Source: a virus. From it: a stretch of 64,000 nucleotides of DNA. Position numbers and translations under genes: made by a program. The stretch is taken from UHGV virus genome UHGV-1351982, one strand, 5' to 3'. Positions 1 to 64,000 of the stretch are shown in pieces (positions within the stretch are counted from its first letter, which is position 1; the number at the start of each line of letters is the position of its first letter). The notes beneath the pieces were generated by a model. It did not search any database, had not been told where the DNA came from, and worked only from the letters and a program-made list of their open reading frames with translations.

Positions 1-22
1 GTACAATTAGCTAAAATTGCAT

Positions 23-51
23 TTGGCAACTGCTCATAATTATTGTATAAT
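23..51 (+). promoter_or_regulatory. sigma70-type promoter (-35 TTGGCA, 17-nt spacer, extended -10 TGTATAAT), followed by a hairpin at about 79-104
   Basis: Hexamers read directly; same TATAATAT..ATAAATT leader motif as the other early promoters in this window. Confidence 0.45.
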
Positions 52-122
52 ATACACATAAATTTGAGAGAGAAAGTTTCGGATTGATAAGAAAGTCCGA
101 AGCAGAAAAATAAAAATTGTAC

Positions 123-152
123 TTGTCAAATCCTCCCGATTTAATGTATAAT
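123..152 (+). promoter_or_regulatory. sigma70-type promoter (-35 TTGTCA, extended -10 TGTATAAT) with conserved leader ATAAATTGATGAGAG before the ATG at 180
   Basis: Motif nearly identical to the leader upstream of the minus-strand gene starting at 58103. Confidence 0.5.
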
Positions 153-179
153 ATATACATAAATTGATGAGAGACAAAA

Positions 180-542
180 ATGAAATTCTTTGATTACGAG
201 AGAATTTACCTCTTAGCTAGAGGAAACTCCGACCTGATTGTCAAGCTATTTAATAGAATGCTTGCAGAGCCTGATGCTCACCAGTTACTGGTCGGTTCTT
301 CATTCATCTTGAATGAATCAACTATTGTTGATAACCCTTACAAATTGTCTAATAGACAACTGGCAGAATATCTAGGAATTCTAAGTCTACGAAATTATGC
401 CGAATATAAGTTTACAAACGATCCGAGTTTGGACATGCAATATGTTCCCATATGGATACCACGTTCTGTAATCGACACTAACCCACTAATTGCAATCAAT
501 AAATCGAAGATAATCTTTAAAGAGGAAATAAAATATGGCTAA
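180..542 (+). CDS. hypothetical early protein (120 aa)
   Basis: ORF directly downstream of promoter and leader; SD-like GAGAGAC before ATG; no recognisable motif. Confidence 0.5.
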   Translation: MKFFDYERIYLLARGNSDLIVKLFNRMLAEPDAHQLLVGSSFILNESTIVDNPYKLSNRQLAEYLGILSLRNYAEYKFTNDPSLDMQYVPIWIPRSVIDTNPLIAINKSKIIFKEEIKYG

Positions 543-1308
543 GTCTTGGGGCGAAACTACTGGCGGTTCTAACGATAAAATCGACTTCCTGAAATTCAAC
601 AACGGTGTAACTCGTGTTCGTATCGTTTCTGGTGTTCTTCCACGTTATGTCTACTGGCTGACTAACAAAGATGGTAATGCAGCTCCGTTTGAGTGCCTGC
701 GTTTCAACCGTACTAAAGAGAGCTTCGTTCGCGGTAAAGCTGACCCGATTCACGAAATGGGCTTCTTCGAGAAAGAGCTGGACAAAGATGGTAATCGTGT
801 TCCGCTGAAACCGAAGAAAAACTACATCGCTTTCGTTATCGACCGTTCTGATAACAAACTGAAAGTTATGGAAGTTAAAGCTACTATCCTGAAAGGCATC
901 CAGTCTATCATGAAGCAGCTGAAACTGTCCGACCCGTTCGATATCGATATTTCTATCGAGAAGAAAGGTAAAGGCTTCGATACTGAGTACGATGTACAGC
1001 AGATCGCAGCAATGCAGTTCCAGATGGCTCTGAAAGATCCTACTAGCGCAGAAGCTAAACTGCACGCCGCAGATGCCGATATTCTCGGTGAAGCTATGTG
1101 TGATGATACTGGTGAGTTCATCAAGTTTGAAAAAGTTCCTTCTCTGGAAGAAACCTACCCGGTTCCGTCCTACGAAGAGCAGAAAGAAGCTATTCTCGCC
1201 TTCATGGAAGGTCGTGAGAAGCAAGACGGCGGTGACGCTAAGTCTGGTGGTGATGCTGGTTCTCAGAAAGGCATCGACGCTGAAGCTGCTAGCGATCTGG
1301 ACGACTAA
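535..1308 (+). CDS. putative ssDNA-binding protein (T7 gp2.5-like)
   Basis: 257 aa with strongly acidic C-terminal tail (DGGDAKSGGDAGSQKGIDAEAASDLDD) typical of phage SSBs; sits in the replication/recombination block; assignment by resemblance only. Confidence 0.4.
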   Translation: MAKSWGETTGGSNDKIDFLKFNNGVTRVRIVSGVLPRYVYWLTNKDGNAAPFECLRFNRTKESFVRGKADPIHEMGFFEKELDKDGNRVPLKPKKNYIAFVIDRSDNKLKVMEVKATILKGIQSIMKQLKLSDPFDIDISIEKKGKGFDTEYDVQQIAAMQFQMALKDPTSAEAKLHAADADILGEAMCDDTGEFIKFEKVPSLEETYPVPSYEEQKEAILAFMEGREKQDGGDAKSGGDAGSQKGIDAEAASDLDD

Positions 1309-1317
1309 TAAACCAAG

Positions 1318-1342
1318 GGGAGCTACGGCTCCCTTTCTTTTT
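1318..1342 (+). terminator. rho-independent terminator (GGGAGC-TACG-GCTCCC then T-run)
   Basis: GC hairpin plus TTTCTTTTT immediately after the stop at 1308. Confidence 0.6.
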
Positions 1343-1347
1343 AACTT

Positions 1348-2325
1348 ATGAGAATACTATTTAGTGCTGATCATCATATCAAATTAGGACAAGATAAAGT
1401 TCCAAAGGAATGGCAGAAGCGTCGCTTCCTGATGCTAGGAGAACGGTTAAATGACATATTCCATAATCATAACTGTGATCTGCATATTGCTGGTGGTGAT
1501 ATTCTTGATGTTGCCGACCCATCGTCGGAAGAAATAGAACTTCTTGAACAGTTCATGTCAAGACTTGACCATTCAGGCAAGATCTTCACTGGGAACCATG
1601 AAATGTTAACTAAAACTATTTCATGTCTGTATCATTATGCAGGAGTTATTAATAAAGTAACAAACGGAAATTGGGAAGTCATTACTAAACCATATCGTTC
1701 TCCTGAATTTGATATTATCCCTTATGATGAAATCCACAAACCAAAGTGGAAACCATCTGAATCAAAACTATGTTTCACGCATGTTCGTGGTGAAATCCCT
1801 CCACATGTAAAACCAGAGATTGATCTAACGAGGTATAACTGTTATGACACTGTAATTGCTGGCGATTTACATTCTTATACTAATAGTCAAACTGTTGGTT
1901 CTACTAGACTTCTTTATCCAGGATCTCCATTAACTACATCGTTCCATAGAGAAAGAACAAAAGGTACAAATGGTTGTTTTATCATTGATACCGACACATT
2001 AAAAGTAGAATGGATTGAACTTGGTGACTTACCACAACTGATTCGTAAAACAATCGGAGTTGGTGAGGAAATGGAGCCTAGTGACTATGACCGTGTAATT
2101 TATGAAGTCACTGGTGACGTCGTTCAGTTAAAGTCTATTAAAGATTCCGATCTCTTAGATAAAAAGATTAACCATCGAGTTACTAAAGATGCTAAGTTAA
2201 ATCTTGTTGATCTTGATATGTTAGGCGAGCTTGAGCTTTACTTCCGTGAAGTTGAAAAGCTGTCTCAAGACGACATTGATAGAATCTTGGCTAGAGCTGC
2301 TAAATATGTCAAAGATTATAATTAA
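1348..2325 (+). CDS. D12: SbcD/Mre11-like nuclease subunit (T5 D12-like)
   Basis: Metallophosphoesterase motifs (SADHH, GGDILD, TGNHE, HVRGE); immediately upstream of the SbcC-like ATPase. Confidence 0.75.
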   Translation: MRILFSADHHIKLGQDKVPKEWQKRRFLMLGERLNDIFHNHNCDLHIAGGDILDVADPSSEEIELLEQFMSRLDHSGKIFTGNHEMLTKTISCLYHYAGVINKVTNGNWEVITKPYRSPEFDIIPYDEIHKPKWKPSESKLCFTHVRGEIPPHVKPEIDLTRYNCYDTVIAGDLHSYTNSQTVGSTRLLYPGSPLTTSFHRERTKGTNGCFIIDTDTLKVEWIELGDLPQLIRKTIGVGEEMEPSDYDRVIYEVTGDVVQLKSIKDSDLLDKKINHRVTKDAKLNLVDLDMLGELELYFREVEKLSQDDIDRILARAAKYVKDYN

Positions 2326-4144
2326 GACACTAAAATTCAGCAACGTTATGTCTTACGGTAAGGATATAGTAATTCATTTCGATAAGAATCCAGTTACTCA
2401 GTTAATCGGAGGAAACGGTCTAGGGAAGTCCACTATTGCTACTGTTATCGAGGAATTGTTCTATAACAAGAACTCACGTGGTATCAAGAAGGACGCCCTA
2501 TTCTCTTGGGGTTCTCCGAAGAAAGAGTATGATATGCACGCTTACTTCTCGAAAGATGAAGATGAGTATGAGTTGCATAAAGTAGTTAAATCAACTGCTA
2601 AGGTTACACTGATTAAGAATGGAGAAGATATCAGTGGACACACAGCAACTCAAACGTACAAGATGATTGAAGAGATTATGGGTGGTGACTTCCAAACATT
2701 CACTAAACTGATCTATCAATCTGTTGGTTCCAATCTAGACTTCCTCAAAGCAACTGATGCAACACGTAAAGCTTTTCTTGTTAATCTGTTCAATCAGGAA
2801 CAGTATAAAGAGATGTCAGAAACTATTAAGGCTGATCGTAAAGAAGTGGCAAGTACGTTAAGTAACTTGCAAGGCCAGATGGCCGTAATTACGAAGATCC
2901 TCAACGGAAAAGGCAATCTCGGAAGTTTACAAGAGCCAGTTGAAGTTCCAGAGTTTGATGAAGAACCATTAGCACAAGAACTTACTGAATCGAAAATTAA
3001 GGCGGCATTAGCCAAGTCACAAGAGGCTAATATTACTAAACTCCGTAATTTGGACAAAGCTGTACAAGTTGCCGAACAATCTTTCGAGCCTTTCAAAAAT
3101 TTCCCTGCGCCCACTGACCAATCTGAAGAGATCTCAAGTGTTACGCGTGACCTAACGATTGTTACCTCACGTGCGGGAGAAGTCAAGAAACGTTATCAGA
3201 AGTTTAAGCAAGAGGCTTCAAATACTGAATGTCCTACTTGTGGTACGCATCTTGATACAACTGCTGCTCAAAAAGCAATGGATATGGCTAGAACAGAATA
3301 TGATCCTCTGTTTAAAGAGAAACAATCTCTTGAAGCTACATTGGAGCAGTTAAAGAAAGAACAACTCGAGTACACTGCGTATACTAGAGCTAAAGATACT
3401 TTGGATAGGGCAGTAGCAGCTAGAGACGAGTTCAAAAATTCAATGAGTGATGCTTCTTTTGAAGAACTCAATGTGCAAATCCTACAGGTGCAAATCCGAC
3501 AATTAGAACAGGAAATCGCAGATGGACGTTCTAAAGTTGCAATTGCCAAAGAGCATAATGCAAATGTCGAATTAGCCAATGCAAAATATAAGGCGAAATT
3601 AGAACAGATTGAGAAAGCTGAGGCAGAAATGTCTGAGATAACGTCCAAACTGGATGGAGTATCAGAAGCTGTTGCTGATCTTGATATTCTGATCACTGCA
3701 TTGAAAAATCTGGTAGGATATAAATTAGAGCATAGTGTGAAAGTATTTGAGGAATTGATTAATAAATATCTTTCTATTATGACTGGTGGTAAGTTCGCAC
3801 TTGGATTTGAGCTTGATGAAACGAAATTACAAGTAGTAATCTTCAATGATGGGAACCGTACCAGTATGGAGAACTGCTCTACTGGTCAGCAAAGTAGAAT
3901 TAACCTAGCAACTCTGTTAGCTATTCGAATGCTGTTAACATCTATTAGTAAAGTTAATATTAATCTTCTGTTCCTTGACGAAGTTATTAGCTTTATTGAT
4001 ACGAAAGGACTTGATACTCTCGTTGAATTATTAAATGAGGAAGATAGTCTGAATTCTATCATTGTTTCTCATGGGCATACGCATCCATTAGCCCATAAGA
4101 TTACTGTCAAAAAAGATGCAGAAGGATTTTCCTACTTAGAATAA
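2306..4144 (+). CDS. D13: SbcC/Rad50-like recombination ATPase (T5 D13-like)
   Basis: Walker A GGNGLGKST, long central coiled-coil, signature CSTGQQSR, Walker B LLFLDEV; start placed at ATG 2306 (MSKIIIKTLKF) rather than the upstream ORF-track start at 2231 that overlaps D12. Confidence 0.75.
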   Translation: MSKIIIKTLKFSNVMSYGKDIVIHFDKNPVTQLIGGNGLGKSTIATVIEELFYNKNSRGIKKDALFSWGSPKKEYDMHAYFSKDEDEYELHKVVKSTAKVTLIKNGEDISGHTATQTYKMIEEIMGGDFQTFTKLIYQSVGSNLDFLKATDATRKAFLVNLFNQEQYKEMSETIKADRKEVASTLSNLQGQMAVITKILNGKGNLGSLQEPVEVPEFDEEPLAQELTESKIKAALAKSQEANITKLRNLDKAVQVAEQSFEPFKNFPAPTDQSEEISSVTRDLTIVTSRAGEVKKRYQKFKQEASNTECPTCGTHLDTTAAQKAMDMARTEYDPLFKEKQSLEATLEQLKKEQLEYTAYTRAKDTLDRAVAARDEFKNSMSDASFEELNVQILQVQIRQLEQEIADGRSKVAIAKEHNANVELANAKYKAKLEQIEKAEAEMSEITSKLDGVSEAVADLDILITALKNLVGYKLEHSVKVFEELINKYLSIMTGGKFALGFELDETKLQVVIFNDGNRTSMENCSTGQQSRINLATLLAIRMLLTSISKVNINLLFLDEVISFIDTKGLDTLVELLNEEDSLNSIIVSHGHTHPLAHKITVKKDAEGFSYLE

Positions 4145-4147
4145 AAC

Positions 4148-4630
4148 ATGGCCGTAGATAGTAGAGAGAAAGGTAAACGTGGGGAATATCAGGTAAGAGA
4201 TATACTACGTGAACGTACAGGTCTTGAGTGGGAACGTGTTCCAGGCTCTGGTGCTTTTGGCCAGAGCCATGGACTGAAGGGCGACATCTACCTTCCACCA
4301 CAAAGCGGACACATTAGTAAATACTGCTTCGAAGTTAAGTGGTATAAAGATGATAACATATCAAGTAATTTATTTAACGTTGGTGAATCCACTCTAGAGA
4401 AGTGGTGGCAGCAGTGTTCCCGTGAGGGTGAACAGATGAACTCCAAACCAGCCTTAATATTCAAGAAAGACAGAGGACAGTGGTTAATTGCTTTGGATAG
4501 CTCAGACCCGATGGTAGACAACTTAATGAGTCGTACCCATATGGTGTTAAATAAGAAAGACATGGAAATCGTAATCGGGTTATTCGAACCGTGGTTACAT
4601 CACGCATCTGTTGAGGACTTAATTAAATAA
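4148..4630 (+). CDS. hypothetical protein (D14 position)
   Basis: 160-aa ORF tightly packed between the SbcC-like gene and the flap endonuclease. Confidence 0.5.
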   Translation: MAVDSREKGKRGEYQVRDILRERTGLEWERVPGSGAFGQSHGLKGDIYLPPQSGHISKYCFEVKWYKDDNISSNLFNVGESTLEKWWQQCSREGEQMNSKPALIFKKDRGQWLIALDSSDPMVDNLMSRTHMVLNKKDMEIVIGLFEPWLHHASVEDLIK

Positions 4631-5505
4631 TGAGTAAATCCTGGGGAAAATTTATTGAAGAGGAAGAAGCTGAGCTGGCTTCTCGTCGCAACCTAATGAT
4701 TGTTGATGGAACTAACTTAGGCTTCCGCTTCAAACATAATAATAGTAAGAAACCATTCGCATCAAGTTATGTTTCTACAATTCAATCTCTGGCAAAATCC
4801 TATTCAGCTAGAACTACAATAGTTCTCGGTGATAAAGGAAAGTCTGTATTCCGTTTAGAGCATCTCCCTGATTATAAAGGGAACCGTGACGAAAAGTATG
4901 CACAACGTACAGAAGAAGAAAAAGCACTAGATGAACAGTTCTTTGAATATCTTCGTGATGCTTTCGAATTATGTGAAACCACATTCCCGACCTTTACTAT
5001 TCGTGGTGTAGAAGCAGACGATATGGCAGCTTATATTGTTAAGCTCATTGGTCATTTATATGATCACGTTTGGCTGATCTCTACTGATGGTGACTGGGAT
5101 ACCCTATTAACTGATCGAGTTTCTCGCTTCTCCTTCACCACACGTCGTGAGTACCATCTTCGTGATATGTATGAACACCATAACGTTGATGATGTTGATC
5201 AGTTTATCTCCCTGAAAGCAATCATGGGGGATCTCGGTGATAACATTCGCGGCGTTGAAGGCATTGGTGCAAAACGTGGTTATAACATTATCCGTGAATT
5301 TGGTAATGTTCTGGATATTATTGATCAACTCCCTCTGCCTGGGAAACAGAAGTATATACAGAATCTGAACGCATCGGAGGAGTTGCTTTTCCGAAACTTG
5401 ATTCTGGTTGATTTACCGACCTATTGTGTAGATGCTATTGCTGCTGTGGGTCAAGACGTATTAGATAAGTTTACGAGAGATATTTTGGAGATCGCAGGAC
5501 AATGA
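4630..5505 (+). CDS. D15: flap endonuclease / 5'-3' exonuclease (T5 D15)
   Basis: 291 aa; N-terminus MSKSWGKFIEEEEAE..NLMIVDGTNLGFRF matches my recollection of T5 exonuclease; FEN motifs; synteny. Confidence 0.85.
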   Translation: MSKSWGKFIEEEEAELASRRNLMIVDGTNLGFRFKHNNSKKPFASSYVSTIQSLAKSYSARTTIVLGDKGKSVFRLEHLPDYKGNRDEKYAQRTEEEKALDEQFFEYLRDAFELCETTFPTFTIRGVEADDMAAYIVKLIGHLYDHVWLISTDGDWDTLLTDRVSRFSFTTRREYHLRDMYEHHNVDDVDQFISLKAIMGDLGDNIRGVEGIGAKRGYNIIREFGNVLDIIDQLPLPGKQKYIQNLNASEELLFRNLILVDLPTYCVDAIAAVGQDVLDKFTRDILEIAGQ

Positions 5506-5948
5506 TTAAAATTAAACTAACTCATCCAGATTGCATGCCAAAGATTGGCTCTGATGATGCCGCAGGTATGGATCTGCGTGCGTTCTTCGGCACTAACCTT
5601 GCAGCAGATTTACGTGCTATTGCACCAGGCAAATCCCTTATGATTGACACCGGTGTTGCGGTGGAAATTCCGCGAGGTTGGTTTGGTTTGGTAGTTCCTC
5701 GCAGCTCTTTAGGTAAGCGTAAACTGATGATCGCAAATACCGCAGGAGTGATCGACTCAGACTACCGTGGTACTATTAAGATGAACCTTTATAACTACGG
5801 TTCTGAAATGCAAACTCTGGAGAATTTCGAGAGACTTTGTCAGCTAGTAGTACTACCACACTACTCAACTCATCATTTTGAAATCGTTGACGAACTAGAG
5901 GAGACTGATCGTGGAGAAGGCGGCTTTGGAAGCTCAGGAAGTAAATAA
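5502..5948 (+). CDS. dut: dUTP pyrophosphatase
   Basis: dUTPase motifs AGMDLRA, PRSSLG, GVIDSDYRG; 148 aa. Confidence 0.85.
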   Translation: MIKIKLTHPDCMPKIGSDDAAGMDLRAFFGTNLAADLRAIAPGKSLMIDTGVAVEIPRGWFGLVVPRSSLGKRKLMIANTAGVIDSDYRGTIKMNLYNYGSEMQTLENFERLCQLVVLPHYSTHHFEIVDELEETDRGEGGFGSSGSK

Positions 5949-6180
5949 TTATAACTATTCAGATCCTAATATGGTAGGCAATTTTGAGCAGTCAAATACT
6001 TATCATGTTGCAGTTGCTGAACCTAACCTGAATAATGTAGTTCTTAAGGTAGATCGTGAAGGTAACGTAATCCATTGGGATGAAGAAGCTTTTGTCGAAT
6101 TATGTAGTAAGTCTGATGATCCTACACTTAGAACTATGTTGGCAGTGTTTAACTTAGGTATTATTGCTGGAAGCAGATAA
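5911..6180 (+). CDS. hypothetical protein (GTG start, overlaps dut end)
   Basis: ORF only; ORF-track start is a GTG codon; weak. Confidence 0.3.
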   Translation: MEKAALEAQEVNNYNYSDPNMVGNFEQSNTYHVAVAEPNLNNVVLKVDREGNVIHWDEEAFVELCSKSDDPTLRTMLAVFNLGIIAGSR

Positions 6181-6184
6181 TAAT

Positions 6185-6218
6185 AAACCCCAGTGGATTT
6201 CCACTGGGGTTTTCTTTT
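6185..6218. terminator. bidirectional terminator hairpin (CCCCAGTGG-ATTT-CCACTGGGG, A-run before and T-run after)
   Basis: Perfect 9-bp stem between convergent genes ending at 6180 and 6217. Confidence 0.65.
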
Positions 6219-7431
6219 ACTTATCAAGTAATTGTTTTACCAATTTCTTAAGTTCATCAATTTCTTGCTGTTGCTTTTCAACAACTTCATTAAGTTCATT
6301 AAAAGCATTAACTAGGAGAGCGGTAACACCGCTATAACTTACACCTAAATACTCGCTGTTAGAGATTTTATAAACAGCCTCCGGCAAAACTGCCTGTACA
6401 TCCTGAGCTATTACACTTGCTTCCTCAGAATAAATAGAGTGTTCATCTTCATCAAGATTATTACGTTTAAAATAAGTATAACCCTTAATAGATTTAACTT
6501 TCTCTCTTGCTGTTTTAATCTCTTTTAAATTGGCTTTTAATCTAATATCAGAAGTGCTAACCCATTGAACGCAAGACGCATATCCAGCATCATTAAATGT
6601 GTAGATTGCACCTTTTATGTTAAAATGAGCCTCACAACCCCCGGCACTATATCTAACAACATCAAGGCCAGCAGCCCAGTCACCACCCCATCTAACTACT
6701 TTAAACACGTTTGAGGCAGCATCATCACCTGGTAATTCAACAAGAAGGCCACAAGCGCGATCGGCTTCAGCCTTAGCACGATTTGCCTCAGTAGTAGCAT
6801 CTACAGCCTTATCTCCTGCTTCTACAGCAGAACCAGCCGCATTAGTTTCTGATTCTTTAGCATTTAATTCTGATTGTTTAGCGGAAGCAGCATGTTCTCC
6901 AGCAGTTGTAGCAGCAGCTTCTGCACCTGCTTTTGCTGTTTCAGCACCAGTCTTAGCAGTTTCTGCAGCTGTCTGAGCTTGTTGAGCCGCAGTTTTAGCT
7001 TGTTCGGCAAGTCTACGACTGGTCTCCGCATTTTGAGCAGCTAATTCAGCAGAATTCCTGAATCCTTTAGATTCTTCCGCCGATGTAGCGGATGCTTCAG
7101 CACTCTTTTGTGACAGACCAGCTTGTCTCTCAGCTTCCGCGGCAGATGCCGCAGATTGAGTTGCAGATGTTTCAGAAGAAGTAGCATAAATTGCAGCTAG
7201 GTTCTCCGAGTCCTTAGCATTTGTTTCAGATTCTTTTGCTGCAATCTCAGAATCTTTTGCTGCCGCAGCAGAAGAAGCAGAGGCTTCTACAGCAGCAGTT
7301 AATTCACCAGCAGTAATAGAACTAATAGAATTACCTAAAACTACTGTATATTTAGGATACTTACTAGCAGTAGTTGTAGTGTCATCTATATTCAGAATCT
7401 GCTGTACAATAATTTTAGTTTTAAGTGCCAT
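6217..7431 (-). CDS. ltf: short lateral (L-shaped-type) tail fiber with C-terminal intramolecular chaperone domain
   Basis: Ala-rich repetitive N-terminal part; C-terminal about 130 aa with SDIRLK and EAVY.. motifs resembling self-cleaving intramolecular chaperone (S74-like) domains; position before collar/pb4 as in T5. Confidence 0.55.
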   Translation of the reverse strand: MALKTKIIVQQILNIDDTTTTASKYPKYTVVLGNSISSITAGELTAAVEASASSAAAAKDSEIAAKESETNAKDSENLAAIYATSSETSATQSAASAAEAERQAGLSQKSAEASATSAEESKGFRNSAELAAQNAETSRRLAEQAKTAAQQAQTAAETAKTGAETAKAGAEAAATTAGEHAASAKQSELNAKESETNAAGSAVEAGDKAVDATTEANRAKAEADRACGLLVELPGDDAASNVFKVVRWGGDWAAGLDVVRYSAGGCEAHFNIKGAIYTFNDAGYASCVQWVSTSDIRLKANLKEIKTAREKVKSIKGYTYFKRNNLDEDEHSIYSEEASVIAQDVQAVLPEAVYKISNSEYLGVSYSGVTALLVNAFNELNEVVEKQQQEIDELKKLVKQLLDK

Positions 7432-7853
7432 TATTGAGTTACTCCATCGCTGATGTATACTTTACCTTCCATAATACGGAAAGAACTGACTTCAGAGCCA
7501 ATTACATCACGAGTCATTAGGATATCATAATAACCAGCAAAACGTTGTCTTGGGTTATACTTATCACGTTCTTTAGATGCTTTTTCACCAATATTAGTAA
7601 CGTCTGCAACGGAAAGACTAATTGCAGCAGCACCTTGAGCAGCATCAATAACACGAGTTTTAAAGTTAGCTAGAACCTCGGCGTTCTCATCTAAACTAGA
7701 TTTAATAGTTCCTCGGAGTGAATATCCGGTTAAGTTAACAGGAACTTCTGTTGGTGGATATACACTGTCATCAACATCCATAAACTGCATGATAAGACCA
7801 TAAGGTACTTTCTCATCAACAACAATATCAATAACTCGGTTTTCTGTACTCAT
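7431..7853 (-). CDS. collar protein (T5 p132-like)
   Basis: 140 aa, position between ltf and pb4 as in T5; assignment by synteny and size. Confidence 0.45.
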
Positions 7854-7858
7854 TATAA

Positions 7859-9916
7859 TTACCTTATATGGATATACCCACTATTTAGGTCTATCTTCAT
7901 CTTGTAGTATGCTTCAGGGTTCCCTGATAACGCAGCATTTCTATCATAGATTATATTAACACCGATTTGTGATAAGAAGGCATTTCCTGCCACAATCTTA
8001 TCCGCAGTAACAGTTCCATTAACAATCATATTGCCATGAAGAACCATTGCAGGGTTAATCCATCCAGCTCCGTTCCATTGACGGGTAAATGCTGTTTGTG
8101 GAGCATTACTGTTAAATTGTGTTAGAACATCGTATTTAACCGGAGGTTTTCCAAAGTTATTTTGAAAGAATGCGTTAGCTTGTCCATCATCCCAACCGCC
8201 TAATCCAGGAATACCCATGGAGTACATCCCAGGACCACGCTGTCCATCATGTCCTATAGTACCTTCAGTACCACTCCATTGAACTACATCAGACCAGCTA
8301 GTACCTTCAAGAAGTTTGTCAGTAACTGGATCAAGTGTACCTGTAGTCGCATAGATATTTTGTGTCATATCTGTACGGTTAGGTGGAGTTTTTGACCAAC
8401 CAGGAGGTGGATAATCTTGTTCTAACGGTTTGGCCGGTAAAGATGTTGCTAACTTATAAACAAATACTATTTGCTTACCTTGTAAACCAGTTCCAATATC
8501 TACGTCACCATTTGGTGTTCCAATTACTACACCACTAGAAATACGCAGAGTAGTACCATCATAACGTATCCATTGTGTAGCATTACCAATGTCTAACTTA
8601 GCTTTGGCAGAGGTATTATCCATACCCATCCAAATACCAGAGTTATTATCCCCCCAGGATTTACCTTGAGTGTAAATTGCTGGGTTATCTTTACCAGACA
8701 AGTTAGTCATGATAAAGTTCGCAGCATTAATATCTCTAGTAATTACTTTACCATCAACGTTAACAACACGGTTTATAGGGTCAAAAGAAATAGGTGCTTT
8801 ACCTTCTTCATCTAGCAGACCAATGTTAATAGCACCAGTAGCTGCATCAATTAGGAATGTTTGTCTCCAGATTTCCCCATCTTTCATACTACCCTTAATA
8901 AAGGCATAGTTAACATCAATACCCGTCTCATTGACAAAACTATTATCTAGAGGAGTATCTTCATTCAGAATAAATGTTACAGGAGATGACTCTGTTATAT
9001 CTTGTTTGTTTGGTCCCCAGGCAATTGATGAAACCTTAAAGGTATGTTCAACTTTCCATGGGAATGATATAATCGTTGCAGCTCTGGCAGCACCCACGTT
9101 TATCTTTTGAGCTTTAGCCCATCCGGTTTTAGCGTATTCCTCGGAGTTTATGTAAGTAACCAAGAATTCACGAACGTTAGCACCAGCACCACGTTCCCAG
9201 TCCCACTCAATTCTAACATCATATCGTTCTTTACCATCAGCAATTCGTGCAGCTTTAAAAACAATATCGATAGGTGCAGTAGGAGGAACAAAATTATAAG
9301 CTACAGTTAGAATATTAGGGAACTCATAGTACCCAGAAGAATCAACTGTAACACCATCAGGCATAGTTACTTGACCAGATATTCTGATCTTATAATCTCC
9401 GATAGGAACTCCACCAAATTTAATAGTAGAACCTAAAGCCCCAATATAATATTTAGTCCATGGACTGTCTTCAGTGGCTGTACTTTTTAACTCAATAGTA
9501 CAGTAGCTTGCTTCACCAGTTGTTTCCACAACAACTATTGGTGCGCCCACCCCAACATCCACAGGTTCTGACTCAGATCTTGCTGCAACAATTATTGGCT
9601 TCTCTTTTGTTTTAAAGTTAGTTTCATTAGAGAGGTTAATACCAATTTTTGCATTTAAAAGTTCTGAGTCAATAATTGAGTCATAAAAAGCTCCCTGAAC
9701 CTGATAGGTAGTTGAGGGAGTTAAGTTATTGATCATAACAAAGAAAGTGTCGATTCCAGTGAAATCTCTCCTATCCACTTCTTCGCCAAGTTTAAGCCAG
9801 AATGATCTACCGATAACATCGTAGTCGGTATAGATAGAATGCTGGATATACGCCATAGTATATCCAGTCATAATACTATTTAAGACCATCTTGGCTGGTG
9901 CATTATTCGAAATCAT
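7859..9916 (-). CDS. baseplate/central fiber protein (T5 pb4-like)
   Basis: 685 aa (T5 pb4 about 688 aa); synteny upstream of pb3. Confidence 0.6.
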
Positions 9917-12766
9917 TTAAATAGATGCCCAATCCACAGATTGCTCGCCATTATCACCTTCTGCTCTTATACGGAAGCGTAACTTCCTATTAATACCTAG
10001 AGCATCCTCGTTATGAAGAGCATAGTCTGCCTTATTGTATATCAGTAGATAATCGTAGACATACTGATCTTCAATTCGTACACTTCTTAATAAACGATCT
10101 AGGTTATCGTAGATTTCGAGAGTGTAGAAGATTCCATCAATGATATCTTCTTCTGGAATTCTATCCCAGGCCAACTTAACGTCTGGTCCTACAAACTCCG
10201 ATGCATCTCCTGAAGCTGTGTTAGTAACCCTGAAATTACTAACGATGCTTAAGTTTTTAGCAGAGTTAAGTTCTACCGATAATGTTACAGGAGAACTTCG
10301 TCTACCATTAATATCTACAGCTCTAATCTCAAAGACTGCTAAACCAGCAGGTTCTCCAATAATTTCTTGGATCATTCGTAGATTTGGATTAGTTTCTAGT
10401 TGCTGTATGATATAAGGATCAGCATGCCCTGAATGAACGATGGAGTAATAAACAACGTTATTAGTTAAGCTAGGAAGCCAAGATAACTCACCATTCTTAC
10501 CAATAGATCCTACTTGTCCACCCGGTGTTGGTGTGTACATAAAGTCTCTAGGAGGCAGTACGTTATTACTAACATCAGGGATATCGTTACCACTATTATC
10601 AACCTGCTCGGAGTTAATGAATACATCCTCACCATACTCTTGCAGTGTAATATTAATCTTACCTTCTCTAGAGTTTTCAACTTCATCAACTAGGAAGTAT
10701 TTCTTATCCCAACCATAACGACCATATGTAAAAGCAATCGGATCGTTAGGCTCAATGCCTATGAAATGATATGGTAATGAGAATGTGAGAGTTCGTGAGT
10801 AACGAGACTTTTTCAGTTCTCTATCTGCAAAGCTACGTGCAGTATAGTAGTTAGTGATATTTGCAAAAGAAAGCTGAAGTTTTTTATCTAATCCTTTATC
10901 TTGTTCCTTAAATATAGAGTTAAAGAATGTAATGGAGTTAGTTTTCCAGCTTAATGCGGGATCTAATATAGAGGCTTGTACTGAGTTAAACTTATTTCTA
11001 CCAGTAGTATCTGATAGCTCCAGATCACCATAGGTATCTAAGAAGTCAATCTCTAATGGGGTGTTTGAGAACTTCTCAACAGTTATTCTATACTGTCCAG
11101 ATAAGTTGTTGATAGCACCGCCATAAGACTCTATTAATCCCTGCACGTTTTTAAATACTGACTCAGAGGTATCGAGAATAGTATTCATTTGAACTATTTG
11201 TCTATTCTCTCCTACAGCATCAGTCCATCCAACGTATCTCCAGTAGGGTTGCCAAGAAACCTGATAGGATTCATCAATGATATCCAGGATAGCTGCTTCT
11301 TGAATAAGTTGCTGGAGAGGGAACTGATCAATAGTGATATTAGCACCATAGCGATCAGAGGTTAGGTAGTCCAGAGTTTGCCAGATACCATTTAAGCTAG
11401 TCTTGTCAGCAGTTACTCTACCATCTGAATGATAGATCTTAATCTTCTTACCCTGAACTTCAGCACTAACTTCTGGAATTTCTGTTCTGTTTTCATTAAT
11501 AGTAAAGCGAACGATAGCATAAGCAGTATCTAACAGTTTATAACGAGAGTCCCAGTATTCCGGGCCATTCTCATTCATGTTCTGTAAATAGAAACCTTTC
11601 TCTTTTGCAATGTTAACTAGAACATCCGCAGCAGATTGATCTGCTTTACCATGATAAGTCCATATACGGATATCGCCATTACCATCATTATACTTATATT
11701 CCTGTCCATGAACAGAAGGTTCAGAGCTTGGCTGGCCTGAAGCAATACGTTGCATGGTATCACCAGCTACTTTCTTAGTACCAAAGCAAGTACGAGACTT
11801 ACTATCATTAGGATCAATACAGATCATTGGTACATCACCAAAGTAGAAATCTAGGAATCCATCAATCTCACCCTCACAGAAAGCGTATACTACATATACG
11901 ATATTAGGGTTATGCAGTTCAGTATCTGCGAATACTGGGATTCCAGGAATTTTCTGAACTCCGTACACTACTGGCAGGAATTTAGCAGCTAAGTTAAAAT
12001 CAAGATCTACTTCCTTAGTTACAGTCTCATAGTATTTCTTTAGGCTATAGCTTCTAGAAAGACCAAATAACTTTTTCTTAGATTGTAACTTATAACGTTC
12101 TTCCTGAACCTGATACTTAGCAAGAATAGAGATACTCTTGTTAGCGTGGAAGAACCCGTAGTCCTCTTGATATTCAGGTCGCTTAGCACCATTAGACGGA
12201 ACTAATTGTCCGGCAACAATCTCAAGCCCTCTATGGTCAGCATCATCTGTGAAACGTCCATTTACTCTATCAAAGTCATAGAATTGGTTTGAACAGTTCC
12301 ATGTAATAACGGATGTACTAACTCCCGAAGTACCAATGTTATCCTTAATACCACCACCAGTGATTTTACCACGGAAGTAAAGTAAAGGACCATTAGTGTC
12401 TGGATCTACAGGAAGAATGTTACCTTCTTCATCAATAACCGCTTGATGGATTGAGATAGATCTATCTAGGAAGGATACACCATTTTGGACTAGTTTTAAT
12501 ACTTCATCCTCAGCAGTACCTGTGATAGTAAAAGAAAGGCTACCAATGGAAAGTTTTCTATTTTGTTTATGTGTTGTTATAGACTTAACTTTACCGGATG
12601 TGTAAAGAATACCATTATAAATTACATCCCTAAAATAGTCTGTAAGATAAATGTATGCAGAACTTGATCCGGTAGAGCTTGGCAATTCAAGAGTAATAAG
12701 GCATGCAGTTTTTATTTTATTATTAGTTCTTAAATACTCTCTTGCACTGTCAAGAATTTTCTTCAT
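9917..12766 (-). CDS. baseplate hub protein (T5 pb3-like)
   Basis: 949 aa, same length as T5 pb3; synteny between pb4 and pb9. Confidence 0.65.
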   Translation of the reverse strand: MKKILDSAREYLRTNNKIKTACLITLELPSSTGSSSAYIYLTDYFRDVIYNGILYTSGKVKSITTHKQNRKLSIGSLSFTITGTAEDEVLKLVQNGVSFLDRSISIHQAVIDEEGNILPVDPDTNGPLLYFRGKITGGGIKDNIGTSGVSTSVITWNCSNQFYDFDRVNGRFTDDADHRGLEIVAGQLVPSNGAKRPEYQEDYGFFHANKSISILAKYQVQEERYKLQSKKKLFGLSRSYSLKKYYETVTKEVDLDFNLAAKFLPVVYGVQKIPGIPVFADTELHNPNIVYVVYAFCEGEIDGFLDFYFGDVPMICIDPNDSKSRTCFGTKKVAGDTMQRIASGQPSSEPSVHGQEYKYNDGNGDIRIWTYHGKADQSAADVLVNIAKEKGFYLQNMNENGPEYWDSRYKLLDTAYAIVRFTINENRTEIPEVSAEVQGKKIKIYHSDGRVTADKTSLNGIWQTLDYLTSDRYGANITIDQFPLQQLIQEAAILDIIDESYQVSWQPYWRYVGWTDAVGENRQIVQMNTILDTSESVFKNVQGLIESYGGAINNLSGQYRITVEKFSNTPLEIDFLDTYGDLELSDTTGRNKFNSVQASILDPALSWKTNSITFFNSIFKEQDKGLDKKLQLSFANITNYYTARSFADRELKKSRYSRTLTFSLPYHFIGIEPNDPIAFTYGRYGWDKKYFLVDEVENSREGKINITLQEYGEDVFINSEQVDNSGNDIPDVSNNVLPPRDFMYTPTPGGQVGSIGKNGELSWLPSLTNNVVYYSIVHSGHADPYIIQQLETNPNLRMIQEIIGEPAGLAVFEIRAVDINGRRSSPVTLSVELNSAKNLSIVSNFRVTNTASGDASEFVGPDVKLAWDRIPEEDIIDGIFYTLEIYDNLDRLLRSVRIEDQYVYDYLLIYNKADYALHNEDALGINRKLRFRIRAEGDNGEQSVDWASI

Positions 12767-13377
12767 AGACTTTCCCTCAAGGAAAGTGAAATACCAGTAT
12801 ATGTACCATTACTATTTAACGTAGAGCCGAAGCTGTCTCCGTTCATTAATTTAGTTCTAAATAGAATACCATTAAATACCGGTTTCTCACTACCCGTAGT
12901 AGTAATGAATAGATCAGGGTAAACACTTATATTCCAAGTATTTCCTACTGTGTTGATAGAAGTGATTTTGTACACTTTTGGGTGGTTGGACAATTTAAAT
13001 AAATCGCCTGGTTTAGGCAGTCCACGAAGTGTACCTTTAGTGTCCATAATAACTGTTGAACCTTTTTGTCCAGCAGGAATATTTACAGCACTAGTATCAC
13101 CACGAACTCGGAAAGCTTCATATTGTGGTAATAACACATCAATATAGCTACCTGTTCTTTTGTAATCTAGAATGAATGAATCTAATTTAGCAAATTCATC
13201 TGGGAATAATTCTGGATAAGAGATATTAATACCCCAATATTGAGCAGACACCTTAACCTCCCTAACTTTACCATTAGGTAATTCATCACGAATCATAGGG
13301 TCATTGTCTACTAAGTTAACGCTTTCAAAACCTAACCCTGATAGCTCTGGGTTCGTGTATGGGTCTGGTAGTCTCAT
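12763..13377 (-). CDS. distal tail protein (T5 pb9-like, Dit)
   Basis: 204 aa, same as T5 pb9; located between tape measure and hub. Confidence 0.6.
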   Translation of the reverse strand: MRLPDPYTNPELSGLGFESVNLVDNDPMIRDELPNGKVREVKVSAQYWGINISYPELFPDEFAKLDSFILDYKRTGSYIDVLLPQYEAFRVRGDTSAVNIPAGQKGSTVIMDTKGTLRGLPKPGDLFKLSNHPKVYKITSINTVGNTWNISVYPDLFITTTGSEKPVFNGILFRTKLMNGDSFGSTLNSNGTYTGISLSLRESL

Positions 13378-13403
13378 AGTTAATTTCTCCTCTTAATAAC
13401 AAT

Positions 13404-13432
13404 ATTATAATAGGATTGGAAAATTTTATCAA
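13404..13432 (-). promoter_or_regulatory. sigma70-like promoter (TTGATA-N17-TATAAT) upstream of the pb9-like gene
   Basis: Perfect -10 and near-consensus -35 on minus strand, followed by RBS AAGAGGAG and ATG at 13377. Confidence 0.45.
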
Positions 13433-13454
13433 GAAATTTTTATTTTTCCATAAA

Positions 13455-13480
13455 GAAAAGGAGGACATAAAGTCCTCCTC
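13455..13480 (-). terminator. rho-independent terminator after tape measure gene
   Basis: Hairpin GGAGGAC-TTTATG-TCCTCC followed by U-run on minus-strand RNA. Confidence 0.55.
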
Positions 13481-13485
13481 CAGTA

Positions 13486-16400
13486 TTAAGAATTACCAAG
13501 TGATTTCAGGGTGGTTCCATTCTCATTAAGAGCCTGTTCCACGGCATCCCTGAAAGCAGCACTATTGCTCGAAGCAAAATCTCGGAAGCTAGCCGCATCC
13601 ATCGTACTGATGTTCAGCACAATAGGTCTACCCGATGTGCCTTTTGAAGATCCTTTGAGTTCATCAGTAGGGGTAGCCTTCATCGGAACCATAGGAGTGA
13701 TTACTTCGGTACCATGCTCACCCATCTGGTAACTAACTCCAGGATACATATTACCACCTTCTGCACGAGGTACGAAAGAGTTAGCATTACCAATCCCTTG
13801 ATCTCCTCGAATATAAGAAAGTTCACCTGCGTTAGCCGACATAGAAACGTCTACATTCTTCTGGCGCTCTCCAAGAGTTAAGTAACCCGCTGTCTCAGCA
13901 CCAGAGTCTCCAATAGAAGACATACCAGATGCAGAGGATGCTTGAGCAAGAGCCATAGCACCTGCTAAACCAGCCGCAACCATCAGAGGAATAGAGAATG
14001 GATACGGAACAGCTGTTGCTGCTTGCATCACCGCTACTGCCGTCTGGATAATGATTTGCTTCTTAGCTGCATCTTGCTGGATCTTGAGCTTTTCAGCCTC
14101 TAACTTCTTGATCTTAGCTTTGGATTGCTCAGATTTACCATCACGTTTCTGTTCTGCTGCAATAGCTGCATCAATAGCACTTACCTGTTGACCAACACTA
14201 TACTGAATCATTGAAGACACAGTTTGCATACCAGCCGCTACTAGAGAAGTGGTATCCAGAGATCCTTGTGAGAACTGGATCATAGCGTTAGTTAGGTTAC
14301 CCATGCTTTGTGCTACAGCGGTTGCTTCGGAGTTCAGTTCAGACAGCTTAGAAATAGCCTGGTCATAGGACGCCATTCTATTCTGCATATCTGCGAAGTT
14401 TTTATCTTCTCCAGTTAATCCAGTAGTAGGAGTATACGTAGCCCCTACAGCCGCACCTACAGAAGACTGCATTTCTGCATCGCGCTGTACTCTTAAAGCT
14501 GCGAGCTGGGCTCTAGTTTCTGCTAGCTTTTTATTATACTCTAACTGAGCAGCAGCATTCCCTAAAGTTTTTTGCTTAAGGTCTTCGAATAGCTGGATTT
14601 GCTCCTTGATACGTTCCGCAGCTCCCATTAAAGGATTTGCGGTAAATTTCCTTTGTTGCTCCTCTTCCCTGCCAGCAGCCATTTCCCTTTGCTGATCCTG
14701 ACGGAATTTCCAGATTTCACGTTCAATTTGTGCCTGAGCACGTCTTGATTGTTCAGCTTCCTTATGCTTATCAACCTGTTTGGAGTACCATTCATACTTT
14801 TCTTTCTCGACAGTCAGTTCAAGGTTCAACTGAGCTAAACGATATTGAGTATCTGTCATAGTACGGTTATTCAGGAGAGCAATTTCACGATCAACACCAA
14901 GAATCTTATCGGTATAGTCCTTAACCTTCTTCTGGGCTTCCATACCCTGGTTAGTAATCTTGATACGTTCTAACTGAATCTTAGCTATTTCACCTTCGAT
15001 TGCTTTGTTACCTTTGTTAGTTTCTAGGACACGCTTAAGAGCTGCTTCCTGTTCTTCTAACTGTTGAATTTCCAAACGTCTACCAGCTTCCTGTGCTTTC
15101 TCTTTGTCCTTAGTCTGGTTATACACTTCGGCAATCTTCTGCTGAACTTCTAACTGATTCTTAGTCTCATTACCAGTTAATTTTACATAACCAGCAAGAG
15201 CTTGTGAAGCAGTCTTCATCTCACTAAGAGTATTATATCCTAAGTTCAGGCTCTTAACATACTCATCAGCATTTTTACCAGTACCAGCAGAAAGAGACTC
15301 AATAGTCTTAATCGTATCTGATAGGGATGCACTAGTTTTAGCCGCAGTATTAGTATTCTGAGCAATGTTCTGGATATCATTAGCTAAGTCGCTAGCAGTT
15401 TTCTTAGCTTGGTCATACGCTTTCTGCTGTTCTGTCAATCCTTTCAGAGTTGCAGAGTTAAAGTCATAAACCGCATCAGGATCATTCATATCCTTCTGCA
15501 GATTAATCTGCTTCTGAAATTCTGGATTAGCCTTAGCAGCCGCAGCACCCGCAGCTTGATATGCAGATTTCCATGCACCTAAATTATCGGTTGAATCAGT
15601 AACTTCCTTATCCAAACGTTCTACTTGGAGTGCCATAGCCGCAGTTTCAGCTACGAACTTCTTGTTTTCCTCAGAAGCACCAAGAGCCGCAGCACTTACC
15701 GGAACACCCTGAGCCACAGAACGAATTGCACCTGCAGTAAAGAAGTCAGCCTGTTCCATACGCTTGTCTAGATCAGCTTTTAACTTATTACGCTTTTCTA
15801 GAGATTCTTTATACATATCAAGAGCTTTATTATACCCTTCCTCAGAAGCGGAAAGACTTAAAGCTACAGCGCCAACGTTAGTTGGGTCAATCTGACGGTT
15901 AGTTTCTTCCTGTGCTCTAGCAGCAGAAGCTGAGATAGATGCTTGAGAAGTATAGAATACTGCGTTAATAGAATCAATTACCGGACCTAAATACTTAGCA
16001 GCAGCCTGTTGAACCTTTCTCAGTGCAGCATCAGCATTAGCAGCAAACTGTTCCCATGGAGTTGCGCGAAGTACATCATCTAGGTAGCCGAAACGTTTAG
16101 TAGATTCAGCGATTACTGCGTTAGCATATGCTTGTTGCTTCTGGAAAGTAGATAGACTATTAACGTTATATGTAATACCTGTGTTAGCAGCATTTAACTG
16201 TTTAACATAGTCAGCATAAGCATCGTTAAGACGTATAGTAACACCAAGTTCGTCCAGAAGTTCGATTTCTTGTTTAGATACACCCTTGATTACACGGTTA
16301 AGTGCATCAGTCATATCAACACCAAGAACAGCAGCAGCACGACGAGCTACTAGACCAAATTTATTAAGTTGTTCCGCATCGAATCCATATGCAGAAGCAG

Positions 16401-17166
16401 AGGATGCCTGTCTCATTGCTTCTTCGAAGGAGATTGCGTAACCAGCAGCCTCTTGTAGAGATCTAGCTAGAGTTTGTACCGGAGTACCTGTTTGAGTACC
16501 AACAATAGTACCAAACTTCTCAAGACGGTTTAACTGGTCACCCATCTTAAGCTGTTCAAATGCAGATTGTAGAACGAACACGTTAGATGCGATAGCAGCG
16601 TACATAAGAGGTAAACCACCACCCACTTTAGCCATAGCTGCGAAGTCACGAGTAGCACCACGTGCTGAGCCAGAAGTATTACCAATTGCACGACTAGCAC
16701 GTCCTGCAGCGGTAGTTGTATCATTAAAGCCTCTAGCAGTATTACCTAGGGCTCGGTTAGTATCATATAATCTATCTTGAACTTTTTCAGTTGCAGCAGC
16801 TACATCATTACCCATCGCCTTAACAGATTTACCAACATGTGTAAATCCAGACTCTAGCTTCTCAGATACCTCGATCATAGCAAGGGCAAGATCATCTAGC
16901 TTATCACCAATACCCTCAATGGATTTAGTGATACCAGCCATACCTCTGCTAGCCTGCATTTTAGTTAGACTTTTAGCTGCTCTATCCGCCGCCCTCTCAA
17001 TGGAGTAAAGAGTTTTGGGCATTTTTCCTAACTGCTCATTAGTCAGTTCGGAAGCGGCAGCAGCATTTTCTAACGCATCGGAAACGTTCTCAATAGATTT
17101 TGCAGTACGGGTTGCCCCTTTCTGCTTTACATCTATAAGTAGTTCTCGTATTAGCTTATCAGTCAT
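13486..17166 (-). CDS. pb2: tail tape measure protein (T5 pb2-like)
   Basis: 1226 aa, extensive coiled-coil/Ala-Gln-rich sequence, hydrophobic Gly/Ala-rich segment, position in tail module. Confidence 0.85.
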   Translation of the reverse strand: MTDKLIRELLIDVKQKGATRTAKSIENVSDALENAAAASELTNEQLGKMPKTLYSIERAADRAAKSLTKMQASRGMAGITKSIEGIGDKLDDLALAMIEVSEKLESGFTHVGKSVKAMGNDVAAATEKVQDRLYDTNRALGNTARGFNDTTTAAGRASRAIGNTSGSARGATRDFAAMAKVGGGLPLMYAAIASNVFVLQSAFEQLKMGDQLNRLEKFGTIVGTQTGTPVQTLARSLQEAAGYAISFEEAMRQASSASAYGFDAEQLNKFGLVARRAAAVLGVDMTDALNRVIKGVSKQEIELLDELGVTIRLNDAYADYVKQLNAANTGITYNVNSLSTFQKQQAYANAVIAESTKRFGYLDDVLRATPWEQFAANADAALRKVQQAAAKYLGPVIDSINAVFYTSQASISASAARAQEETNRQIDPTNVGAVALSLSASEEGYNKALDMYKESLEKRNKLKADLDKRMEQADFFTAGAIRSVAQGVPVSAAALGASEENKKFVAETAAMALQVERLDKEVTDSTDNLGAWKSAYQAAGAAAAKANPEFQKQINLQKDMNDPDAVYDFNSATLKGLTEQQKAYDQAKKTASDLANDIQNIAQNTNTAAKTSASLSDTIKTIESLSAGTGKNADEYVKSLNLGYNTLSEMKTASQALAGYVKLTGNETKNQLEVQQKIAEVYNQTKDKEKAQEAGRRLEIQQLEEQEAALKRVLETNKGNKAIEGEIAKIQLERIKITNQGMEAQKKVKDYTDKILGVDREIALLNNRTMTDTQYRLAQLNLELTVEKEKYEWYSKQVDKHKEAEQSRRAQAQIEREIWKFRQDQQREMAAGREEEQQRKFTANPLMGAAERIKEQIQLFEDLKQKTLGNAAAQLEYNKKLAETRAQLAALRVQRDAEMQSSVGAAVGATYTPTTGLTGEDKNFADMQNRMASYDQAISKLSELNSEATAVAQSMGNLTNAMIQFSQGSLDTTSLVAAGMQTVSSMIQYSVGQQVSAIDAAIAAEQKRDGKSEQSKAKIKKLEAEKLKIQQDAAKKQIIIQTAVAVMQAATAVPYPFSIPLMVAAGLAGAMALAQASSASGMSSIGDSGAETAGYLTLGERQKNVDVSMSANAGELSYIRGDQGIGNANSFVPRAEGGNMYPGVSYQMGEHGTEVITPMVPMKATPTDELKGSSKGTSGRPIVLNISTMDAASFRDFASSNSAAFRDAVEQALNENGTTLKSLGNS

Positions 17167-17186
17167 TTATTTTTCCCAATAAAAAA

Positions 17187-17211
17187 GGCTCTGGGCAAAT
17201 CACCCAGAGCC
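17187..17211 (-). terminator. hairpin GGCTCTGGG-CAAATCA-CCCAGAGCC in conserved intergenic element upstream of pb2
   Basis: 9-bp stem; same flanking 25-nt sequence CATTTATTTTTCCCAATAAAAAAGG recurs at 22186-22210. Confidence 0.5.
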
Positions 17212-17246
17212 AAGCCTCATCGTGGAACGCCCATTGGAGGAAACTT

Positions 17247-17615
17247 TTACTGAGCTCGAGATCTAGCATGCGGTTTAATGTTCGGAGTACGACCATTAGG
17301 TTTACTATGCTTCTCGGCTCTCTTACGAGCTGCATCTACAGCTTTCGAATCAAATATATTGATTATGTGTAGAACAAACTCTTTCTCTATGGGATCAGTA
17401 ATCCCATAGATATCAAATAAAACACCTAATGCACTTTTGTCTTTTCCTATAAATATAGGAAAATCGCCTGGTATGAAGCAGTCAATAAGACTATTATAAA
17501 TATTCATACTAGTAGATACAATAGGTGGAAAATCTTCGAGTTCAACAGGCATTGCCTTAGGATCAGGTTCAATACCAAGTGACTCACAAAGCATTAAATA
17601 TTGTTGTTTTGTCAT
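17247..17615 (-). CDS. putative tail assembly chaperone (downstream ORF)
   Basis: 122 aa between major tail gene and tape measure; its frame stays open 29 codons upstream of its ATG and overlaps the preceding ORF. Confidence 0.4.
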   Translation of the reverse strand: MTKQQYLMLCESLGIEPDPKAMPVELEDFPPIVSTSMNIYNSLIDCFIPGDFPIFIGKDKSALGVLFDIYGITDPIEKEFVLHIINIFDSKAVDAARKRAEKHSKPNGRTPNIKPHARSRAQ

Positions 17616-17676
17616 TTTAGATGCCGAGGATTTAATGCATTTATCAGCAAAATCGGCAACAGCATCTAGTAACTGC

Positions 17677-18081
17677 TTACGCTTTTGAGCTACGAAAAGT
17701 GTCTAAGTGGAACACTGTCTGGTTGATCCAAGAATCAAACGCAGCAGAGTTCTGCATAAGCATGATAGCGTTATCGCGACTAAATGGAACTTCAGTAGTA
17801 GGATCAGCCTCAGTTTCGATAAGCATCAGCTTCTCAACATCTCCAATCGTCAAGCCAGTCCAGCCAGCAATTGCAGTATCAACGAAAGCTTCAATAAACT
17901 TATCATCATCCTGAACCTGAATCATAGTACCGTTAACCCACTCGTCACGCTTAGCGGAAGAGATAACACGCTTAGACGCAGCACGAGACATGTAGTTCAG
18001 TTGCAGCTTGAAGTTAGGCATACCTGGGTAAGCCAGCTCAATAGTACGAGTTTCAAGGGTAATATCTTTTAAATTGATCAT
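17677..18081 (-). CDS. putative tail assembly chaperone (upstream ORF)
   Basis: 134 aa, acidic; canonical position of siphovirus chaperone gene pair. Confidence 0.45.
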   Translation of the reverse strand: MINLKDITLETRTIELAYPGMPNFKLQLNYMSRAASKRVISSAKRDEWVNGTMIQVQDDDKFIEAFVDTAIAGWTGLTIGDVEKLMLIETEADPTTEVPFSRDNAIMLMQNSAAFDSWINQTVFHLDTFRSSKA

Positions 18082-18977
18082 TTCTTTATTTCTCCAAAGA
18101 AGTCGATTCTTACCGGATCAGAGTCTGCAGTAGGGATTACATCCCATTCAACTCTGTATATATCCGAGAATTGTAGGCGTTTTGTTATACGTGCTGAAGG
18201 AAAATCAATCGAAATATGTTCATTTCGGATGGTTAATGGTATGTCAGTTTCGGGTTCAATATTATAAAACATATCGCCAGCAAATCGCTTGGTGTAGTAA
18301 AATGCAATTGTTGCCGAAGCATTCATTTCATTAACATAAGCTCTCTTATTATTATATATTTTGTTTATGTCAAATACGCTTTTATCTTCTCTCCAAGAAC
18401 ATTGTTGCTGGAATGACATAGAAGCGGATAAAAGAGCCGGTAAAACGTTACTGTTAGTAGATACTCTAGGAGGACTATATGACATAACTTCACCCTGAAC
18501 AATAGAACCAGCAGGAGTAAAAGTAGACACCTCAGAGAACTTACCAGATTCAATTCCTACGTTTAGAATAGGAACGCTTTTATCTAGAGAAAAGTCTACA
18601 GTAGATACATAGCAATTCTCAAAATACACACAGTTATTATCTTTATTAACTATGTATATATTAAACATTGTTGGCTCAATATTTGTACTATAAAGTGGTA
18701 GTAGGAATGTGTTACCCTCTCGGTCAAAGCCCATCCATTCAAAGAAGTTAGCTTCAGTAAGGGTATTACTAAAATTTATAGCCAGCGATATTGAAGATGG
18801 AGTTTGTGCATTAATAATAGAGTCAGCATAGTTGGTTCTACGATGTATAGTCCTACGAAGAGTTTTAAATTCCTCATAGGACGTATTGATATCGTAATTT
18901 GACAGGGCATCAAAATGATAAGCCCTGCCATCGTACTCAACTATAACTTTTGACTCCCTCATTAGAGAGTAGTACAT
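18078..18977 (-). CDS. minor tail protein (T5 p140-like)
   Basis: 299 aa immediately downstream of major tail tube gene; assignment by synteny only. Confidence 0.4.
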   Translation of the reverse strand: MYYSLMRESKVIVEYDGRAYHFDALSNYDINTSYEEFKTLRRTIHRRTNYADSIINAQTPSSISLAINFSNTLTEANFFEWMGFDREGNTFLLPLYSTNIEPTMFNIYIVNKDNNCVYFENCYVSTVDFSLDKSVPILNVGIESGKFSEVSTFTPAGSIVQGEVMSYSPPRVSTNSNVLPALLSASMSFQQQCSWREDKSVFDINKIYNNKRAYVNEMNASATIAFYYTKRFAGDMFYNIEPETDIPLTIRNEHISIDFPSARITKRLQFSDIYRVEWDVIPTADSDPVRIDFFGEIKK

Positions 18978-18981
18978 TTAA

Positions 18982-20391
18982 TTAGCCACCAGAAGCAGTA
19001 ACTGTAATGCTCTTAGTACCTTCTACACCAGAACCATCTTTAGCTACAGCTTTCACAGTAACTGCACCAGTCTTAGAAGCATCAGCGGTTAGTAACCCAG
19101 AAGTTGCATCAATAGTGGCAGCAGTACCAGAGGAAATAGACCAAGTTACTTCCTTATTAGTAGCTTCAGCAGGTAAAACATCTACAGTCATCTGAAGAGT
19201 TGCACTATTCTTGACGGAAGTTGCATCACCCGCAGATTTAACAGTAATACCTGTTACTTTTACTGGAGCTGCTTTACCACCGTCACCAGTTGCAATCAGA
19301 TTTGCAATAGTAGCTTTGGTGTACTTATTAGAGAAACCAAGATAACCTTCATCACCAGTATCCAGATCAGTAGGAATTGCTTTGAACTCTACAGAAGTAC
19401 CAAGTACATCGTCAGTCTCAATAGTTGGGATGTTTACGTGGGCTTGCTTAGCAACCAGAACAGCAGCAGGGCGCTCATCATCATATTCACCCCCAAGTAC
19501 TAGAGCGATTTCGAAACGGTTAACTACTTTCAGGGTCTTAATTAGATCTTTGTACAGATCCATAGAACCTAGAGCTTTATCGTTAAGATAAGCAGTTAGA
19601 GAACCAGTTAGTTCGAATGCACCAGTAAATGAACCGATTGGGATGTTAACACGGGACATAACGTTCGGAGTCAGGTAGGTGATGTTGTTGTTGATTGTAA
19701 AACTACCACCAGTGATCGGAATGTCATATGCCTTACCAGTATCCATATCCTTAATTTTGAGGATAGTCAGTTTGTTCTTGATATAAGAACCCTGGATAGT
19801 CATGTAAGTTTCATCATCAATACCTACAGTATCAGGATCAAATGGAGCAGCATCCAGAGGGATCAGCTGGTTACCATTACCTGACCAAGTTACACGACCG
19901 ATATCTTCGATATCAACGTTTACTTCAGCCTGGTTGATCTGGCAGGAATCGATGTAGCTCCATGCTTTATCAGTAAGGATGTAAATATGTAGCATTGCCA
20001 GTTCGTGGTATGCGTTATCCTTAAAGTTAACCATGAAGTTAGTTTCGTTAGTGTGTGCACCTGTATCACCATCTAGGTTGATAGGCTTACCACTAGAAAG
20101 AGCATGCCACAGCATGTAGTCCGGAACGATCTGCTTACTCGTAGTCTTGTCTAAGTAAGGCAGGATGTAAGTAGAGAAACTCCACTCAGCTGCGTTCAGG
20201 GAGTCGTTGAAACGTTTTGAACCACGAGTTGGACGCGGACCAGCTTCGTTAACAGTAATATCGGTTGAGTTACTGTCCTGACCCCAAGAAATATCATCTT
20301 GAACTAGAATCTCTTGCGTGTTTTCTTTGGTGTGACCAGACTTAACCGTAGACACGAAGATTCGAGTATTACGTAATAGTTGTAAAGACAT
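18982..20391 (-). CDS. pb6: major tail tube protein with C-terminal Ig-like (Big_2-like) domain (T5 pb6-like)
   Basis: 469 aa; C-terminal VTGITVKSAGDATSVKNSATLQMTVDVLPAEATNKEVTWSISSG.. is Ig-like; synteny. Confidence 0.75.
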   Translation of the reverse strand: MSLQLLRNTRIFVSTVKSGHTKENTQEILVQDDISWGQDSNSTDITVNEAGPRPTRGSKRFNDSLNAAEWSFSTYILPYLDKTTSKQIVPDYMLWHALSSGKPINLDGDTGAHTNETNFMVNFKDNAYHELAMLHIYILTDKAWSYIDSCQINQAEVNVDIEDIGRVTWSGNGNQLIPLDAAPFDPDTVGIDDETYMTIQGSYIKNKLTILKIKDMDTGKAYDIPITGGSFTINNNITYLTPNVMSRVNIPIGSFTGAFELTGSLTAYLNDKALGSMDLYKDLIKTLKVVNRFEIALVLGGEYDDERPAAVLVAKQAHVNIPTIETDDVLGTSVEFKAIPTDLDTGDEGYLGFSNKYTKATIANLIATGDGGKAAPVKVTGITVKSAGDATSVKNSATLQMTVDVLPAEATNKEVTWSISSGTAATIDATSGLLTADASKTGAVTVKAVAKDGSGVEGTKSITVTASGG

Positions 20392-20417
20392 TTATATATA
20401 TTCTCCTAATCTGTAAC

Positions 20418-20903
20418 TTATCTGCGTAATGCACGCTTAGGTGGCATATAACGCACTGTTACATTTATTTCCGCTAAACCATATGGGGCCAGTAGACCTT
20501 CATCTGTAGCTACTGAGGTGATGTTCATATCAGTTGCCTCACATGGGAAGGTCGATCCATTAGGTTTACTAACAGTATATTCTAAATTTCCACCTGTGTC
20601 AATGACGGTTTTTATGTCAGCTACGAGTTTTTCAAGTTGCTCTTGAATATCTGTTTTCTCTTTGTCATACACGAGGATTGGAAGTTCTAAAAACATCCAC
20701 TGTTGGCCTGAAGGAAGATACTGCCCAGTTTCAGTTCCGATATGGACTGCCACATAAGGAAATTCTCGGATTTCCTCAAATTTATAAGTTTGACGAGAAA
20801 CGTTTCCATAAAGGTTATTGAAATACTCGTCAGGTTGTGAACCATCCATTTGTGTGGCGATTCGGTCAACCACTGCTTGTGCAATACTTGTTCTGTGATC
20901 CAT
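20418..20903 (-). CDS. putative tail terminator/completion protein
   Basis: 161 aa directly upstream of major tail tube gene. Confidence 0.4.
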   Translation of the reverse strand: MDHRTSIAQAVVDRIATQMDGSQPDEYFNNLYGNVSRQTYKFEEIREFPYVAVHIGTETGQYLPSGQQWMFLELPILVYDKEKTDIQEQLEKLVADIKTVIDTGGNLEYTVSKPNGSTFPCEATDMNITSVATDEGLLAPYGLAEINVTVRYMPPKRALRR

Positions 20904-20906
20904 TTA

Positions 20907-21674
20907 TTAGGTTCCTTGATTAACCTTGATTTTATATCTAGAATGAATCAGGTCTCTTGCAGCTTTTGCGATTGCTTCCCCAATAAGTTTTTGAGGGTTT
21001 CGAGCGCCAGGGTAAGGTCGTAGAGAAAGTCTTCGATATGTAGAAACTGCGGGGTTGAACACAGAATAAGGACGAACCATATAATTATACGTCACATTCA
21101 GCTCTGGAGCACCTTTACTAGTTTCTGCATCACGTAGCATAACGTCTTTAATCTTTAAGGAGTTAGCAAAGCGACCAGTTCTGAACTTCAATGGTGCTCC
21201 TGCTTTTTTCATATCCTTGATTAAGTATTCCTTAGCTACTATCTCAAGAATAGCACGCATGTTACTATTCGATACGAAACGACCGGAAGCACCTGTTACT
21301 GCACCAGAATAGCCATCTTCAGTATCTCTAGGATCTCCAAAGTTTACCTGAACTCTACCGGTAGAACGTTTTTTACCAACAGCAGAACGTTTACCTGCGG
21401 TTGCTTGAATTAGATTCTCTAGAGCACCTAAATCACCAGAAAGATCTAAGTTAGAAGAGACGGCCTTCAATATAGATGCTGTCCTAACATTTAATAAGTC
21501 TTGAGATACTGGTTTTGAGAATTTGAAAGATACCTGTGCAACTGTACCATCTCTTGTAGGATCTTTCAAACCTGTCTCAACTGTATACACAACAGTATTC
21601 TTATTATTCTCAGATCGTCCTGCAGTATCTAGCTGCTCTTTAATAATTTGTCTAGCTAGATCAGAAAGAGCCAT
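20907..21674 (-). CDS. putative neck/tail completion protein
   Basis: 255 aa in head-tail joining region. Confidence 0.4.
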   Translation of the reverse strand: MALSDLARQIIKEQLDTAGRSENNKNTVVYTVETGLKDPTRDGTVAQVSFKFSKPVSQDLLNVRTASILKAVSSNLDLSGDLGALENLIQATAGKRSAVGKKRSTGRVQVNFGDPRDTEDGYSGAVTGASGRFVSNSNMRAILEIVAKEYLIKDMKKAGAPLKFRTGRFANSLKIKDVMLRDAETSKGAPELNVTYNYMVRPYSVFNPAVSTYRRLSLRPYPGARNPQKLIGEAIAKAARDLIHSRYKIKVNQGT

Positions 21675-22186
21675 TACACTCTCCTATAGACTTCGATGAT
21701 TGTACGAATATGCTCTGGAATACCAGACTTAGTATTGTTAAACGTAACTGTCTCACCACCAATAGTCTTGGCTTGACGATAATCTTGCTTATGCCAGTGA
21801 TCTACTAACAGACATGCTGCCAGTTTAAGATCTTCAGGCATTGGATTGAAACCACCTTGAGTATACTCTACATCCATGTATCCTTCAGGAGGATTAAACT
21901 TAAGGAGAATAACACCATCAGGATACAGTTTAAACTGTTCCGGGTCTATTTCATTCTCGTTAATAGTCATCTTTGTAATAGATGTGGCTGAGGGAGAACT
22001 CAGAAAATATTTTCTGCGAGTAGGTTTTGTGTTGATTAGCTGATCTATCGCATCCGCATCATCCATACCTAAAAGGCTAGTAATCAGCGTATTGGCAGCC
22101 TTAATCATCATGTCTACTCCAGATTCGATTTCAGGTCGTTTTAGGCTACCGTATAGTCTATAATCTTCAGCTGTGATGATTTGCAT
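21674..22186 (-). CDS. putative head completion/connector protein
   Basis: 170 aa directly downstream of major capsid gene. Confidence 0.4.
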   Translation of the reverse strand: MQIITAEDYRLYGSLKRPEIESGVDMMIKAANTLITSLLGMDDADAIDQLINTKPTRRKYFLSSPSATSITKMTINENEIDPEQFKLYPDGVILLKFNPPEGYMDVEYTQGGFNPMPEDLKLAACLLVDHWHKQDYRQAKTIGGETVTFNNTKSGIPEHIRTIIEVYRRV

Positions 22187-22206
22187 TTATTTTTCCCAAT
22201 AAAAAA

Positions 22207-22224
22207 GGAGAGCCGAAGCTCTCC
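22207..22224 (-). terminator. rho-independent terminator after major capsid gene (GGAGAGC-CGAA-GCTCTCC plus U-run)
   Basis: 7-bp GC stem followed by TTTTTTATTGGG on minus-strand RNA; plausible attenuation after a highly expressed gene. Confidence 0.6.
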
Positions 22225-22245
22225 TTATCGGCTGAAAAGCCTGTA

Positions 22246-23619
22246 TTAAGCAGCGTAAGCACCAGATACAACGCCGTTTTCGAAGTAACGTTGCAGGTTA
22301 ACACGCTGAGTAACGTAGTATGCGTCACGCTGTTTTCCAGCTTGGCGCTCACGTTCAACAGTAACAGCACGCTGACGCGGCATTACGAAGTTATCTTTGT
22401 AAACAATAACTGCGAATTCAGCGGAAGCAGCTTTAGCTGGGAAGTACTCAGAAACTACAACCGGTAGACCGTAAATACGACCAACCTGACCCTGCAGTTT
22501 AACAGCATCATTACCAACCTGGGCAACATCCTGCCATTCTTCATCTTCCAGCAGATCGTAGTAAGCATCCATAGATACGATCAGTACCAGTTTACTCAGT
22601 TTCAAACCATGACGGCCCAGTTTACGACGCAGCTTGGAGATAGTCTTAGCAGTTACCAGAACAGAACCGTCAGCTTTAGCTTCGGTAACAACCTTAGCAC
22701 CATCATCAGCAGCCAGTTTCAGCAGACCCTTAGGCTGACCAGTACCATTACCAGACATGAAAGCTTCTTCGATAGAAACAGCGTGTGCTTCGATCAGACG
22801 CTTACGCAGCAGAGGCAGCAGGGAGAAGATTGCATCTTCTTCAGTTTCATCAGTGATGAAGGATTTAGCAGCCAGCTTGTAAGTTTTGAAGCTGATTTCA
22901 GTCAGTTGACCTTTAACTTCGTCACCAACAGTTTCGTCAGTACCGAATTTGGAAGCGTCTACCCAAGTAGCACGACCAGCTTCTGGTTCAACGAGCATAG
23001 TAAGAATTTTGCTGGACATTGGCAGTTCATCGAACAGTGCACCAACTACCAGTTCCTTCTGCAGGTCACGGATAATACGGGTAGAGAAGATAGTTTCGTA
23101 TGCTTCGCTAGACATGGAAACGGAAGAAGAACCGTTAACAGCTTTAACGTGAGCCTTACCATGTTCAGTTTCGAATACGTCCTTCTCCATCATATAAGAC
23201 AGAAGAACCAGTTTCTCAACTTCATCCTCGAAAGCATCCTGAGTGCCATAAAGAGCTTTAGCTACGCTATCACCAACGAAGGAACGACCTTCACGAGCTG
23301 CCAACAGAGACTTGATTTCGTCCTGAAGACCAACGATGGTTTCCTGTTGCTTTTCTACAGTCTGTGCAAACAATTCTGCGCTCTTCTTAGACTTCTCGTC
23401 CAGGTTCTTAACCAGATCCAGAGCTTCTTCCAGACGCTTACGGTCTTCACCAACAGCTTTAGATACTAGGTCGTTCATACGAGCCAGTTCTTTTTCTTCC
23501 TGCTCTTCACGCAGACGCTTAGCTTCCGCAGCTTTCTGAGCAGCAGTCAGACCTTCCAGAGATTTAGCCAGATCACCCAGACCAAGTTCTTCCTTCAGCT
23601 TATTAATATCAATAGTCAT
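22246..23619 (-). CDS. pb8: major capsid protein precursor (T5 pb8-like)
   Basis: 457 aa; N-terminal coiled-coil delta domain (KLKEELGLGDLAKSLEGL..) followed by capsid body; downstream of protease. Confidence 0.85.
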   Translation of the reverse strand: MTIDINKLKEELGLGDLAKSLEGLTAAQKAAEAKRLREEQEEKELARMNDLVSKAVGEDRKRLEEALDLVKNLDEKSKKSAELFAQTVEKQQETIVGLQDEIKSLLAAREGRSFVGDSVAKALYGTQDAFEDEVEKLVLLSYMMEKDVFETEHGKAHVKAVNGSSSVSMSSEAYETIFSTRIIRDLQKELVVGALFDELPMSSKILTMLVEPEAGRATWVDASKFGTDETVGDEVKGQLTEISFKTYKLAAKSFITDETEEDAIFSLLPLLRKRLIEAHAVSIEEAFMSGNGTGQPKGLLKLAADDGAKVVTEAKADGSVLVTAKTISKLRRKLGRHGLKLSKLVLIVSMDAYYDLLEDEEWQDVAQVGNDAVKLQGQVGRIYGLPVVVSEYFPAKAASAEFAVIVYKDNFVMPRQRAVTVERERQAGKQRDAYYVTQRVNLQRYFENGVVSGAYAA

Positions 23620-23636
23620 TTTTAAATAATTCTCCG

Positions 23637-24269
23637 TTATTCTTTAACGTAGCCTAAAGCTATCGCAAGTTTTTCTAGTTCAGAAAGATTACGTTCTTGA
23701 GCTGGGACAGCCTTAGAACTTGTTGCAGTAAAAGATTTGCGCCATTCAGTGTAATCGTGGCCATTCATACTCTTAGCGAGGTTGAACGTTGAGTCCTGAT
23801 TACAAGGTACAGAAACTACCGAAACTTCGTATAGTTCTAAATCTTTAATAATAAATATGTCAGTAGCTTCATCCCATTCTGCGTCTAGGCAGCGGAATCC
23901 GATACTGAAGGTTTTCAGTACACCGTTTTTAATTAGTGAGAAGATAGCTGGATCAGAACTTTCATAAATCTCGCATTCAATTTCGAGACCCATTTCAGTA
24001 GGGTTAAGATCAATACACTTGCCGATTGGACGACGATGGTCGTGGCCGAAAAGAATAATCGGGTTTTTCATGTAGTTAGCAAGTGCATTAGACGTTTTCC
24101 ATGCCGAAGCAGGAATTACGTCACCAGCGCGATCTTTACTAATTGTATTAGCGAATCCACGGATTTTTACAACACCCTCTTTGGATTCGCTATCAATAGA
24201 CTTAATGTAAGCGTCTAAATGAACCGGTGCTGATTTTAACTTGTTATAGTCAATAGCAGCATTTGTCAT
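23637..24269 (-). CDS. pb11: prohead protease (T5 pb11-like)
   Basis: 210 aa with FGHDH motif of HK97-type prohead proteases; between decoration protein and capsid genes. Confidence 0.75.
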   Translation of the reverse strand: MTNAAIDYNKLKSAPVHLDAYIKSIDSESKEGVVKIRGFANTISKDRAGDVIPASAWKTSNALANYMKNPIILFGHDHRRPIGKCIDLNPTEMGLEIECEIYESSDPAIFSLIKNGVLKTFSIGFRCLDAEWDEATDIFIIKDLELYEVSVVSVPCNQDSTFNLAKSMNGHDYTEWRKSFTATSSKAVPAQERNLSELEKLAIALGYVKE

Positions 24270-24272
24270 TTA

Positions 24273-24755
24273 TTAAGCCTCCAGCGCAGGGTTGATAGTT
24301 GTTACGCACTCGTTAGAAGTAATAGAAGTAGATTTACTATCCGTTACAACAACTTTGTAAGTACCAGCATCTTCTGCAGCAGCTGTAGCTTTGTTGAAAT
24401 TAGGGCCAGTAACACCACTAAGTGGAGAACCGTCTTTAGTCCAAGCATAAGTATATGGTGCAGTACCACCAGTAACTGTTACGCCCAGATTAATTGCTGC
24501 ACCAGTATCAACAGCTAGAGTTTTAGCCAGATTCTTCGTGAAAGCTAGAGCCGGAACAACCGGAGCAGTAACTTCGTATGCTTCTTTGAACTTATTCCAA
24601 ACCTTGCGGTTGGTATGTGCAGTGGTCATTCCAAACTCTTTACGTAGAGTAGTGTAGTTTGGAACGAACTTGTGTGCTGCAACCGTAGCAAAGAAGATAT
24701 GAGATTCTGGCAGCTTTTCACCAAAAATGGCCTTTAGACCATCATAATCAATCAT
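24273..24755 (-). CDS. capsid decoration protein with Ig-like domain (T5 pb10-like)
   Basis: 160 aa; C-terminal TVTGGTAPYTYAWTKDGSPL..GTYKVVVTD is Ig-like. Confidence 0.6.
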   Translation of the reverse strand: MIDYDGLKAIFGEKLPESHIFFATVAAHKFVPNYTTLRKEFGMTTAHTNRKVWNKFKEAYEVTAPVVPALAFTKNLAKTLAVDTGAAINLGVTVTGGTAPYTYAWTKDGSPLSGVTGPNFNKATAAAEDAGTYKVVVTDSKSTSITSNECVTTINPALEA

Positions 24756-25969
24756 TCTTTATCCCCATCGGCAGTGCCTTGCGGTCTACCACCTTCTTGA
24801 CCAGATACACCTGTTGCAGAACCAGCAACGTTAGCAGGAATACGAATCTTATTCATCTGCTCATCATCTAAAGGTTCAAGGTTAAGCTCTTCACGAGCTT
24901 CGTTACCAGTCATGATACCGTTATTAACCAAAGAGGTTAAATGTTTAGCCTCAGCTTCTTTATCTGGCGTCAGTGCAGCTACTTCCTTAGTATTAGGAGT
25001 AACCTTGTAGCCAAAGAAGAAAGTAAGAGAACTAGTCAGCTTGTTCAGCATAGGAATGATAGTCATGTAATAGAACAATTCGATGTTTGGTCGAATGTTA
25101 GCATTATTACCACCATCAAGTAACACTTGCGGAACACCAAAGGCAAGACAGATGGATTTATTAAATCCTTCGATATCTTCCTTGAAGTCTAGATCTTTAA
25201 AAGAGGATATTTGGGAGTACGGTTTTGCTTTCATACCACCATCTAGAATCAGGACAGTAGACTGACCAGTACTAGGATTATAATCGAGTTGTAATTCTTC
25301 TTGTTTACGCTCACGCAATTTCTTGTTCAGGATTTCATCCGTCTCAAGAATAAGACCAATCACTGTGCCGTTATCGAGGAACTTCTCTTTAAAGTTAAGC
25401 ATTTTAGAACGCTTCTCAAGAGAGTCAATAACTGTAGCAACACGAGATTGTCCAGAAATTTGGGAGTTTGTGCCACACACGTAACTGTTATCCTTTATAA
25501 AGATAATCTCATCTACGCGATAGTCTATCTGGTTATTAAATATGAATTTTTTGATAAACTTATTGGCATCTGCCTCTACTTGCATTAGTGCAGCAGGGAC
25601 ATGGTAAAGTGCTGTGCCATCCCAATAGATGTATGCACAACCCTCAAAAAGTAGGTCAGTGACTACAAGTCTACGGAATGTGCTTATATCCATGAATGGA
25701 TTAGGTCGTACATTTAAGAGAGTGTCTAGAGTCTTTGCCTTGACGCCATTAGCGTACGTGACAATATTATATTTATCTCCGACAGTATAAGAACACTCCG
25801 CCGCACTATCGATAACCATGTTAGCAGTTCGGTTGAGAATCTCAATCTTACTGTAGGCTTGTCCAGTGGTAAATGGCTTACGGTTAGTGCGATGACTAAC
25901 TGGTTCCATGTCTCTTATAATACGTTGACCCGGATTTAGCTTTTCAGTAATCCAGCTTTTTAAACCCAT
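24752..25969 (-). CDS. pb7: portal protein (T5 pb7-like)
   Basis: 405 aa, downstream of terminase side of the head module; acidic C-terminus. Confidence 0.75.
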   Translation of the reverse strand: MGLKSWITEKLNPGQRIIRDMEPVSHRTNRKPFTTGQAYSKIEILNRTANMVIDSAAECSYTVGDKYNIVTYANGVKAKTLDTLLNVRPNPFMDISTFRRLVVTDLLFEGCAYIYWDGTALYHVPAALMQVEADANKFIKKFIFNNQIDYRVDEIIFIKDNSYVCGTNSQISGQSRVATVIDSLEKRSKMLNFKEKFLDNGTVIGLILETDEILNKKLRERKQEELQLDYNPSTGQSTVLILDGGMKAKPYSQISSFKDLDFKEDIEGFNKSICLAFGVPQVLLDGGNNANIRPNIELFYYMTIIPMLNKLTSSLTFFFGYKVTPNTKEVAALTPDKEAEAKHLTSLVNNGIMTGNEAREELNLEPLDDEQMNKIRIPANVAGSATGVSGQEGGRPQGTADGDKE

Positions 25970-26493
25970 TATAAGAACCTTGCGAATCCTGATTTAATTT
26001 CAGTCTTGACTTGTGTCTTTTCTTGAGGATTCTGTAGCTTTTCCTTTTGTTTAAGAACCCATACCTTCTGCTTATTAGCAGAGAAAAGGGGAGGTTCTTT
26101 AGTGTACACCTTATGTAATAGTTGGTGATGGTGGACACAAAGGGTAACAGTGTCATCTACTAGCTCATGCCTATATCTTTCATAGAATGCCGTCCTATTT
26201 GAGAGGACTGTTTCTTCGTCAGTGAAATCCAACTGGAGTTCTTTAGCAAATTTTTTAACTAGTAGAGACACTGTATGGTAATGATGAAGCTCTAATTCTT
26301 CACCACAACCACAGATTTCGCAGCGATCGGCTTTTTTATATTGACTTTTTATACCGTCTCGCATGAGTGATATAGCATCACGTTTATATTTTACATTTCC
26401 TGCCACAGTATTCTCCTCAACTGTATGAATATAGTATACATAATCATGTCGAATTTGTAAAGGGGATTTTAAAATGCAGGAATGGGATACCAA
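25969..26493 (-). CDS. HNH-type endonuclease-like protein
   Basis: Cys/His clusters CEICGCGEELELHHYH and LCVHHHQLLH; located between terminase and portal. Confidence 0.4.
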   Translation of the reverse strand: MVSHSCILKSPLQIRHDYVYYIHTVEENTVAGNVKYKRDAISLMRDGIKSQYKKADRCEICGCGEELELHHYHTVSLLVKKFAKELQLDFTDEETVLSNRTAFYERYRHELVDDTVTLCVHHHQLLHKVYTKEPPLFSANKQKVWVLKQKEKLQNPQEKTQVKTEIKSGFARFL

Positions 26494-26520
26494 CTGAGTA
26501 GTATCCCATCCTATACTTAT

Positions 26521-27837
26521 TTATTTCCCACGGGAAATTGAGTAAATTCCATAACGCAGTGCGTCACAAAGGTGAGAGTTCGCATCATGACGTGGTTTTT
26601 CACGTGATAATTTCTCTTCGCCTTCCTGGAAGTCCCACTTGTAGTTCGCTAGGGCGTGGATCAATGAGGTACATGAAGCATCTACGATGATCTTGCCTTG
26701 CTGGAACAGTGCTTGCAGACATGCCAAACCATCTAGGACAGATTTCTTAGCAGGTGCAGAAGCGATTTCATGTTCATATGCTAAGTCCTGACGGAACTGA
26801 GCAGCAGCGGAGTCTACAAATATACGATCAACATTATAACGATCTATGCAGTGTTGGATATAAGCAGCGTGTTGAGCTGTAGTCTTTTCAGCTTGCTGAT
26901 ATTCTTCCAGTACGTAATAAACATCAGTATCATAGTGATACTTGATAGTAAGAACTGCTGTAGGGTCACGATAACCAACGTCGATACCAAGTAATGTTTC
27001 GAAAGCCTCATCATCTTTAAAGAAGTGGCGCATACCTTTGAGGTCTTTAACATGTTCGATAGCATTGAAGGTGTCAAAGATCTGACCTTCGAATACAGAG
27101 AAGTCAGCCTCATATTCTTGACGGAAGTAGTTTTTACTAACAGTACGACGCGCTTCTTCGATATCGTTCAGATCAGCACGTGGGTTATCACGATATGTAC
27201 CATGAATAGATACCCAGTTAGGTAGCGTTTCGTTAAATCCTTTCTCATAGAACTCTTTAAACCAGTTACCACCACGAGGTGTGGAAATAAACAGAGCTTT
27301 AGAGTTTGGCTTATCTAGAGTAGGACGTAACTGAATATCGAAAGCTGCACCACCAACGTCGGAAATCGCTGCTTCGTCAAAAATGATGAAGTCATATGAA
27401 CGACCAACCGCGGAGTCAGCCTGCGCCGCAGAAGCCAGCTTAAAGAGAGAGCCGTTTGCTAGCTCAATCTCTTTATCTTTGGCGTTCTCACGTTCAGTCT
27501 GTAGTCCATACTTCTTAATAAGACCACGAATCTGTGACCAACCGATGTTAGCCAGTGAGTAGTTAGGTGCAACTACCAGCACCTTCACATTGGGTTCCAG
27601 AAGTTTTAGGAACCCAAGTGTATATGCGATGAATGACTTACCTACACGACGTGATACACATGCAGTCACGAAGCGGTGTCTTGGGTCTTCCAGCGCATTA
27701 ATGATTGCAATCTGAGGGGCATTAGGTGTAATTCCCTCTTGAGCTAGAATGCTAGAGACTGGCAGACGGAAGAATCGTTTGTCAATACCAAAGTCAATAA
27801 CATCTGTGGTGTTAATATAGTCTCTAGAGACTTTCAT
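26521..27837 (-). CDS. terL: terminase large subunit
   Basis: 438 aa; Walker A VSRRVGKS, Walker B FIIFDEA, C-terminal nuclease-like region (IDVGYRDP, VDSA). Confidence 0.85.
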   Translation of the reverse strand: MKVSRDYINTTDVIDFGIDKRFFRLPVSSILAQEGITPNAPQIAIINALEDPRHRFVTACVSRRVGKSFIAYTLGFLKLLEPNVKVLVVAPNYSLANIGWSQIRGLIKKYGLQTERENAKDKEIELANGSLFKLASAAQADSAVGRSYDFIIFDEAAISDVGGAAFDIQLRPTLDKPNSKALFISTPRGGNWFKEFYEKGFNETLPNWVSIHGTYRDNPRADLNDIEEARRTVSKNYFRQEYEADFSVFEGQIFDTFNAIEHVKDLKGMRHFFKDDEAFETLLGIDVGYRDPTAVLTIKYHYDTDVYYVLEEYQQAEKTTAQHAAYIQHCIDRYNVDRIFVDSAAAQFRQDLAYEHEIASAPAKKSVLDGLACLQALFQQGKIIVDASCTSLIHALANYKWDFQEGEEKLSREKPRHDANSHLCDALRYGIYSISRGK

Positions 27838-28319
27838 TATCTCTTACCTCCTCCTGCTAGAGCGGTAATAAGATTCATATAGTTTTCGTCACCACTTCCA
27901 GCAATAATATTATTCTGAATATTAGTCTGGTTAGCCGGAGTACGGGCTGCTGCCTTCACTTTCTCCAGTTCTACCATCATTTTCATTTCTTCCATCTTCA
28001 TCTTGTGCGCCTTCCAGAGAATATCCATGATATCCTGGTCAGAACCCATGCCAGTTTCTTCGAGTTCTTCCAACTTGCGCTTGATAACTTCATCAAGAAC
28101 TCCGAATAAGCGGTCACGATTACGGAAGCCGCTTTCCATAAAGATATCGTTAAGATAGTTTTTAACTTCCCCACGATTCATTATATCACGGAATGCAATC
28201 TCGGACATCCCAAGACTACGAGCAGCGGCAGGAACATCACTACCGCACTGTAAATAGGCTTCAATAACATCCATGCCTTCGGGAGACATGAGATCGGGAA
28301 CTAATACATCATTTGCCAT
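27837..28319 (-). CDS. putative terminase small subunit
   Basis: 160 aa directly upstream of terL with overlapping stop/start; HTH-like N-terminus. Confidence 0.45.
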
Positions 28320-28329
28320 ATATCCTCCT

Positions 28330-30111
28330 TTAGGTTAGGCGTTGAACTGTTACACGTAGTCTTGGCAAGAAAACAGCTGCCGCTTCTGCAGCGTGAATGA
28401 TAACACCCAACTCAACGTTGCCATTACCAAGGTTTTTAATAGTATAAATATATCCGTTCCTACGGAAAGCAAACTTATCAGGCCTACTAGCCCAAGTTTG
28501 TGTATAACTATAGGAAGTTGTACTGTGATAAGGTACTAGATATCCAGGTGGCAGAGTAAGAATCTGGTGGAATACACCATCACCAGCTGTATAACTTTGT
28601 TGACGTCTACCTTGTACCTGCCAAGCGCTACCGCCGTAAGTACGCACAGGCATTCCAGCAGTATTAAGATTACCCATAATAACTTCAGTAGTTAATATAA
28701 CGGTAGAGTGAGCATTAGGTAATCCTAACCAAACAGTGGCCAAAGGTGTATAGAAGTCACCAGCACCAGGGTAGGAAGGAGTTATATCATCACCAACATA
28801 AGTACTTGCAACGTTGCCTGGAAATAACCTGAGGGGTACAGTACTAGGACTCCACACAGGTCCATGTTCATTACCGATGGAGTTGGTATTAGTATCTACA
28901 TACCATTGTTTACCTACACCAAATTTATATAAGCTAATTTGAGAAGCTGCACCCCCATAGTTAACAGGAGACCACAACCCGCCATTACTAGAGCCGATAA
29001 ATTCACATCGTGCAGTATTATCACCAAAAACTCCGGTATACGCAGCGTTATTACCAACATACTCCATATCAGGGCGATAGCCTAAGTTTCCAAAGGCATT
29101 CTGGTTAATGAATTTATATCCTGTATTTGGTAAACTAACACCTTTAATAGTAAAGTTAGATGGAGATATTAGGATATCTGAACCGGTAAATGGATTACCA
29201 GAAACTCCCATACTACCATTAGAATAGCGCAGATTTAGCACATACCAAATAACCTTAGTTGGCGTAACGTTATACCAGTCCTGTACATATACCTTTCTAG
29301 CAGACTGAGCAGCCATATTAGAAGTAGAACCTCTACAAACATATATTTTTTTTGGATATGCAGGAGATTGGTAAAGAACGTTTACGTTATCTGGTAGTAC
29401 ACCTTTCTTACCTGCAAAGCCACGAATATTAGAATTACAAACATAAAACCAATCATGGCCTCTACCAGCAGAACCAACAGGCGCCTGCCAGTTAGGTTCC
29501 CAATAATCTGCGTTACCACCATCTAAAGGAACAGTAGAGACACCAGTTGGAAAACCCATAAGACTCCAGGCTCTGGCAATGGCTTCACCAGCAGAAACAC
29601 CACCAGGTCTAAAGATCTGGAAACCAGAGGACTGTAGTAAACTGCCTCCAGAACCTTGCCGAGCAATAGATTCCTCATGACCAAGACCACCATTATAGAT
29701 ATAGGTACCATGAGCTAAACTATCACCGATCGCAAAAGCAGATGTTACAGATAATTCAGCACCAGCACGTGGTTGGTCTTCAAAGAATGATAAGAACTGG
29801 CCAACCTGAGATTGTGTACCATTAAGGAAACCCCTATGAGTACCATTTATCTCAATAGCAGTTAATATAACTCTACCAGGATCATTGGATTTAATGTTTA
29901 TAATATCCCAAGGCATCTGAGTAACAAAGTACCCATTACCTGCATCACCTAGGGCAGCCTCATAAGTCCCATCAACTAGGACGAAGGGCATATCTGAGTG
30001 GAAGATACTATTAGTATTTGGAGAGTAGTGCTGATTTATATCACCACCATTAGCAGCGTTTAGAGATAATACAGTTTTACCATCACTAAATTTTCCTGCG
30101 AAAAAACTCAT
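28330..30111 (-). CDS. oad: receptor-binding protein (T5 pb5/oad-like)
   Basis: 593 aa; N-terminus [18 protein letters not shown]...IFHSDM resembles my recollection of T5 pb5; divergently adjacent to llp as in T5-like phages. Confidence 0.6.
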
Positions 30112-30136
30112 ACAATCTCCTTCTTTAAAAATGTAT

Positions 30137-30165
30137 TTGCTTAGATCCCTCTATTTTGCTATAAT
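30137..30165 (+). promoter_or_regulatory. early-type promoter (TTGCTT-N17-TATAAT) with ATAAATT leader upstream of llp
   Basis: Hexamers and spacing read directly; same family as minus-strand early promoters. Confidence 0.55.
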
Positions 30166-30194
30166 ATATTTATAAATTAAACAGAGGAACGATT

Positions 30195-30461
30195 ATGAAA
30201 AAGTTACTAGCTATCGTAGTTGCAGCAGTAGTGTTGACTGGTTGTGTGCCAGCTCCCGAGCCATTTTGTAGGGCATATGTGAAGTCTTATGGTCATGTTG
30301 GTGAAGAACACTACGCTTTAGATATTCGAGAAGCACGTACTGTGGGCTACCGATTCCCTAAAACTCAGTTACGCACTAAGTTTGGGTGGTGGGATTTGTC
30401 ACAGTTTGATCTCAAATATGGCGATTGCAAATTTAAACTAGAACAATCTGGTCACTTGTAA
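30195..30461 (+). CDS. llp: lipoprotein Llp-like (receptor-blocking superinfection exclusion)
   Basis: Signal peptide with lipobox LTGC; small; divergent from the receptor-binding gene as in T5. Confidence 0.6.
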   Translation: MKKLLAIVVAAVVLTGCVPAPEPFCRAYVKSYGHVGEEHYALDIREARTVGYRFPKTQLRTKFGWWDLSQFDLKYGDCKFKLEQSGHL

Positions 30462-30535
30462 TTAGTATAAAGTAAAAAGATCTCGAAGTAAACAAAAATT
30501 TTTATTTCTGGGATGAGGTACAGGTAGCAAACACA

Positions 30536-30850
30536 ATGCAAGATGAAGAAAAGTCCTTTCAGGAACCTGTTAACTTTGAAATAGATCCCAGGACTAAAGC
30601 AATACATGATGCGATTAACGAAATCATTCAAGACGTCATAGAAGATACAATGGAAGATGTGATGGGAACATCCTTCTTACTAGAAGAATCCGGCTTCGAT
30701 GAAGTAATGGATCTTATCGGGACAGTCATAATGGTTCGTGCAATTGCTAGGATATTCCAAATACCAGGACTACAGGAGAAGCAAAGAGATGTCAGACGAC
30801 AACAGAAGAAAGAACAGACGCGGGGAAGTGTACGAAAGTTGGATAAATAG
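30536..30850 (+). CDS. hypothetical acidic protein
   Basis: 104-aa ORF, acidic N-terminal half, basic C-terminus. Confidence 0.4.
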   Translation: MQDEEKSFQEPVNFEIDPRTKAIHDAINEIIQDVIEDTMEDVMGTSFLLEESGFDEVMDLIGTVIMVRAIARIFQIPGLQEKQRDVRRQQKKEQTRGSVRKLDK

Positions 30851-30923
30851 TTTCGGATTCGGGACTGTATTATTCTTTATCTTTGTACTCTTTTGGTTAG
30901 CGGCTATGGCGGGATGGTTATAA
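30738..30923 (+). CDS. possible small membrane protein (overlapping, uncertain)
   Basis: C-terminal hydrophobic helix GTVLFFIFVLFWLAAMAGWL; overlaps previous ORF in another frame. Confidence 0.25.
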   Translation: MQLLGYSKYQDYRRSKEMSDDNRRKNRRGEVYESWINSFGFGTVLFFIFVLFWLAAMAGWL

Positions 30924-31026
30924 TGGAAGTAGTAATTATTGCTTTACTAGTTGTGGTACTTATCGGGCAGTGCATCTTAGACAACCACTTAGCTCGTATC
31001 GAACGTAAGCTGCGGGGAGACAAATA

Positions 31027-31221
31027 ATGGATTGGTTAGGACTTATTACACTTGTAGTATGGCTTGTCTGGATTGTTGGATATATGACTTCACATCGTAA
31101 CCGTATACAGCGGCTAGAGGATAAAGTCACCCAGCTTAATATTAATATGGATAAGTTACTGGACTCCCAACGTAATGATCGGGCACGTATTCACCAACTT
31201 GAGAGGGAATTAGATGTTTAG
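31027..31221 (+). CDS. small membrane protein
   Basis: 64 aa with N-terminal TM helix LGLITLVVWLVWIVGY. Confidence 0.4.
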   Translation: MDWLGLITLVVWLVWIVGYMTSHRNRIQRLEDKVTQLNINMDKLLDSQRNDRARIHQLERELDV

Positions 31222-31441
31222 CTTTGTAGCTATCTTCATTATCGGGGTGCTTGCGGGAATCTTCGGAACACTCGGGGCTATTAACAAGCATCGTGAATAC
31301 GTTGCGGGAGTATCGCGGGAGCTTTCGGAAAGGGAGCGGAAGTTTGCGGAGAAACGTGCGGAGTTTGAGCGAGAGTGGTCGGATGGATCTCGGGCGTCGC
31401 AGAGGAGGTTTCGGGCTGATTCCGTGAGTTCTCCTAAGTAG
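31214..31441 (+). CDS. small membrane protein
   Basis: 75 aa with N-terminal TM helix FSFVAIFIIGVLAGIFGTLGAI. Confidence 0.4.
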   Translation: MFSFVAIFIIGVLAGIFGTLGAINKHREYVAGVSRELSERERKFAEKRAEFEREWSDGSRASQRRFRADSVSSPK

Positions 31442-31599
31442 CGCTAATTTGACTTTTGCCAAATCTCATAAGATTACACATGAAGGTGTGCCCAGAGGTT
31501 CCCTAGATGAGAATGAGTCTCATTACCGCCCCCTTACTTAGCAAGCTAATAGTCACACCATGTTATCATTACACAGTGTGACTATTTTATTTTTAATTG

Positions 31600-32334
31600 T
31601 TAGGCAACTTTTAATTTATCAATGAATTGTTGCGGTGTGGTACTATATTCCGCGCGTTCTTCCTCGGTCATACCTTCCCAACACATTTTTAAACGTTCGG
31701 CTAGGAATTGATAATCGTTATCATCATCAAGCGATTCATCAATAAAGGTTTCACCGATCAATGTTACGCCGATTGATAGGATATCGTTAACGGCTTGAGC
31801 ATCCAGCGTTTTAAATCCAGCACTTGCCGCCGCTGATAATACACCTTTATGATCATCAATCATTGTAAAATCAGCATTAGGATATAGCTGTTTAAACAGT
31901 TCAAAGTAATAAGATTTATATACAGCGTCTTTACTGTGGTATATTTCGCTAACCTTATTTGCATCAAAGTATTTATGTAATGTATCGCGGGAAAATACGC
32001 GAATATTACTATTTCCGCGCCCTCGCAAGCCTTGTTTGCGTAAATAAAAATAATCGCTTTTAGACATTAGGCGCGCGGTACAAATAATATTTAAAGTATT
32101 TGCATCATTCATACATTGGCGCATATATTCAACCAATGGCAATAAAGAATCCTGCATAATTAAATCATGCTTGCAGGCTTCGCGGGAATATTTATTTAAA
32201 TCTAAATTCCCATTATCATCAAAACAAGGCCCGACACGGTGCATTGAGTTAATGATTGTACCGTCTAAATCCCAAATCATAACGCGGGAAATATGCGGGA
32301 AAGTGCGGGTAATATTCATGTTGACTTGATTCAT
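31600..32334 (-). CDS. dmp: 5'-deoxyribonucleotidase (T5 Dmp-like, HAD-family)
   Basis: 244 aa, same length as T5 Dmp; HAD motif I VMIWDLDGTI near N-terminus. Confidence 0.6.
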   Translation of the reverse strand: MNQVNMNITRTFPHISRVMIWDLDGTIINSMHRVGPCFDDNGNLDLNKYSREACKHDLIMQDSLLPLVEYMRQCMNDANTLNIICTARLMSKSDYFYLRKQGLRGRGNSNIRVFSRDTLHKYFDANKVSEIYHSKDAVYKSYYFELFKQLYPNADFTMIDDHKGVLSAAASAGFKTLDAQAVNDILSIGVTLIGETFIDESLDDDNDYQFLAERLKMCWEGMTEEERAEYSTTPQQFIDKLKVA

Positions 32335-32421
32335 TTGTTACATTCTCCATTTAAGGGATTTAGGTTAATTCAATCTTGCCAGCTAATTATATTGGATTAG
32401 CTGGCAATGTTCAATTAACTA

Positions 32422-32814
32422 TTAATTAGTGAGGCCATACGCTAGCGCGTCACCAATAAAGCTAAGATCTTCACCATGTACGCTAGAACGAATCCCCGCG
32501 CAAGTGTAGACCATCGCGCTAGCTTCTGGATTGCAGACCGGACACGGCTTAACAACCGCAAACGCTAGACCGGATTTAAGCGCATCAATAATAATTGTTT
32601 GTACTGTTAAAGTATCAGCGTAAACACCTTTTGCTTTTGTATGGCTTGCCACTTTGCCGGTATCATAAGCAAAGGTAGTAACCTGCAAAACGTCGTTATA
32701 ATTCAGCAAATCGAAATTAACTTGCCCCGCCTCGACGTGATAACGTTCGCCATTAGAATAAACTAGAACGATGGAAGAAGTAGCGCGGTCAAAAGGAATG
32801 CTTTGGTTTTTCAT
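32422..32814 (-). CDS. hypothetical pre-early protein
   Basis: 130-aa ORF between dmp and A1-like gene. Confidence 0.4.
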   Translation of the reverse strand: MKNQSIPFDRATSSIVLVYSNGERYHVEAGQVNFDLLNYNDVLQVTTFAYDTGKVASHTKAKGVYADTLTVQTIIIDALKSGLAFAVVKPCPVCNPEASAMVYTCAGIRSSVHGEDLSFIGDALAYGLTN

Positions 32815-32846
32815 GTTTATGACTCCAGATTATTTAATTACGGGAT

Positions 32847-33125
32847 TTATTGAAAAAATACATTTAAAGATAAATCAGTTTTACGAAAATATGTTTCGTC
32901 GCCGTCTTTCCTTTCTTGATTAAGGTAATCGCCTGTCATTACCTGAATAGAATCTTTTCCGAAAAAGATCATATTTTCGCCAATATTACTATCCCATACG
33001 GCGTACATTCCCGCGTACATTCCACGGGTAACTAAATAAACGCAACTATCAAAAGACATTTCAGACCATGCAATATCTTCTAAACAATTGCTATCAGGGA
33101 TAGATATATTAATTTTACTAGCCAT
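32847..33125 (-). CDS. hypothetical pre-early protein
   Basis: 92-aa ORF. Confidence 0.4.
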   Translation of the reverse strand: MASKINISIPDSNCLEDIAWSEMSFDSCVYLVTRGMYAGMYAVWDSNIGENMIFFGKDSIQVMTGDYLNQERKDGDETYFRKTDLSLNVFFQ

Positions 33126-33177
33126 TTAATAAACCTTTTATTAATGGCGGTATATTTCAACCGCCGATTAAATTTAA

Positions 33178-34842
33178 TTATGCAAAGAATTTACCGTTCT
33201 TAAAGTCAATCAATGTTCTTTGACCGTTTGCATAGGTAATTAAATGCGTTTGCGTCCAGCTTGACGCGCCCACGTTGTAGCCCATATCAAGGGAACCAGC
33301 AACGCCAGCGGTATAAACGCCGCCGTAAATGCTAGCCGTATGAGTATGACCAGTGTTAAGGCGTCCCAACTTTTTAAACTGCTTAGGATTGCCCCGACTG
33401 CCGTTAATGCCATTGTGACCATGTACGCCGCATTCAATGCCAGCGATTTTAAACGACTGGTCAGTAGTCAGGAAAATAGCGTTAAATTCGCAACCTGCGA
33501 CACTACGCAAGGCGTAATCTAGCACGTTAAAAGTATCATCCTTTTCAGCAATAGCGGCGTATATAGCAGCGTTTAGACGGTGATACAATTCCGCGTTTGC
33601 GGGATCGTCTTTAATGTTAGCGTTACGATCATCTAACCAGCGGGATAAAGCTAAATCATGGTTAGATTCAACAATGATTGTTTGAGAGAAATCACGCTCC
33701 ATTGATTCTAATACGCGTCCAGTGTCGATAAGATCATCTAGAACCTTGTCACGTCCTGCGGCGTACTGTTTAGCAAGGAATACACCACTAGCGCGGTTGT
33801 GATGGTTACGCGATGTAAAATCATGCACATCATGAATAAACTGATATTTAGGCTTGAGAATATCAAGCAAGCTGTTTTCACTAGCCCATGAAGCAACGGC
33901 GCATTCATCATCTAATTTTTCGGCGTGAATATCACCATATTGCAAGCCTAGAACATGATCGGACGTTTCAAAACATCCGGTAGGCATAGCGCAAACATTC
34001 AAATCATAAAACATTCCGCTTTCGTCCATCGTTTCAAGCTGACGAACAAAAAATTCGCCGTCGTCGTCAAATTCTACCAGCAAAGCGCCGAAATTATGTA
34101 AAGCCTCGGCCTTTTGTCCTGCCTTTTGCTGGATATAGTTTTTAAGCGTAGCCGTTCCGGTTGAATACATACGGCGCACTACTTCACCTTTTAACGCTGG
34201 CACACTTTCAGCGGTAATTTTAGCGTGACCAATTGCCAGACCTTCAATATTTAAAGCCGTGGCGGTTTCTGCGAATCCTGAAAGCGGATAGTCTGCCGTT
34301 GGTAACACGTTAATTTCAGCCATGAAAGCAAAACGGCGATTATTTAAAAATACGTTTTTCTCGCAAATATATTTATTAAATGCGGGATCGTATTTAATGC
34401 CTTCGTTACCTTCTCCATTCTGGAAGCCGTTTTTATTGTAAATGAATTTACTAACCAGCAATTCACCGCCGATATATTCAGCGAATTTTTCCAGACTTGC
34501 TAAAAAGTTTTTATGCGGGAAAGTATTATTTTGAATCGACGTTAGAATAAAACGGCGACCGGATTTAACTTCCCACTGTTCCACGGTACTAGAAACAATT
34601 CCCGCCGCTTCGGGGCGATCATCATTTTTAATCGCCTTTTCAGCTTTTGCCGCTTTCGGTTTTGCTGGCTTATTTGCTTCCAACCAATCGCAAATTGCGG
34701 TTGAATGTTTCGTTGTATCGTAAACAGCTTTTGATATATCGTCGCAAACTTCCAGCTTAGTAGCGCGTAAACGTTTACCGTAGAAATTAAAATCAGCGGC
34801 AAGTTTAACGATCTGGGCTTGTTTTTCTGCGGAAATATTCAT
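33178..34842 (-). CDS. A1: A1-like pre-early protein with metallophosphatase motifs
   Basis: 554 aa (T5 A1 about 556 aa); calcineurin-like motifs GDIHAE and GHTHTASIYGG; in pre-early region next to dmp. Confidence 0.6.
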   Translation of the reverse strand: MNISAEKQAQIVKLAADFNFYGKRLRATKLEVCDDISKAVYDTTKHSTAICDWLEANKPAKPKAAKAEKAIKNDDRPEAAGIVSSTVEQWEVKSGRRFILTSIQNNTFPHKNFLASLEKFAEYIGGELLVSKFIYNKNGFQNGEGNEGIKYDPAFNKYICEKNVFLNNRRFAFMAEINVLPTADYPLSGFAETATALNIEGLAIGHAKITAESVPALKGEVVRRMYSTGTATLKNYIQQKAGQKAEALHNFGALLVEFDDDGEFFVRQLETMDESGMFYDLNVCAMPTGCFETSDHVLGLQYGDIHAEKLDDECAVASWASENSLLDILKPKYQFIHDVHDFTSRNHHNRASGVFLAKQYAAGRDKVLDDLIDTGRVLESMERDFSQTIIVESNHDLALSRWLDDRNANIKDDPANAELYHRLNAAIYAAIAEKDDTFNVLDYALRSVAGCEFNAIFLTTDQSFKIAGIECGVHGHNGINGSRGNPKQFKKLGRLNTGHTHTASIYGGVYTAGVAGSLDMGYNVGASSWTQTHLITYANGQRTLIDFKNGKFFA

Positions 34843-34951
34843 AACTAATTCAACTCCTATAAAGGGATAAAGATTAAAGCTGGCAATATTGCCAAATATA
34901 ACGCCTTGCCTGAAGTGAGGACAATTTAAAAGGCGTTATAATTTGCAACAT

Positions 34952-35176
34952 TTAATTAATCGGCATTAAACTAGAACAAAAGCCAAATACAATGCCAATT
35001 GTAAGAAAGATAATTGACATATATTTTTGAATGTTCGCGTTTTTGCGGAAATTATTTGCGGCGTAAACGTTATTAATTCCAATTATTGCCAGAATTGACC
35101 GCGTATAATTCAGAATAAAAGCGGCGGCAATAATAAATAAACCTAAAATAAACGCTTCGCTAGGATAAAAGATCAA
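34952..35176 (-). CDS. small membrane protein
   Basis: 74 aa, two hydrophobic helices. Confidence 0.35.
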   Translation of the reverse strand: MIFYPSEAFILGLFIIAAAFILNYTRSILAIIGINNVYAANNFRKNANIQKYMSIIFLTIGIVFGFCSSLMPIN

Positions 35177-35226
35177 GATTATTCTCCTTTAAGGGATAGC
35201 GGGGAATATTCCCCGCTAATTAAAAT

Positions 35227-35643
35227 TTATTCACCTGCGGCCTGTTTTACTTCCTCCGCTACGCCTAACAATTGCGCTACGGCGTCCAGCGTTTCCAGTT
35301 TTGCACTTTCCAGACTTGCCAAATCGTCGGCATCTTTTACAATGCCGCTATCAATGGCATGTTTAGCAATGACGCGCACATAGTGAGCTTTACGGACAGA
35401 GCTACCGCCGCCAACTTTACGCGGTTTATCGCTTTTCTGATAGGCTTTTGCACTGGCCAATTTAGAACGTACAGAAACAGGGGACGCAGCGCCAACGGCG
35501 GCGGCAATTTCTTTTAAGCCGTCACTATTCGCAAACTCAATCCCGCTTTTAGCAACCATTTCAGAGTACATAGAAACAGCTTTTTCGGTGTTTTCTTCGT
35601 TCCAAGAGAATTTTGCGGTTTTTTCGGTTTTAACGTTAGACAT
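35227..35643 (-). CDS. A2-like pre-early protein (putative DNA-binding)
   Basis: 138 aa immediately upstream of A1-like gene; size and position as T5 A2. Confidence 0.4.
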   Translation of the reverse strand: MSNVKTEKTAKFSWNEENTEKAVSMYSEMVAKSGIEFANSDGLKEIAAAVGAASPVSVRSKLASAKAYQKSDKPRKVGGGSSVRKAHYVRVIAKHAIDSGIVKDADDLASLESAKLETLDAVAQLLGVAEEVKQAAGE

Positions 35644-35743
35644 AATTTAATACTCCATTCAATTATTAATTAAGGGATTATGATTAACTAATGTTAATCC
35701 ATATATTCCCCATATTTCAGGGGAATATAAAAGTAACACTAAT

Positions 35744-35995
35744 TTATGCTATAGCTTGCCATTTATCATCTTTCTGAATGATCTTTACAACGTCGCCAGA
35801 TTTAACGCGAACATTATAAATAGGCTTGCTGTTGTTACTGCGTTCCGTTTCCGCATAGACCGCTTCAATCTTATCAAAGGGATCAAGCGCCGCACCTTTG
35901 ATACGTTCGGCTTTTCCGGTTAATTCATCAGTTTTAGTTACAAAAGGAATGAAAACAGATTGACCTACTTTCGGCGCGGTAATAACGTTTTGCAT
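35744..35995 (-). CDS. hypothetical protein
   Basis: 83-aa ORF. Confidence 0.4.
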   Translation of the reverse strand: MQNVITAPKVGQSVFIPFVTKTDELTGKAERIKGAALDPFDKIEAVYAETERSNNSKPIYNVRVKSGDVVKIIQKDDKWQAIA

Positions 35996-36159
35996 TTTTA
36001 ATACTCCGGTTTATTGGGGATTATTCCACAATAGCGCCTCGATACTTTGAAACGCTATTAGATTATAATCCGCTAGGAGTTAGCCTAAACATTACCATTA
36101 TCCAAATTTTTAAAGAGCAGTTACTACGGGGAACATCTTAAAACCTATCGGCTAGCGTG

Positions 36160-36378
36160 TCAAGCGTTTTTTAAACTTTTTTCGATTTGATGTGAGTTAT
36201 ATAAATCAATCATTATATTACGCCACACCATTTCCAGACCTTGCTGCTTACCTTTCTTGTATTGCTTGAATCTGTATTTTACAGATCGTTGCGCTACTGT
36301 CAACAAATTTTTTGTTCTGCTATCCAGTGGGCTAGCAGGTTTTGCACTAATCACTAAAGCGTTTTTTGATTTGATCAT
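36160..36378 (-). CDS. hypothetical basic protein
   Basis: 72-aa basic ORF. Confidence 0.35.
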   Translation of the reverse strand: MIKSKNALVISAKPASPLDSRTKNLLTVAQRSVKYRFKQYKKGKQQGLEMVWRNIMIDLYNSHQIEKSLKNA

Positions 36379-36760
36379 TATCGTCGATTCCTTATAATGT
36401 ATAAGTTTACCGCCGATAGGCTTTAAGATGTTCCCTAGTTTTTAAAGAGCATGGCGGTAAACTTCCCCGCCGTGTAATCTTGCGTTTCGTTTCCGTCCCG
36501 CCGTCCTACGAGATAAATAATAGGGGATTCCCGAAAATGGCGCAACCTTATTTTTGTAAAGAAACGTAAAGAAAACCACTACCCGCACCACGGCAAGCGG
36601 CGCACTAAGTTTAATGAAACAGGCGCGCGAATAACACTAAAACAACCACTTTAGCAAGTAATTTTTTCATTTATATCTGCTCTAGGGTACTTGACAAAAT
36701 CTAAAATCCTCGTGGTGAGGTTTTCTCGGTGTACCCCTTATGATTGCCTATCTTTTCCTT

Positions 36761-36798
36761 TGATGCGCTTAGAATCGCTTACAGAGCGTTTTAGACCC
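36761..36798. repeat. direct repeat copy 1 (TGATGCGCTTAGAATCGCTTACAGAGCGTTTTAGACCC)
   Basis: About 85 percent identical to 40503-40538 by eye. Confidence 0.6.
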
Positions 36799-37010
36799 TG
36801 TTAATAACTTATACAAAAAGCAAAAATGAAATTTAATGAGTTATCCACTTGATTTTTCAAAAAAGTATTTTCTGCTGTTATTTTTCATTGACAAATAAGT
36901 TTAGACGTGCATTGATTGGTTAGCAGACTAACAATCGCTAGGATAATAATCACGCTGGTGGATTGTAACAGCCGAAACAGTTAGCAGACTATTAATACTC
37001 TAAAAACCTA

Positions 37011-37041
37011 TTAGCCAACTAACTATTTCATATTATATAAT
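37011..37041 (+). promoter_or_regulatory. candidate promoter (-10 TATAAT with ATAAATT leader) about 430 nt upstream of the plus-strand cluster
   Basis: TATAATATACTTATAAATT matches the conserved early promoter/leader motif; -35 weak. Confidence 0.35.
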
Positions 37042-37099
37042 ATACTTATAAATTAAAGAGAAATAATAACTATAAGAAACTATCGGCTAAGTGAGAACC

Positions 37100-37222
37100 A
37101 CTATCATTTAGGTTATTCACAAAGTTATCCACAGCACAAAATAACTTGACGCAATAGGCGACGTTTTGGCGACTTATCCACAGACTTATGTACAGGTTAT
37201 CCTACTGTATAAATATACAGGG
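37100..37222. repeat. left copy of about 120-bp imperfect inverted repeat carrying two DnaA boxes (TTATTCACA 37113-37121, TTATCCACA 37125-37133), a third DnaA box (37174-37182) and a LexA-like box (37203-37222)
   Basis: Reverse complement of 40567-40690 aligns by eye; includes an identical 16-mer TTATCCACAGACTTAT. Confidence 0.6.
37203..37222. promoter_or_regulatory. LexA (SOS) box-like palindrome TACTGTATAAATATACAGGG
   Basis: CTGT-N8-ACAG core with AT-rich spacer, close to the E. coli consensus TACTGTATATATATACAGTA. Confidence 0.5.
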
Positions 37223-37469
37223 TAGAATGGTAGCAGTAACAACCGCAATCAAATTTAAGCGGCCTAGAACGCGCTACACGGCGTTTTCTCACTGCTACCC
37301 TTATTATAATAAAGCCTTGTGTACGCTTACAGAGAGCTAGAAATAGAAAACGCGCGGTTATCATAAAAACAGGCAGTAGGCAAGGAATAAAAAACCTTTT
37401 CTTTTTTCTTGCCCATAGTGAACAAATATCTATATCATTCACTCACCGATTAACGAGGGAGGCAAAGAA

Positions 37470-38489
37470 ATGTCTACTGTAAGAATTGCAGTGCCAGCAA
37501 ACGCAACTATTGTTAAAGGTAGTTTGCGCAACCTGCTAGATGGTAGTAGTGCGGCAAGTATTCAGCACACCGCTACTATTGTAGAAAAGATTCACGATGA
37601 AATTTTAGACAATAATGATACTCATTATTCAGTTGATGATTTCACGCTATTACTAGACCAGACAAGGGCGCTAGTAATTTTCAACCGTGATTATCACATT
37701 TTCCGTAATAGTCGGGGAACTGATATTGATTTTATCATTGTTGGTTATAGTGAGTCTCATAGTGGTTACATTGCGCGATTATATAACGTGCAAGAAAAGG
37801 AGCAGGTAACAGCAACAAAAGTAAATAATATCCGGCTGGATAGTGTCGGATCGTTATTAAATAGTATCTGGCGTGAATTATCCTCAAGCTATAAAGGTGC
37901 GGATAGTGACGCAATCGAAACAACTGGCGTATTGTGTTTTGAAAAGTCAACGGGTAACATGTTGATCCCTAGCGATTATTTAGGGTATGGGAATGAATCA
38001 AACGTTGCAAACGCTGGATTTACACTTTTCCCGCTTGACAATGTAACAAAACAGGCTGTAAACTCTCAAACTTCAAGCGCAATTGCGCAAACTACTGAAA
38101 ATAAAGGAAATAACACTATGTCTAAAGTAACCGCTATCGTTGCCGCTAATAAATCCGCCGCCGCTACCGCTGCAAAACTGGAAGCGGGTAAAGTAGCACT
38201 AACTCAGCTTACAAAAGTAGCGGCTAAAGCCCTGCCTTCTGGTATGGCTGGCATGTTCGCTAAACAGTATTTAGATACTCCGGTCGGGCGCGTTGTTGTT
38301 GCCAACTTGTTAAATCTGGCAATCGAACAATACGCACCGAATAACCAGAAAGCGCGAATTGTTGCTAAAGCCGCAATGGATGCCGCAATGCTGGAAGTGG
38401 TACAGAGTTTCAATATTTCTGAAATGATCGACAAGGCAATCGAGGGAATCAACATTGATGCTTTGACTGCTAATATTTCAGAAGAGTAA
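37470..38489 (+). CDS. hypothetical protein (339 aa), first gene of plus-strand pre-early cluster
   Basis: Strong RBS GAGGGAGG before ATG; own terminator hairpin after stop; no recognisable domain. Confidence 0.5.
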   Translation: MSTVRIAVPANATIVKGSLRNLLDGSSAASIQHTATIVEKIHDEILDNNDTHYSVDDFTLLLDQTRALVIFNRDYHIFRNSRGTDIDFIIVGYSESHSGYIARLYNVQEKEQVTATKVNNIRLDSVGSLLNSIWRELSSSYKGADSDAIETTGVLCFEKSTGNMLIPSDYLGYGNESNVANAGFTLFPLDNVTKQAVNSQTSSAIAQTTENKGNNTMSKVTAIVAANKSAAATAAKLEAGKVALTQLTKVAAKALPSGMAGMFAKQYLDTPVGRVVVANLLNLAIEQYAPNNQKARIVAKAAMDAAMLEVVQSFNISEMIDKAIEGINIDALTANISEE

Positions 38490-38498
38490 TAATAACAA

Positions 38499-38525
38499 GC
38501 GGGAATTAATTTTCCCGTTTTCTTC
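38499..38525 (+). terminator. terminator-like hairpin after the 339-aa gene
   Basis: CGGGA-ATTAATTT-TCCCG followed by TTTTCTT. Confidence 0.45.
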
Positions 38526-38547
38526 CCTTTTAGTTAGGAGACTAATT

Positions 38548-39039
38548 ATGTTTGGTAACAGAAATTATGGCAACCCTATTGAAGCACGATCCCTTAATCA
38601 TGACGCAATTGTATTCACTCATGCGTCTACCGGTTATTGTGGATCAGATGGGAATGATTATCATTTCGTTCCCGCTGGTGACGATATTGATGATCTATGT
38701 AATGAGGCAGGTTATGAAAATGCTTGCTCTTATGGTCTAGAAGTTATTGAAGTAGACGACGGCGAATATGAGGATAATGATAATATTGAATGCTCCGCTT
38801 ATCATTATCAGTTAAGTGAATCAGGTTGTTATATTGGCGGCGGCGATCCTATTAATTCCATCACTGAAATAATTATTGAAAATGGTGGCGTTTCGCTGAA
38901 TGGTAACAAGGCGTTACTATATGCAAACCGATTAAAGCAACTTGTATATATTCCTGATGGGAAAGAATGGGAAGAATACAACGTTCTAATTGCAGAATTG
39001 AAAAGCTGTTTCGGCGTGGAAGTGGTAGAAATAGTCTAA
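38548..39039 (+). CDS. strongly acidic hypothetical protein (163 aa)
   Basis: RBS TTAGGAGA; Asp/Glu make up over one fifth of residues with very few Lys/Arg, several Cys. Confidence 0.5.
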   Translation: MFGNRNYGNPIEARSLNHDAIVFTHASTGYCGSDGNDYHFVPAGDDIDDLCNEAGYENACSYGLEVIEVDDGEYEDNDNIECSAYHYQLSESGCYIGGGDPINSITEIIIENGGVSLNGNKALLYANRLKQLVYIPDGKEWEEYNVLIAELKSCFGVEVVEIV

Positions 39040-39054
39040 TGTAAAGTTTTGTAA

Positions 39055-39081
39055 AGGTCGCCCTAATCGGCGGCCTTTTTT
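39055..39081 (+). terminator. rho-independent terminator (GGTCGCC-CTAATC-GGCGGCC then TTTTTT)
   Basis: GC stem plus T6 immediately after the stop at 39039. Confidence 0.6.
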
Positions 39082-39146
39082 GTTATAATGCCTTTACACC
39101 GAAACGGTGGATTGAAAATTTTCCCTGATTTCTAGGAGGCGTTAAA

Positions 39147-39377
39147 ATGGTTGCTTTCTCTTCTTCTGACTCCCTTTTCACTGGTAAAGGTTGGGTATCT
39201 AATCGCTGGATCATTGATCAAATGGTTTCGGAATTTGGGATTGGTAAAACTTATGTTACCATTCAGGCGCTTTATGATAATGACAAGATTGACCAGCAAA
39301 CCGCCGGATTTTTGCTGGATACGCTGAAAGCGGAACATTGCACTAAAAAGCAAGCGGCAAAAATTGTTTTAATGTAA
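39147..39377 (+). CDS. hypothetical protein (76 aa)
   Basis: RBS CTAGGAGG; followed by hairpin GGGGCG-TTACTTTC-GCCCC. Confidence 0.45.
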   Translation: MVAFSSSDSLFTGKGWVSNRWIIDQMVSEFGIGKTYVTIQALYDNDKIDQQTAGFLLDTLKAEHCTKKQAAKIVLM

Positions 39378-39424
39378 TTAATAACGGGGCGTTACTTTCG
39401 CCCCTCATTCCCTTACTAGGAGTT

Positions 39425-39643
39425 ATGCAAATGTTAAAGAATGTTTCCCTTGCCCGTTCTAAAGGTTTTAAGCTGGTGGATGTTAACACCTTCGAGCGTC
39501 CAGATTGTAAAATCGAATATGTAGCACGCAACAAAAACCCTTTCCGTGTTACAGAAAAGAAATTTGACAAGCGCGGCAATTTGATAGCCGAAACGGTTAA
39601 ACACTTTGCTACTTTTTACGCTGCTTTTCGTGGGGTATTATGA
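39425..39643 (+). CDS. hypothetical basic protein (72 aa)
   Basis: RBS CTAGGAG; possible 33-aa hydrophobic ORF (39642-39743) overlapping its stop. Confidence 0.45.
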   Translation: MQMLKNVSLARSKGFKLVDVNTFERPDCKIEYVARNKNPFRVTEKKFDKRGNLIAETVKHFATFYAAFRGVL

Positions 39644-39752
39644 GATCCTTATATATTGCTCTAGCGTTTGCTACTGTTGGCGTTGTATGCTCATTCGCCG
39701 CATTTGTTTTAAAAATGTACATGATATTTTCCCAGCTTTAGGAGGTTGACAA

Positions 39753-40100
39753 ATGGTAATTTATGAGGGCAATCGTTTTGTTGCTAATTGCCGTCCGGCA
39801 TTGTTAGCAAACTATTTAAATCAGCTTTCACCAGTTTATAAAGGCGTGGTTAATATCTATGAAGGCAAAGCACATTATAAAATTTCTGCCGTTGTCGCTC
39901 GCGAGCTTGCCTTTCAGTTTCTTACTTTTAACTCATGCGATATTCAGGTTATGGGTGAGCCATTAGTCGCAGAAAATGAAAATGAATTTATTGACATTTT
40001 CCGCAAAGTATGTACAGAGCGCCTGATTATGAAGGGCGCGTATATTCAATCAACCGCTGAAAGTATTGAAACAGCGTTTCGAAAAATTGTAAATGAATAG
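39753..40100 (+). CDS. hypothetical protein (115 aa)
   Basis: RBS TTAGGAGG 8 nt before ATG. Confidence 0.45.
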   Translation: MVIYEGNRFVANCRPALLANYLNQLSPVYKGVVNIYEGKAHYKISAVVARELAFQFLTFNSCDIQVMGEPLVAENENEFIDIFRKVCTERLIMKGAYIQSTAESIETAFRKIVNE

Positions 40101-40226
40101 CTGGTGGCGAAAAACACAAAGCCATAAATCTAATAATACCGCTGGGAAACATTCCCAGCGTTTACGATTTGGTAATGGCTGCGTAATGATATTGATAATC
40201 ATCCTCATTCTAGGAGCGATGGCGTT

Positions 40227-40421
40227 ATGAGTGATAAAATTGTTGTAACTAAAACTACTGTTACCGTTGATACTTTCTTTGTGCCTGATACGCTGGAAAA
40301 TCGGCAATTAGTCGAGCGTGGCGATTATGACAAAGTGATATATGATGGGGATGGATACTATCAACATTTGGTAGACTCCTACGGCGAAAGCGAAAAGATC
40401 ACACATCGACTACCAGACTAA
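40227..40421 (+). CDS. hypothetical acidic protein (64 aa)
   Basis: RBS CTAGGAGC; terminator follows. Confidence 0.4.
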   Translation: MSDKIVVTKTTVTVDTFFVPDTLENRQLVERGDYDKVIYDGDGYYQHLVDSYGESEKITHRLPD

Positions 40422-40427
40422 TAATAA

Positions 40428-40457
40428 CGGGGCGCAACTATCGGCCCCGTCTTTTCT
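40428..40457 (+). terminator. rho-independent terminator (CGGGGCG-CAACTATC-GGCCCCG then TCTTTTCT)
   Basis: Strong GC hairpin and T-rich tail after last gene of plus-strand cluster. Confidence 0.6.
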
Positions 40458-40502
40458 GGCCTTCCTCAAATTTCCCCTTATTAAAATACCTCTTCCAAAA
40501 AT

Positions 40503-40538
40503 AAACGCGTTAGAATGCGTTACAGAGCGTTTTAGAGC
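40503..40538. repeat. direct repeat copy 2 (AAACGCGTTAGAATGCGTTACAGAGCGTTTTAGAGC)
   Basis: Matches 36761-36798. Confidence 0.6.
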
Positions 40539-40566
40539 TATATTAGAGTTATTCACTACGCAGGAA

Positions 40567-40586
40567 TACTGTATAAATATACAGTA
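40567..40586. promoter_or_regulatory. near-consensus LexA (SOS) box TACTGTATAAATATACAGTA
   Basis: Perfect palindrome TACTGTAT/ATACAGTA, 19 of 20 matches to the E. coli LexA consensus. Confidence 0.55.
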
Positions 40587-40690
40587 GAATAATCTGTTGA
40601 TAAGTCTGTGGATAACGCCTCAAAATCGCTAGGATTTTGTCAAGTCAAATCGTGCTGTTAATAAACCTGTGGATAACTTAAATAACAGTG
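40567..40690. repeat. right (inverted) copy of the about 120-bp repeat with LexA box (40567-40586) and two DnaA boxes TGTGGATAA (40607-40615, 40668-40676)
   Basis: Reverse complement aligns with 37100-37222. Confidence 0.6.
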
Positions 40691-40708
40691 TTTCTCACTT
40701 CGCTTTGT

Positions 40709-40852
40709 AAATGCGAGTCATTCTCATTATCATTCGCGTTTCCCTTCCTAAATGCAAATCATTCTCATTCGTATTCCGGTAGTCAAATGATAACTATTCT
40801 CATTCGCATTCAACTTCTCAAATGCGAATCAATCTCATTATCATTCGCATTT
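40709..40852. repeat. four tandem copies of a palindromic unit (AATGCGA..TTCTCATT..CATTCGC)
   Basis: Units at about 40709, 40750, 40785 and 40820; last unit has perfect 10-bp arms AAATGCGAAT/ATTCGCATTT. Confidence 0.6.
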
Positions 40853-40889
40853 CGGCAGGCAGGGCATTTTCTATTTGCCCTGCGCTTTT

Positions 40890-41489
40890 GTGCAAATCCG
40901 ACATTTGCCCCCACGGATTACGTGCCAGCGTGTATGTGCGAATCCGACAATTTTTGGTAGTGTGCAAATCCGACCCGAAATATTTTTATAGTGTGCGAAT
41001 CCGACAATGAATTTCCCTAAAAACTCCAGCAATCTCGAACTGCGATCGAATCCTGTGGGATATGCGCAAATCCGACATGAGTTTGCTAGGAGACAGATTT
41101 ATGGTTTCAGGAATATTTTTGTGACTTCGATGAGAGGGTGTGTAATTGTGTGAGTTTGGGGAGAAGTGCGAATCCGATGAGGTTTTGGGAGGAACTATGA
41201 GAGGAGCAGCGGTGTTGGTGCTTTAGCACCGATTTGCTGCGTTTTTGGGGATAATGTGAGATGTTTTGGGATAATTGGGCGTGGGGTGAGATAAAGTGAA
41301 ATTTTATTAGTTAAATGGGGCAAAATCGCTTGACAAGTGAAAATTCCTGTGTCCCTAAAAACTCAGGCAATCATGGGCCTTCGGCCCGAAATAATGCTGC
41401 TATTTTCAGGAGATTATGTGCTCATGAAAACTTAGGCAATTGTGCAAATCCGACCAGTTTTTAAACTTATATCAGTGTGCAAATCCGAT
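40890..41489. repeat. iteron-like array: 8 direct copies of GTGC(A/G)AATCCGA(C/T), all in one orientation, irregular spacing
   Basis: Copies at 40890, 40936, 40962, 40993, 41064 (variant GCGCAAATCCGAC), 41166, 41442, 41477. Confidence 0.7.
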
Positions 41490-42025
41490 AGCAATTTCCA
41501 GAAATGTGTTTTCAAAAAATGTTGTCTAGAAATAACCGCCCTCCCCATAACCGCCCTGTATTAACCGCCTATTGCTGGAGTTTCTAGGAACATGAAAACC
41601 GCCTGAGTTAATGGGAGTTTTCCTAGAAACTTAGGAGTCTAGAAGAAAGTGTTGTGCCATCCTAGCAGATGAGCGGCAACAGGTGTATCATCTTGAACGT
41701 TAATTTATCTATTTAACAGTATTAGTTTTTATATAAGTATAAGATCCCCAAGGGTTCTCATATAGAGCTTTGCCCCCGCCAGAAGGTCTCGTGATGTTTC
41801 TAGTAATCTTTATTAAATTACTTGTTGACTTGTCCTGTCGCTCCGTAACCTACGCTACAAGTCAGTAATTTAAGATTCCTGAACCACCACACCTTCTGTG
41901 TGGCAACTCTAAATGGTTAATTCTATTAACTCATAGAGTTATGATAACATACATTTAGCTATCTGTCAACGAGAGTTTGTATCTGAGTCTCGGTACAGGT
42001 ATTGTGCACCGAGACATGCAGGATC

Positions 42026-42913
42026 TTACAGTAACTCTTGGTATGCTTTTTGGTACGCCTCAGTGTTAGTAGGTGTATCTTTTGCAATAGTTATTAATTC
42101 ATCTGTGATCTGAATATTCGTATTATAACGTGAGTGGAACTCGTCAGGAATTTCTAGATACCTATTGATGAATGCTGCAGCAAGCGGTGAAGCTATACCC
42201 ATTTCTAGAACCCATCCAACTTGTTTCTCAAACTTCAAATAAGGAGATTCTGTTTGAATAGTAGAAGTTTTGGTTTCCTTGATTTCTTTTATTGGTAGGA
42301 TTGGATTTTCATAACGTGCTTCTTCAGGGATAGCAGATCTACGTTCTTTATAAATATAAGTCTCTAGATCCGATGCTTTAGACCCTGAATATACTGCAAA
42401 GACACTTGCTTTACCTTGTGATGCTCTAATTGGTAAATAGCAATTTGGATAACTTCTCAATGCATCGTGGAAAGGGCTTCCAGAATATTGATAACGCTCT
42501 CCATATAAATCATCAATGTTCATTCGTTCATCTTCGAAGATATGGAATGCACTAAATGAAGGTAGTGTGAAATATTCTGTTTCTAGCGCGCGAATTAAGA
42601 ATCGATGAGCATATGCACTAATCTTAATAACTGTGTAGGGTTTTTCTCCTTCTTTGAGAGCGTTACCCTTAGATGTAACTTGATAACGTTTTCCGAAGAA
42701 CTCTACTAAACGCTTCTCGTTTAAAGAGAGTGTAGAGTATAAACGTCCGTTCAGTCCTAGCAAGGTATCAAACATAAATGCTAGCTTATCTTTTTCTTCT
42801 TGGGTTAGTTCAGGAAATGGTAGGATCTTAGCATTTGGAATGTTATTTGTTTCCTTTGCCTTTCCTTTGCCAGCATTTTGTCTCAGTTTGTCTTTAAAAT
42901 TATAAGTACCCAT
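42026..42913 (-). CDS. hypothetical early protein (295 aa)
   Basis: ORF with coding-like composition; last gene of minus-strand early block. Confidence 0.5.
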   Translation of the reverse strand: MGTYNFKDKLRQNAGKGKAKETNNIPNAKILPFPELTQEEKDKLAFMFDTLLGLNGRLYSTLSLNEKRLVEFFGKRYQVTSKGNALKEGEKPYTVIKISAYAHRFLIRALETEYFTLPSFSAFHIFEDERMNIDDLYGERYQYSGSPFHDALRSYPNCYLPIRASQGKASVFAVYSGSKASDLETYIYKERRSAIPEEARYENPILPIKEIKETKTSTIQTESPYLKFEKQVGWVLEMGIASPLAAAFINRYLEIPDEFHSRYNTNIQITDELITIAKDTPTNTEAYQKAYQELL

Positions 42914-42982
42914 TGTATTTCCTTTTTAAGGTCAGATGACCTGCTTTTTATTTTAAAGCCTCCGTAGAGGCTTTTGTGTTAG

Positions 42983-43228
42983 CTACTTTTTGCGTGGTAT
43001 TACATCCACACATACTAGACCTAGTTGTTTAACAAGATCTGCTAAATAACAATGATGCAAGATTGCTTCTTTTGGTATTTTACTTACTAACTCAATAATA
43101 GTGCGTAGATCTTGTTGGTTAGCAAAGAAAACATGTCTGATTTCTTCTTTTAAATAAATACCAAACGTATCTGTATTAATAAGTTTTATACTAAAGTCTT
43201 CATGTTCATAAGAGAGCAGTGTATCCAT
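42983..43228 (-). CDS. hypothetical protein (81 aa)
   Basis: ORF, start overlaps upstream gene stop. Confidence 0.4.
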   Translation of the reverse strand: MDTLLSYEHEDFSIKLINTDTFGIYLKEEIRHVFFANQQDLRTIIELVSKIPKEAILHHCYLADLVKQLGLVCVDVIPRKK

Positions 43229-43890
43229 TAACGACCTCTAGCCTTATCTGCATCAATAGCTTCGAATACTTTCGTTAACATTTCTTCAAGCTCACCTTCT
43301 TTGCTAGGATTGCTCAAGCGAATAGTATATGAGTTCCTAGAAACTCCGGAGTCCTCGAACTGTTTCTGTGCTATCTCTTGGAACTTCTCGGTAGACCCCG
43401 TCCCACCATCCGCAATCTTTAGAGCATCAATTTTAGTACCGATTACCATTCCATTAGCTAGAATGGGTTCTCCACTAACTTCACCAAACTTATAAGACTG
43501 TGTGCTATTTACTACACCACCACACTTAATATTGTGCATATCCAACATTAATCTTTTATCAGAATTATTTAATATCGTGATTGGTCCCGACTGCCACGGA
43601 TCTCTAATAGTTACTGGAGTACTCGGGCGATTCACCTCAGTCTTCACGAGTTTGTATCCAGCGTCGATTAGTGAATTAATCAGATTATCAGCCGGGATGC
43701 GAGCTGTGCCAAAGATCTTACGAGCATTCATGAGTTTAGCCTGAAACTCTTTGCACGCCTGAAGATCAATGTGCAAAAACGACAGTTGCATAGATTTAAA
43801 TTGTACTGTAGCAGTCAGATCTTTAAAGCTATAATCCCACGTGTCGAGTTCGTGATCTGCAACTACTTTAATGGTTTGTTGTGTAAACAT
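43228..43890 (-). CDS. hypothetical protein (220 aa)
   Basis: ORF. Confidence 0.5.
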   Translation of the reverse strand: MFTQQTIKVVADHELDTWDYSFKDLTATVQFKSMQLSFLHIDLQACKEFQAKLMNARKIFGTARIPADNLINSLIDAGYKLVKTEVNRPSTPVTIRDPWQSGPITILNNSDKRLMLDMHNIKCGGVVNSTQSYKFGEVSGEPILANGMVIGTKIDALKIADGGTGSTEKFQEIAQKQFEDSGVSRNSYTIRLSNPSKEGELEEMLTKVFEAIDADKARGR

Positions 43891-44075
43891 TATCTATTCT
43901 CCAGTTTATCTAACAGCTTACGAGCTGCGATATTATGTTGTTTAATTTCTCGGTTAAGAATCTCATTCTCACTATTTAATTCTAGATTCTTAACATTAAG
44001 ACGACTGCATATAATTATCAAGCCTAGAATAGTTAAGAGTGAGCCGCCTAGTAGTACAAGAAGTAGTGTTTCCAT
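43890..44075 (-). CDS. small membrane protein (61 aa)
   Basis: N-terminal TM helix LLLVLLGGSLLTILGLIIIC. Confidence 0.35.
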   Translation of the reverse strand: METLLLVLLGGSLLTILGLIIICSRLNVKNLELNSENEILNREIKQHNIAARKLLDKLENR

Positions 44076-44076
44076 A

Positions 44077-44361
44077 TTAACCCCAGATTAGCATCCAACT
44101 TTTATCAAAGGTGGCTGCTCTATTAATTACTTCACGCATAGAGATACTATTATCTTCTACAGCTTCTATTACAAACTCATGCCCAAAAGAGTCTAGCAGA
44201 TATTCTTTACCATCAATCTTTACCTTAAATAGGGTAGGAACTAACGGATGATTATTTGGGTAAGGATTTGTACCTATAAAGACTTCATGCCTCCCCCACG
44301 TCGTCTTGAATAGTTTGTGGGAGAGTAGAGCTAAGGGGTTTGACCAGACTACGTACTCCAT
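44077..44361 (-). CDS. hypothetical protein (94 aa)
   Basis: ORF. Confidence 0.35.
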   Translation of the reverse strand: MEYVVWSNPLALLSHKLFKTTWGRHEVFIGTNPYPNNHPLVPTLFKVKIDGKEYLLDSFGHEFVIEAVEDNSISMREVINRAATFDKSWMLIWG

Positions 44362-44827
44362 CTTTCTTTAACTCCTGTTTTAACTTTTGATCTTTATTAT
44401 ACCAAATTATGTGCTCACCGTCAACTACAAATTTGTGGAAAGATGCTGGTACGGTGTACACTCCATATTCTGTTAAGCGTGTCACAACTTTATGGGCGCA
44501 TAATCGGCAACCGTGTCCTTCTAAGTGAGACCGTGCAGTTTGCAAGAAGTAACCATCGTGATCTGGACAATAGATTTCAACTTGCTGTTGCATCGTTCTA
44601 TACTTAACTCTTTCATACCCAAAGAACTTACCATGTGCTTCTACAGCTCTTCTAATAAAGATTAGATTAAGTGCATCTTGCTGAAAGTCTGGATGAAGTT
44701 GTTTGAGTTTAGTTCTATTAATAGATCCATCTGACTTAGTGAATCTATTTATAGGGAATTGTAGTGCTTCCTCATACAGTAATTCGTTTATTTTATCACG
44801 CATAGTATACACGAAAGGCCAGAACAA
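44285..44827 (-). CDS. hypothetical protein with Cys/His cluster (180 aa)
   Basis: CPDHDGY..HLEGHGCRLCAHK suggests a zinc-binding motif. Confidence 0.4.
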   Translation of the reverse strand: MFWPFVYTMRDKINELLYEEALQFPINRFTKSDGSINRTKLKQLHPDFQQDALNLIFIRRAVEAHGKFFGYERVKYRTMQQQVEIYCPDHDGYFLQTARSHLEGHGCRLCAHKVVTRLTEYGVYTVPASFHKFVVDGEHIIWYNKDQKLKQELKKDGVRSLVKPLSSTLPQTIQDDVGEA

Positions 44828-44847
44828 TTAAGTTCTGGCCTCTAGGA

Positions 44848-45297
44848 TTAGTGAAGTTGCTTGCCGTTTAAGGCCATATCAGCAGTTTCCAGAAGAGATT
44901 CGGTAATCTCACGAGAAACTAGATATTCATCAATTGAATGGCGGCGTTTATAGGCATAAGCATTAACAATCAGATCTAGAGCACCGAGAACATCATGAAC
45001 AGTTACTTCTTCATCATTATCTAGCTCTTCTTGGGTGATCTCAATTAATTGGCCCACTGCCATTAAAAGCCCAAGAATATCTGCTGTTTCACCTGCCACC
45101 AGCGGATTAGCACATCCTACTGTAAGATCGAAAGCATGATTGACAATTGACTGTCCATCAACGCTTCCTTCTTCAATCTGCTTCTCCAACTGCTTCATCT
45201 GCTCTAGCACTGGATTTTTCTTTTGTGTCATGGTAAAGATTTCCTGTATCAGTTGGAAGGAATGCCGATTGTGCCTTCGGCGGATGTTGTTTAGCAA
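44848..45297 (-). CDS. hypothetical protein (149 aa, start uncertain)
   Basis: ORF; 5' end overlaps the next ORF so the true start is probably downstream. Confidence 0.4.
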   Translation of the reverse strand: MLNNIRRRHNRHSFQLIQEIFTMTQKKNPVLEQMKQLEKQIEEGSVDGQSIVNHAFDLTVGCANPLVAGETADILGLLMAVGQLIEITQEELDNDEEVTVHDVLGALDLIVNAYAYKRRHSIDEYLVSREITESLLETADMALNGKQLH

Positions 45298-45640
45298 TCC
45301 AGTTGAGGATCAGTACACGGCTAGGAACGATATCGGTATTATACCAGAAGTCATGAACCCAATGTCGTGCATCTTCGAACTTACCGAACTTATATGCTTT
45401 CTTAAACAGTTCAAAACCAAAACAGTCAGGTGCAAAATCTACATCACGATAAGGAATTACCTTAGAACCAGTGAGATCTTGAATCGCTGCGTTAATCTCT
45501 GTATGCGAGAACTTCGTTTCATGGAAAGTATTAAAGAAGCGGTAATTAAAACGTCCGTTCGTTTCGACAAACAACTGGATGAATAAATCATTAAATTGGC
45601 TATCAAACCAGTAATTCTGTAATCTTTGCAGTGCTGTCAT
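45173..45640 (-). CDS. hypothetical protein (155 aa)
   Basis: ORF. Confidence 0.4.
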   Translation of the reverse strand: MTALQRLQNYWFDSQFNDLFIQLFVETNGRFNYRFFNTFHETKFSHTEINAAIQDLTGSKVIPYRDVDFAPDCFGFELFKKAYKFGKFEDARHWVHDFWYNTDIVPSRVLILNWIAKQHPPKAQSAFLPTDTGNLYHDTKEKSSARADEAVGEAD

Positions 45641-45837
45641 TTACGAACTCCATTTATTGCTGCGATAACGCCTTCATACATGAAAGGAAGAACTTGTGAA
45701 ATGTGGAAATCTTGAACTGTCCAACCAGCTTCTTGGTACATAATGTTAATGATTGCACAACTTAACATAAAGGCTGGTAGAACTATAAAGTAATCCCACG
45801 TTGCTTTCTGCAAGTTAGGGTTATAAAAATTAATCAT
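45637..45837 (-). CDS. small membrane protein (66 aa)
   Basis: Hydrophobic segment FIVLPAFMLSCAIINIM. Confidence 0.35.
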   Translation of the reverse strand: MINFYNPNLQKATWDYFIVLPAFMLSCAIINIMYQEAGWTVQDFHISQVLPFMYEGVIAAINGVRK

Positions 45838-45937
45838 CTATTTTTAAGTCTCCGTATTACTTTGGCCTGCTCAACGATTATGAAAACGGCAACCACTAAA
45901 CCGAAGATTAGGATTGCCGTAATAGTTGTTAAATCAA

Positions 45938-46270
45938 TCAAGGCAGACGCCAAACGTAATGGGCTGTCCAAAGTGTTTCTGGTTCATCGTCATGATGCAT
46001 CACTAGGGACTCTGGAGAATAACTATTAGCCAGTTCTTTACGAACCATTTCACGTTCTTCACCAGTTTCAATATTTTTAACAATCACTTTCATATTAAGA
46101 GGAGTTAACTCAGAAAGCGGTCGCCATAAGTCTTCCAGATCTGTTTTAGTTTTATTCTGGATGGATTGCAGTACTTCTAGTGTCTGAGGGTCTACGTTAA
46201 TAAACCCACATTCAGTAACAAAACCTAGAAACTCGTCCAGCAGGGTTAGTTCACTAAAATTAAGCTTCAT
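45938..46270 (-). CDS. hypothetical protein (110 aa)
   Basis: ORF. Confidence 0.4.
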   Translation of the reverse strand: MKLNFSELTLLDEFLGFVTECGFINVDPQTLEVLQSIQNKTKTDLEDLWRPLSELTPLNMKVIVKNIETGEEREMVRKELANSYSPESLVMHHDDEPETLWTAHYVWRLP

Positions 46271-46505
46271 CTTTCAGGATATCCTCGATCATGTCAGAAG
46301 ATTGCTGTAGTTCGTCTACAATGCGTCTAACGTCAGTTTTTGTTACTTTACCGGCCAACATCGTGAATAGCATAGCAACGATGATGATAGGAACCGGCAG
46401 AACAAACAGTGCTACTTTACCAACGTTCTTCGGAGTCCAGGTGTGATACTTAGTAACCAGAACACCAACAATAACCAGATAAAAAGCTAAGATAATTAAC
46501 ATCAT
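46260..46505 (-). CDS. small membrane protein (81 aa)
   Basis: Two hydrophobic helices. Confidence 0.4.
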   Translation of the reverse strand: MMLIILAFYLVIVGVLVTKYHTWTPKNVGKVALFVLPVPIIIVAMLFTMLAGKVTKTDVRRIVDELQQSSDMIEDILKDEA

Positions 46506-46783
46506 TTCTTAATCTCCGTGATTACCTGAGCGCGCAGGACTTTAATAGGAAGTTTAGTGTTACCAACAAGAGTTTCAATATTCGTTAGCTTTTCTTTAAG
46601 GAGATCTGAGCGTCTTTGCGTGTCCTCGATATCTTTTTCAGCAGCTATATATTTTTCCCAAAGCGCATTGTTGGTGGCCTTCATTGCTTCCATATTTTTA
46701 TTAGCATTAAGAATGCCAATGATTCCACCAATTGCTGCTAAAGTAGTGAGAACCAGCAATCCAATTAAAATTTCTGTAATCAT
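46502..46783 (-). CDS. membrane-anchored coiled-coil protein (93 aa)
   Basis: N-terminal TM helix then coiled-coil. Confidence 0.4.
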   Translation of the reverse strand: MITEILIGLLVLTTLAAIGGIIGILNANKNMEAMKATNNALWEKYIAAEKDIEDTQRRSDLLKEKLTNIETLVGNTKLPIKVLRAQVITEIKK

Positions 46784-47178
46784 TTAAATACTCCGTTGCC
46801 ACATTCAATATATGGGCTTATAGTTCTATAAAACGTGATTTTTTCTAAAGATTGGTCTATTGATTTACAAAATCTTTTGGCCTCTTCAATTTGATGCTTT
46901 ATTTCTTCCAAGTCTTTCATAACGTGTGCATCTTTTACTTCAGCACCGGAATATTTTGAGAGAGCTATATCAAACTCTGCTTGATTAAGCACAAGGTTTG
47001 CTTCTGCGAGCATTTTATTACGTTTTGCTTGTTCTTTGATTTCCGGGCTAATGTACACTTGTTCAAGAGCTTCTTTCTTCTCATGCTGATTAAGCATGAA
47101 GTCACTAACACCGAGTGTGATAGCTAGAGAGACTAGGGCATTCAGCCCTAGTACAAGTAAGAATTTTCCATTAGTCAT
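46780..47178 (-). CDS. membrane-anchored protein (132 aa)
   Basis: N-terminal TM helix. Confidence 0.4.
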   Translation of the reverse strand: MTNGKFLLVLGLNALVSLAITLGVSDFMLNQHEKKEALEQVYISPEIKEQAKRNKMLAEANLVLNQAEFDIALSKYSGAEVKDAHVMKDLEEIKHQIEEAKRFCKSIDQSLEKITFYRTISPYIECGNGVFK

Positions 47179-47429
47179 TATTTCTTACCTTTCAGTTGCT
47201 TAACTTCACGCTCAAAGGATGCTGCACGACGTTCGGCAGTTGCCTGATGCTCTTTCGCAAAACGTGCTTCCTGTTTTGTTAGGTTGAATGCCATAGCATT
47301 CTTGTTCAGAGAATCATACATTTTTTTCATTGCCGGAATAGACATCTTCATGAGCTGACCTTCAAAACCCTGCATATCGAGGAGAATTGCCAGAACGTTA
47401 GCCATTTCAGTTTTAGTCATGTTTTCCAT
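47178..47429 (-). CDS. hypothetical protein (83 aa)
   Basis: ORF directly downstream of promoter 47464-47492. Confidence 0.4.
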   Translation of the reverse strand: MENMTKTEMANVLAILLDMQGFEGQLMKMSIPAMKKMYDSLNKNAMAFNLTKQEARFAKEHQATAERRAASFEREVKQLKGKK

Positions 47430-47463
47430 TAGAATTTCCTCTCTCTCATTAATTTATGAACTT

Positions 47464-47492
47464 ATTATACAGAATTTTAAAGCTAAAAGCAA
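47464..47492 (-). promoter_or_regulatory. early promoter (TTGCTT-N17-TGTATAAT) with conserved leader
   Basis: Read on minus strand; leader TAAATTAATGAGAGAGAGG precedes ATG at 47429. Confidence 0.55.
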
Positions 47493-47509
47493 CTGAATTT
47501 TTTATTTAC

Positions 47510-47941
47510 TTACCAATCGTTAACGAAACCTGAGAACTCAGAAGCAAATACTAGCTCAAATTTCTCAGCAATTTCAGGATGATCTTTACAGATCAGTTCG
47601 ATACACTTCTCAGGTTCCATACCATCTTCTTCGGGGTCACCATAATACTTGTCCCAAAGATCGTCAGGAATAACTTGCTCAGCTAGATCTTGGAAGTTCA
47701 CTAACTGATAGCGTGGAGTATCCTCATTAATAAAGATCTCATGCAATTCCTCAGATACTTCTCCTTTATAATCGGAAATTAGCAGAGCATTGCAAGCAAA
47801 ACATTCCCACATCATCAAACGCTCAGAAATCGGGTTAGATTTGTCTTGAACATAGGACTGAAAGACTGCCTTAAAAGTAGCTTTAACTTGCTCAAACTTA
47901 TCTGCTGTTGCGATTAAAAGTGCTTTATCAATCTTTTGCAT
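47510..47941 (-). CDS. hypothetical protein (143 aa)
   Basis: ORF downstream of promoter 47971-48000. Confidence 0.45.
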   Translation of the reverse strand: MQKIDKALLIATADKFEQVKATFKAVFQSYVQDKSNPISERLMMWECFACNALLISDYKGEVSEELHEIFINEDTPRYQLVNFQDLAEQVIPDDLWDKYYGDPEEDGMEPEKCIELICKDHPEIAEKFELVFASEFSGFVNDW

Positions 47942-47970
47942 TTTGATTCCTTCTCATCAATTTATAAAGT

Positions 47971-48000
47971 ATATATACAGAAAACTAAGCGTTTTAGCAA
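47971..48000 (-). promoter_or_regulatory. early promoter (TTGCTA-N18-TATATA)
   Basis: Minus strand; leader TTTATAAATTGATGAGAAGG precedes ATG at 47941. Confidence 0.5.
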
Positions 48001-48102
48001 ATGAAGTTTTAAAATAAAAGGCCTAAGCCTAGGCCTGTAAAGAAAGAGATAAGGACTACTATCCCTATTGCTATAAATAGCTCACGAGCCATTCCATCAA
48101 AA

Positions 48103-48687
48103 TCAAACATCATATACTCCCATCGCTAAATCTCCAGCATCAATTTCAGATACCACACCAGTTACAGGATCAACAATTTTATTCCACGTCTGAAACTTGC
48201 CAGATACAATATCCTCTAGAGGAATTGGAGTCTTACTCATCTCAAAGGAGACGTTGATATAGCGTTGGTCACGTACAGAATTAGTGTGCACGTGCCCGTG
48301 AATGTTCAGCTTACCCCGAAGTTCCTCTGGATGTAAAGGACAGTGAGATAGCCAAAACTTCTTGCCACCACCAGTCTGCTTACCTAGAGCTTGAATATCA
48401 TCATAAACGTCTACAAGATCTTTAATACGCAGACCCTGACGCTCAGCATCATGGTTGCCCATGATTAACTGGTTAGGCACGTTGTGGATAACCGACTTCA
48501 ATTTGGCCAATCCTTCACGTCCCACGGCACTATCTCCTAGCAGTACAAGTTTTGTACGCTTGCCAATGTGCTTGGACAAAGTATCCAGAATATATTCGTC
48601 ATGCTCTTTCATGTTCTTAAACCACGGACGGAAGCGAAGAGTTCCAGGGTGGTCTAAGTGCAACTCCGACCAGAATTTAACTTTCAT
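48103..48687 (-). CDS. metallophosphoesterase (calcineurin-like)
   Basis: Motifs LLGDSAVGR, IMGNHDAE, GHVH; 194 aa. Confidence 0.6.
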   Translation of the reverse strand: MKVKFWSELHLDHPGTLRFRPWFKNMKEHDEYILDTLSKHIGKRTKLVLLGDSAVGREGLAKLKSVIHNVPNQLIMGNHDAERQGLRIKDLVDVYDDIQALGKQTGGGKKFWLSHCPLHPEELRGKLNIHGHVHTNSVRDQRYINVSFEMSKTPIPLEDIVSGKFQTWNKIVDPVTGVVSEIDAGDLAMGVYDV

Positions 48688-48893
48688 TATTTATTCCTTA
48701 CACATGTGGATGTAATAGTTATGGTATCCCAGAATGGGCCTTTTGTGATCCCAATCTGGATACTAGAATTATCTAGTTTACCATTAGCCACATCGCATAG
48801 CTGTTTGGTATCTTCTGCGGTGAATCGCATACTATTATCATAAGGATTACATCCAGCTAACAGAAATATGGATAAGAATACCAGCTTTTTCAT
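48687..48893 (-). CDS. small lipoprotein (68 aa)
   Basis: Signal peptide with lipobox LLAGC. Confidence 0.4.
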   Translation of the reverse strand: MKKLVFLSIFLLAGCNPYDNSMRFTAEDTKQLCDVANGKLDNSSIQIGITKGPFWDTITITSTCVRNK

Positions 48894-48895
48894 TA

Positions 48896-49192
48896 CTACC
48901 TCTGTTTAGTTAACCAATACATATGGTGCTCATATTGATAGCGATTCCACTTATCTTTAAATTCATTCATATGATTAAAGATATGTTTGGCTAAATCGTT
49001 AGCATTCTCTAGTGTTTTAGCATAAAGTTTTACTGGTTCGCTATTTTCATATGAGATAATAATAAAGAGCCTATTATCTTCTTCAAATGAGGGGGATATA
49101 GATCGTATCCCCTCAACATCAATAAAGCCAGCCCAGCCTAGAGACTCAAAGTTACAATACTTAGTAATTGTTGGTATAATAGGTTTTTCCAT
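48896..49192 (-). CDS. hypothetical protein (98 aa)
   Basis: ORF. Confidence 0.4.
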   Translation of the reverse strand: MEKPIIPTITKYCNFESLGWAGFIDVEGIRSISPSFEEDNRLFIIISYENSEPVKLYAKTLENANDLAKHIFNHMNEFKDKWNRYQYEHHMYWLTKQR

Positions 49193-50070
49193 TACAGAAT
49201 CCTCTGTACACCACAGCTATCATTTTTGTCCGTGGTAAATGTCATAATCTTACCGGCTTCATCATTAACTTGCGCAACCGTCAACTGCCCGTTGAAAACA
49301 CCGCCAGTATCGAGATAAACACGGTTCTTGTACAGAATTGGGTAAGGAACACCAGTGTGACCATGGAATACGAAATCTACACTTTCAACTTCTGGTACTT
49401 CCACAGTCAATTCATCTTTAAATCCTGCATAACGCTGGAAATAGGGATGCTCTGCACCTTGCTTAGACAGATGAAAACCAATTTCCTGAATTACATCACG
49501 ATCCCACAGATACGGCTCAATGTAATAGCTAGGATGATCATTGGGATCATTTTCACTTGCAGCGATATGATCAATAATATCATCCCAATTAGGTGTATGT
49601 ACATCGAATCCAGCATCTTTATACTGAAACGGTATTCCGCCATGAACAACACCGTATTTCTTGCCACGATGGAGTACGGTCATGAATACAGGCATTTTAG
49701 CTGCCATATCTTCTGCGATACCTTTAATTGTATCGGTATCCAGATCATTCATTGCCCACATTCCACCATTATACATCCAGTTGGCGTAGTCACCAGCAAT
49801 CATAAACTGATCATGGTTGCCACGAACGCTACGGAAGCGTGGGTTATATAAGAATTTGGCTAGAACCTGTAAGTTCTGCGGGCCACGGTCGATCAGGTCG
49901 CCAACACAGACAACATAGTCACGCTTTTCTTTATACCCTGCTAGTTTAAGAGCATCTTCCAGCATATCATTACAGCCGTGAATATCTCCTACGAAGAACA
50001 GGTTAACATCATCTGGTACTACTAACATTTCGTGCAGGTTAAATTCTTTTTTCATTATCGAGTCATCCAA
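49192..50070 (-). CDS. Ser/Thr protein phosphatase (PPP-family, lambda-PPase-like)
   Basis: Motifs GDIHG, GDLIDRG, GNHD in canonical order; 292 aa. Confidence 0.7.
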   Translation of the reverse strand: MDDSIMKKEFNLHEMLVVPDDVNLFFVGDIHGCNDMLEDALKLAGYKEKRDYVVCVGDLIDRGPQNLQVLAKFLYNPRFRSVRGNHDQFMIAGDYANWMYNGGMWAMNDLDTDTIKGIAEDMAAKMPVFMTVLHRGKKYGVVHGGIPFQYKDAGFDVHTPNWDDIIDHIAASENDPNDHPSYYIEPYLWDRDVIQEIGFHLSKQGAEHPYFQRYAGFKDELTVEVPEVESVDFVFHGHTGVPYPILYKNRVYLDTGGVFNGQLTVAQVNDEAGKIMTFTTDKNDSCGVQRIL

Positions 50071-50435
50071 TTAGTGTGTTTTTCAGCTTCTGTATCGTTT
50101 GGCTCAAAGACAACGTGACAGTCTACTGCTTCCCAGAAAGATTGACGGATGATAGCATTTTGTTCTGCAATATCCAACTCTTCCCATTCTTCAAGTGTTT
50201 CTAGATCTGTATCAACTTCGGTATCACAGCCCACCAGCCCCAAAGTAACAACAATAGTAACACGGCCTTCACGTTCTTCGGGATAAGCCTCAGCATATTC
50301 CCAAGCAGCTTGCTCAACATAATATTCTTGCTCCTTTTCAGGCAGTGACTTATATTTTTCTTCTGTGATTCCCATTTCTACAGCACGAGTACCACAGACC
50401 ACGTTGTTATGTATTATAAGATATGCGTAATTCAA
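50055..50435 (-). CDS. hypothetical acidic protein (126 aa)
   Basis: ORF downstream of promoter 50467-50495. Confidence 0.4.
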   Translation of the reverse strand: MNYAYLIIHNNVVCGTRAVEMGITEEKYKSLPEKEQEYYVEQAAWEYAEAYPEEREGRVTIVVTLGLVGCDTEVDTDLETLEEWEELDIAEQNAIIRQSFWEAVDCHVVFEPNDTEAEKHTNWMTR

Positions 50436-50466
50436 TGTGATACTCCTCCCATCAATTTATACATAT

Positions 50467-50495
50467 ATTATATCAAAATTTTTAGCAGAAAGCAA
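50467..50495 (-). promoter_or_regulatory. early promoter (TTGCTT-N17-TATAAT)
   Basis: Minus strand; hexamers read directly. Confidence 0.55.
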
Positions 50496-50500
50496 GTAAT

Positions 50501-50528
50501 AAAAAAGCCTAGTCAGCTAAGACTAGGC
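50501..50528 (-). terminator. rho-independent terminator (GCCTAGTC-AGCTAA-GACTAGGC then U6)
   Basis: 8-bp stem; U-run on minus-strand RNA after thioredoxin-like gene. Confidence 0.55.
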
Positions 50529-50536
50529 TTTGGGTA

Positions 50537-50827
50537 TTAATCCTCTGGATTATCTTCCAGGAAGTTTTTGATTGCATCGTGCATAGTTTCTTTACGAAGC
50601 TGACGACCAATCAGAATGTGGTTGGCTTCCACACGACCATTCGGGAGACGATCTGCTAAAACTACTACAGGAACCTGACGAACGCCAAATTTCTGCATAA
50701 GTTCTGTGTTATCAGTCTCTTTATGAACTTCTAGACTGTAATCCTGTACTACTTTATCGAATACAGGCTCAAACATTTTGCATGGATTGCAGGTAGATCC
50801 CTTTAATAGATATACTAATTTACTCAT
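50537..50827 (-). CDS. thioredoxin/glutaredoxin-like protein
   Basis: 96 aa with CNPC active-site-like motif near N-terminus. Confidence 0.5.
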   Translation of the reverse strand: MSKLVYLLKGSTCNPCKMFEPVFDKVVQDYSLEVHKETDNTELMQKFGVRQVPVVVLADRLPNGRVEANHILIGRQLRKETMHDAIKNFLEDNPED

Positions 50828-51230
50828 GTTTATTAATGGCCTCCAAAAATGCCTTCATCACTTTAACAGTTGCAGTGCTAAGATCTAAGGTAGCACCTAA
50901 GCACTCAGATACAGCAGCCTGATAAGGGGCCTTTAGCCTGCCTTCCGGTACTTGTACTTTCTTATAGGTTTTCTTTTTGACTTTATCCAGCATCGTTTCA
51001 AGAACATTGAGAGGCAACTTCTGACCTTCAATATTCACGCCAAGCTCTTCCATTAGCATGGTATTTAAGTCAATACGAGTAAGTTTCTTGCCCTTGCTAG
51101 ACATACGAATTCCCGCCTTTTTCTCAAGTTTTGCACGCTCTGGTGAATCGAGGTCACGTAATGCGATGTTCAATTCATACGGAGCCATATTGTAATGGTT
51201 AGCCATCTGAGTATAGTAACGATCTGACAT
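50820..51230 (-). CDS. hypothetical protein (136 aa)
   Basis: ORF downstream of promoter 51264-51292. Confidence 0.4.
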   Translation of the reverse strand: MSDRYYTQMANHYNMAPYELNIALRDLDSPERAKLEKKAGIRMSSKGKKLTRIDLNTMLMEELGVNIEGQKLPLNVLETMLDKVKKKTYKKVQVPEGRLKAPYQAAVSECLGATLDLSTATVKVMKAFLEAINKHE

Positions 51231-51263
51231 TTGTGAAACTCCTCTGATTCAATTTATACAAAT

Positions 51264-51292
51264 ATTATATAAAAATTTCAGCGTAAAGTCAA
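51264..51292 (-). promoter_or_regulatory. early promoter (TTGACT-N17-TATAAT)
   Basis: Minus strand; leader TTTGTATAAATTGAATCAGAGG precedes ATG at 51230. Confidence 0.55.
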
Positions 51293-51305
51293 CTACTTTT
51301 TTATA

Positions 51306-51722
51306 TTAATGTGCTTGATGTGGGAATCTCTTCCTAACTAAGTACATTGTTATTGGATATATTGAATACATAAGTATAGGGGAGAAAAGGGTGAAATAAG
51401 CCGTGACTCCCCCAGCTAACATTAGTGGTATCAATGCTAGAGTAAGGGCCATAAGAATCATACCGAATGAGACAGCCAGGGCTACTGTGATGCAGTTCTC
51501 TAACTCCATCCAAAGCCAACAATATTTCGTATTCCTCTGGCAGTTGCATTTGCAAACGCCGAATGTGCCCATAATTATATACTCTAGCCCATGAACGACT
51601 TTCTTTAATGTATCATTTTGGGTAACTAGTGCGACAACAGTGAGAATTATCATTAAGATGAAAACTACTAGGCTTATTTTCCATATTCCTAGTAATATCA
51701 TAGTGAATAGTTCTGCAAACAT
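51306..51722 (-). CDS. integral membrane protein (138 aa)
   Basis: Multiple hydrophobic helices; next to endolysin/holin, so possibly a lysis accessory. Confidence 0.4.
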   Translation of the reverse strand: MFAELFTMILLGIWKISLVVFILMIILTVVALVTQNDTLKKVVHGLEYIIMGTFGVCKCNCQRNTKYCWLWMELENCITVALAVSFGMILMALTLALIPLMLAGGVTAYFTLFSPILMYSIYPITMYLVRKRFPHQAH

Positions 51723-51797
51723 GGCTTTCTCCTATCATTAAGTTTTTAAAGCCCCCTTTGCTTTAAAAGGCGGGAATTACCCCGCCTTGATTTATTA

Positions 51798-52211
51798 TCA
51801 GACTAATTCTACGTGACCACCGTCGTAAGTACCACGATCGATCTCATCATGATAATCACCAGAACTATTCCAGTCGGCACCAAAACGAAGTTTGACACCA
51901 AGTTCCTTACCCGCTTGTTCAAAAGCCTTCTTAACAGCCCAAAATGCTTCCAGATCTTTCCAATCAATCTTACCATTAATATATGGTGCAAAATCGATAG
52001 CGTCTCCAGTTACATGCTTACTTTTGCTAGGGTCTTTCAAGAATGAAGTACCATTAGCAATATTTTGGGCACTTTGTGCTACTGTACGAATACCCTGTAC
52101 GATTGTGAAATCATACGGGGATAATTCTAAAGCCCTACGAGCTACCTTCTGTAGCTCGGGCTTAACAGTTGCTAATTGTTTTTCGCTATTTTTACCAAAT
52201 TTAAAACTCAT
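51798..52211 (-). CDS. lys: endolysin, L-alanyl-D-glutamate peptidase (M15-type, T5 endolysin-like)
   Basis: 137 aa, same size as T5 endolysin; Zn-peptidase motifs HVTGDAIDF and DGGHVE. Confidence 0.75.
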   Translation of the reverse strand: MSFKFGKNSEKQLATVKPELQKVARRALELSPYDFTIVQGIRTVAQSAQNIANGTSFLKDPSKSKHVTGDAIDFAPYINGKIDWKDLEAFWAVKKAFEQAGKELGVKLRFGADWNSSGDYHDEIDRGTYDGGHVELV

Positions 52212-52864
52212 ATAGATCTACCTAATGATCTTTGCTGTGGTGAGCAAAGCTTTGTTAAGTACTCATTAAATTGTTCCGAGTCAGCTGTATCTACGGGTTT
52301 ATCCTTCCAGGCAATACCTATGTATCCAGCATAGATATTATTTAGGTTGAAATACGGACAAGTGTAGACGTAATTAAAAGTAACGTTCTTAAACGCGGGT
52401 ATATTTGACCCCATATATTTATTTACTTTTACACTTAAATCCGAAGCGTAGTTAAAGCCTTCCAGGTGACGTCTATAAAGTTCAGACGTCTTGTTTACTG
52501 CTTTATCGGCCAAGTCAGCCCTATCCAATTGCGCATTGCTTTCCCATGCAATAATGTTCGAATAATCGTTTATAGCATCGGGTTTATACTTGACTACAAA
52601 AACAGCATCCGCACCCGTCTGAGAGAAAAGAACCATACTCTTTTCTCGTGCTACATTAGGAAAGTTATCTATCCTTTGGGTTTGAACATCCTGTAAAACC
52701 GCAGACGTGGAGAAAGTCTTTAAAAATGACATCACCTCGCTAGTGTTACTTACAAACAAGAAAATAATGACAGCAACTAAGATAGTTAGCAGACGTTTTA
52801 GTAGCGAAGCTGGATCTTTCGCTTCTTGGAGCAGTACCGTTAATAGTTGTAGAAACTTTTCCAC
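52208..52864 (-). CDS. putative holin
   Basis: 218 aa with N-proximal TM helix LTILVAVIIFLFV; immediately upstream of and overlapping the endolysin. Confidence 0.5.
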   Translation of the reverse strand: MEKFLQLLTVLLQEAKDPASLLKRLLTILVAVIIFLFVSNTSEVMSFLKTFSTSAVLQDVQTQRIDNFPNVAREKSMVLFSQTGADAVFVVKYKPDAINDYSNIIAWESNAQLDRADLADKAVNKTSELYRRHLEGFNYASDLSVKVNKYMGSNIPAFKNVTFNYVYTCPYFNLNNIYAGYIGIAWKDKPVDTADSEQFNEYLTKLCSPQQRSLGRSI

Positions 52865-52980
52865 TTGTAACCTCCTCTAACCATTACCATTATACTAACT
52901 CTAGAGGAAAATTACAATGTGTTTTTAAAGTTCACTTCTGGAGCACAATTTTTTGTCGTTGTCAAGAAGAATTTTAGGCA

Positions 52981-53010
52981 AAAGAAAAGCCAGAGTCGTT
53001 AAACTCTGGC
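52981..53010 (-). terminator. rho-independent terminator (GCCAGAGT-TTAACG-ACTCTGGC then U-run)
   Basis: 8-bp stem after the stop of the ClpP-like gene. Confidence 0.55.
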
Positions 53011-53020
53011 TTAAAACTAC

Positions 53021-53503
53021 TTACACTTCTCCATGTTCTTCTGGATGCGGAGCTTGAGCTCTACTATATTGCTCTTTGCGATAATTCGCCAAAATTTCAA
53101 TACGCTTATTGATTTCTTTGCTGTTGAGGTAGATATTCTTATTCTCTTTTACCATATCCTCGATCTCGTCAATAGAGAAGAACGGGAAGTAAACATCGAG
53201 CATCATATCTTCTACAAACTGGTTGTAAGATTCATAGGCTTTCTTGATTTCTTGACCTTTCTCACAGAATCCGCCAGAGAACGTATGTCCCATAAGCGTA
53301 GCATGTGGATGTACAACCCAACCGTGGCAAGACAGGAAGATTGTGCAGTAAGCAGAAGCACTAGGACCGAGCAGGTGTCCAATAACCGTTCCACGACAGT
53401 TAGCGATTAAGTTAGATAGCTGTGCAGCAGTATCAACATAACCACCAGGCCCATTAATCATCAGATTAATTTCATCATCTTCACCAGCCTGCATCAGTAT
53501 CAT
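53021..53503 (-). CDS. ClpP-like serine protease (N-terminally interrupted, see findings)
   Basis: Aligns by eye to ClpP core: INLMINGPGG (YINSPGG), GPSASAY (Ser site), MGHTF (His site). Confidence 0.55.
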   Translation of the reverse strand: MILMQAGEDDEINLMINGPGGYVDTAAQLSNLIANCRGTVIGHLLGPSASAYCTIFLSCHGWVVHPHATLMGHTFSGGFCEKGQEIKKAYESYNQFVEDMMLDVYFPFFSIDEIEDMVKENKNIYLNSKEINKRIEILANYRKEQYSRAQAPHPEEHGEV

Positions 53504-53631
53504 CGATAGATCACGATACTCATCTGGTGAACCTAATTCTTCGTCAAAGAAAAGGTATATTCGTTAGATTGGCGAACAGTGTGAAACAGGTTAGTCTTTT
53601 CTTCTTTCTTATTAGTCATAGTGATCCTTAA

Positions 53632-54384
53632 TTATCCAACTAGTGGTTCTAGCTCTAAGTCACAGAAGTGGTACACATCGGTACGAAGTGCATCAAGTCC
53701 GTTGAAGGTATTCTCAAATTTATGAGAAATGTATTTTTCAGGAATACCGCTTTCAGACGGGTGATCTGTCTCGATGCGATACTTATTAGTAATACCAGAT
53801 TCAACCTTAATAAGCATGGAATCCATATCTAGAGTATTGGTTTCCATGATTAGCTCTCCCTCATTGGGGAAACGCACATCGGTAACGATTGCGACGTCTG
53901 GGTCGTCTTTATCGATGGATTGCTCCAGAATTATGAGCCAAATGCGTTCATGCACCAGCTGCCTTCCTAACTCAGTACCTACAAGCTGTAGCATTTTTCT
54001 TGGGGAGATAAACACGCTATATAGCGCATCATCAGCTTGCCCAATCAATTGCTGAGGATCAAGGTATTTTCCTTCAAAAATCGGCCAAACGTACGAGAAG
54101 TCCTCAAACTTATCGATACCATACTTAAACCATACGTCTCTAGCTCGCTCCAATTGAGATTGTGTGACCATAAACCATTGGTCAATCTCTTTTCCCCTGC
54201 GCTCTCCCAGAAACTCTGGAGTTACCCCGAGGATTACGGATGCAAGTTCGTAAACGGGTTTAGCAAAACTGTAACGACGGGATAAACACGTTGGGAACGT
54301 GTCATTACACCAGTCAATCATTAATTCTGCAACGGTATCTTTTCCCGCACCAGCCTCACCATGTAAACCGACTAATACTGACAT
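53632..54384 (-). CDS. dnk: deoxynucleoside monophosphate kinase (T5 Dnk-like)
   Basis: 250 aa; P-loop GLHGEAGAGKDT at N-terminus; size matches T5 dNMP kinase. Confidence 0.6.
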   Translation of the reverse strand: MSVLVGLHGEAGAGKDTVAELMIDWCNDTFPTCLSRRYSFAKPVYELASVILGVTPEFLGERRGKEIDQWFMVTQSQLERARDVWFKYGIDKFEDFSYVWPIFEGKYLDPQQLIGQADDALYSVFISPRKMLQLVGTELGRQLVHERIWLIILEQSIDKDDPDVAIVTDVRFPNEGELIMETNTLDMDSMLIKVESGITNKYRIETDHPSESGIPEKYISHKFENTFNGLDALRTDVYHFCDLELEPLVG

Positions 54385-54737
54385 TAATCTTTCCTATTTG
54401 TAATGGGTGGATAGTAAACTAAGCAACGTTTTTCTTGTAAATCTTGACGATAGAAGCAAACCATACCGGTCAGTCGTGAAATGTAAGAGTAAACTGCTTC
54501 CTCGCATTTTGCTTTTGCATTCCAATCTTTGTAAGGTACAACAACTACTACGCCATCTTCACCATTTGTAGCTAATTTCTTTTCGAATTTGAAATCAAAG
54601 CTACACGGCTGAAGTCCTTTAGGCCAGTCAACATGAGCTTGCTTTAACTCATGAGATGGCTCTGGTTTTATTTCTTCTGCACAGCCTGTGATTGTGATTG
54701 CGGCTGCGAGCAGTACTCCAAGTTTCCAGTTAAACAT
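54384..54737 (-). CDS. lipoprotein (117 aa)
   Basis: Signal peptide plus lipobox ITGC. Confidence 0.45.
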   Translation of the reverse strand: MFNWKLGVLLAAAITITGCAEEIKPEPSHELKQAHVDWPKGLQPCSFDFKFEKKLATNGEDGVVVVVPYKDWNAKAKCEEAVYSYISRLTGMVCFYRQDLQEKRCLVYYPPITNRKD

Positions 54738-55117
54738 GCTAATCTTTCCTCGAACTCTTTATTCTGCTTTTTAGCAATTAATGTTACCAATCCAGGCTTT
54801 GCAGCGATAACATCCTGACGACTAAGAGCTTTATCTAACTGCTTAATCTTTTTGTCTAGATCTGCTTGTGAAATATTATTCATTGTGAAGTACTGATTCA
54901 TTAGAGTCTCACGAAGTTCACTCTCAGTTTTCACTTTATTAAGAGAAGTCTCTAGAGTGGAGATCTTTTTAGTCGCAACTGCAAGATCTCCCGCTAAAGT
55001 TTCAACCTTATTTACTAAATGATAAGCACCGAATCCGATACCTATCGCAAGACCAGCTCCCAGGATATACCACTTACCTTGCCATATTCCTGAAAGAAGT
55101 TTTTGTATCAAATCCAT
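54668..55117 (-). CDS. membrane-anchored coiled-coil protein (149 aa)
   Basis: N-terminal TM helix; overlaps the downstream ORF. Confidence 0.4.
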   Translation of the reverse strand: MDLIQKLLSGIWQGKWYILGAGLAIGIGFGAYHLVNKVETLAGDLAVATKKISTLETSLNKVKTESELRETLMNQYFTMNNISQADLDKKIKQLDKALSRQDVIAAKPGLVTLIAKKQNKEFEERLACLTGNLEYCSQPQSQSQAVQKK

Positions 55118-55772
55118 GTGCTGCTAACCTGTCTTTATCTGATACGGTAATCATATCAGGCTCACCAGTTCCTAGTACACCGAAGATATACTGTTCGAGA
55201 ACTTGGTGTAAACGGTATAAGTTACTTTCAATTTCCTGCCACGGAATACCTGACTGGTGGAAACGAATGTTTGTCTGAATTACGAAGTTACGAACATCAT
55301 CGTTATCGTTCTTCTTAATACCTTTCACATACGCAATTGGTACGCGCAGTTCAGATAAGATACGTTCTGCTTTAGGTTTTGCTTCAACCAACATATCTCG
55401 CATGGTTTCACGAACATCACCACGATTCTTATCTAGTAAGTAAGAACGGGCATGTAATCCCATTTCTTCCATTTTATCAAATACAGCATCGATGTTGAAC
55501 GTTTTGAAACTGAATGCCGGATGCCAGCAGGACAGCTCATGTAACCAGTAAACTTCACCTGCAATAAATAGCGGATTTACTGAGTATTCGAAATCACCAC
55601 GGAAGGATAAGGAACCCTCACGAAACACCTGACGATTATGAACGATATTCTTTTCTACATCGTCAGTTACTTTTACCAGCAGCTCTTCAGTTTTACGCTC
55701 CCAGACACGATCTGGATCAAATAAACTATTCTGCAAATCGTATACATCATTGAACTTTGAAATGATTCTCAT
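55074..55772 (-). CDS. hypothetical protein (232 aa)
   Basis: ORF downstream of promoter 55804-55832. Confidence 0.45.
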   Translation of the reverse strand: MRIISKFNDVYDLQNSLFDPDRVWERKTEELLVKVTDDVEKNIVHNRQVFREGSLSFRGDFEYSVNPLFIAGEVYWLHELSCWHPAFSFKTFNIDAVFDKMEEMGLHARSYLLDKNRGDVRETMRDMLVEAKPKAERILSELRVPIAYVKGIKKNDNDDVRNFVIQTNIRFHQSGIPWQEIESNLYRLHQVLEQYIFGVLGTGEPDMITVSDKDRLAAHGFDTKTSFRNMAR

Positions 55773-55803
55773 AAATTATCCTTTTGCCTCAATCTATAAA
55801 CAT

Positions 55804-55832
55804 ATTATACAATACTTGTGGCATCTGAGCAA
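55804..55832 (-). promoter_or_regulatory. early promoter (TTGCTC-N17-TGTATAAT)
   Basis: Minus strand; hexamers read directly. Confidence 0.5.
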
Positions 55833-55917
55833 CTGAAATTTTATTACAAAAATAGCCCAGTCGCAAAATTGCAGGCTGGGCTTTGTCATTATTATTCTTG
55901 CTAGGAGGTGATTATCA

Positions 55918-56307
55918 TCACTCTTGTTTACTTAATTCTCTAGCACGACGTAGCGATCCAGCGGTTCTCCATAATTTAATGTCGTCAACAACTTCTTTGT
56001 AGGGAGCAATAGTAAGACCTAGCGGCCCCGCTACCAACAGTCCAAAGAAACCAATTACACGCATGTAAAGCAAGCATTCTTTGGGAGTCATTGACTGGAC
56101 AGCCTGTCTTTCCTCAGCACTGTCGAACTCGTGTTCTTGATCGTCTAAACGTAGGTACTTAATAAACCATTCAGCAGAATATTCATCCAGATGACGAATA
56201 ACTGCAATAGCATAGCCTAAACCAATAATAAACCATGCTGCTACAATGAATAAAATAAAGCTCATGATATCTCCAATTAAAGTTGAGGTCAGCGACCAAC
56301 TCACCAC
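55918..56307 (-). CDS. membrane protein (129 aa)
   Basis: Two hydrophobic helices. Confidence 0.4.
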   Translation of the reverse strand: MVSWSLTSTLIGDIMSFILFIVAAWFIIGLGYAIAVIRHLDEYSAEWFIKYLRLDDQEHEFDSAEERQAVQSMTPKECLLYMRVIGFFGLLVAGPLGLTIAPYKEVVDDIKLWRTAGSLRRARELSKQE

Positions 56308-56381
56308 TTACCGCACTAAGGGGCACGACTCCCTTATCCGTAACAGTTGCAGGTGACGCAACTCGGTCCTACGCGAGTTCT

Positions 56382-56666
56382 TTACTTGCTCTGCATTTCA
56401 GCACGGAACTTTTTCATCTTACGAGTTTTACGGAAGAAGAAATAAGTAGCTACTAGCCCGAACAAGGTGTCCATGATAAGCATACCTGACATAATGAATT
56501 TGAACATCTTTTCATCGTCAAATTCTGCTAATTCTGGTGGACGATATTTGTTTATAACATAAAGAATAACATCTTTATTTTTAGAGATATACAGATCATC
56601 AATCAGACTGTAAATCGCGACAACCGCACCAATAACAAACCACAAAGCAAATGGAGAGATAATCAT
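56382..56666 (-). CDS. membrane protein (94 aa)
   Basis: Hydrophobic helices. Confidence 0.4.
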   Translation of the reverse strand: MIISPFALWFVIGAVVAIYSLIDDLYISKNKDVILYVINKYRPPELAEFDDEKMFKFIMSGMLIMDTLFGLVATYFFFRKTRKMKKFRAEMQSK

Positions 56667-56956
56667 TTAAGATCCTTTTCGTCAATTAAAATAGTAACAA
56701 ATAATGGTACACAACCTGGGCATAAATCTTTGCCAAACTTTTCCATTACATCCCAAAGTGGTAAAGTAATCATACCATTCTTAACTCTAGGATCTGTATA
56801 CTCAGCTATTCGTTTATTTGCAAAATCGGTAGCTAAATCTGAATTATGCTCATAGCTATAATCAGTCCAGAATTTAGTGTGATCCTTTCTAAGATACTCT
56901 AGTACAGCATCAGTTGCTGGAATCTGTACTAGACTGTTGAGATTTAGCTCTTTCAC
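56663..56956 (-). CDS. hypothetical protein (97 aa)
   Basis: ORF. Confidence 0.4.
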   Translation of the reverse strand: MKELNLNSLVQIPATDAVLEYLRKDHTKFWTDYSYEHNSDLATDFANKRIAEYTDPRVKNGMITLPLWDVMEKFGKDLCPGCVPLFVTILIDEKDLK

Positions 56957-57407
56957 GTTCTTCTCTCCGACGTTTGCGTTCTTTCATCATGTAAGCTGCT
57001 ACAACCTCATGGTAGTAGTCGTTAATGTTGCCTTCTGGCAAGAAATGTTTAATTGTTTCTAGCTGACAGATAACACGGTAAAGATGTTTATTTGGCAAAC
57101 ATAATTTCATGCCCATAACAAATCCAGAGAAACCTGGAACACTGAACATGGGTTGGGCTTCTACGTTGCCCTCGGGATTGATACTAAGTTCAATCGAGAT
57201 ACCCATTTTCATACTATAAAGCTGACAACCCTCACCATTACCAAATCTTGACCAAACAGTGAAGTCCTCATCGATTTGATCTTGGATTTCTTCAATCGCA
57301 AGTTTAATTCTAGGATCTAAATTAGTCATCTTCACCTTCAAAGTCGCAATCATAACGACAAGTAAACGAATCGGAATTGTTAGAACGTTGAGTAGTGATT
57401 TCACCAC
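56910..57407 (-). CDS. hypothetical protein (165 aa, start uncertain)
   Basis: ORF; N-terminus overlaps upstream gene. Confidence 0.4.
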   Translation of the reverse strand: MVKSLLNVLTIPIRLLVVMIATLKVKMTNLDPRIKLAIEEIQDQIDEDFTVWSRFGNGEGCQLYSMKMGISIELSINPEGNVEAQPMFSVPGFSGFVMGMKLCLPNKHLYRVICQLETIKHFLPEGNINDYYHEVVAAYMMKERKRRREERERAKSQQSSTDSSN

Positions 57408-57621
57408 GTTTGCTAACAGTAACAGCCGGAGTAGAGAAGTTTTTATTAGTATAGATCTCTACTTTGCCATTACGTTCTTTAATATCACGCACTTTACCAT
57501 ATTCGGTGGTAATACCGTTCTGCTGAACTTTAATATTACCATTTTTCATAGAAACTTTGGTGGATGCCAGAGAACCGAAACTAACTGCTGAAATTACTAG
57601 AGCAATAATAAGTTTACGCAT
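57322..57621 (-). CDS. secreted/periplasmic small protein (99 aa)
   Basis: Signal peptide MRKLIIALVISAVSFGSLAS. Confidence 0.4.
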   Translation of the reverse strand: MRKLIIALVISAVSFGSLASTKVSMKNGNIKVQQNGITTEYGKVRDIKERNGKVEIYTNKNFSTPAVTVSKRGEITTQRSNNSDSFTCRYDCDFEGEDD

Positions 57622-57895
57622 AATGCAACTCTCTTAGTTTATTCGTGATAGCCTGTAGTACGCCTTCTCGACTAGTATCTATAGTTACACCGATAGAGTC
57701 TCCAGTCACATACACTTTACACCTATTAGGGCCTTCACTAATTATTAATGCCACTGTAGTTATATTTATAGAACAGTCCTTATAATTAGAAGTTCTAAAG
57801 GTAACGAAAGGAGAACAGAAATTACTCATCTTCATCATCCTCCTTACAGTCACGGCATACATCATAATCATTGAAAGAATGTTCGTGAGCTTCAC
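57614..57895 (-). CDS. hypothetical protein (93 aa)
   Basis: ORF. Confidence 0.35.
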   Translation of the reverse strand: MKLTNILSMIMMYAVTVRRMMKMSNFCSPFVTFRTSNYKDCSINITTVALIISEGPNRCKVYVTGDSIGVTIDTSREGVLQAITNKLRELHYA

Positions 57896-58103
57896 ACCAC
57901 CAAGAACAAGAATCGCACAAGAAAATTTCTGTTTTCTCTATTGCCTGTCCAAGCAGTTCGTCTGCTTCATCTTCTGTGATTTTCAAACTACAAACATCAG
58001 CAATACGTTTAACAATCATTCTGCCTGCTTCATGATAGGACATACAAGTCCCAGCAACATCATGCTCAAGAACATGGACAGCGCAGTCTAAGCGAGTTTT
58101 CAT
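57822..58103 (-). CDS. Cys-rich small protein (93 aa)
   Basis: CDSCSWWC..CRDC motifs; first ORF after promoter 58134-58161. Confidence 0.4.
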   Translation of the reverse strand: MKTRLDCAVHVLEHDVAGTCMSYHEAGRMIVKRIADVCSLKITEDEADELLGQAIEKTEIFLCDSCSWWCEAHEHSFNDYDVCRDCKEDDEDE

Positions 58104-58133
58104 TTCAAAGCCCTCTCATCAATTTATATAAAT

Positions 58134-58161
58134 ATTATATCAAGAAAAGAGGGTTTTAGCA
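58134..58161 (-). promoter_or_regulatory. early promoter (TTGCTA-N17-TGATATAAT) with conserved leader ATAAATTGATGAGAGG
   Basis: Minus strand; leader nearly identical to the plus-strand one at 153-172. Confidence 0.55.
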
Positions 58162-58179
58162 AATGAATTATTTACGAAA

Positions 58180-58575
58180 TTAGTCGTAGCACCACCATAA
58201 CCCCCGCTTACGCAGATCATGATCGCGATTATAGTCGTAATTTTCTGGATCTTTCATCACATGATGAAGTTCACGACGGTTTCCCTGACGAACCATTTTG
58301 TTAGAATGCCACTTAACGTTCCTACTAACAGAATCCCACCAGTGCCCATCTTTCTTCTCGTTACGGATGATATTTTCCTGAATCTCCTTCTCAATTTCAT
58401 CCCAAGTTTTAGCCCATGCTTCATTGGATCGAACTTGATAATACTTCCACTGCTTACCATCCCTATCCGTGTAGATATACGGAATACGGATATTAGTGCT
58501 ATGAAAGTTATAAGTAGAACGATGTGAATCACGCCAGTGACGATTTCCAGATTGTTTACGATATGTACGGCTCAT
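58180..58575 (-). CDS. hypothetical basic protein (131 aa)
   Basis: Trp/His/Arg-rich ORF. Confidence 0.4.
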   Translation of the reverse strand: MSRTYRKQSGNRHWRDSHRSTYNFHSTNIRIPYIYTDRDGKQWKYYQVRSNEAWAKTWDEIEKEIQENIIRNEKKDGHWWDSVSRNVKWHSNKMVRQGNRRELHHVMKDPENYDYNRDHDLRKRGLWWCYD

Positions 58576-58633
58576 ATTACCTCCATTAAGTCTTTTAAAT
58601 TAACTTAATGTGGGCGAACTTCAAAATATAACA

Positions 58634-58819
58634 TCAGTAATCTCCGTTGTCGTTGTATACTACCCCACTGCTAGGGAGTTCTTCTATTGTCACATTCTCG
58701 AATTCTATAGAACTTCTATGGTTTCTGGCCAGTTCGATTGCTTCTTCCGCAGTTTCCGCAATAACAATAGCTGTACCACCCAACCACAGGCCTTTATAGT
58801 CAACTCTAAAAATTTTCAT
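58634..58819 (-). CDS. hypothetical small protein (61 aa)
   Basis: ORF. Confidence 0.35.
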   Translation of the reverse strand: MKIFRVDYKGLWLGGTAIVIAETAEEAIELARNHRSSIEFENVTIEELPSSGVVYNDNGDY

Positions 58820-58885
58820 TTTGAAAATCCTGCGTATATAAGAAAACCCCAGACTACTTATTCAATAGCTGGGGTTTATTATTAA

Positions 58886-59185
58886 TTAGATAATTTCGAC
58901 AATATCCTGGGTTACAAACCCGTCGAATTCATCAGAGATACCACCTGTAAAGGTGATGCCCATAATCATTGCATCCATTTTTCTTATCTCCGATATTTTC
59001 ATGCCTGCTTTACTATTTTTATAGTATTTGCGAGGATTTCCACACATCCAACAAGAACAGATGCAAGGAGTGGTAGTGATAATGCCCAAACGTTTAGGAC
59101 TTTCCTCGTGTGGGAAGACTGTCCAATACTTTTTGCGATTGTTTTTCACACGTTGACGGTGATGACGCCTTAATGCTCTGTCCAC
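58886..59185 (-). CDS. Cys-cluster protein (99 aa)
   Basis: TPCICSCWMCGNPRK metal-binding-like cluster; directly downstream of the GrcA-like gene. Confidence 0.4.
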   Translation of the reverse strand: MDRALRRHHRQRVKNNRKKYWTVFPHEESPKRLGIITTTPCICSCWMCGNPRKYYKNSKAGMKISEIRKMDAMIMGITFTGGISDEFDGFVTQDIVEII

Positions 59186-59266
59186 TAAGTTCTCCTAAAA
59201 CTTGGGAGATAAATGGAGTTTGCTCGACTACTTTGCGTAGCTGGGAGAAATCGTATCCAAACCCCA

Positions 59267-59635
59267 TTATATCGCCTGAGTAAATGTACGACTAATAACG
59301 TCGTTCTGTTGTTCACGCGTCAGTGCATTAAATCGAACAGCATAGCCAGAGACACGAATGGTCAACTGAGGGTATTTTTCAGGATGTTTCTGTGCATCCA
59401 AAAGCTGATCACGACTTAACACATTGACATTTAGGTGCTGACCGCCCTCGACCTGAGGAACTACTTCAACATCTACGATGCGAAAGGCTTCAGGATCAAA
59501 GTGAGGTGTGATACCTTCTAGATCTTCAACTAGAACTTTTTGTTTAAGTTCACCATCTTTAGAGTATAATTGAATGATCTGATTGTCATGAACAAGGTTA
59601 ATTACGCCGGATTTAAGGTTTTGGTATGCTTTCAT
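59267..59635 (-). CDS. grcA: autonomous glycyl radical cofactor (GrcA/YfiD-like)
   Basis: 122 aa; C-terminal [12 protein letters not shown]...[33 protein letters not shown] matches my recollection of E. coli GrcA including glycyl-radical signature RVSGYAV. Confidence 0.75.
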
Positions 59636-59818
59636 TAGATCTCCCTGATGTTAGAATTTGGCTCAGCTTTTTGTTAACCCAGAAGCAAGATAAAAACTGG
59701 GAGGCAGGCTGTTTATTAAGTGAATACCCGATAATCGCTCGTAGTCCGGCTTGTGGATTGATAGTCCCATTCAGTTTAATAAACACAGAGATCTGGCACA
59801 AAGGCCTGATCTTATCTT

Positions 59819-59894
59819 TGGTAGTTAGTAGTGGATTTGAACCACTGTAGTCGCTCCGTATGAAGGAGGTGCATAACCTCTCTGCCAACTAACT
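59819..59894 (-). tRNA. tRNA, anticodon CAU (Met or Ile2), encoded CCA
   Basis: Manual fold: acceptor AGTTAGT/ACTAACT, T-arm AGTGG-TTCAAAT-CCACT, anticodon loop TTCATAC. Confidence 0.5.
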
Positions 59895-59990
59895 ATTATG
59901 TTTTACTAGACTAAGTAAGTATTCTTTATACTCTTTAGACCAATTAGCTTTTTTAAACTTTCCTGGACGCATAGTCTTACTTCCTAAATT

Positions 59991-60067
59991 TGGTACTCCG
60001 GGAGGGATTTAAACCCCCGATCTCTCGGTTATCAGCCGAGTGCTTTAGATCGCTAAGCTACCGAAGC
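59991..60067 (-). tRNA. tRNA-Ile (GAU), encoded CCA
   Basis: Manual fold: anticodon arm CTCGG-CTGATAA-CCGAG, T-loop TTTAAAT, acceptor GCTTCGG/CCGGAGT. Confidence 0.55.
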
Positions 60068-60068
60068 A

Positions 60069-60275
60069 TTAACATTTAATTGCAGAACGTTTACCATTTC
60101 TAGGCGCACCTGGAAGTCGTGCACGTTCTGCCATTCTTCGCTTAATCTTTGAGATATTTTCTAGTGTTTGTTCTTCAGGCTTAATACCTGAAACACTACA
60201 CCACTGATTACCATCCCATGCGGTAATGATCATAACACCATTGCCCATAATCTTTTCTGTGAAAGTAATTCTCAT
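60069..60275 (-). CDS. hypothetical small protein (68 aa)
   Basis: ORF between tRNAs. Confidence 0.35.
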   Translation of the reverse strand: MRITFTEKIMGNGVMIITAWDGNQWCSVSGIKPEEQTLENISKIKRRMAERARLPGAPRNGKRSAIKC

Positions 60276-60568
60276 TATAACAACTCGTCTAAGTAAGAGG
60301 TATACTGGTATTTAGCTTCACCAGTTTTATCTACTTCGACTTCTGTTCTAGGTACTTTTCGTACCAGACCGTGAATCATCTTATATTGAATAGATTTAGA
60401 TGGTTCGTGATCTTTAGGAAAGACCTGCTTAACTGTAACTACTTTAAATCCCTCACGTGGTGTTAGTACAACAACTTGATCACCTTCTTTGATTTTCCAA
60501 GACTCAGGAAATTCATAAGTGTAGCGTTGACCACCGGTAAGGAATATAACAGAAAGATAACGTTTCAT
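60275..60568 (-). CDS. hypothetical protein (97 aa)
   Basis: ORF after promoter and leader. Confidence 0.4.
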   Translation of the reverse strand: MKRYLSVIFLTGGQRYTYEFPESWKIKEGDQVVVLTPREGFKVVTVKQVFPKDHEPSKSIQYKMIHGLVRKVPRTEVEVDKTGEAKYQYTSYLDELL

Positions 60569-60598
60569 TTGGTTTTCCTCTCATTAATTTATATAAAC

Positions 60599-60627
60599 AT
60601 TATATCAAGAAATAAGAGGAAAGGCAA
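60599..60627 (-). promoter_or_regulatory. early promoter (TTGCCT-N17-TGATATAAT)
   Basis: Minus strand; conserved leader before ATG at 60568. Confidence 0.5.
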
Positions 60628-60642
60628 ATGAATTTTTAAATT

Positions 60643-60717
60643 TGGTGCTCCCACCAGGAATCGAACCCGGTTCAGATGCTTACAAGGCAACTGCATCGCC
60701 AGCAATGCTTTAGGAGC
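60643..60717 (-). tRNA. tRNA-Thr (UGU), encoded CCA
   Basis: Manual fold: D-stem GCAT/ATGC, anticodon loop CTTGTAA, T-arm CCGGG-TTCGATT-CCTGG. Confidence 0.55.
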
Positions 60718-60884
60718 AATAAACCCGTTATTTCAACGGGATTTCTTTTTCAAATACAGGAGACTTATCAGACATTACTGTCATAGCCAACTGCTGTAGA
60801 AATTCGAATGAGAGTTTTAAACGTTCTTCGCCCAACTCAACCTCAACGCGCTTCATTCGTTTATCTACCTTTATCTTTAGATTA

Positions 60885-61106
60885 TCAGCCATCTTCGGGT
60901 TCTCTTTGCTCAGCTATTGCTAGCCAGTCTGGTAAAAGAAACTTAGTACGAAATTCTTCATATGTTTCTTCCGGATGAAAGCTATAGCCTTGCTTTTCAT
61001 CATTTAATAAAACCGAACCGTCTTCCTGCTCATAAGCTCGGTATGTTTCACCAATAATTAAAACTCGCCTATTAGGATTTTTATTACGAAACTCAAAAAC
61101 GTCCAT
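60885..61106 (-). CDS. hypothetical small protein (73 aa)
   Basis: ORF between tRNAs. Confidence 0.35.
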   Translation of the reverse strand: MDVFEFRNKNPNRRVLIIGETYRAYEQEDGSVLLNDEKQGYSFHPEETYEEFRTKFLLPDWLAIAEQREPEDG

Positions 61107-61121
61107 AACGTTTCCTTAAAT

Positions 61122-61196
61122 TGGTGCGGGATACGAGAGTCGAACTCGTGTCTACTGGTTGGAAGCCAGTTATTCTAGCCACTGAACTAATCACGC
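61122..61196 (-). tRNA. tRNA-Gly (UCC), encoded CCA
   Basis: Manual fold: anticodon arm ACTGG-CTTCCAA-CCAGT, T-arm ACGAG-TTCGACT-CTCGT. Confidence 0.6.
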
Positions 61197-61203
61197 ATTC
61201 GTT

Positions 61204-61279
61204 TGGCTGGAGAAGGAGGAATCGAACCTACCATTAACGGAGTCAAAGGCCGTTGTGCTAACCATTACACTACTCTCCA
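61204..61279 (-). tRNA. tRNA-Gln (UUG), encoded CCA
   Basis: U1-A72 pair and G73 as in E. coli tRNA-Gln; anticodon loop CTTTGAC. Confidence 0.5.
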
Positions 61280-61285
61280 AGTATT

Positions 61286-61361
61286 TGGCTGGGATGCCAC
61301 GGATCGAACGTGGAACCTTCGGAGTCAGAGGCCGACGATCTGCCAATTGATCTACATCCCA
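61286..61361 (-). tRNA. tRNA-Gln (CUG), encoded CCA
   Basis: U1-A72, G73; anticodon loop CTCTGAC; T-arm CCACG-TTCGATC-CGTGG. Confidence 0.5.
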
Positions 61362-61369
61362 ATAATTTT

Positions 61370-61570
61370 TTATTCTTCAGGAACCGTGGCTATTGGATCT
61401 GGTTCTTCTAGACGTTTACCATTATGATCGACACGAATAATGCCACAACCTTCACAGATTACAACAGCACCATAGCCTTCTTTAACTTCGGCTTCTGTAA
61501 TCAGACCAGATAAATCACCAGTATCTTTGCCCCACATATCAATAGAGCATTCTTTGCAGAAATCAGCCAT
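61370..61570 (-). CDS. small zinc-ribbon-like protein (66 aa)
   Basis: CKEC ... CEGC paired Cys motifs. Confidence 0.4.
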   Translation of the reverse strand: MADFCKECSIDMWGKDTGDLSGLITEAEVKEGYGAVVICEGCGIIRVDHNGKRLEEPDPIATVPEE

Positions 61571-61594
61571 ATTTTAGTTCCTGTATAAGTTAAT

Positions 61595-61669
61595 TGGTGC
61601 ATCCTCAGGGAATCGAACCCCGATCGTAAAGTTCGTAGCTTTACATTCTTTCCGTTGAAATAAGGACGC
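61595..61669 (-). tRNA. tRNA-Arg (ACG), encoded CCA
   Basis: Manual fold: anticodon arm TAAAG-CTACGAA-CTTTA, acceptor GCGTCCT/AGGATGC. Confidence 0.5.
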
Positions 61670-61675
61670 AATATT

Positions 61676-61752
61676 TGGGGTGGCTAGTGGAATTCGAATC
61701 CACATAGGCCTGATTCACAATCAGGATCATTAACCAATTATGATATAGCCAC
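61676..61752 (-). tRNA. tRNA-His (GUG), encoded CCA
   Basis: Manual fold: D-stem TCAT/ATGA, anticodon arm CCTGA-TTGTGAA-TCAGG, T-arm GTGGA-TTCGAAT-TCCAC, C73. Confidence 0.6.
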
Positions 61753-62116
61753 AATTGAAAACCATTGAGGAGTAGCGAACTCTCTACACTAGAAGCTTGC
61801 ATGCTCATACCTAGTGATTAGACCTAGCAAATAGGCGCTACAAGTAACGACCCTAAGTGGTAGACTCAAACAGACAATGATTTTCAATTGTGGCGGCTCT
61901 CCGAAACTCATCACACTAACAACTAGTTGATTACTTCTGGATTCTCGCCCAGAAAATTCTCTAGAAAGGTGCACCGTTACTCTTTGAGCCATTGATGATG
62001 GGATGGTCTCTCATCCCCACTAACTACTTAATCCTTACGATTCGTCGGTTAGCACGAGCAGCAACCCTTCATATATAATTTATAGTGCCCAGAAGGTCAT
62101 TAGAAGCACTTTATCA

Positions 62117-62246
62117 AGAAGTAGAAGGACTCGAACCTTCAAGAGATAGACCATTTATCTCAGCCTCGTTTTCGGGTATCTTATGAGGAGTGGATGTTCC
62201 CCTTACGCCCTTTAGGAAGCCCCGTCTACCGATTCCGGCATACTTC
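62117..62246 (-). ncRNA. tRNA-like structured RNA (about 130 nt; T-arm and acceptor pairing but no canonical cloverleaf)
   Basis: GAAGG-TTCGAGT-CCTTC T-arm, acceptor-like pairing GAAGTAT/CTACTTC about 115 nt apart, internal 6-bp hairpin GAGATA-AATGGTC-TATCTC; no long ORF. Confidence 0.3.
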
Positions 62247-62255
62247 AAGAATTAT

Positions 62256-62459
62256 TTAAAACTTGTAACCTTTGGGAACCTTATCTTTAACACCGATATA
62301 CTCAGCTTGGATGTAGTATGTTGGCACATGATCTTTAGGTAGATCTTTATTTACATCATTAACTTCCATCAAGGCTTCGGCCTCGGTGTCAAATGGGCGA
62401 TACCAGATTTCACCACCCCAGCCACGTTCACTTTCAGTATACTTAACAATGTGTTTCAT
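62256..62459 (-). CDS. hypothetical small protein (start trimmed to MKHIVKY)
   Basis: ORF-track start at 62510 would overlap tRNA-Ser; internal Met at 62459 has upstream AGGAAAAC. Confidence 0.35.
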   Translation of the reverse strand: MKHIVKYTESERGWGGEIWYRPFDTEAEALMEVNDVNKDLPKDHVPTYYIQAEYIGVKDKVPKGYKF

Positions 62460-62477
62460 AAGGTTTTCCTTATTAGT

Positions 62478-62567
62478 TGGAGGAAGGTAATGGAGTCGAA
62501 CCATCACCATATCGCTACAGCGGGCAGGTTTTCAAGACCTGTTACATACCACTATGTCCTACCTTCC
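62478..62567 (-). tRNA. tRNA-Ser (UGA), type II with long variable arm, encoded CCA
   Basis: Perfect acceptor GGAAGGT/ACCTTCC, anticodon arm CAGGT-CTTGAAA-ACCTG, variable hairpin CGCT-GT-AGCG. Confidence 0.6.
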
Positions 62568-62794
62568 AGTATTTGTTCTACTTCTTTGCGTAGATCTTCT
62601 GGATTATCATGATAGGTTGTTTGCCATACATAAATAACCCCGGCATCACATGCTTTATCAAAGATTTCTCGCTCAGGAAGTTTCATCCCCATTGCATACT
62701 TGATATGTAACTCTAGAGCTTGCTTACTAGGGAATGTATGACGCAAGAAAAACTTATCATTAGCTAAATCCAACATCATAATTTTGACTTTCAT
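62552..62794 (-). CDS. hypothetical small protein (80 aa)
   Basis: ORF; 3' end overlaps tRNA-Ser 5' end by about 16 nt. Confidence 0.35.
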   Translation of the reverse strand: MKVKIMMLDLANDKFFLRHTFPSKQALELHIKYAMGMKLPEREIFDKACDAGVIYVWQTTYHDNPEDLRKEVEQILEGRT

Positions 62795-62815
62795 TTATAT
62801 CCCCTATTAGTTGTT

Positions 62816-62907
62816 TGGCGGAAGAAGAGAGATTCGAACTCTCAAGCCTGCTTTCACAAGTCAGCCACTTTCCAAGCGGTTTTCGTCACCTATCGATTTG
62901 CTCTTCC
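62816..62907 (-). tRNA. type II tRNA, probably tRNA-Ser (GGA), encoded CCA
   Basis: Acceptor GGAAGAG/TTCTTCC, T-arm GAGAG-TTCGAAT-CTCTC, candidate anticodon loop TTGGAAA; D-arm atypical. Confidence 0.4.
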
Positions 62908-63081
62908 GTAGATCTCAGGATTAAATCATAAACTTCATTAGCGGATACTGGAAGTATGAGATTATACATCTTTTGGTCATACCTCTGACCATACTCTATA
63001 AACACATACTCTTTAGTTAATGTATTAACAGCTAACCAGATATCAGTTATAGGAGTTTTCATCATGAGTTAATCTAATGTT

Positions 63082-63162
63082 TGGTAGGGATGGAGGGACT
63101 CGAACCCACACCCGAAGACTAGAACCTAAATCTAGCGCGTCTGCCAATTTCGCCACATCCCC
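63082..63162 (-). tRNA. tRNA-Leu (UAG), encoded CCA
   Basis: Anticodon arm CTAGA-TTTAGGT-TCTAG, extended variable arm, acceptor GGGGATG/CATCCCT. Confidence 0.5.
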
Positions 63163-63169
63163 ATTTTAT

Positions 63170-63388
63170 TTAGTTAGAAATAAATAATAATCCCGCAACA
63201 ATGGAACCTACGCCACTGAATACCATTATCAGCATAGCTTCTAAGCTGATAAAGCGGACAGTATATGGAGCGCCCCAAGAATAATCAGTAAAGAAAGTTT
63301 TCTTTTCTTTAGCTAAATCTTTAACAGTTCTAAAATAGATAGCTAGTGCTAAAGCTGCAAGAACTACAGAGGCTGCTAAGAATACCAT
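63170..63388 (-). CDS. small membrane protein (72 aa)
   Basis: Two hydrophobic helices. Confidence 0.35.
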   Translation of the reverse strand: MVFLAASVVLAALALAIYFRTVKDLAKEKKTFFTDYSWGAPYTVRFISLEAMLIMVFSGVGSIVAGLLFISN

Positions 63389-63407
63389 ATTATTTCCTTA
63401 ATTTGTT

Positions 63408-63483
63408 TGGTGGAGTCACTCAGAATTGAACTGAGTTCCACTGCTTGCAAGGCAGTAAGTTTAACCAAATAACCTATGACCCC
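63408..63483 (-). tRNA. tRNA-Cys (GCA), encoded CCA
   Basis: Anticodon arm ACTGC-CTTGCAA-GCAGT, T-arm CTCAG-TTCAATT-CTGAG. Confidence 0.6.
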
Positions 63484-63488
63484 GAATT

Positions 63489-63562
63489 TGGTGGAGAAAG
63501 AGGGAGTTGAACCCTCGTCTTCTGCGTGCAAAGCAGATGTTCTACCATTAAACTATATCCCC
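63489..63562 (-). tRNA. tRNA-Ala (UGC), encoded CCA
   Basis: Anticodon arm TCTGC-TTTGCAC-GCAGA, T-arm GAGGG-TTCAACT-CCCTC. Confidence 0.55.
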
Positions 63563-63824
63563 AAAATCTTTAAGTTTACTAAGGCTATTAGCTCGGTGTG
63601 CGTAATACCCTCGGCAATTAGCCATGCGAGGATACCCGCTCTCCACAAACCCGATACACTATTCAGTTGCCGCTGAATCTAGTGGACTAATCTAGAACTT
63701 CTTGCAAAGTATCCCCCGCCATTAGGGGTCTAATTGCAACCGTGCTTTTTGGCAGCCAGTCCTAGGTCGAGCTAATACCTTAGTGAACTTTGATGAGGAT
63801 TTCTCCTCATCAATTTATATAAAT

Positions 63825-63857
63825 ATTATAACAAGAAATTAAGCATCAAGCAAGTAC
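63825..63857 (-). promoter_or_regulatory. early promoter (TTGCTT-N17-TATAAT) reading into the leader and tRNA cluster
   Basis: Minus strand; conserved leader ATAAATTGATGAGGAG follows, but no ORF start. Confidence 0.5.
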
Positions 63858-64000
63858 ATTTTTGCAGATTTCTTGTATTTCCTTAACGTCACTAACGAAA
63901 AGGTAATCAGAGCTTCCAGAGTGCATACTCTGCATAACCACACCACCATCCGGTGCATCATCTTTCAGAGTAATTCCTAACCAGAACTCGGCAAAACTAG

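What the first reader, a model, noticed from the sequence alone, without database searches (positions are those of the whole stretch)
40690..41700. Repeat-dense noncoding tract with iteron-like array, candidate injection-stop or terminal-repeat boundary
About 1.3 kb without convincing ORFs lies between convergent transcription units. It contains four palindromic units (40709-40852), eight same-orientation copies of the 13-mer GTGC(A/G)AATCCGA(C/T) with irregular spacing (40890-41489), three copies of AAAACT(C/T)nnGCAAT and several AACCGCC repeats. Spacing and variability argue against CRISPR. In T5 the end of the first-step-transfer DNA carries a repeat and palindrome-rich injection-stop locus, so this is the likely counterpart; the 13-mer array could be a protein-binding platform for A1/A2-type proteins or an initiator.
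Basis: partly seen in the sequence, partly recalled or inferred. Interest (0 to 1): 0.65.

Follow-up and report, generated by a model that had tools for sequence, protein, structure and literature searches.

The report
T5-type injection-stop and terminal-repeat end
This repeat-dense tract is the counterpart, in a T5-like Salmonella/E. coli phage, of the long-known non-coding region of phage T5 that holds the "injection stop signal", a genome nick and the right-hand end of the 10-kb terminal repeat, so it is real but already described, although nobody yet knows how it works.

Summary
Window 40422-42025 is a 1.6-kb non-coding tract between convergent genes. It holds four palindromic units, eight co-oriented copies of GTGCRAATCCGAY (expected by chance 0.15), AAAACTYNNGCAAT copies and AACCGCC repeats.

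The window is a T5-like phage (Demerecviridae, Epseptimavirus-like) assembled with its terminal repeat (TR) collapsed. The tract aligns base for base (about 82% identity) with T5 "Repeat Region 3". T5's annotated injection stop signal maps to about 40400-41285, its 7.9% nick to 40885|40886 and its TR end to 41355|41356. The 13-mers are T5's nine "DRD" repeats.

New details found here:
- The motif is really a sharply bounded 14-mer, strictly one-stranded (203 of 203 sites in 24 phages).
- It is kept in Klebsiella phages and, as a variant, in a Vibrio phage.
- It brackets the TR end with spacing fixed to within 1 bp.
- A near-consensus LexA box sits beside the known DnaA boxes just left of the finding.

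Function remains unproven. I favour a composite of a pause signal on the left and an end-recognition (packaging) platform around the TR end. An A1/A2 binding platform is the main rival.

The parts
31490..41355 (.). Terminal repeat (one collapsed copy, about 9,866 bp) carrying the pre-early genes dmp, A1 and A2
   Evidence: Position 1 of vB_SenS-3 aligns to window 31490, and T5 position 27 aligns to 31516. The boundary is inferred by homology; it was not measured for this phage.
37100..37225 (+). Partner inverted repeat (T5 'Repeat Region 2', IRC-spacer-IRD) with DnaA boxes at 37113, 37125 and 37174 and a LexA-like box at 37203-37222
   Evidence: Davison describes this as the inverted partner of the repeat at 40541-40677.
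40428..40454 (+). Hairpin plus T-run terminator ending the rightward pre-early operon
   Evidence: Aligns with the T5 annotated terminator at 9275-9296. The sequence is ggggcgcaactatcggccccgtctttt.
40567..40586 (.). Near-consensus LexA (SOS) box TACTGTATAAATATACAGTA
   Evidence: One mismatch to TACTG(TA)5CAGTA, with 0 matches expected by chance. The CTGT/ACAG arms are kept in 18 of 20 aligned relatives, and the spacer flips between AAA and TTT. The core is identical in Klebsiella Spivey and Vibrio VCPH.
40595..40676 (-). Two pairs of DnaA / DnaA-like boxes, each pair 3 bp apart. Consensus TTATCCACA lies at 40607-40615 and 40668-40676; variants lie at 40595-40603 and 40656-40664. This is T5 IRD'-spacer-IRC', Davison's iss candidate.
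40709..40852. Four palindromic or semi-palindromic 27-33-nt units (T5 DRC/DRE/pal repeats). The nominal end of the first-step-transfer DNA maps to the last unit.
   Evidence: The number of units varies between relatives; T5 has 28 extra bases here. The units resemble Fur boxes only weakly (13-14 of 19).
40859..40886 (-). GC-rich palindrome (GCAGGGCA-N9-TGCCCTGC) with the nick consensus CCCTGCGC|T. The homolog of the T5 7.9% single-strand interruption lies at 40885|40886 on the - strand.
   Evidence: T5 9748|9749 maps here. All three annotated T5 nick sites share CCCTGCGC|T. The motif matches exactly at 40878. The hairpin fold has z = -3.0.
40889..41178 (+). 14-mer cluster A: six copies of T-GTGCRAATCCGAY starting at 40890, 40936, 40962, 40993, 41064 and 41166 (T5 'DRD' repeats), inside the terminal repeat
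41050..41350 (+). G-rich, C-poor tract (GC skew +0.5 to +0.64) with TTTGGGG / TTTTGGGA / GGGGATAA repeats, in the 300 bp left of the repeat end
   Evidence: Similar G-rich tracts occur in Vibrio VCPH and IMG/VR locus L093.
41321..41400 (.). Nearly invariant block GCTTGACAAGTGAAAATTYCTGTGKCYC|TAAAAACTCAGGCAAT...GGGCCTTCGGCCC. It holds the inferred right end of the terminal repeat (41355|41356) and a 5-bp hairpin at 41375-41387.
   Evidence: Hairpins of different sequence occur 15-19 nt right of the equivalent point in Klebsiella Spivey and Vibrio VCPH. Caveat: the 22 sequences were selected by an exact match to the hairpin, so its invariance is partly built in.
41016..41587 (.). CTA(A/G)AAACTYNRGCAAT motif copies at 41020, 41358 (directly at the repeat end) and 41427 (+), and 41571-41584 (-)
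   Evidence: The long inverted repeat they form (41011-41033 / 41571-41593) lacks its right arm in about half of the relatives and shows no consistent covariation.
41441..41489 (+). 14-mer cluster B: two copies at 41442 and 41477, in unique DNA 86 bp beyond the repeat end
   Evidence: 100% and 98% column conservation. The spacing of 86 and 35 bp is invariant in 20-22 sequences.
41531..41603 (+). AACCGCC repeats (probably T5 'DRA' copies 2 and 3, ATAACCGCCCT x2, plus two shorter copies)
   Evidence: On the + strand, WWACCGCCC also occurs 34 nt inside the left repeat end at 31523.
41760..41969 (-). Right edge of the tract: a strong sigma-70-like promoter firing leftward (TTGACA-17-TATCAT, 41969 to 41941), followed by a long imperfect hairpin of about 120 nt (41780-41898)
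   Evidence: z = -4.7. Three compensatory changes separate two haplotypes. The promoter is kept even where the downstream module is replaced.

Best explanation
The tract is the non-coding right end of the roughly 9.87-kb terminal repeat of a T5-like phage, plus the first 670 bp or so of unique DNA. It is the ortholog of T5 'Repeat Region 3'. I read it as a composite cis-acting DNA element with no product of its own.

(a) Left part, 40541-40886. It holds a LexA-like palindrome, two pairs of DnaA boxes, the palindromic units and the nick site. This is the last DNA inside the cell when first-step transfer pauses. It is the most likely pause signal, acting through bound host proteins and/or extruded hairpins.

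(b) Middle part, 40889-41489. A fixed-geometry array of co-oriented 14-mers (six inside the repeat, two beyond it) brackets an almost invariant 80-bp block that contains the repeat's right end and a small hairpin. I think this most likely assembles a phage-encoded sequence-specific protein that defines this genome end. The small terminase subunit is the best candidate, so the array would be a pac/cos-like platform.

The reasoning for (b): T5 injects its left end first, so that end should be packaged last, and packaging should therefore start at the right end of the repeat.

What is shown: the homology, the map positions, the motif statistics, the conservation and the fixed spacing. What is inferred: which proteins bind, and both functional assignments.

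My estimates: identity as the T5 iss / repeat-end module about 0.95; the 14-mers are protein-binding sites about 0.85; they serve end recognition or packaging about 0.35-0.4.
For: Identity:
- 518 phage records match, nearly all T5-like.
- The alignment with T5 places the iss feature, the terminator, the nick and the repeat end inside the tract.
- Flanking genes are syntenic.
- The literature describes the same repeats in 25 T5-like phages.

Non-coding: the ORFs are not conserved and there is no Rfam match.

Protein-site character of the 14-mer:
- Information content is 1.0-2.0 bits over 14 positions (1.5 or more at all but R4 and Y12) and falls to 0.6 bits or less outside them.
- All 203 sites lie on one strand and none on the other.
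- The copies are generally more conserved than their spacers, for example 0.95 against 0.78 and 1.00 against 0.80.

A phage-encoded rather than host binder:
- The motif is kept in Klebsiella Sugarlandvirus (9 copies) and Eos. Variants occur in Vibrio VCPH (AGTGCGRAWNCNAC) and in distant locus L093 (GGTGCAAAACCGAT, 12 or more copies).
- No such arrays exist in enterobacterial chromosomes among 185,579 species genomes.

Link to the genome end:
- The clusters lie on both sides of the repeat end in the T5-like phages and in Klebsiella Spivey, and on both sides of the record break in Vibrio VCPH.
- Copy 1 to the repeat end is 466-468 bp. The repeat end to copy 7 is 86 bp. Copy 7 to copy 8 is 35 bp. 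These hold in 20-22 sequences.
- The neighbouring intervals vary by 60-120 bp.
- In this window copy 5 is shifted by 10 bp, yet the total length is unchanged.
- TerS and TerL genes are present.

Pause signal: the nominal end of first-step-transfer DNA (T5 coordinate about 9618 in AY587007) falls in the last palindromic unit, just right of the DnaA/LexA cluster.
Against: - No experiment, even in T5, has mapped the iss by mutation. The T5 'iss' annotation is positional.
- The repeat boundary of this particular phage was not measured, because the assembly has only one repeat copy. One relative's annotation (saus132) places the boundary 209 bp further left.
- No 14-mer lies near the other cut, the left repeat end at 31490. 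A simple terminase-site model therefore needs a different signal there.
- The claim that packaging starts at the right end rests on the general last-in-first-out rule, not on T5 data.
- The fixed spacing could partly reflect a low indel rate among fairly close relatives. In Klebsiella Spivey the distances differ (346 + 118 bp).
- The invariance of the hairpin block is inflated, because the comparison set was chosen by an exact match to it.
Confidence: 0.6

Rival explanations
1. The 14-mers are a loading platform for the pre-early proteins A2 and/or A1. After the pause these proteins bind the first DNA to come through. They then restart or pull second-step transfer, or, in Davison's model, cut the DNA there.
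For: Cluster A begins 4 bp right of the 7.9% nick and about 60 bp right of the nominal first-step-transfer end. A2 is annotated as a DNA-binding protein that, together with A1, is needed for DNA transfer. Both genes are present and, like the motif, occur across the family, including the Vibrio phage. Cluster B lies beyond the repeat, which fits a role at the left genome end only. Davison's model needs a specific site to the right of the iss but still inside the repeat.
Against: At the pause these sites lie to the right of the shear point, so they are not yet in the cytoplasm. A ratchet or pulling role gives no reason for sequence specificity, for strict one-strand orientation, for spacing fixed to within 1 bp, or for bracketing the repeat end. 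No sequence specificity of A2 is reported in the sources read. A2 and A1 have no Pfam domain that would suggest a specificity.
Confidence: 0.28
2. The tract is an iteron-type replication origin. The 14-mers are iterons for a phage initiator, helped by the nearby DnaA boxes.
For: The tract holds a cluster of DnaA boxes, repeated same-sense motifs and AT-rich stretches, an arrangement Davison calls 'reminiscent of oriC'. T5 encodes a protein annotated as a replication origin binding protein (T5.108), and the motif complement contains TTCGCAC. From memory, that heptamer also occurs in the herpes UL9 site; this is a lead only.
Against: Spacing is irregular (26-276 bp) rather than the regular repeat of about 22 bp seen in iterons. 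No initiator gene is adjacent. According to the electron-microscopy studies cited by Davison, T5 origins lie near the middle of the genome, and replication genes are not expressed during first-step transfer. T5.108 matches the herpes origin-binding family only in its helicase part (profile positions 46-197 of 820).
Confidence: 0.06
3. The tract is a transcriptional boundary element. The repeats bind a regulator, or simply form hairpins, that stop early leftward and pre-early rightward transcription from running across the repeat boundary.
For: The flanking genes converge. A terminator lies at 40428-40454. A conserved strong leftward promoter at 41969 to 41941 fires into the tract, followed by a long hairpin. 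On the - strand the small hairpin at 41375-41387 is followed by a T-run that ends exactly at the repeat end, and in Vibrio VCPH the hairpin is followed directly by a T-run.
Against: This does not explain eight to ten copies of a 14-bp asymmetric motif with fixed spacing. The promoter and terminator counts in the tract do not exceed those in shuffles. Terminators do not need 1.6 kb.
Confidence: 0.06

Closest known systems
Phage T5 'Repeat Region 3' / injection stop signal (iss) at the right end of the left terminal repeat (AY543070 9140-10409; DRD, DRC/DRE, DRA, IRD'-spacer-IRC')
   Same: Same genomic position, between the T5.017-like and T5.018-like genes. The sequences are collinear at about 82% identity. 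The order of elements is the same: terminator, palindrome plus paired DnaA boxes, palindromic units, GC palindrome with nick consensus, 13/14-mer array, G-rich tract, repeat end, hairpin, two more 14-mers, AACCGCC repeats.
   Different: The differences are in copy number only. This phage lacks the 14-mer that all 21 compared relatives have at aligned position 41099, and lacks T5's copy at 10478. It has one at 41166 that T5 lacks. It has four palindromic units, and T5 carries 28 extra bases there.
Terminase recognition sites with repeated small-subunit binding elements next to the cut (lambda cosB R-sites, SPP1 pacL/pacR, P1 pac hexamers; adenovirus A-repeats as a polar array). This comparison is recalled from established knowledge, not tested here.
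   Same: Several copies of a short motif flank a sequence-specific genome end. The geometry is fixed, and the element is non-coding.
   Different: Binding by T5 TerS is untested. The second cut, 9.9 kb away, has no such motif. All copies are strictly co-oriented. The repeat is long (10 kb), so a duplication step is also needed.
E. coli oriC-type DnaA-box clusters and LexA (SOS) operators
   Same: Consensus TTATCCACA boxes occur in pairs. A 20-mer lies one mismatch from the LexA consensus. The same 16-mer core occurs in at least 108 unrelated viral contigs, mostly 30-60 kb.
   Different: They sit in a virulent phage's non-coding repeat end and are not clearly placed at a promoter. Binding by the host proteins is untested. 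T5 replication is reported not to start here.
Plasmid/phage iteron origins
   Same: Repeated same-sense short motifs lie near DnaA boxes.
   Different: The motif is 14 bp, not 17-22 bp. Spacing is irregular. No initiator gene is adjacent.

Membership tests
T5-type iss / Repeat Region 3 of the Demerecviridae terminal repeat | Lies at the right end of the terminal repeat, after the rightward pre-early genes and before the first leftward early gene, with dmp-A1-A2 at the far left | tested here: met
   dmp 31600-32334, A1 33178-34842, A2 35227-35643, T5.011-like 37470-38489 and T5.018-like 42026-42913.
T5-type iss / Repeat Region 3 of the Demerecviridae terminal repeat | Sequence homology and collinearity with T5 9140-10409 | tested here: met
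   MAFFT alignment gives 82% identity to T5 over 40375-42074.
T5-type iss / Repeat Region 3 of the Demerecviridae terminal repeat | IRD'-spacer-IRC' with DnaA / DnaA-like boxes in pairs 3 bp apart, and an inverted partner upstream (Repeat Region 2) | tested here: met
   The pairs lie at 40595-40603 / 40607-40615 and 40656-40664 / 40668-40676. The partner boxes lie at 37113, 37125 and 37174 on the opposite strand. Davison's exact 52-bp spacer was not re-measured with his repeat boundaries.
T5-type iss / Repeat Region 3 of the Demerecviridae terminal repeat | Array of about nine same-sense DRD repeats | tested here: met
   There are eight copies here and nine at the homologous T5 positions.
T5-type iss / Repeat Region 3 of the Demerecviridae terminal repeat | The physical terminal-repeat boundary lies inside the tract | not testable with these tools
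   It is inferred at 41355|41356 from four annotated relatives. Sequencing reads or end mapping of this phage are needed.
T5-type iss / Repeat Region 3 of the Demerecviridae terminal repeat | DNA transfer actually pauses here (two-step injection) | not testable with these tools
   This is a functional property. Even in T5 it is known only from the size of the sheared first-step-transfer DNA.
CRISPR array | Repeats of 24-48 bp at regular intervals with unique spacers of similar length | tested here: not met
   The motif is 13-14 bp, and start-to-start spacing is 26 to 276 bp.
Iteron-type replication origin | Regularly spaced iterons of 17-22 bp next to an initiator gene and an AT-rich unwinding element | tested here: not met
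   Spacing is irregular, and no initiator gene lies within the flanking ORFs. T5 origins are reported elsewhere.
Terminase recognition site (cos/pac type) | Located at the site where the genome end is cut | tested here: met
   The inferred repeat end at 41355 lies between cluster A and cluster B. This holds by homology only.
Terminase recognition site (cos/pac type) | Repeated elements are bound by the small terminase subunit and are required in cis for packaging | not testable with these tools
   A TerS gene is present at 27837-28319. There are no binding or genetic data.
LexA operator | CTGT-N8-ACAG palindrome close to TACTG(TA)5CAGTA | tested here: met
   40567-40586 matches 19 of 20 positions, and 37203-37222 matches 17 of 20. 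The arms are conserved while the spacer varies.
LexA operator | Bound by LexA and controls a promoter | not testable with these tools
   Only a weak (9 of 12) promoter-like site overlaps it on the - strand.

The most novel reading that the evidence does not exclude
The co-oriented 14-mer array (T-GTGCRAAWCCGAY) is the long-sought end-recognition signal of the whole family Demerecviridae. Its two clusters are held at a fixed distance around an invariant cut-site block and hairpin. On this reading the array is a polar, pac/cos-like platform on which the small terminase assembles to make the right-end cut and start right-to-left packaging of genomes with 10-kb terminal repeats. The true injection-stop signal would then be the separate host-protein trap just to its left (a LexA operator plus four DnaA boxes). 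The classical 'iss region' would be two unrelated machines lying side by side. A geometric variant is also not excluded. It may therefore mark the segment that sits in the tail during the pause.
Probability: 0.25. Interest if true: 0.55.

Novelty: already known. Interest (0 to 1): 0.25.

Why it matters
How T5 stops its own DNA after 8% has entered, and how phages with 10-kb terminal repeats cut their ends, are both unsolved decades after their discovery. This window adds no new kind of element. It does show that the module is conserved from Escherichia and Salmonella phages to Klebsiella and Vibrio phages, which narrows the search. The sharply bounded one-stranded 14-mer, its spacing fixed to within 1 bp around the repeat end, and a near-perfect LexA operator beside the DnaA boxes are all concrete targets. 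Each can be tested by pull-down and by mutation. For annotation, the result is practical: the repeat of this collapsed assembly should run from about 31490 to about 41355, and the 'hypothetical proteins' that some records annotate across the homologous tract are probably not genes, since the ORFs found in this window's tract are not conserved among relatives.

Tried and rejected
- Coding sequence. The eight longest ORFs in the tract are intact in only 0-5 of 21 relatives. Rejected.
- Known RNA family. The only match is a chance-level PhrS hit (E = 0.16, 17 bits against a gathering score of 37). Rejected.
- CRISPR. Rejected on motif length and spacing.
- The 13-mer as part of the nicking signal. 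T5's other two annotated nick sites share CCCTGCGC|T but have no 13-mer nearby. Rejected.
- Long-range inverted repeat 41011-41033 / 41571-41593 as a structure spanning the repeat end. The right arm is missing in about half of the relatives and covariation is inconsistent. Rejected.
- Palindromic units as Fur boxes. There are seven matches of 13-14 of 19 in 170 bp against 0.16 in shuffles, and T5 units reach 15-16 of 19. However, the AT-rich window as a whole has 55 such matches against 25 expected, and the excess partly reflects the units being copies of each other. Inconclusive; kept as a weak lead.
- Host-chromosome use of the 14-mer. A two-copy pattern searched in 185,579 species genomes found two phage-contaminated MAG contigs and five unrelated tandem repeats in cyanobacteria, Myxococcota and Bacteroidales. 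None was in Enterobacteria.
- Resemblance of the 13-mer to the tRNA T-arm (GTTCGAATCC). The near matches in T5 are its tRNA genes, but the array copies have no complementary stem. Coincidence.
- Herpes UL9-like origin binding. Pfam matches T5.108 only in the helicase part. Not supported.
- Promoter at TTGACA 41330. No acceptable -10 element follows.
- SOS-triggered release of a LexA-held pause. This is unlikely to be essential because, from my own knowledge, T5 grows on recA cloning strains.
- Literature. The full text of Davison 2015 and of Wang 2005 could not be obtained. The assignment of names (DRD, DRA and so on) therefore rests on the 2020 preprint and on copy counts.
Full report
**What the window is.** The region 40400-42050 matches 518 phage records, almost all T5-like phages of Salmonella, Escherichia and Klebsiella. 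The best match is Salmonella phage SB13 at 92.5% identity.

The gene content identifies the layout:
- SbcD/SbcC-like genes at 1348-4144.
- Late structural genes on the - strand, with TerL at 26521-27837, TerS at 27837-28319 and the receptor-binding protein at 28330-30111.
- The pre-early genes dmp (31600-32334), A1 (33178-34842) and A2 (35227-35643), and a T5.011-like gene (37470-38489).
- The non-coding tract.
- A T5.018-like early gene on the - strand (42026-42913).

This order (late genes, then pre-early genes, then early genes) is what a T5-type genome gives when its two 10-kb terminal repeats are collapsed into one copy during assembly.

**Checking the observation.**
- The gap between the convergent ORFs is 40422-42025, which is 1604 bp rather than 1.3 kb.
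- Four 27-nt units start at 40709, 40750, 40785 and 40820. The first and last are true palindromes.
- GTGCRAATCCGAY occurs eight times between 40890 and 41489, always on the + strand. The window has 11 matches (one mismatch allowed) against 0.15 expected, and no shuffle reaches that number. The copy at 41064 reads GCGC....
- AAAACTYNNGCAAT has three exact copies plus one inverted copy (5 against 1.4 expected).
- AACCGCC has four copies within 70 bp (9 against 3.3 expected in the window).
- The ORFs inside the tract (90 aa or shorter) are intact in only 0-5 of 21 relatives, although the DNA is 69-90% identical. No RNA family matches.

The tract is therefore non-coding and repeat-dense well beyond chance.

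**What it corresponds to.** The T5 record AY543070 annotates the following:
- a left terminal repeat at 1-10219;
- an 'injection stop signal (iss)' at 9140-10149;
- a terminator at 9275-9296;
- a 'major DNA single-chain interruption' at 9748|9749 on the - strand.

In a MAFFT alignment of the window with T5 and four relatives, these features map as follows:
- the terminator to 40428-40454;
- the iss feature to about 40400-41285;
- the nick to 40885|40886;
- the repeat end to 41355.

The annotated repeat ends of SIY1lw, vB_SenS-3 and Stitch map to 41355, 41359 and 41360. The saus132 annotation is an outlier at 41146.

Position 1 of vB_SenS-3 aligns to window 31490, and T5 agrees. The collapsed repeat therefore runs from 31490 to about 41355, about 9,866 bp.

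T5 has nine 13-mers at the homologous positions. This matches the 'nine DRD repeats' of Davison's description of T5 'Repeat Region 3'. That description also lists the IRD'-spacer-IRC' inverted repeat with DnaA boxes, the DRC/DRE repeats and palindromes, and DRA copies 2 and 3. It notes that the region overruns the repeat by 270 bp and is conserved in 25 T5-like phages (bioRxiv 10.1101/866236).

[quoted passage not shown] The finding is thus a faithful rediscovery of a known but mechanistically unsolved element.

**The 14-mer.** I collected 22 distinct homologous sequences (GenBank records plus IMG/VR contigs that share the hairpin at 41375), together with Klebsiella phage Spivey and phage Eos. 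In these 24 sequences the motif occurs 203 times on the + strand and never on the - strand.
- A T precedes it in 95-97% of sites, so the unit is the 14-mer T-GTGCRAATCCGAY.
- Information content is 1.0-2.0 bits across these 14 positions (1.5 or more at all but R4 and Y12). It falls to 0.6 bits or less immediately outside.
- The sites are positionally conserved and mostly better kept than the spacers between them.
- This window is the only one of the 22 that has lost the copy at aligned position 41099. It keeps a copy at 41166 that T5 lacks.

The motif also survives where the flanks have diverged:
- Klebsiella Sugarlandvirus Spivey has nine copies.
- A Vibrio phage has five copies of AGTGCGRAWNCNAC.
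- A distant IMG/VR contig, L093, has at least twelve copies of GGTGCAAAACCGAT in 17-bp tandem arrays.

A two-copy pattern searched through one genome for each of 185,579 bacterial species found only two phage-contaminated contigs and five unrelated tandem repeats. None was in Enterobacteria.

Together this points to a sequence-specific protein, more likely phage-encoded than host-encoded.

**Relation to the genome end.** Six copies lie inside the repeat and two lie in unique DNA 86 bp beyond it. Between them sit two features:
- A G-rich, C-poor tract with GC skew up to +0.64.
- A nearly invariant 80-bp block, GCTTGACAAGTGAAAATTYCTGTGKCYC|TAAAAACTCAGGCAAT...GGGCCTTCGGCCC, which contains the inferred cut and a small hairpin.

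The hairpin's invariance is partly an artefact of how the comparison set was chosen.

The distances are striking:

| Interval | Length | Sequences |
|---|---|---|
| Copy 1 to repeat end | 466-468 bp | 19 of the 22 (landmarks missing in L063, L141, L147) |
| Repeat end to copy 7 | 86 bp | 21 of the 22 |
| Copy 7 to copy 8 | 35 bp | all 22 |
| DnaA boxes to copy 1 (left flank) | 216-335 bp | same set |
| Copy 8 to next anchor (right flank) | 158-219 bp | same set |

In this window copy 5 sits 10 bp closer to copy 4 than in the relatives, yet the total length is unchanged.

In Klebsiella Spivey the same order holds with different distances (346 + 118 bp), and a different hairpin sequence sits 17 nt beyond the equivalent of the cut. 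In Vibrio phage VCPH the record is opened between the G-rich tract and yet another small hairpin, followed by a 14-mer variant.

The arrangement 'cluster A, G-rich tract, end, hairpin, cluster B' is therefore family-wide.

**The left part of the tract.** This is as Davison describes.

Beside them is a 20-mer, TACTGTATAAATATACAGTA (40567-40586), one mismatch from the LexA consensus. A second, weaker copy lies in the inverted partner at 37203-37222.
- Among relatives the CTGT and ACAG arms are kept, while the spacer flips between AAA and TTT.
- The core is identical in the Klebsiella and Vibrio phages.
- The same 16-mer occurs in at least 108 unrelated viral contigs, mostly of temperate-phage size.
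- Davison's preprint does not mention LexA. No paper in the searched library links T5 first-step transfer with LexA.

The nick consensus CCCTGCGC|T sits at the foot of a GC-rich palindrome.

**How it most likely works.** What is shown is the homology, the map positions, the motif statistics, the conservation and the fixed geometry. The rest is inference.

The nominal end of first-step-transfer DNA falls in the last palindromic unit. At the pause, the LexA/DnaA cluster and the palindromic units are therefore the last DNA inside the cell, and the 14-mers are still outside. I take the left part to be the pause signal, as Davison does.

For the 14-mers I favour an end-recognition role, for these reasons:
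- The array brackets the cut.
- It is polar.
- Its geometry is fixed.
- It is conserved across hosts.
- Arrays of short repeats next to a specific genome end are, in other viruses, usually packaging signals. This last point is recalled knowledge, not something tested here.

T5 injects its left end first, so the general last-in-first-out rule implies that packaging starts at the right end of the repeat, which is this site.

The main weakness is that the other cut, at 31490, has no 14-mer. The only shared motif I found is WWACCGCCC, which lies 34 nt inside the left end and 178-193 nt beyond the right end.

An origin of replication and a pure transcriptional boundary are less likely.

**Verdict.** The element is already known as the T5 iss / Repeat Region 3 / terminal-repeat end, so interest is low to moderate. 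The open question of its mechanism stands, and the details above give sharper targets for experiment.

Noticed in passing
window 40567-40586 and 37203-37222: A near-consensus LexA (SOS) operator, TACTGTATAAATATACAGTA, has one mismatch to the consensus. A weaker copy lies in the inverted partner. Both sit next to the DnaA-box pairs. The core is identical in Klebsiella and Vibrio relatives and is not mentioned in the T5 iss preprint.
   Followed up: partly
window 41760-41969, - strand: A strong leftward sigma-70-like promoter (TTGACA-17-TATCAT with TG; 11 of 12) is followed by a long hairpin of about 120 nt (fold z = -4.7). Three compensatory changes separate two haplotypes. The element is present in 8 of 22 relatives, including T5, and is not annotated in T5. 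The promoter is kept even where the hairpin module is replaced.
   Followed up: partly
window 41050-41350: Strong strand asymmetry (GC skew +0.5 to +0.64) with telomere-like TTTGGGG / TTTTGGGA / GGGGATAA repeats in the 300 bp before the repeat end. Similar G-rich tracts occur in Vibrio VCPH and IMG/VR locus L093.
   Followed up: partly
window 40890-41489 and homologous sequences: The distance from the first 14-mer to the repeat end (466-468 bp) and on to the last two copies (86 and 35 bp) is constant in 20-22 relatives. The flanking intervals vary by 60-120 bp. The array spans about 600 bp.
   Followed up: yes
window 3473-3500: Two further tandem copies of the 13-mer (GTGCAAATCCTAC, then two bases (AG), then GTGCAAATCCGAC) lie on the + strand inside the SbcC-like gene, where they encode VQILQVQIRQ. 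T5 and several relatives also carry a copy or near-copy inside the T5.019-like gene about 2 kb right of the repeat end (T5 12154). In this window that site has decayed to two mismatches (43534).
   Followed up: partly
window 31523-31531, 41533-41541, 41548-41556: On the + strand, WWACCGCCC occurs only 34 nt inside the left repeat end and twice just beyond the right repeat end. It is the only short motif I found that both ends share.
   Followed up: partly
window 54195-54203: An exact copy of the T5 nick consensus CCCTGCGCT on the + strand lies about where T5's 18.5% nick would map. Another exact copy lies on the opposite strand at 24283-24291.
   Followed up: no
window 40709-40852; T5 L002 9549-9720: The palindromic units resemble Fur boxes: 13-14 of 19 here and 15-16 of 19 in T5. 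This is curious because T5-type phages use the iron-regulated receptors FhuA and FepA (recalled from memory, not checked here). The statistical support is weak.
   Followed up: partly
L093 7220-8250 (IMG/VR contig): A distant relative shows the same order of elements: a LexA-like palindrome, DnaA boxes, a 32-bp tandem repeat in place of the palindromic units, a GC palindrome, then 17-bp tandem arrays of GGTGCAAAACCGAT.
   Followed up: no
L154 and L159 (genome contigs): Two short contigs binned into Spirochaetia and Clostridia metagenome-assembled genomes (INTA.CYC isolates) appear to be T5-like phage DNA, so the bins are probably contaminated. L159 carries the iss-region sequence itself; L154 was recognised only by two cluster-B-like 14-mers.
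   Followed up: no

Follow-up and report, generated by a model that had tools for sequence, protein, structure and literature searches.

A stretch of 64,000 nucleotides of phage DNA, called the window below, repeats the same promoter and the same leader in front of transcription units on both strands. What is this module, and what is the role of the conserved leader downstream of its -10 hexamer? The source phage is T5-like (Epseptimavirus), with about 97% identity to EPS7, bastian and STK8t, the nucleotide range across Epseptimavirus genomes being 95-98%.

Twelve copies of one promoter-leader cassette

The module was found 12 times within the 64-kb window, four times on the plus strand and eight times on the minus strand. 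It is composed, in this order, of an A-tract, a TTGCTT-like -35 hexamer, a 17-bp spacer, TATAAT, an AT-rich discriminator of 6 nt and then ATAAATTGATGAGAGG. A weight matrix of 63 columns (-47 to +16) was built solely from the 12 window copies. When the window was scanned with this matrix, as the sequence-only reading had proposed, 12 sites were recovered at 41-72 bits, the next best scoring 18 and 10 bits, whereas the best score in 20 shuffles was 7.5 bits. With leave-one-out matrices, the cassettes scored between 15.9 and 64.5 bits. The earlier count of at least 11 copies thus holds, the additional one being the weaker copy at 37013-37063, and the module was indeed present where it had been placed: allowing up to 3 mismatches, the 21-mer quoted in that reading was matched 5 times where 0.01 matches were expected. 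Scanning the region for the generic sigma-70 consensus gave 47 sites for 49 expected, which is not above chance; specificity resides in the whole cassette and not in the two hexamers.

The copies are listed below, from the start of the -35 hexamer to +16, together with two adjoining hairpins; the +1 positions are predicted by homology.

23-73, plus strand: cassette, T5 P31A orthologue (T5 site 75510, inside the P31A feature), upstream member of a tandem pair; 58.0 bits; +1 at 58; transcribed start ATAAATTTGAGAGAGA, of the PN25 type
124-174, plus strand: cassette, T5 P31B orthologue; 49.1 bits; -35 TTGTCA with an 18-bp spacer, or TGTCAA with 17; +1 at 159, start codon at 180
30137-30187, plus strand: cassette ahead of the gene for the receptor-blocking lipoprotein (T5 llp orthologue); 66.9 bits; +1 at 30172, start codon at 30195
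37013-37063, plus strand: weakest cassette; 41.4 bits, leave-one-out 15.9 bits
47442-47492, minus strand: cassette, orthologue of T5 promoter 16245-16319; 66.4 bits; +1 at 47457, start codon at 47429
47950-48000, minus strand: cassette, T5 P-F30 orthologue; 58.7 bits; -10 TATATA; +1 at 47965, start codon at 47941
48019-48036: terminator hairpin directly upstream of cassette 47950-48000
50445-50495, minus strand: cassette, orthologue of T5 promoter 18550-18624; 54.1 bits; +1 at 50460, TTG start at 50435
50504-50531: intrinsic-terminator hairpin adjoining cassette 50445-50495 upstream, with compensatory stem changes among relatives
51242-51292, minus strand: cassette, orthologue of T5 promoter 19368-19442; 54.2 bits; -35 TTGACT; +1 at 51257, start codon at 51230
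55782-55832, minus strand: cassette, orthologue of T5 promoter 24443-24517; 55.6 bits; +1 at 55797, start codon at 55772; variant transcribed start ATAGATTGAGGCAAAAGGA
58112-58162, minus strand: cassette, orthologue of T5 promoter 26722-26796; 71.6 bits; +1 at 58127, start codon at 58103
60577-60627, minus strand: cassette, T5 P11 orthologue; 68.7 bits; +1 at 60592, start codon at 60568 (ORF 60275-60568)
63803-63853, minus strand: cassette, T5 P13b orthologue (aligned with T5 feature 32001-32075); 60.6 bits; -35 TTGCTT at 63853-63848, TGT-TATAAT at 63830-63825, predicted +1 at 63818

All 12 copies could be aligned without gaps, with TATAAT in 11 and TATATA in one. The -35 hexamer reads TTGCxx or TTGACT in nine copies, and TTGGCA, TTGTCA (18-bp spacer) and AGCCAA in one each. 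The 17-bp spacer described previously fits all 12 copies, if TGTCAA is taken as the -35 of 124-174 (18 bp with TTGTCA). However, the extended -10 TGnTATAAT, proposed as a general feature, was present in 5 of 12 only; in five others TG directly abuts TATAAT, which is the arrangement of T5 PN25, and two copies have neither. The A-rich block (consensus AAAA at -47 to -44) carries 1.1-1.3 bits of information per column and is replaced by the terminator T-run in cassette 50445-50495. The discriminators are AT-rich (ATATTT, ATTTAT, ATATGT, ATATAC and similar), whereas the holin promoter in the same region reads GGTAAT.

The weakest copy, 37013-37063, has a poor -35 (AGCCAA) and lacks the TG, the Shine-Dalgarno and an ORF. 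It sits in a non-coding stretch of about 900 nt in the pre-early (terminal repeat) region and is conserved at T5 position 6075, where no promoter is annotated in T5; its activity is uncertain, and it may not be an active promoter.

Correspondence with the early promoters of T5

For 11 of the 12 cassettes, the T5 genome has an annotated promoter that is the orthologue by position. The earlier description of early promoters on both strands, with a fixed leader ending in a Shine-Dalgarno, is supported. The eight minus-strand cassettes are syntenic in seven relatives including T5. The counterpart of 30137-30187 is found in T5 at site 110392, inside feature 110349-110423 and upstream of lpp, and in bastian at site 11565, upstream of a 'receptor-blocking protein'.

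When the window-only matrix was applied to unique T5 sequence, 33 of the 35 sites obtained fell inside annotated promoter features (48 in T5), an overlap that is partly circular because most of these 48 features are sequence predictions with a similar consensus, only the named promoters having been found experimentally. All named T5 early promoters checked were matched, and the promoters recovered include PN25, PN26, PK28a, PH207, P11, P13a/b, P14a/b, P15a/b/c, P16-17, PD/E33 and P31A/B. Those missed were the pre-early PD/E20, PH22 and T5.011 promoters, the late PG25 and PJ5, and the holin promoter. The window matrix separates the T5 early promoters from the pre-early and late ones. For PH22, PJ5, PG25 and P15A, the temporal class was determined by primer extension, and an AT-rich (ATATT-type) discriminator has been described to separate T5 early from late promoters (PMC7472727).

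The T5 early promoters studied in the Bujard laboratory have in common with the window copies the A-rich block near -43, the TTGCTT-type -35, the 17-bp spacer, TATAAT, the AT-rich discriminator, the start at the A of ATAAATT, TTGA near +7 and the GAGAGG Shine-Dalgarno. In PN25, TATAATAGATTCAT covers -12 to +2, so that +1 is the A of ATAAATT; the same start is predicted for the window copies. PN25 itself lies outside the window, where copy 23-73 carries a PN25-type leader, ATAAATTTGAGAGAG. The commonest window leader is TTGATGAGAGG, compared with TTTGAGAGAGG in PN25; otherwise no difference of substance was seen. The pQE/pDS expression vectors use PN25 as their promoter, and the conserved +7 region of T5 promoters was reportedly noted already by Gentz and Bujard in 1985. 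The same cassette architecture was also found in the distant genus Priunavirus, though the remaining DNA could not be aligned. Judged by their sequence, the 12 copies are classical sigma-70 early promoters of T5, of the PN25 type defined by the Bujard laboratory. The module is a well-known strong T5-type early promoter with a standard short leader; its observation was correct, and is ordinary.

Conservation of the transcribed leader

The transcribed start reads ATAAATT in 11 copies and ATAGATT in one, followed near +7 by TTGA in 8 of 12 copies and TTAA in 4 of 12. A Shine-Dalgarno, claimed earlier to lie about 8 nt before an ATG, was present in 10 copies; its distance from the start codon is 5 to 8 nt, and one of the starts is TTG. 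The 5'UTR of these 10 copies measures 21-28 nt. The conserved leader thus combines the initially transcribed sequence with the Shine-Dalgarno, and the purine content from +1 to +20 is 0.65-0.80, compared with a background of 0.49-0.51 (sd 0.12).

Conservation was expressed as mean pairwise identity for eight cassettes in eight genomes. This value was 0.989 for the -10 hexamer, 0.978 for +1 to +7, 0.928 for the -35 hexamer, 0.919 for +8 to +16, 0.876 for the discriminator, 0.83 for the spacer and 0.70-0.73 for the flanks. Among orthologues, the leader from +1 to +7 is conserved to the same degree as the -10 hexamer.

Such likeness could also arise from mobile or recombining cassettes comparable to T4 PeSL, or from recent duplication or gene conversion, in the absence of any selection on the leader; this we hold to be very improbable. 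The genes behind a given cassette do differ between relatives, with homology ending exactly where the leader meets the start codon at window positions 50440 and 58098, and terminator hairpins adjoin two cassettes. However, only 38 of 445 homology-breakpoint clusters (8.5%) fell within -80 to +40 of the start site, an interval that makes up 5.5% of the sequence, and this share does not exceed what gene junctions in general would give. Furthermore, the copies are positionally stable in 8 of 8 genomes, conservation depends on the position, the spacer and A-tract varying more freely than +1 to +7, and the design is kept in genera without alignable flanks.

Away from promoters, the transcribed-start motif gave 2-7 matches per genome, against 2-5 in shuffles, although every genome has over 100 genes, each with a ribosome site of its own. 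The leader is thus tied to initiation and not to translation alone. Cassettes before non-coding genes retain +1 to +7, the GAGAGG part being reused or dropped; in T5 P15b, a promoter located 8 nt before a tRNA, ATAAATT is kept and the rest of the leader is lost.

RNA folding and the copy upstream of the tRNA cluster

The sequence-only reading had suggested a shared RNA structure in the leader. Upon folding, 10 of the 12 leaders were no better than shuffled sequences (z from -1.5 to +1.2), the first 20 nt being mostly unpaired, and an Rfam search of the leaders gave no family match. Strong hairpins were seen just downstream in two copies only, at 63790-63813 (z = -4.5) and 76-103 (z = -5.6). 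These two are what would favor a common fold acting as riboregulator, stabilizer or processing site on every early mRNA, but they are unlike in sequence and position: the leader forms an arm of the first, whereas the second lies after the leader. The folding z-scores already contradict such a fold, to which we give hardly any credence.

The first of these hairpins belongs to the copy at 63803-63853, behind which two structured elements were delineated:

63790-63813, minus strand: 5'-terminal hairpin, +6 to +29 of the P13b-type transcript, UUGAUGAGGA-GAAA-UCCUCAUCAA
63573-63789, minus strand: structured non-coding RNA, homologue of T5 'rna2H, stable RNA with unknown functions'

As stated previously, no ORF follows this cassette, which would drive the structured RNA and the tRNAs; the supposed 220-nt leader into the tRNA cluster, however, consists of the 5' hairpin and a discrete, highly structured gene for an RNA homologous to RNA2H. 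The hairpin (MFE -15.7 kcal/mol), which was also picked up by a hairpin scan, uses the leader itself as an arm, and relatives show G-U and compensatory variants. In the RNA at 63573-63789, a closing helix of 21 bp surrounds a core of several helices; its alifold consensus contains 63 pairs, 11 of them with compensatory changes, and its Rfam search gave no match. Homology rests on alignment with the T5 rna2H feature and with bastian, and on the same position between P13b and tRNA-Ala. The positions matching the mature ends of T5 RNA2H are about 63777 and 63583, and tRNA-Ala starts at 63562. RNA2H is known as a discrete stable RNA solely from the annotation of the T5 record (AY543070).

The P13b - RNA2H - tRNA unit of T5 shares with the window the promoter, the closing helix, the RNA core and the downstream tRNA-Ala, as well as the 5' hairpin, which has one mismatch in T5. 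In the window and a subset of relatives, the first internal hairpin is 22 nt longer than in T5 RNA2H and the second differs in sequence with its pairing kept.

A probable role of the transcribed start in promoter escape

The proposal of a signal downstream of the -10 that does more than bind RNA polymerase is in line with published results for PN25: there, the sequence from +3 to +20 alters productive transcription by a factor of about 10, acting on promoter escape (PMC12464699, PMC5961368). The PN25 anti-sequence yields one tenth of the full-length RNA and escapes slowly, the native sequence being described as evolved for fast escape (PMC12464699). According to Kammerer et al., as cited in PMC5961368, the in vivo effect of the PN25 transcribed region is more than 10-fold. 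By homology, an escape function may be extended to the window copies, bearing in mind that the measurements were made with PN25, which has a leader, ATAAATTTGAGAGAGG, slightly unlike the commonest one in the window. Escape together with the Shine-Dalgarno offers no obvious reason why the letters at +1 to +7 should be nearly invariant.

The leader in T4-like phages and a possible recognition site

The one unexpected result was the occurrence of an identical leader of 15-17 nt in uncultured marine T4-like phages, which are unrelated to the T5 group. There, it stands behind a different upstream half, GGTTAC occupying the discriminator position. In T4, no T5-type leader was found within the 51 kb scanned; T4 shares its host with T5. 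Escape and the Shine-Dalgarno do not account for this distribution, with an identical leader in the marine phages and none in the T4 sequence.

The early promoters of T4 and the promoter-early stem-loop (PeSL) cassettes of T4-type phages, reportedly described by Arbiol et al. in 2010, resemble the window copies: they too are strong promoters for sigma-70 that have an A-tract upstream and recur many times before short early units, sometimes near hairpins. T4 itself, however, has a GTTTAC-type -35 and varied transcribed starts, and the window cassettes, unlike the T4-type PeSL picture, are not enriched at recombination junctions.

In addition to their promoter function, the discriminator and leader might form a recognition site, as DNA, nascent RNA or mature RNA, for a factor setting the fate of early transcripts as a class. 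We regard such a site as possible but rather unlikely. The conservation of +1 to +7, equal to that of the -10 among orthologues and extending across genera, speaks in its favor, and the presence of the same leader behind a different upstream half in T4-like phages suggests a self-contained element; on the other side, no leader-binding factor is known. A 12-bp palindrome centered on the start site (ATTTAT-ATAAAT) in copies 58112-58162 and 63803-63853 would also suit a binding site, but is missing from most copies and from the T4-like group.

The candidate factors would be a translational repressor, sigma-70 itself, rebinding the -10-like TAAATT at +2 to +7 and causing a pause, or a phage early shut-off protein such as gp026, whose homologue was located in the window:

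45182-45640, minus strand: gp026 homologue (tblastn, 91% identity over 153 aa, E = 1.5e-95)

For sigma-70 rebinding, TAAATT (TAGATT in one copy) fits TAnnnT in 12 of 12 copies, a resemblance in sequence only to pause elements of the lambda PR' type; however, we know of no sigma-dependent promoter-proximal pause for PN25, despite decades of in vitro study. T5 gp026 binds RNA polymerase, is reported to weaken polymerase contact with the -5/+2 discriminator, lowering its affinity there, and to be needed for the early-to-late switch, the AT-rich discriminator being its proposed point of action (PMC7472727). This discriminator is common to the early promoters, which together with the 91%-identical protein argues for gp026. 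Its effects in vitro are weak, however, and its proposed target is the discriminator, in which the T4-like cassettes differ from those of the window.

Proposed working of the cassette

We consider it very probable that the 12 copies are early-class promoters for sigma-70 in a T5-like phage and that each is joined to a short 5'UTR of standard form, their early timing being assigned by homology. Following this model, the A-tract near -43 (UP-like), the TTGCTT-type -35, the 17-bp spacer and the perfect TATAAT would ensure very tight binding of the host RNA polymerase. After the AT-rich discriminator (ATATTT or ATTTAT) would come a purine-rich, weakly pairing transcribed start, A(+1)UAAAUUGAUGAGAGG, with three putative roles. 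It would fix the start site, it would permit fast polymerase escape from an otherwise escape-limited promoter, and its 3' part would serve as the Shine-Dalgarno of the unstructured 5'UTR. In the tRNA-cluster copy, the GAGAGG part is folded into the 5' hairpin, followed by the structured stable RNA and then by the tRNAs. With the Shine-Dalgarno placed in a short, unstructured 5'UTR, the first gene of each early unit would be translated immediately.

A promoter-leader cassette repeated in the window

When compared by megablast, the window was 95-98% identical to phages EPS7, bastian, SuperGirl and STK8t, and on this sequence similarity it is placed in the Demerecviridae, Markadamsvirinae, genus Epseptimavirus, among the T5-like phages. 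Its early region occupies the minus strand at 47-64 kb; phosphatases, thioredoxin, holin, endolysin and dNMP kinase are encoded there, and the tRNA cluster begins in it, with 13 tRNAs detected between 59.8 and 63.6 kb.

The sequence-only reading had claimed at least 11 copies of a promoter-leader cassette, and the 21-mer quoted there gave five matches at up to 3 mismatches, versus 0.01 expected. With the anchor TATAAT-N6-ATAAATT, 12 sites were collected and aligned without gaps, and a weight matrix covering -47 to +16 was built from them. In the matrix scan these 12 sites scored 41-72 bits, the next best sites 18 and 10, and the maximum of 20 shuffles was 7.5, which confirmed the claimed repetition; leave-one-out scores were 15.9-64.5 bits. 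Eight copies lie on the minus strand (47.4-63.9 kb) and four on the plus strand, namely the three already recognized and a weaker one at 37013-37063. Their consensus is AAAA-N6-TTGCTt-N17-TATAAT-ATnTnT-ATAAATTgAtGAGAgg. For 10 of the 12 copies, the start codon is found 21-28 nt past the inferred start site and is preceded, 5-8 nt upstream, by GAGG or GGAG. The extended -10 proposed as a general feature did not hold: TGnTATAAT occurs in 5/12 copies only, TG abuts the hexamer in five, as in the T5 early promoter PN25, and is missing from two. A generic sigma-70 scan returned 47 sites (49 expected) and caught 3/8 cassettes; such a scan cannot find these promoters because TTGCTT scores only 3/6 against TTGACA.

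The copies that map to named T5 promoters are listed below; five more map to unnamed ones.

Cassette copies orthologous to named T5 promoters
63803-63853, minus strand: P13b orthologue, with no ORF
60577-60627, minus strand: P11 orthologue
47950-48000, minus strand: P-F30 orthologue
23-73, plus strand: P31A orthologue, upstream member of a tandem pair
124-174, plus strand: P31B orthologue
30137-30187, plus strand: llp promoter orthologue

Several other elements were noted around the copies. A hairpin GUUUCGGAUU...AGUCCGAAGC at 76-103 (plus strand; -14 kcal/mol, z = -5.6), conserved in T5 and followed by no U-run, corresponds to +19 to +46 of the transcript from the P31A orthologue of the P31A/P31B tandem pair. 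Intrinsic terminators directly precede two cassettes (50504-50531 and 48019-48036); their stems show compensatory changes when relatives are compared. A perfect 12-bp palindrome, ATTTAT|ATAAAT, made of the discriminator and the first transcribed bases, is centred on the start site at 58121-58132 and 63812-63823 (minus strand), and a related GTTTAT|ATAAAT is found at 60586-60597; the palindrome is absent from the T4-like cassettes described below. Finally, the weakest copy is surrounded by a non-coding stretch of about 900 nt in which the motif TTATCCAC(A) is repeated, at about 36841, 37126 and 37177 (36841-37190, plus strand); these motifs fit the DnaA-box consensus TTATNCACA.

The cassette is the signature of the T5 early promoter class

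T5 early promoters have been textbook material since the 1980s and rank among the strongest for E. coli RNA polymerase. The T5 record AY543070 annotates 48 promoters, several under historical names from the Bujard and Ksenzenko laboratories. When the motif built from the window alone was scanned over the unique T5 sequence, 35 sites exceeded 12 bits, and 33 of them fell inside annotated promoter features, an overlap that is partly circular because most unnamed T5 features are predictions from a similar consensus. The matched promoters include PN25, PN26, PK28a, PH207, PD/E33, P11, P13a/b, P14a/b, P15a/b/c, P16-17 and P31A/B. Fifteen annotated promoters were missed, including the pre-early PD/E20, PH22 and T5.011 promoters, the late PG25 and PJ5, and the holin promoter. 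By primer extension in T5-infected cells, PH22 belongs to the pre-early class, P15A and Ppol to the early one, and PJ5 and PG25 to the late one (PMC7472727). Since the matrix separates early from pre-early and late promoters, the cassette is the signature of the T5 early class. The main difference between T5 early and late promoters is the discriminator, ATATT in early ones (Klimuk et al., PMC7472727).

A gene relevant to this class is also present in the window:
45182-45640, minus strand: gp026 homologue, 91% identical to T5 gp026
In T5, gp026 is a phage protein that binds RNA polymerase and reduces its affinity for the -5/+2 region, and it is required for the early-to-late switch (Klimuk et al., PMC7472727).

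The order of the eight minus-strand copies is kept in T5, HildyBeyeler, bastian, EPS7, 26175I, SmurfNell and CitS1, and genome-wide the cassette has 36 sites in bastian and 36 in T5, repeat included. Providencia phage PR1 (Priunavirus) shows the same design with ATAAATTGA or ATTGAATTGA starts, and the rest of its DNA does not align to the window; a BLAST search with the cassette also matched T5-like phages of Klebsiella, Vibrio, Serratia, Pantoea and Obesumbacterium. This feature has been described before, as the classical early promoters of T5 with the region downstream of them. A search for literature on the T5-like early-promoter consensus and on T5 stable RNAs gave nothing beyond PMC7472727.

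A separate promoter was noted before the holin/endolysin genes (52889-52917, minus strand). It reads TTGTAA-N17-TATAAT with discriminator GGTAAT and start GGTTAGAGGAGG, without the early-type downstream half, which fits a different temporal class.

The transcribed leader is tied to initiation

In PN25, TATAATAGATTCAT spans -12 to +2 (PMC7472727), so transcription starts at the A of ATAAATT. Thus, the leader corresponds to the initially transcribed sequence, and the entire 5'UTR consists of it and the Shine-Dalgarno. Among orthologues, mean pairwise identity was 0.989 for the -10 hexamer, 0.978 for +1 to +7, 0.928 for the -35 hexamer and 0.919 for +8 to +16, followed by the discriminator (0.876), the spacer (0.83) and the flanks (0.70-0.73).

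If the leader were a generic translation signal, it would be expected before internal genes as well. Internal ribosome sites number well over 100 in each of these genomes; promoter-less matches to the +1 to +16 matrix numbered 2 in the window, 7 in T5 and 5 in bastian, about the level of shuffled genomes (2-5), and this explanation was rejected. The leader is tied to initiation. ATAAATT is retained in copies before non-coding genes, and at T5 P15b, where the tRNA begins at +9, the GAGAGG part is lost. The same upstream half combined with a divergent transcribed start was found at 2 promoters in the window, 19 in T5 and 15 in bastian.

RNA structure had been put forward as one possible role of the leader. 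Folding of the mRNA leaders revealed no structure beyond chance (z -1.5 to +1.2), with the first 20 nt mostly unpaired, and the Rfam search returned tRNAs only. At P13b and P16-17 a complementary stretch further downstream pairs with the leader, giving a 5' hairpin. As only two unrelated hairpins among the 12 leaders exceeded chance, the P13b one (63790-63813) and that at 76-103, a shared fold was rejected.

Purines make up 65-80% of positions +1 to +20, versus 49-51% in the background. PN25 is rate-limited at escape, and with an 'anti' sequence at +3 to +20 about 10-fold less full-length RNA is made and the half-life of escape is longer; backtracking is disfavoured by purine-rich starts, and the native start has been described as evolved for fast escape (PMC12464699). 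In vivo effects of the PN25 transcribed region above 10-fold are credited to Kammerer et al. where PMC5961368 cites that work. The purine-rich, unstructured start observed here fits this published picture. Together with the match to the T5 early class, it bears out the main point of the sequence-only reading, early promoters with a functional transcribed region. In the searched full-text literature, the leader sequence was found only as a PN25 tool, and neither the exact-letter constraint on the transcribed start nor the same leader in an unrelated phage family is explained there.

The same leader in marine T4-like phages

The exact pattern TATAAT-N6-ATAAATTGATGAGAG was found in 111 IMG/VR stretches, against a chance expectation of about 0.25 by our own rough estimate, which assumes about 6e10 bases in IMG/VR. 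Fifty of these stretches are T5-like. The other 61, without similarity to T5, belong to uncultured marine T4-like phages (IMG/VR loci within L039-L147, e.g. L041:10956-11010, L049, L127 and L129). These phages have genes for gp32, RegA, a family-B DNA polymerase and a DnaB-like (gp41-type) helicase; in alignments their loci match the cyanophage region that holds the clamp loader and RegA, and the nearest isolate is phage C48C1 (156 kb), classified in Kyanoviridae.

The T4-like cassettes have a -35 of TTGACA or TTTACT type, TATAAT and a GGTTAC, GGGTAC or AGCTAC discriminator before the leader, as in TTGACA-N17-TATAAT-GGTTAC-ATAAATTGATGAGAGAG. The leader ATAAATTGATGAGAG(AG) precedes at least 19 different T4-like genes at the same distance from TATAAT and start codon. 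Furthermore, these loci hold 85 additional promoter-like sites outside the retrieval pattern, about 30 of which have a start of this kind (e.g. ATAAAGTCATGAGAGAGG, ATTGAATTGATAAAGAGAGAG; column consensus ataaa.TgA.ga).

The leader might represent a host-driven optimum of any strong early promoter of an E. coli phage. T4 shares its host with T5, yet in the 51 kb of T4 examined the leader was not found, and GTTTAC-type promoters have unrelated starts there. Therefore, the leader is not simply acquired by any strong early promoter in E. coli, and this explanation was rejected.

We give a rather low probability to the 15-17 nt leader AUAAAUUGAUGAGAG(AG) being a self-contained functional element, beyond a good escape sequence plus a ribosome site. 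That reading is suggested by the -10-like conservation in Demerecviridae and the letter-for-letter recurrence in T4-like phages, and also by the different -35 and discriminator of the latter and the lack of the leader in the 51 kb of T4. The pattern across families fits either horizontal transfer between unrelated families or convergence on a signal read by a conserved partner. In the case of convergence, the leader could be read by RNA polymerase while it begins to transcribe or pauses, by the 30S subunit or protein S1 at the 5' end, or by some phage factor that both families have.

The ORF-less copy precedes a structured RNA gene

The copy said to run through a 220-nt leader into the tRNA cluster indeed has no ORF, but this '220-nt leader' is a 5' hairpin followed by a structured RNA gene. 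A hairpin of 10 bp with a GNRA cap opens the transcript at +6 to +29 (63790-63813; -15.7 kcal/mol, z = -4.5). From +30 onwards there is homology to the T5 feature 'rna2H, stable RNA with unknown functions' (RNA2H).

RNA2H homologues
63573-63789, minus strand: structured RNA of about 195-217 nt between the promoter and tRNA-Ala (start 63562)
L002:21809-21980, and loci L001 and L009-L036: homologues elsewhere

The 27 distinct homologues from GenBank and IMG/VR have in common a 21-bp closing helix and a conserved core, and two internal hairpins vary in sequence and length with pairing kept. Of the 63 pairs in their consensus fold, 11 show compensatory changes. It is this homology and structure in the region before tRNA-Ala that identify it as a gene for a structured RNA. 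The homologue matched no Rfam family. A bacterial origin was rejected, as a search of 185,579 bacterial and archaeal genomes gave no exact match to the conserved core; 'Rad' of T5 was also rejected as the stable RNA, since 'Rad' is a protein. In the closing helix, the annotated T5 RNA ends (+42 and +213) face each other, offset by two base pairs, which is what RNase III cleavage would leave if these ends are accurately annotated.

Where the RNA2H homologue would be expected, between tRNA-Ala and the upstream promoter, a 264-nt protein gene is annotated in EPS7 (L009:16682-16945, labelled 'Rho-associated, coiled-coil containing protein kinase 2'), 26175I (L010:16726-16989) and HildyBeyeler (L013:15682-15945). 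No ORF of at least 40 aa was found on that strand at this position in the window, and the annotated genes are probably mis-annotations.

In some Tequintavirus relatives (HildyBeyeler and loci L014 and L020), a segment of about 80 nt, TGCCTAGATACCAGG...TCTGGTATCC, lies between the P13b-type promoter and the RNA2H homologue in place of the 5' hairpin.

Cassettes are conserved islands

At two cassettes, homology between the window and bastian ends precisely where the leader meets the start codon (50440 and 58098), and genes after the same cassette differ between phages. These breaks and the variable downstream genes suggested module shuffling at cassettes. When eight genomes were compared in all pairs, 445 breakpoint clusters were obtained, of which 38 fell within -80 to +40 of a start site, an interval representing 5.5% of the sequence. 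The two cases are not general, and cassettes as recombination junctions were rejected: they are conserved islands, not preferred junctions.

At these two conserved cassettes, the first gene or genes (50058-50440 and 57624-58098, minus strand) differ among the window phage, bastian and T5, with homology stopping within a few bases of the start codon.

Significance

For annotation, the matrix allows early transcription units to be detected specifically in T5-like genomes. Most of their GenBank records (e.g. bastian, EPS7) carry no promoter annotation, and in some a probably spurious protein is annotated over the RNA2H-like gene. These early promoters drive the phage tRNA region, which has been treated as an anti-defence region whose expression from a phage promoter matters (bioRxiv 10.1101/2023.03.15.532788).

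What the first reader, a model, noticed from the sequence alone, without database searches (positions are those of the whole stretch)
48103..50070. Two phosphoesterase genes in the early block
A PPP-family Ser/Thr phosphatase (motifs GDIHG, GDLIDRG, GNHD) and a second calcineurin-like metallophosphoesterase lie within 2 kb of each other among early genes. Early expression suggests targeting of host phosphoproteins or signalling nucleotides, possibly defence-related second messengers.
Basis: partly seen in the sequence, partly recalled or inferred. Interest (0 to 1): 0.35.

Follow-up and report, generated by a model that had tools for sequence, protein, structure and literature searches.

The report
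Known T5-type phosphatase and phosphoesterase genes
These are the already annotated lambda-type protein phosphatase and small metallophosphoesterase that T5-like phages carry in one early operon; the finding is ordinary, and nothing supports the proposed role against host defence signals.

Summary
The window is a T5-like phage (Epseptimavirus), 98.8% identical to Salmonella phage JNwz02. It also encodes a 194-aa calcineurin-like metallophosphoesterase (48103-48687). They are orthologues of T5.035 and T5.034, annotated in hundreds of phage genomes.

The phosphatase keeps every catalytic residue, and its model superposes best on lambda phosphatase. The small enzyme keeps four of five motifs. Its first metal-ligand Asp is Glu (E8) in a sub-lineage that includes EPS7, and the gene is still under strong purifying selection (dN/dS about 0.05).

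Both genes lie in a five-gene operon behind a promoter that aligns with T5's annotated early promoter, so "early" is supported by synteny.

The defence-messenger idea has no support. Klimuk et al. 2020 map classical T5 gene C2, linked to RNA polymerase modification, to the phosphatase ORF. In unrelated phages, homologues of the small enzyme sit among DNA replication and recombination genes, without a phosphatase partner. Substrates remain untested.

Interest is low and the genes are already known.

The parts
49192..50055 (-). PPP-family (lambda phosphatase/NinI-like) Ser/Thr protein phosphatase, 287 aa, 32.7 kDa; orthologue of T5.035
   Evidence: Motifs GDIHG, GDLIDRG, GNHD, HGG and GHT are present. 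D24, H26, D53, R57, N80, H81, H138, R186 and H233 are conserved across 28-36 homologues including lambda NinI. Pfam Metallophos 63 bits. phrog_246 E 1e-92. 1g5b E 1.9e-32 by sequence. By fold, 1g5b E 2e-19 and TM 0.81-0.82 normalised on the target. The ATG start overlaps the upstream stop as TAATG.
48103..48687 (-). Small calcineurin-like metallophosphoesterase, 194 aa, 22 kDa; orthologue of T5.034 (COG4186 / aq_1665-like); motif I has Glu in place of Asp
   Evidence: phrog_547 E 4e-53. Invariant H10, G51-D52, G77-N78-H79, H115, H130, H132 and H134; E8 where 30 of 30 homologues have D. AlphaFold pLDDT 91.7. Foldseek best hit 1xm7, E 7e-11. dN/dS 0.03-0.05.
48896..49192 (-). 98-aa ORF of unknown function between the two enzyme genes; present in Epseptimavirus, absent from T5
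   Evidence: No Pfam or PHROG hit. Annotated as hypothetical in EPS7 and JNwz02. In T5 the two enzyme genes abut directly.
48687..48893 (-). 68-aa putative lipoprotein (lipobox LLAGC), same operon
   Evidence: Translation MKKLVFLSIFLLAGC.... phrog_6073 'Rz-like spanin' E 2.6e-26.
50055..50435 (-). First gene of the operon, 126 aa, DUF7167; positional counterpart of T5.036
   Evidence: Pfam DUF7167 29.8 bits. phrog_6798 E 8.6e-76 over the full 126 aa. TTG start at 50435 with GGAGG 7 nt upstream.
50467..50495 (-). Sigma-70-type promoter TTGCTT-17 nt-TATAAT with a TG extension; aligns with T5's annotated (putative early) promoter upstream of T5.036
   Evidence: Alignment with T5 and EPS7 shows the hexamers conserved. 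The sequence was read directly. T5 records annotate this site as 'promoter' and as 'putative early promoter T5P10'. The consensus scan missed it because the -35 hexamer matches only 3 of 6.
50504..50531 (-). Terminator-like hairpin ending the upstream thioredoxin transcription unit
   Evidence: 11-bp stem followed by a T run. Conserved in T5 and EPS7. Annotated as a terminator in T5.
48019..48036 (-). Terminator-like hairpin downstream of the phosphoesterase gene; likely end of the operon
   Evidence: 7-bp GC-rich stem followed by a T run.

Best explanation
The locus is the Epseptimavirus version of the T5 early operon T5.036-T5.035-T5.034, with two extra small genes inserted between the enzymes.

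The 287-aa protein is a lambda-phosphatase-type binuclear (Mn2+) phosphoprotein phosphatase with a complete active site. Relative to lambda it has a lineage-specific helical insertion (about residues 145-215) and a C-terminal beta extension. Its most likely job is to dephosphorylate a host or phage protein during the early phase and so affect the transcription programme. This step is inferred from the published mapping of T5 gene C2 to this ORF, and it is probably an indirect effect on RNA polymerase.

The 194-aa protein is a minimal metallophosphoesterase of the uncharacterised COG4186/aq_1665 type. It most likely hydrolyses a phosphodiester or phosphomonoester on nucleic-acid ends or nucleotides as part of phage DNA metabolism. 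This step is inferred from gene neighbourhoods in unrelated phages.

Shown here: identity, orthology, fold, residue conservation, operon structure and purifying selection. Inferred: both substrates and both in-vivo roles. Nothing indicates that the two enzymes work as a pair.
For: - Orthology and annotation: 98.8% DNA identity to JNwz02. 455 phage records match the region, with both genes annotated.
- Phosphatase active site: complete. Nearest solved structure is lambda phosphatase.
- C2 mapping: the mutation maps to the ORF for the putative 32-kDa Ser/Thr phosphatase. C2 mutants lack an RNA-polymerase-associated 90-kDa protein (PMC7472727). The window protein is 32.7 kDa.
- Operon: terminator, promoter, five abutting or overlapping genes, terminator.
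- Small enzyme: fold and nearest structure 1xm7, followed by YfcE, Mre11, LpxH, MJ0936 and the P. putida MPE nuclease.
- Neighbourhoods of distant phrog_547 members: DNA polymerase, primase-helicase, a DnaD-like loader, a position between the gp47 and gp46 (SbcCD-like) genes, and exonuclease/dCMP deaminase.
- Selection: dN/dS 0.05 against EPS7 and 0.03-0.04 against Asp-type orthologues.
Against: - No substrate has been tested for either protein.
- The C2 mapping is one sentence in one paper. The original genetics papers could not be read here, and the RefSeq T5 record gives T5.035 no gene name.
- In the genome-wide T5 CRISPRi-ART knock-down, T5.034 and T5.035 both score 'Not Fit' (PMC11879866, supplementary file 16). 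That fits poorly with an essential C2 function. However, portal, tail-tube and primase genes also score 'Not Fit', so the screen misses many essential genes.
- The Glu for Asp change at the first metal ligand, together with Ile to Ser next to the motif II Asp, could lower or alter the small enzyme's activity.
- Gene neighbourhood is weak evidence for substrate.
Confidence: 0.6

Rival explanations
1. One reading: one or both enzymes are anti-defence factors that hydrolyse host immune second messengers (cyclic oligonucleotides or cyclic mononucleotides), or that reverse phosphorylation by defence kinases.
For: - Metallophosphoesterases can hydrolyse cyclic nucleotides. Lambda phosphatase itself cleaves bis-pNPP and nucleoside 2',3'-cyclic phosphates (PMC2190708).
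- The genes are expressed early, by synteny.
- Both genes score 'Not Fit' in a laboratory host, as accessory anti-defence genes would.
- A different phage metallophosphoesterase counters host defence, though by degrading host DNA (PMC12287305).
Against: - No similarity to any defence-associated model.
- The fold differs from the known phage messenger-degrading enzymes (my own knowledge).
- Both genes are kept across T5-like phages wherever examined. They are strongly conserved, unlike typical variable anti-defence cargo.
- The mycobacteriophage enzyme family is not specifically related to the small enzyme.
- The C2 mapping suggests a core regulatory role.
Confidence: 0.1
2. The small phosphoesterase in this sub-lineage is catalytically weakened or repurposed, for example as a binding protein or with a changed metal preference. 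The cause would be the Asp to Glu change at the first metal ligand plus Ile to Ser next to the second.
For: - E8 appears where 30 of 30 aligned homologues have Asp.
- The change travels with GDS in place of GDI.
- The Glu codon is shared by 15 phage records and by EPS7, so it is not a sequencing error.
- Inactive relatives with this fold exist; Vps29 appears among the structural hits.
Against: - Glu keeps the carboxylate, and all other ligands are intact.
- dN/dS within the Glu lineage is 0.05 with dS 0.62. This shows the protein is constrained, although it does not prove catalysis.
Confidence: 0.15
3. The phosphatase is really a dinucleoside polyphosphate (Ap4A) hydrolase of the ApaH type, or an RNA end-healing 2',3'-phosphatase, rather than a protein phosphatase.
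For: ApaH models and structures are the next-best matches after lambda phosphatase and PrpA/B. The C. thermocellum Pnkp phosphatase domain is also among the structural hits.
Against: Scores are clearly higher for lambda phosphatase (116 bits) and PrpA/B (96 and 75 bits) than for ApaH (63 bits). All are far below the ApaH equivalog cutoff of 176. The TM-score to lambda phosphatase is 0.81, against 0.66 for the putative Ap4A hydrolase.
Confidence: 0.1

Closest known systems
Bacteriophage T5 T5.035 (putative Ser/Thr protein phosphatase; reported location of classical gene C2)
   Same: 79% identical, same length (287 aa) and same position downstream of the thioredoxin gene and the early promoter.
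   Different: In T5 the phosphoesterase gene follows directly. Here two small ORFs intervene.
Bacteriophage lambda Ser/Thr phosphatase (NinI, PDB 1g5b)
   Same: All metal-binding and phosphate-binding residues, and the fold (TM 0.81-0.82 on the target), at 30-35% identity.
   Different: About 65 residues longer. It has a helical insertion between the HGG histidine and the WDR arginine region, and a C-terminal beta extension. The genomic context also differs: a virulent-phage early operon versus the lambda nin region.
Bacteriophage T5 T5.034 / phrog_547 'phosphoesterase' (COG4186)
   Same: Orthologue by position and sequence, about 52% identity to Tequintavirus versions. It shares the five-block architecture.
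   Different: Motif I Asp is Glu, and Ile is Ser after the motif II Asp in this sub-lineage. The C-terminal tail has diverged.
Aquifex aeolicus aq_1665 (PDB 1xm7), a structural-genomics protein of unknown function
   Same: Closest solved structure: TM 0.68-0.70 over about 190 columns at 26% identity. Weak sequence match, E 0.015.
   Different: A cellular protein with no known substrate, so the match gives no functional transfer.
Mycobacteriophage metallophosphoesterases (A10ZJ24 Gp48, Bxb1 gp47)
   Same: Early-expressed phage metallophosphoesterases. Gp48 has phosphodiesterase and DNase activity and silences host defence genes (PMC12287305).
   Different: No specific relationship: BLASTP E 3.8 and hhalign probability 2%. 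They share the superfamily only.

Membership tests
PPP-family phosphoprotein phosphatases (lambda phosphatase / PrpA/B subgroup) | Motif I GDxHG | tested here: met
   GDIHG at residues 23-27 of the 287-aa protein. D24, H26 and G27 are invariant in 28 and in 36 homologues.
PPP-family phosphoprotein phosphatases (lambda phosphatase / PrpA/B subgroup) | Motif II GDxVDRG (bridging Asp and phosphate-binding Arg) | tested here: met
   GDLIDRG. G52 and D53 are invariant; D56 and R57 are at least 90% conserved.
PPP-family phosphoprotein phosphatases (lambda phosphatase / PrpA/B subgroup) | Motif III GNH[DE] | tested here: met
   GNHD. G79 and N80 are invariant; H81 is at least 90% conserved.
PPP-family phosphoprotein phosphatases (lambda phosphatase / PrpA/B subgroup) | Downstream metal ligands and second Arg (lambda H139, R162, H186) | tested here: met
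   H138 and H233 are invariant; R186 is at least 90% conserved. All three align with the lambda residues.
PPP-family phosphoprotein phosphatases (lambda phosphatase / PrpA/B subgroup) | Fold superposes on lambda phosphatase | tested here: met
   AlphaFold pLDDT 93.4. Foldseek top hit 1g5b, E 2e-19, TM 0.81-0.82 on the target.
PPP-family phosphoprotein phosphatases (lambda phosphatase / PrpA/B subgroup) | Mn2+-dependent hydrolysis of phosphoserine/phosphothreonine substrates | not testable with these tools
   Needs an enzyme assay.
Calcineurin-like binuclear metallophosphoesterase superfamily (small enzyme) | Motif I D-x-H (first metal ligand Asp) | tested here: not met
   E-L-H (E8, H10). All 30 aligned homologues have Asp. 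The Glu is shared with EPS7 and at least 15 records. The replacement is conservative and keeps the carboxylate.
Calcineurin-like binuclear metallophosphoesterase superfamily (small enzyme) | Motifs II-V: GD, GNH[DE], H, GHxH | tested here: met
   G51-D52, G77-N78-H79-D80, H115 and H130-G131-H132-x-H134 are all invariant or nearly so.
Calcineurin-like binuclear metallophosphoesterase superfamily (small enzyme) | Beta-sandwich metallophosphoesterase fold | tested here: met
   pLDDT 91.7. There are 40 PDB hits at E <= 0.001, and all those listed are metallophosphoesterases.
Calcineurin-like binuclear metallophosphoesterase superfamily (small enzyme) | Passes the curated Pfam threshold | tested here: not met
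   Metallophos_2 scores 19.5 bits against a cutoff of 27. The family is recognised by PHROG and by structure instead.
Known phage hydrolases of immune nucleotides (Acb1, Apyc1) | 2H phosphoesterase fold (Acb1) or metallo-beta-lactamase fold (Apyc1); the defining folds are from my own knowledge | tested here: not met
   Both proteins model confidently as calcineurin-like metallophosphoesterases.
Mycobacteriophage Gp48/gp47-type metallophosphoesterase nucleases | Specific sequence relationship to Bxb1 gp47 | tested here: not met
   BLASTP E 3.8. Profile comparison gives probability 2%.

The most novel reading that the evidence does not exclude
The conserved early operon that couples a lambda-type phosphatase with an aq_1665-type phosphoesterase could be a two-enzyme module that removes a host phosphorylated signal, either a protein phosphate mark or a nucleotide alarm molecule. 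The Glu8/Ser53 variant of the small enzyme would then be an adaptation to a different substrate or metal in Salmonella-infecting lineages.
Probability: 0.07. Interest if true: 0.6.

Novelty: already known. Interest (0 to 1): 0.15.

Why it matters
It matters little as a discovery. Both genes are annotated in T5 and in hundreds of relatives, and the protein families are textbook.

The useful residue is a reminder that neither T5-type enzyme has a demonstrated substrate. There is also a published claim that classical gene C2, tied to T5's unexplained early-to-late transcription switch, is the phosphatase. That claim could be tested directly with modern phage genetics and phosphoproteomics.

The natural Asp to Glu variant at a metal ligand is a small ready-made experiment on metallophosphoesterase chemistry.

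Tried and rejected
- Recent tandem duplication of the two genes: rejected. Similarity between them is only at superfamily level.
- Small enzyme belongs to the experimentally studied mycobacteriophage Gp48 / Bxb1 gp47 family: rejected.
- Small enzyme is a decaying pseudogene because of E8: rejected. The Glu codon is shared by independent isolates and dN/dS is 0.03-0.05.
- Similarity to a defence system: none in PADLOC.
- Original C2 genetics papers: PMC355262 and PMC354552 are not held. Searches for further C2 literature found nothing.
- Essentiality from transposon and CRISPRi screens: one preprint has no T5 data. The CRISPRi-ART T5 data call both genes 'Not Fit', but the screen misses many essential genes.
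- IMG/VR scan for the Glu-type motif: 0 contigs, against 10 for the Asp type. This shows only that the variant is the minority form.
- The consensus promoter scan missed the real conserved promoter because its -35 hexamer matches only 3 of 6.
- Pfam does not recognise the A1 orthologue as a metallophosphatase.

Full report
**What the window is.** The 3.9 kb around the finding is 98.8% identical to Salmonella phage JNwz02. It matches 455 phage records, nearly all T5-like Salmonella and Escherichia phages. EPS7 and JNwz02 are classified in Demerecviridae, genus Epseptimavirus. The window holds late structural genes at 1-30 kb and the A1 orthologue at 33178-34842 (phrog_1745). The early block starts at about 42 kb, and a tRNA cluster runs from 59.8 kb.

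**Checking the observation.** Both ORFs are on the minus strand.

The larger one carries GDIHG, GDLIDRG, GNHD, HGG and GHT.
- Pfam Metallophos scores 63.3 bits against a cutoff of 21.5.
- phrog_246 'NinI-like serine-threonine phosphatase' gives E 1e-92.
- Lambda phosphatase 1g5b gives E 1.9e-32.
The ATG at 50055 overlaps the upstream stop codon as TAATG and gives the 287-aa length of the annotated orthologues.

The smaller ORF (48103-48687, 194 aa) hits phrog_547 'phosphoesterase' at E 4e-53.
- It falls below the Pfam threshold (Metallophos_2, 19.5 bits against 27).
- Its only PDB sequence match is aq_1665/1xm7, at E 0.015.

I aligned the phosphatase with lambda NinI, T5.035 and 25 to 35 database homologues down to about 30% identity.
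- D24, H26, D53, N80, H138 and H233 are invariant.
- R57, H81 and R186 are at least 90% conserved, and all align with the lambda catalytic residues.
- The AlphaFold model (pLDDT 93.4) matches lambda phosphatase best: E 2e-19, TM 0.81-0.82 on the target. A putative Ap4A hydrolase, eukaryotic PP1/PP2A/PP5 and the Pnkp phosphatase domain follow.
- Relative to lambda, there is a helical insertion at roughly residues 145-215 and a C-terminal beta extension.

For the small enzyme, H10, G51-D52, G77-N78-H79, H115, H130, H132 and H134 are invariant across 31 sequences.
- The first metal ligand is Glu (SELH), where every other aligned sequence has Asp.
- This is not an error. A 41-nt probe centred on the GAG codon finds 15 records from about ten phage isolates.
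- EPS7 has the same Glu, together with Ser in place of Ile after the motif II Asp.
- In IMG/VR the Asp-type motif occurs in 10 contigs and the Glu type in none.
- The gene is under strong purifying selection. dN/dS is 0.05 (dS 0.62) against EPS7 and 0.03-0.04 against Asp-type orthologues.
- The model (pLDDT 91.7) is closest to aq_1665 (E 7e-11, TM 0.68-0.70). YfcE, Mre11, LpxH, MJ0936, Vps29 and the P. putida MPE nuclease follow.

**Operon and timing.** On the minus strand the order is as follows:
- a terminator-like hairpin at 50531-50504;
- a promoter, TTGCTT-17 nt-TATAAT with a TG extension, at 50495-50467;
- a GGAGG ribosome-binding site and a TTG start at 50435;
- five abutting or overlapping genes: the DUF7167 protein, the phosphatase, a 98-aa ORF, a 68-aa lipoprotein-like ORF and the phosphoesterase;
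- a terminator-like hairpin at 48036-48019.

The hairpin and the promoter align base for base with T5. There the site is annotated as a promoter and, in AY587007, as 'putative early promoter T5P10'. So 'early' is supported by synteny and annotation, not by expression data for this phage.

In T5 the two enzyme genes abut (T5.035/T5.034). In a diverged T5-like contig they are 2.3 kb apart with eight other ORFs between them. Order is conserved, adjacency is not.

**What they probably do.** Klimuk et al. 2020 state that the classical T5 C2 mutation maps to the ORF for a putative 32-kDa Ser/Thr phosphatase. They add that a 90-kDa RNA-polymerase-associated protein is missing in C2 mutants, and that the gene's effect on polymerase specificity is 'likely indirect' (PMC7472727). 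T5.035 and the window protein (32.7 kDa) fit that size; T5.034, at 173 aa, does not. [quoted passage not shown] From my own knowledge C2 is one of the early genes needed for late expression, but I could not read the original work.

Against an essential role, the CRISPRi-ART screen of T5 scores both T5.034 and T5.035 'Not Fit' (PMC11879866, supplementary file 16). The same table also scores portal, tail tube, primase and other plainly required genes 'Not Fit'. The screen is therefore insensitive and does not settle the question.

For the small enzyme the only functional hint is context. Homologues occur in 1099 phage records. Six distant members were examined:
- three lie beside or a few genes from a DNA polymerase gene, one of them directly next to a primase-helicase;
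- one lies next to a DnaD-like helicase loader;
- one lies between the gp47 and gp46 SbcCD-like genes;
- one lies near exonuclease, QueC-like and dCMP deaminase genes.

None of the six has a PPP phosphatase beside it. This favours a nucleic-acid or nucleotide substrate in DNA metabolism, and it argues against an obligate partnership with the phosphatase.

**The defence-messenger hypothesis.** I found nothing in its favour beyond general plausibility. Metallophosphoesterases can cleave cyclic nucleotides, and lambda phosphatase cleaves 2',3'-cyclic NMPs in vitro (PMC2190708). A mycobacteriophage metallophosphoesterase does counter host defence, but it does so by degrading host DNA (PMC12287305). 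That family is not specifically related to the protein here. PADLOC gives no hit. Both genes are strongly conserved. They are present, in the same order, in every T5-like genome examined. That pattern looks more like core early functions than variable anti-defence cargo.

**Verdict.** One conservative change sits at a metal ligand of the small enzyme. The genes are long-annotated orthologues of T5.035 and T5.034, so the finding is already known and of low interest. The anti-defence interpretation is unsupported but cannot be excluded without biochemistry.

Noticed in passing
window 48687-48893 (-) and 48896-49192 (-): Two small ORFs separate the phosphatase and phosphoesterase genes in Epseptimavirus but are absent from T5. 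One is a 68-aa protein with a lipobox (LLAGC) that PHROGs labels 'Rz-like spanin'. The other is a 98-aa protein with no family. The lipoprotein lies far from the lysis genes, so the label is doubtful.
   Followed up: partly
window 50467-50531 (-): A terminator hairpin is followed directly by a T5-type promoter (TTGCTT-17-TATAAT with a TG extension). Both are conserved base for base with T5 and EPS7. The simple consensus scan missed the promoter because its -35 hexamer matches only 3 of 6.
   Followed up: yes
window 48664-48666 and 48529-48531 (-), codons 8 and 53 of the phosphoesterase: The Asp to Glu change at the first metal ligand travels with an Ile to Ser change right after the second metal-ligand Asp (GDS versus GDI). 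This may be a compensating pair in one Epseptimavirus sub-lineage.
   Followed up: partly
L001 (EPS7, NC_010583) about 7222-7300: In EPS7 the phosphoesterase ATG is out of frame because of a 1-nt difference in an A-run. The annotators started the gene at an internal Met, which drops motif I. The cause is either a GTG start or an old homopolymer sequencing error.
   Followed up: partly
window 1-42000: Late structural genes run straight into the pre-early block (A1 orthologue at 33178-34842), and the early block follows. This is the layout expected when the long terminal repeat of a T5-like genome is collapsed or the assembly is permuted.
   Followed up: no
database records MG065642 and protein P0046: A 95.5%-identical genome is deposited as 'Campylobacter phage A148'. 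An 86%-identical phosphatase is labelled Brucella melitensis on a 115-kb contig. Both look like T5-like phages carrying misleading host labels.
   Followed up: no
T5 RefSeq NC_005859, T5.036: The 81-aa product upstream of the phosphatase is labelled 'major head protein' in RefSeq. That is implausible for its size and its early position. The window counterpart is a DUF7167 protein.
   Followed up: no
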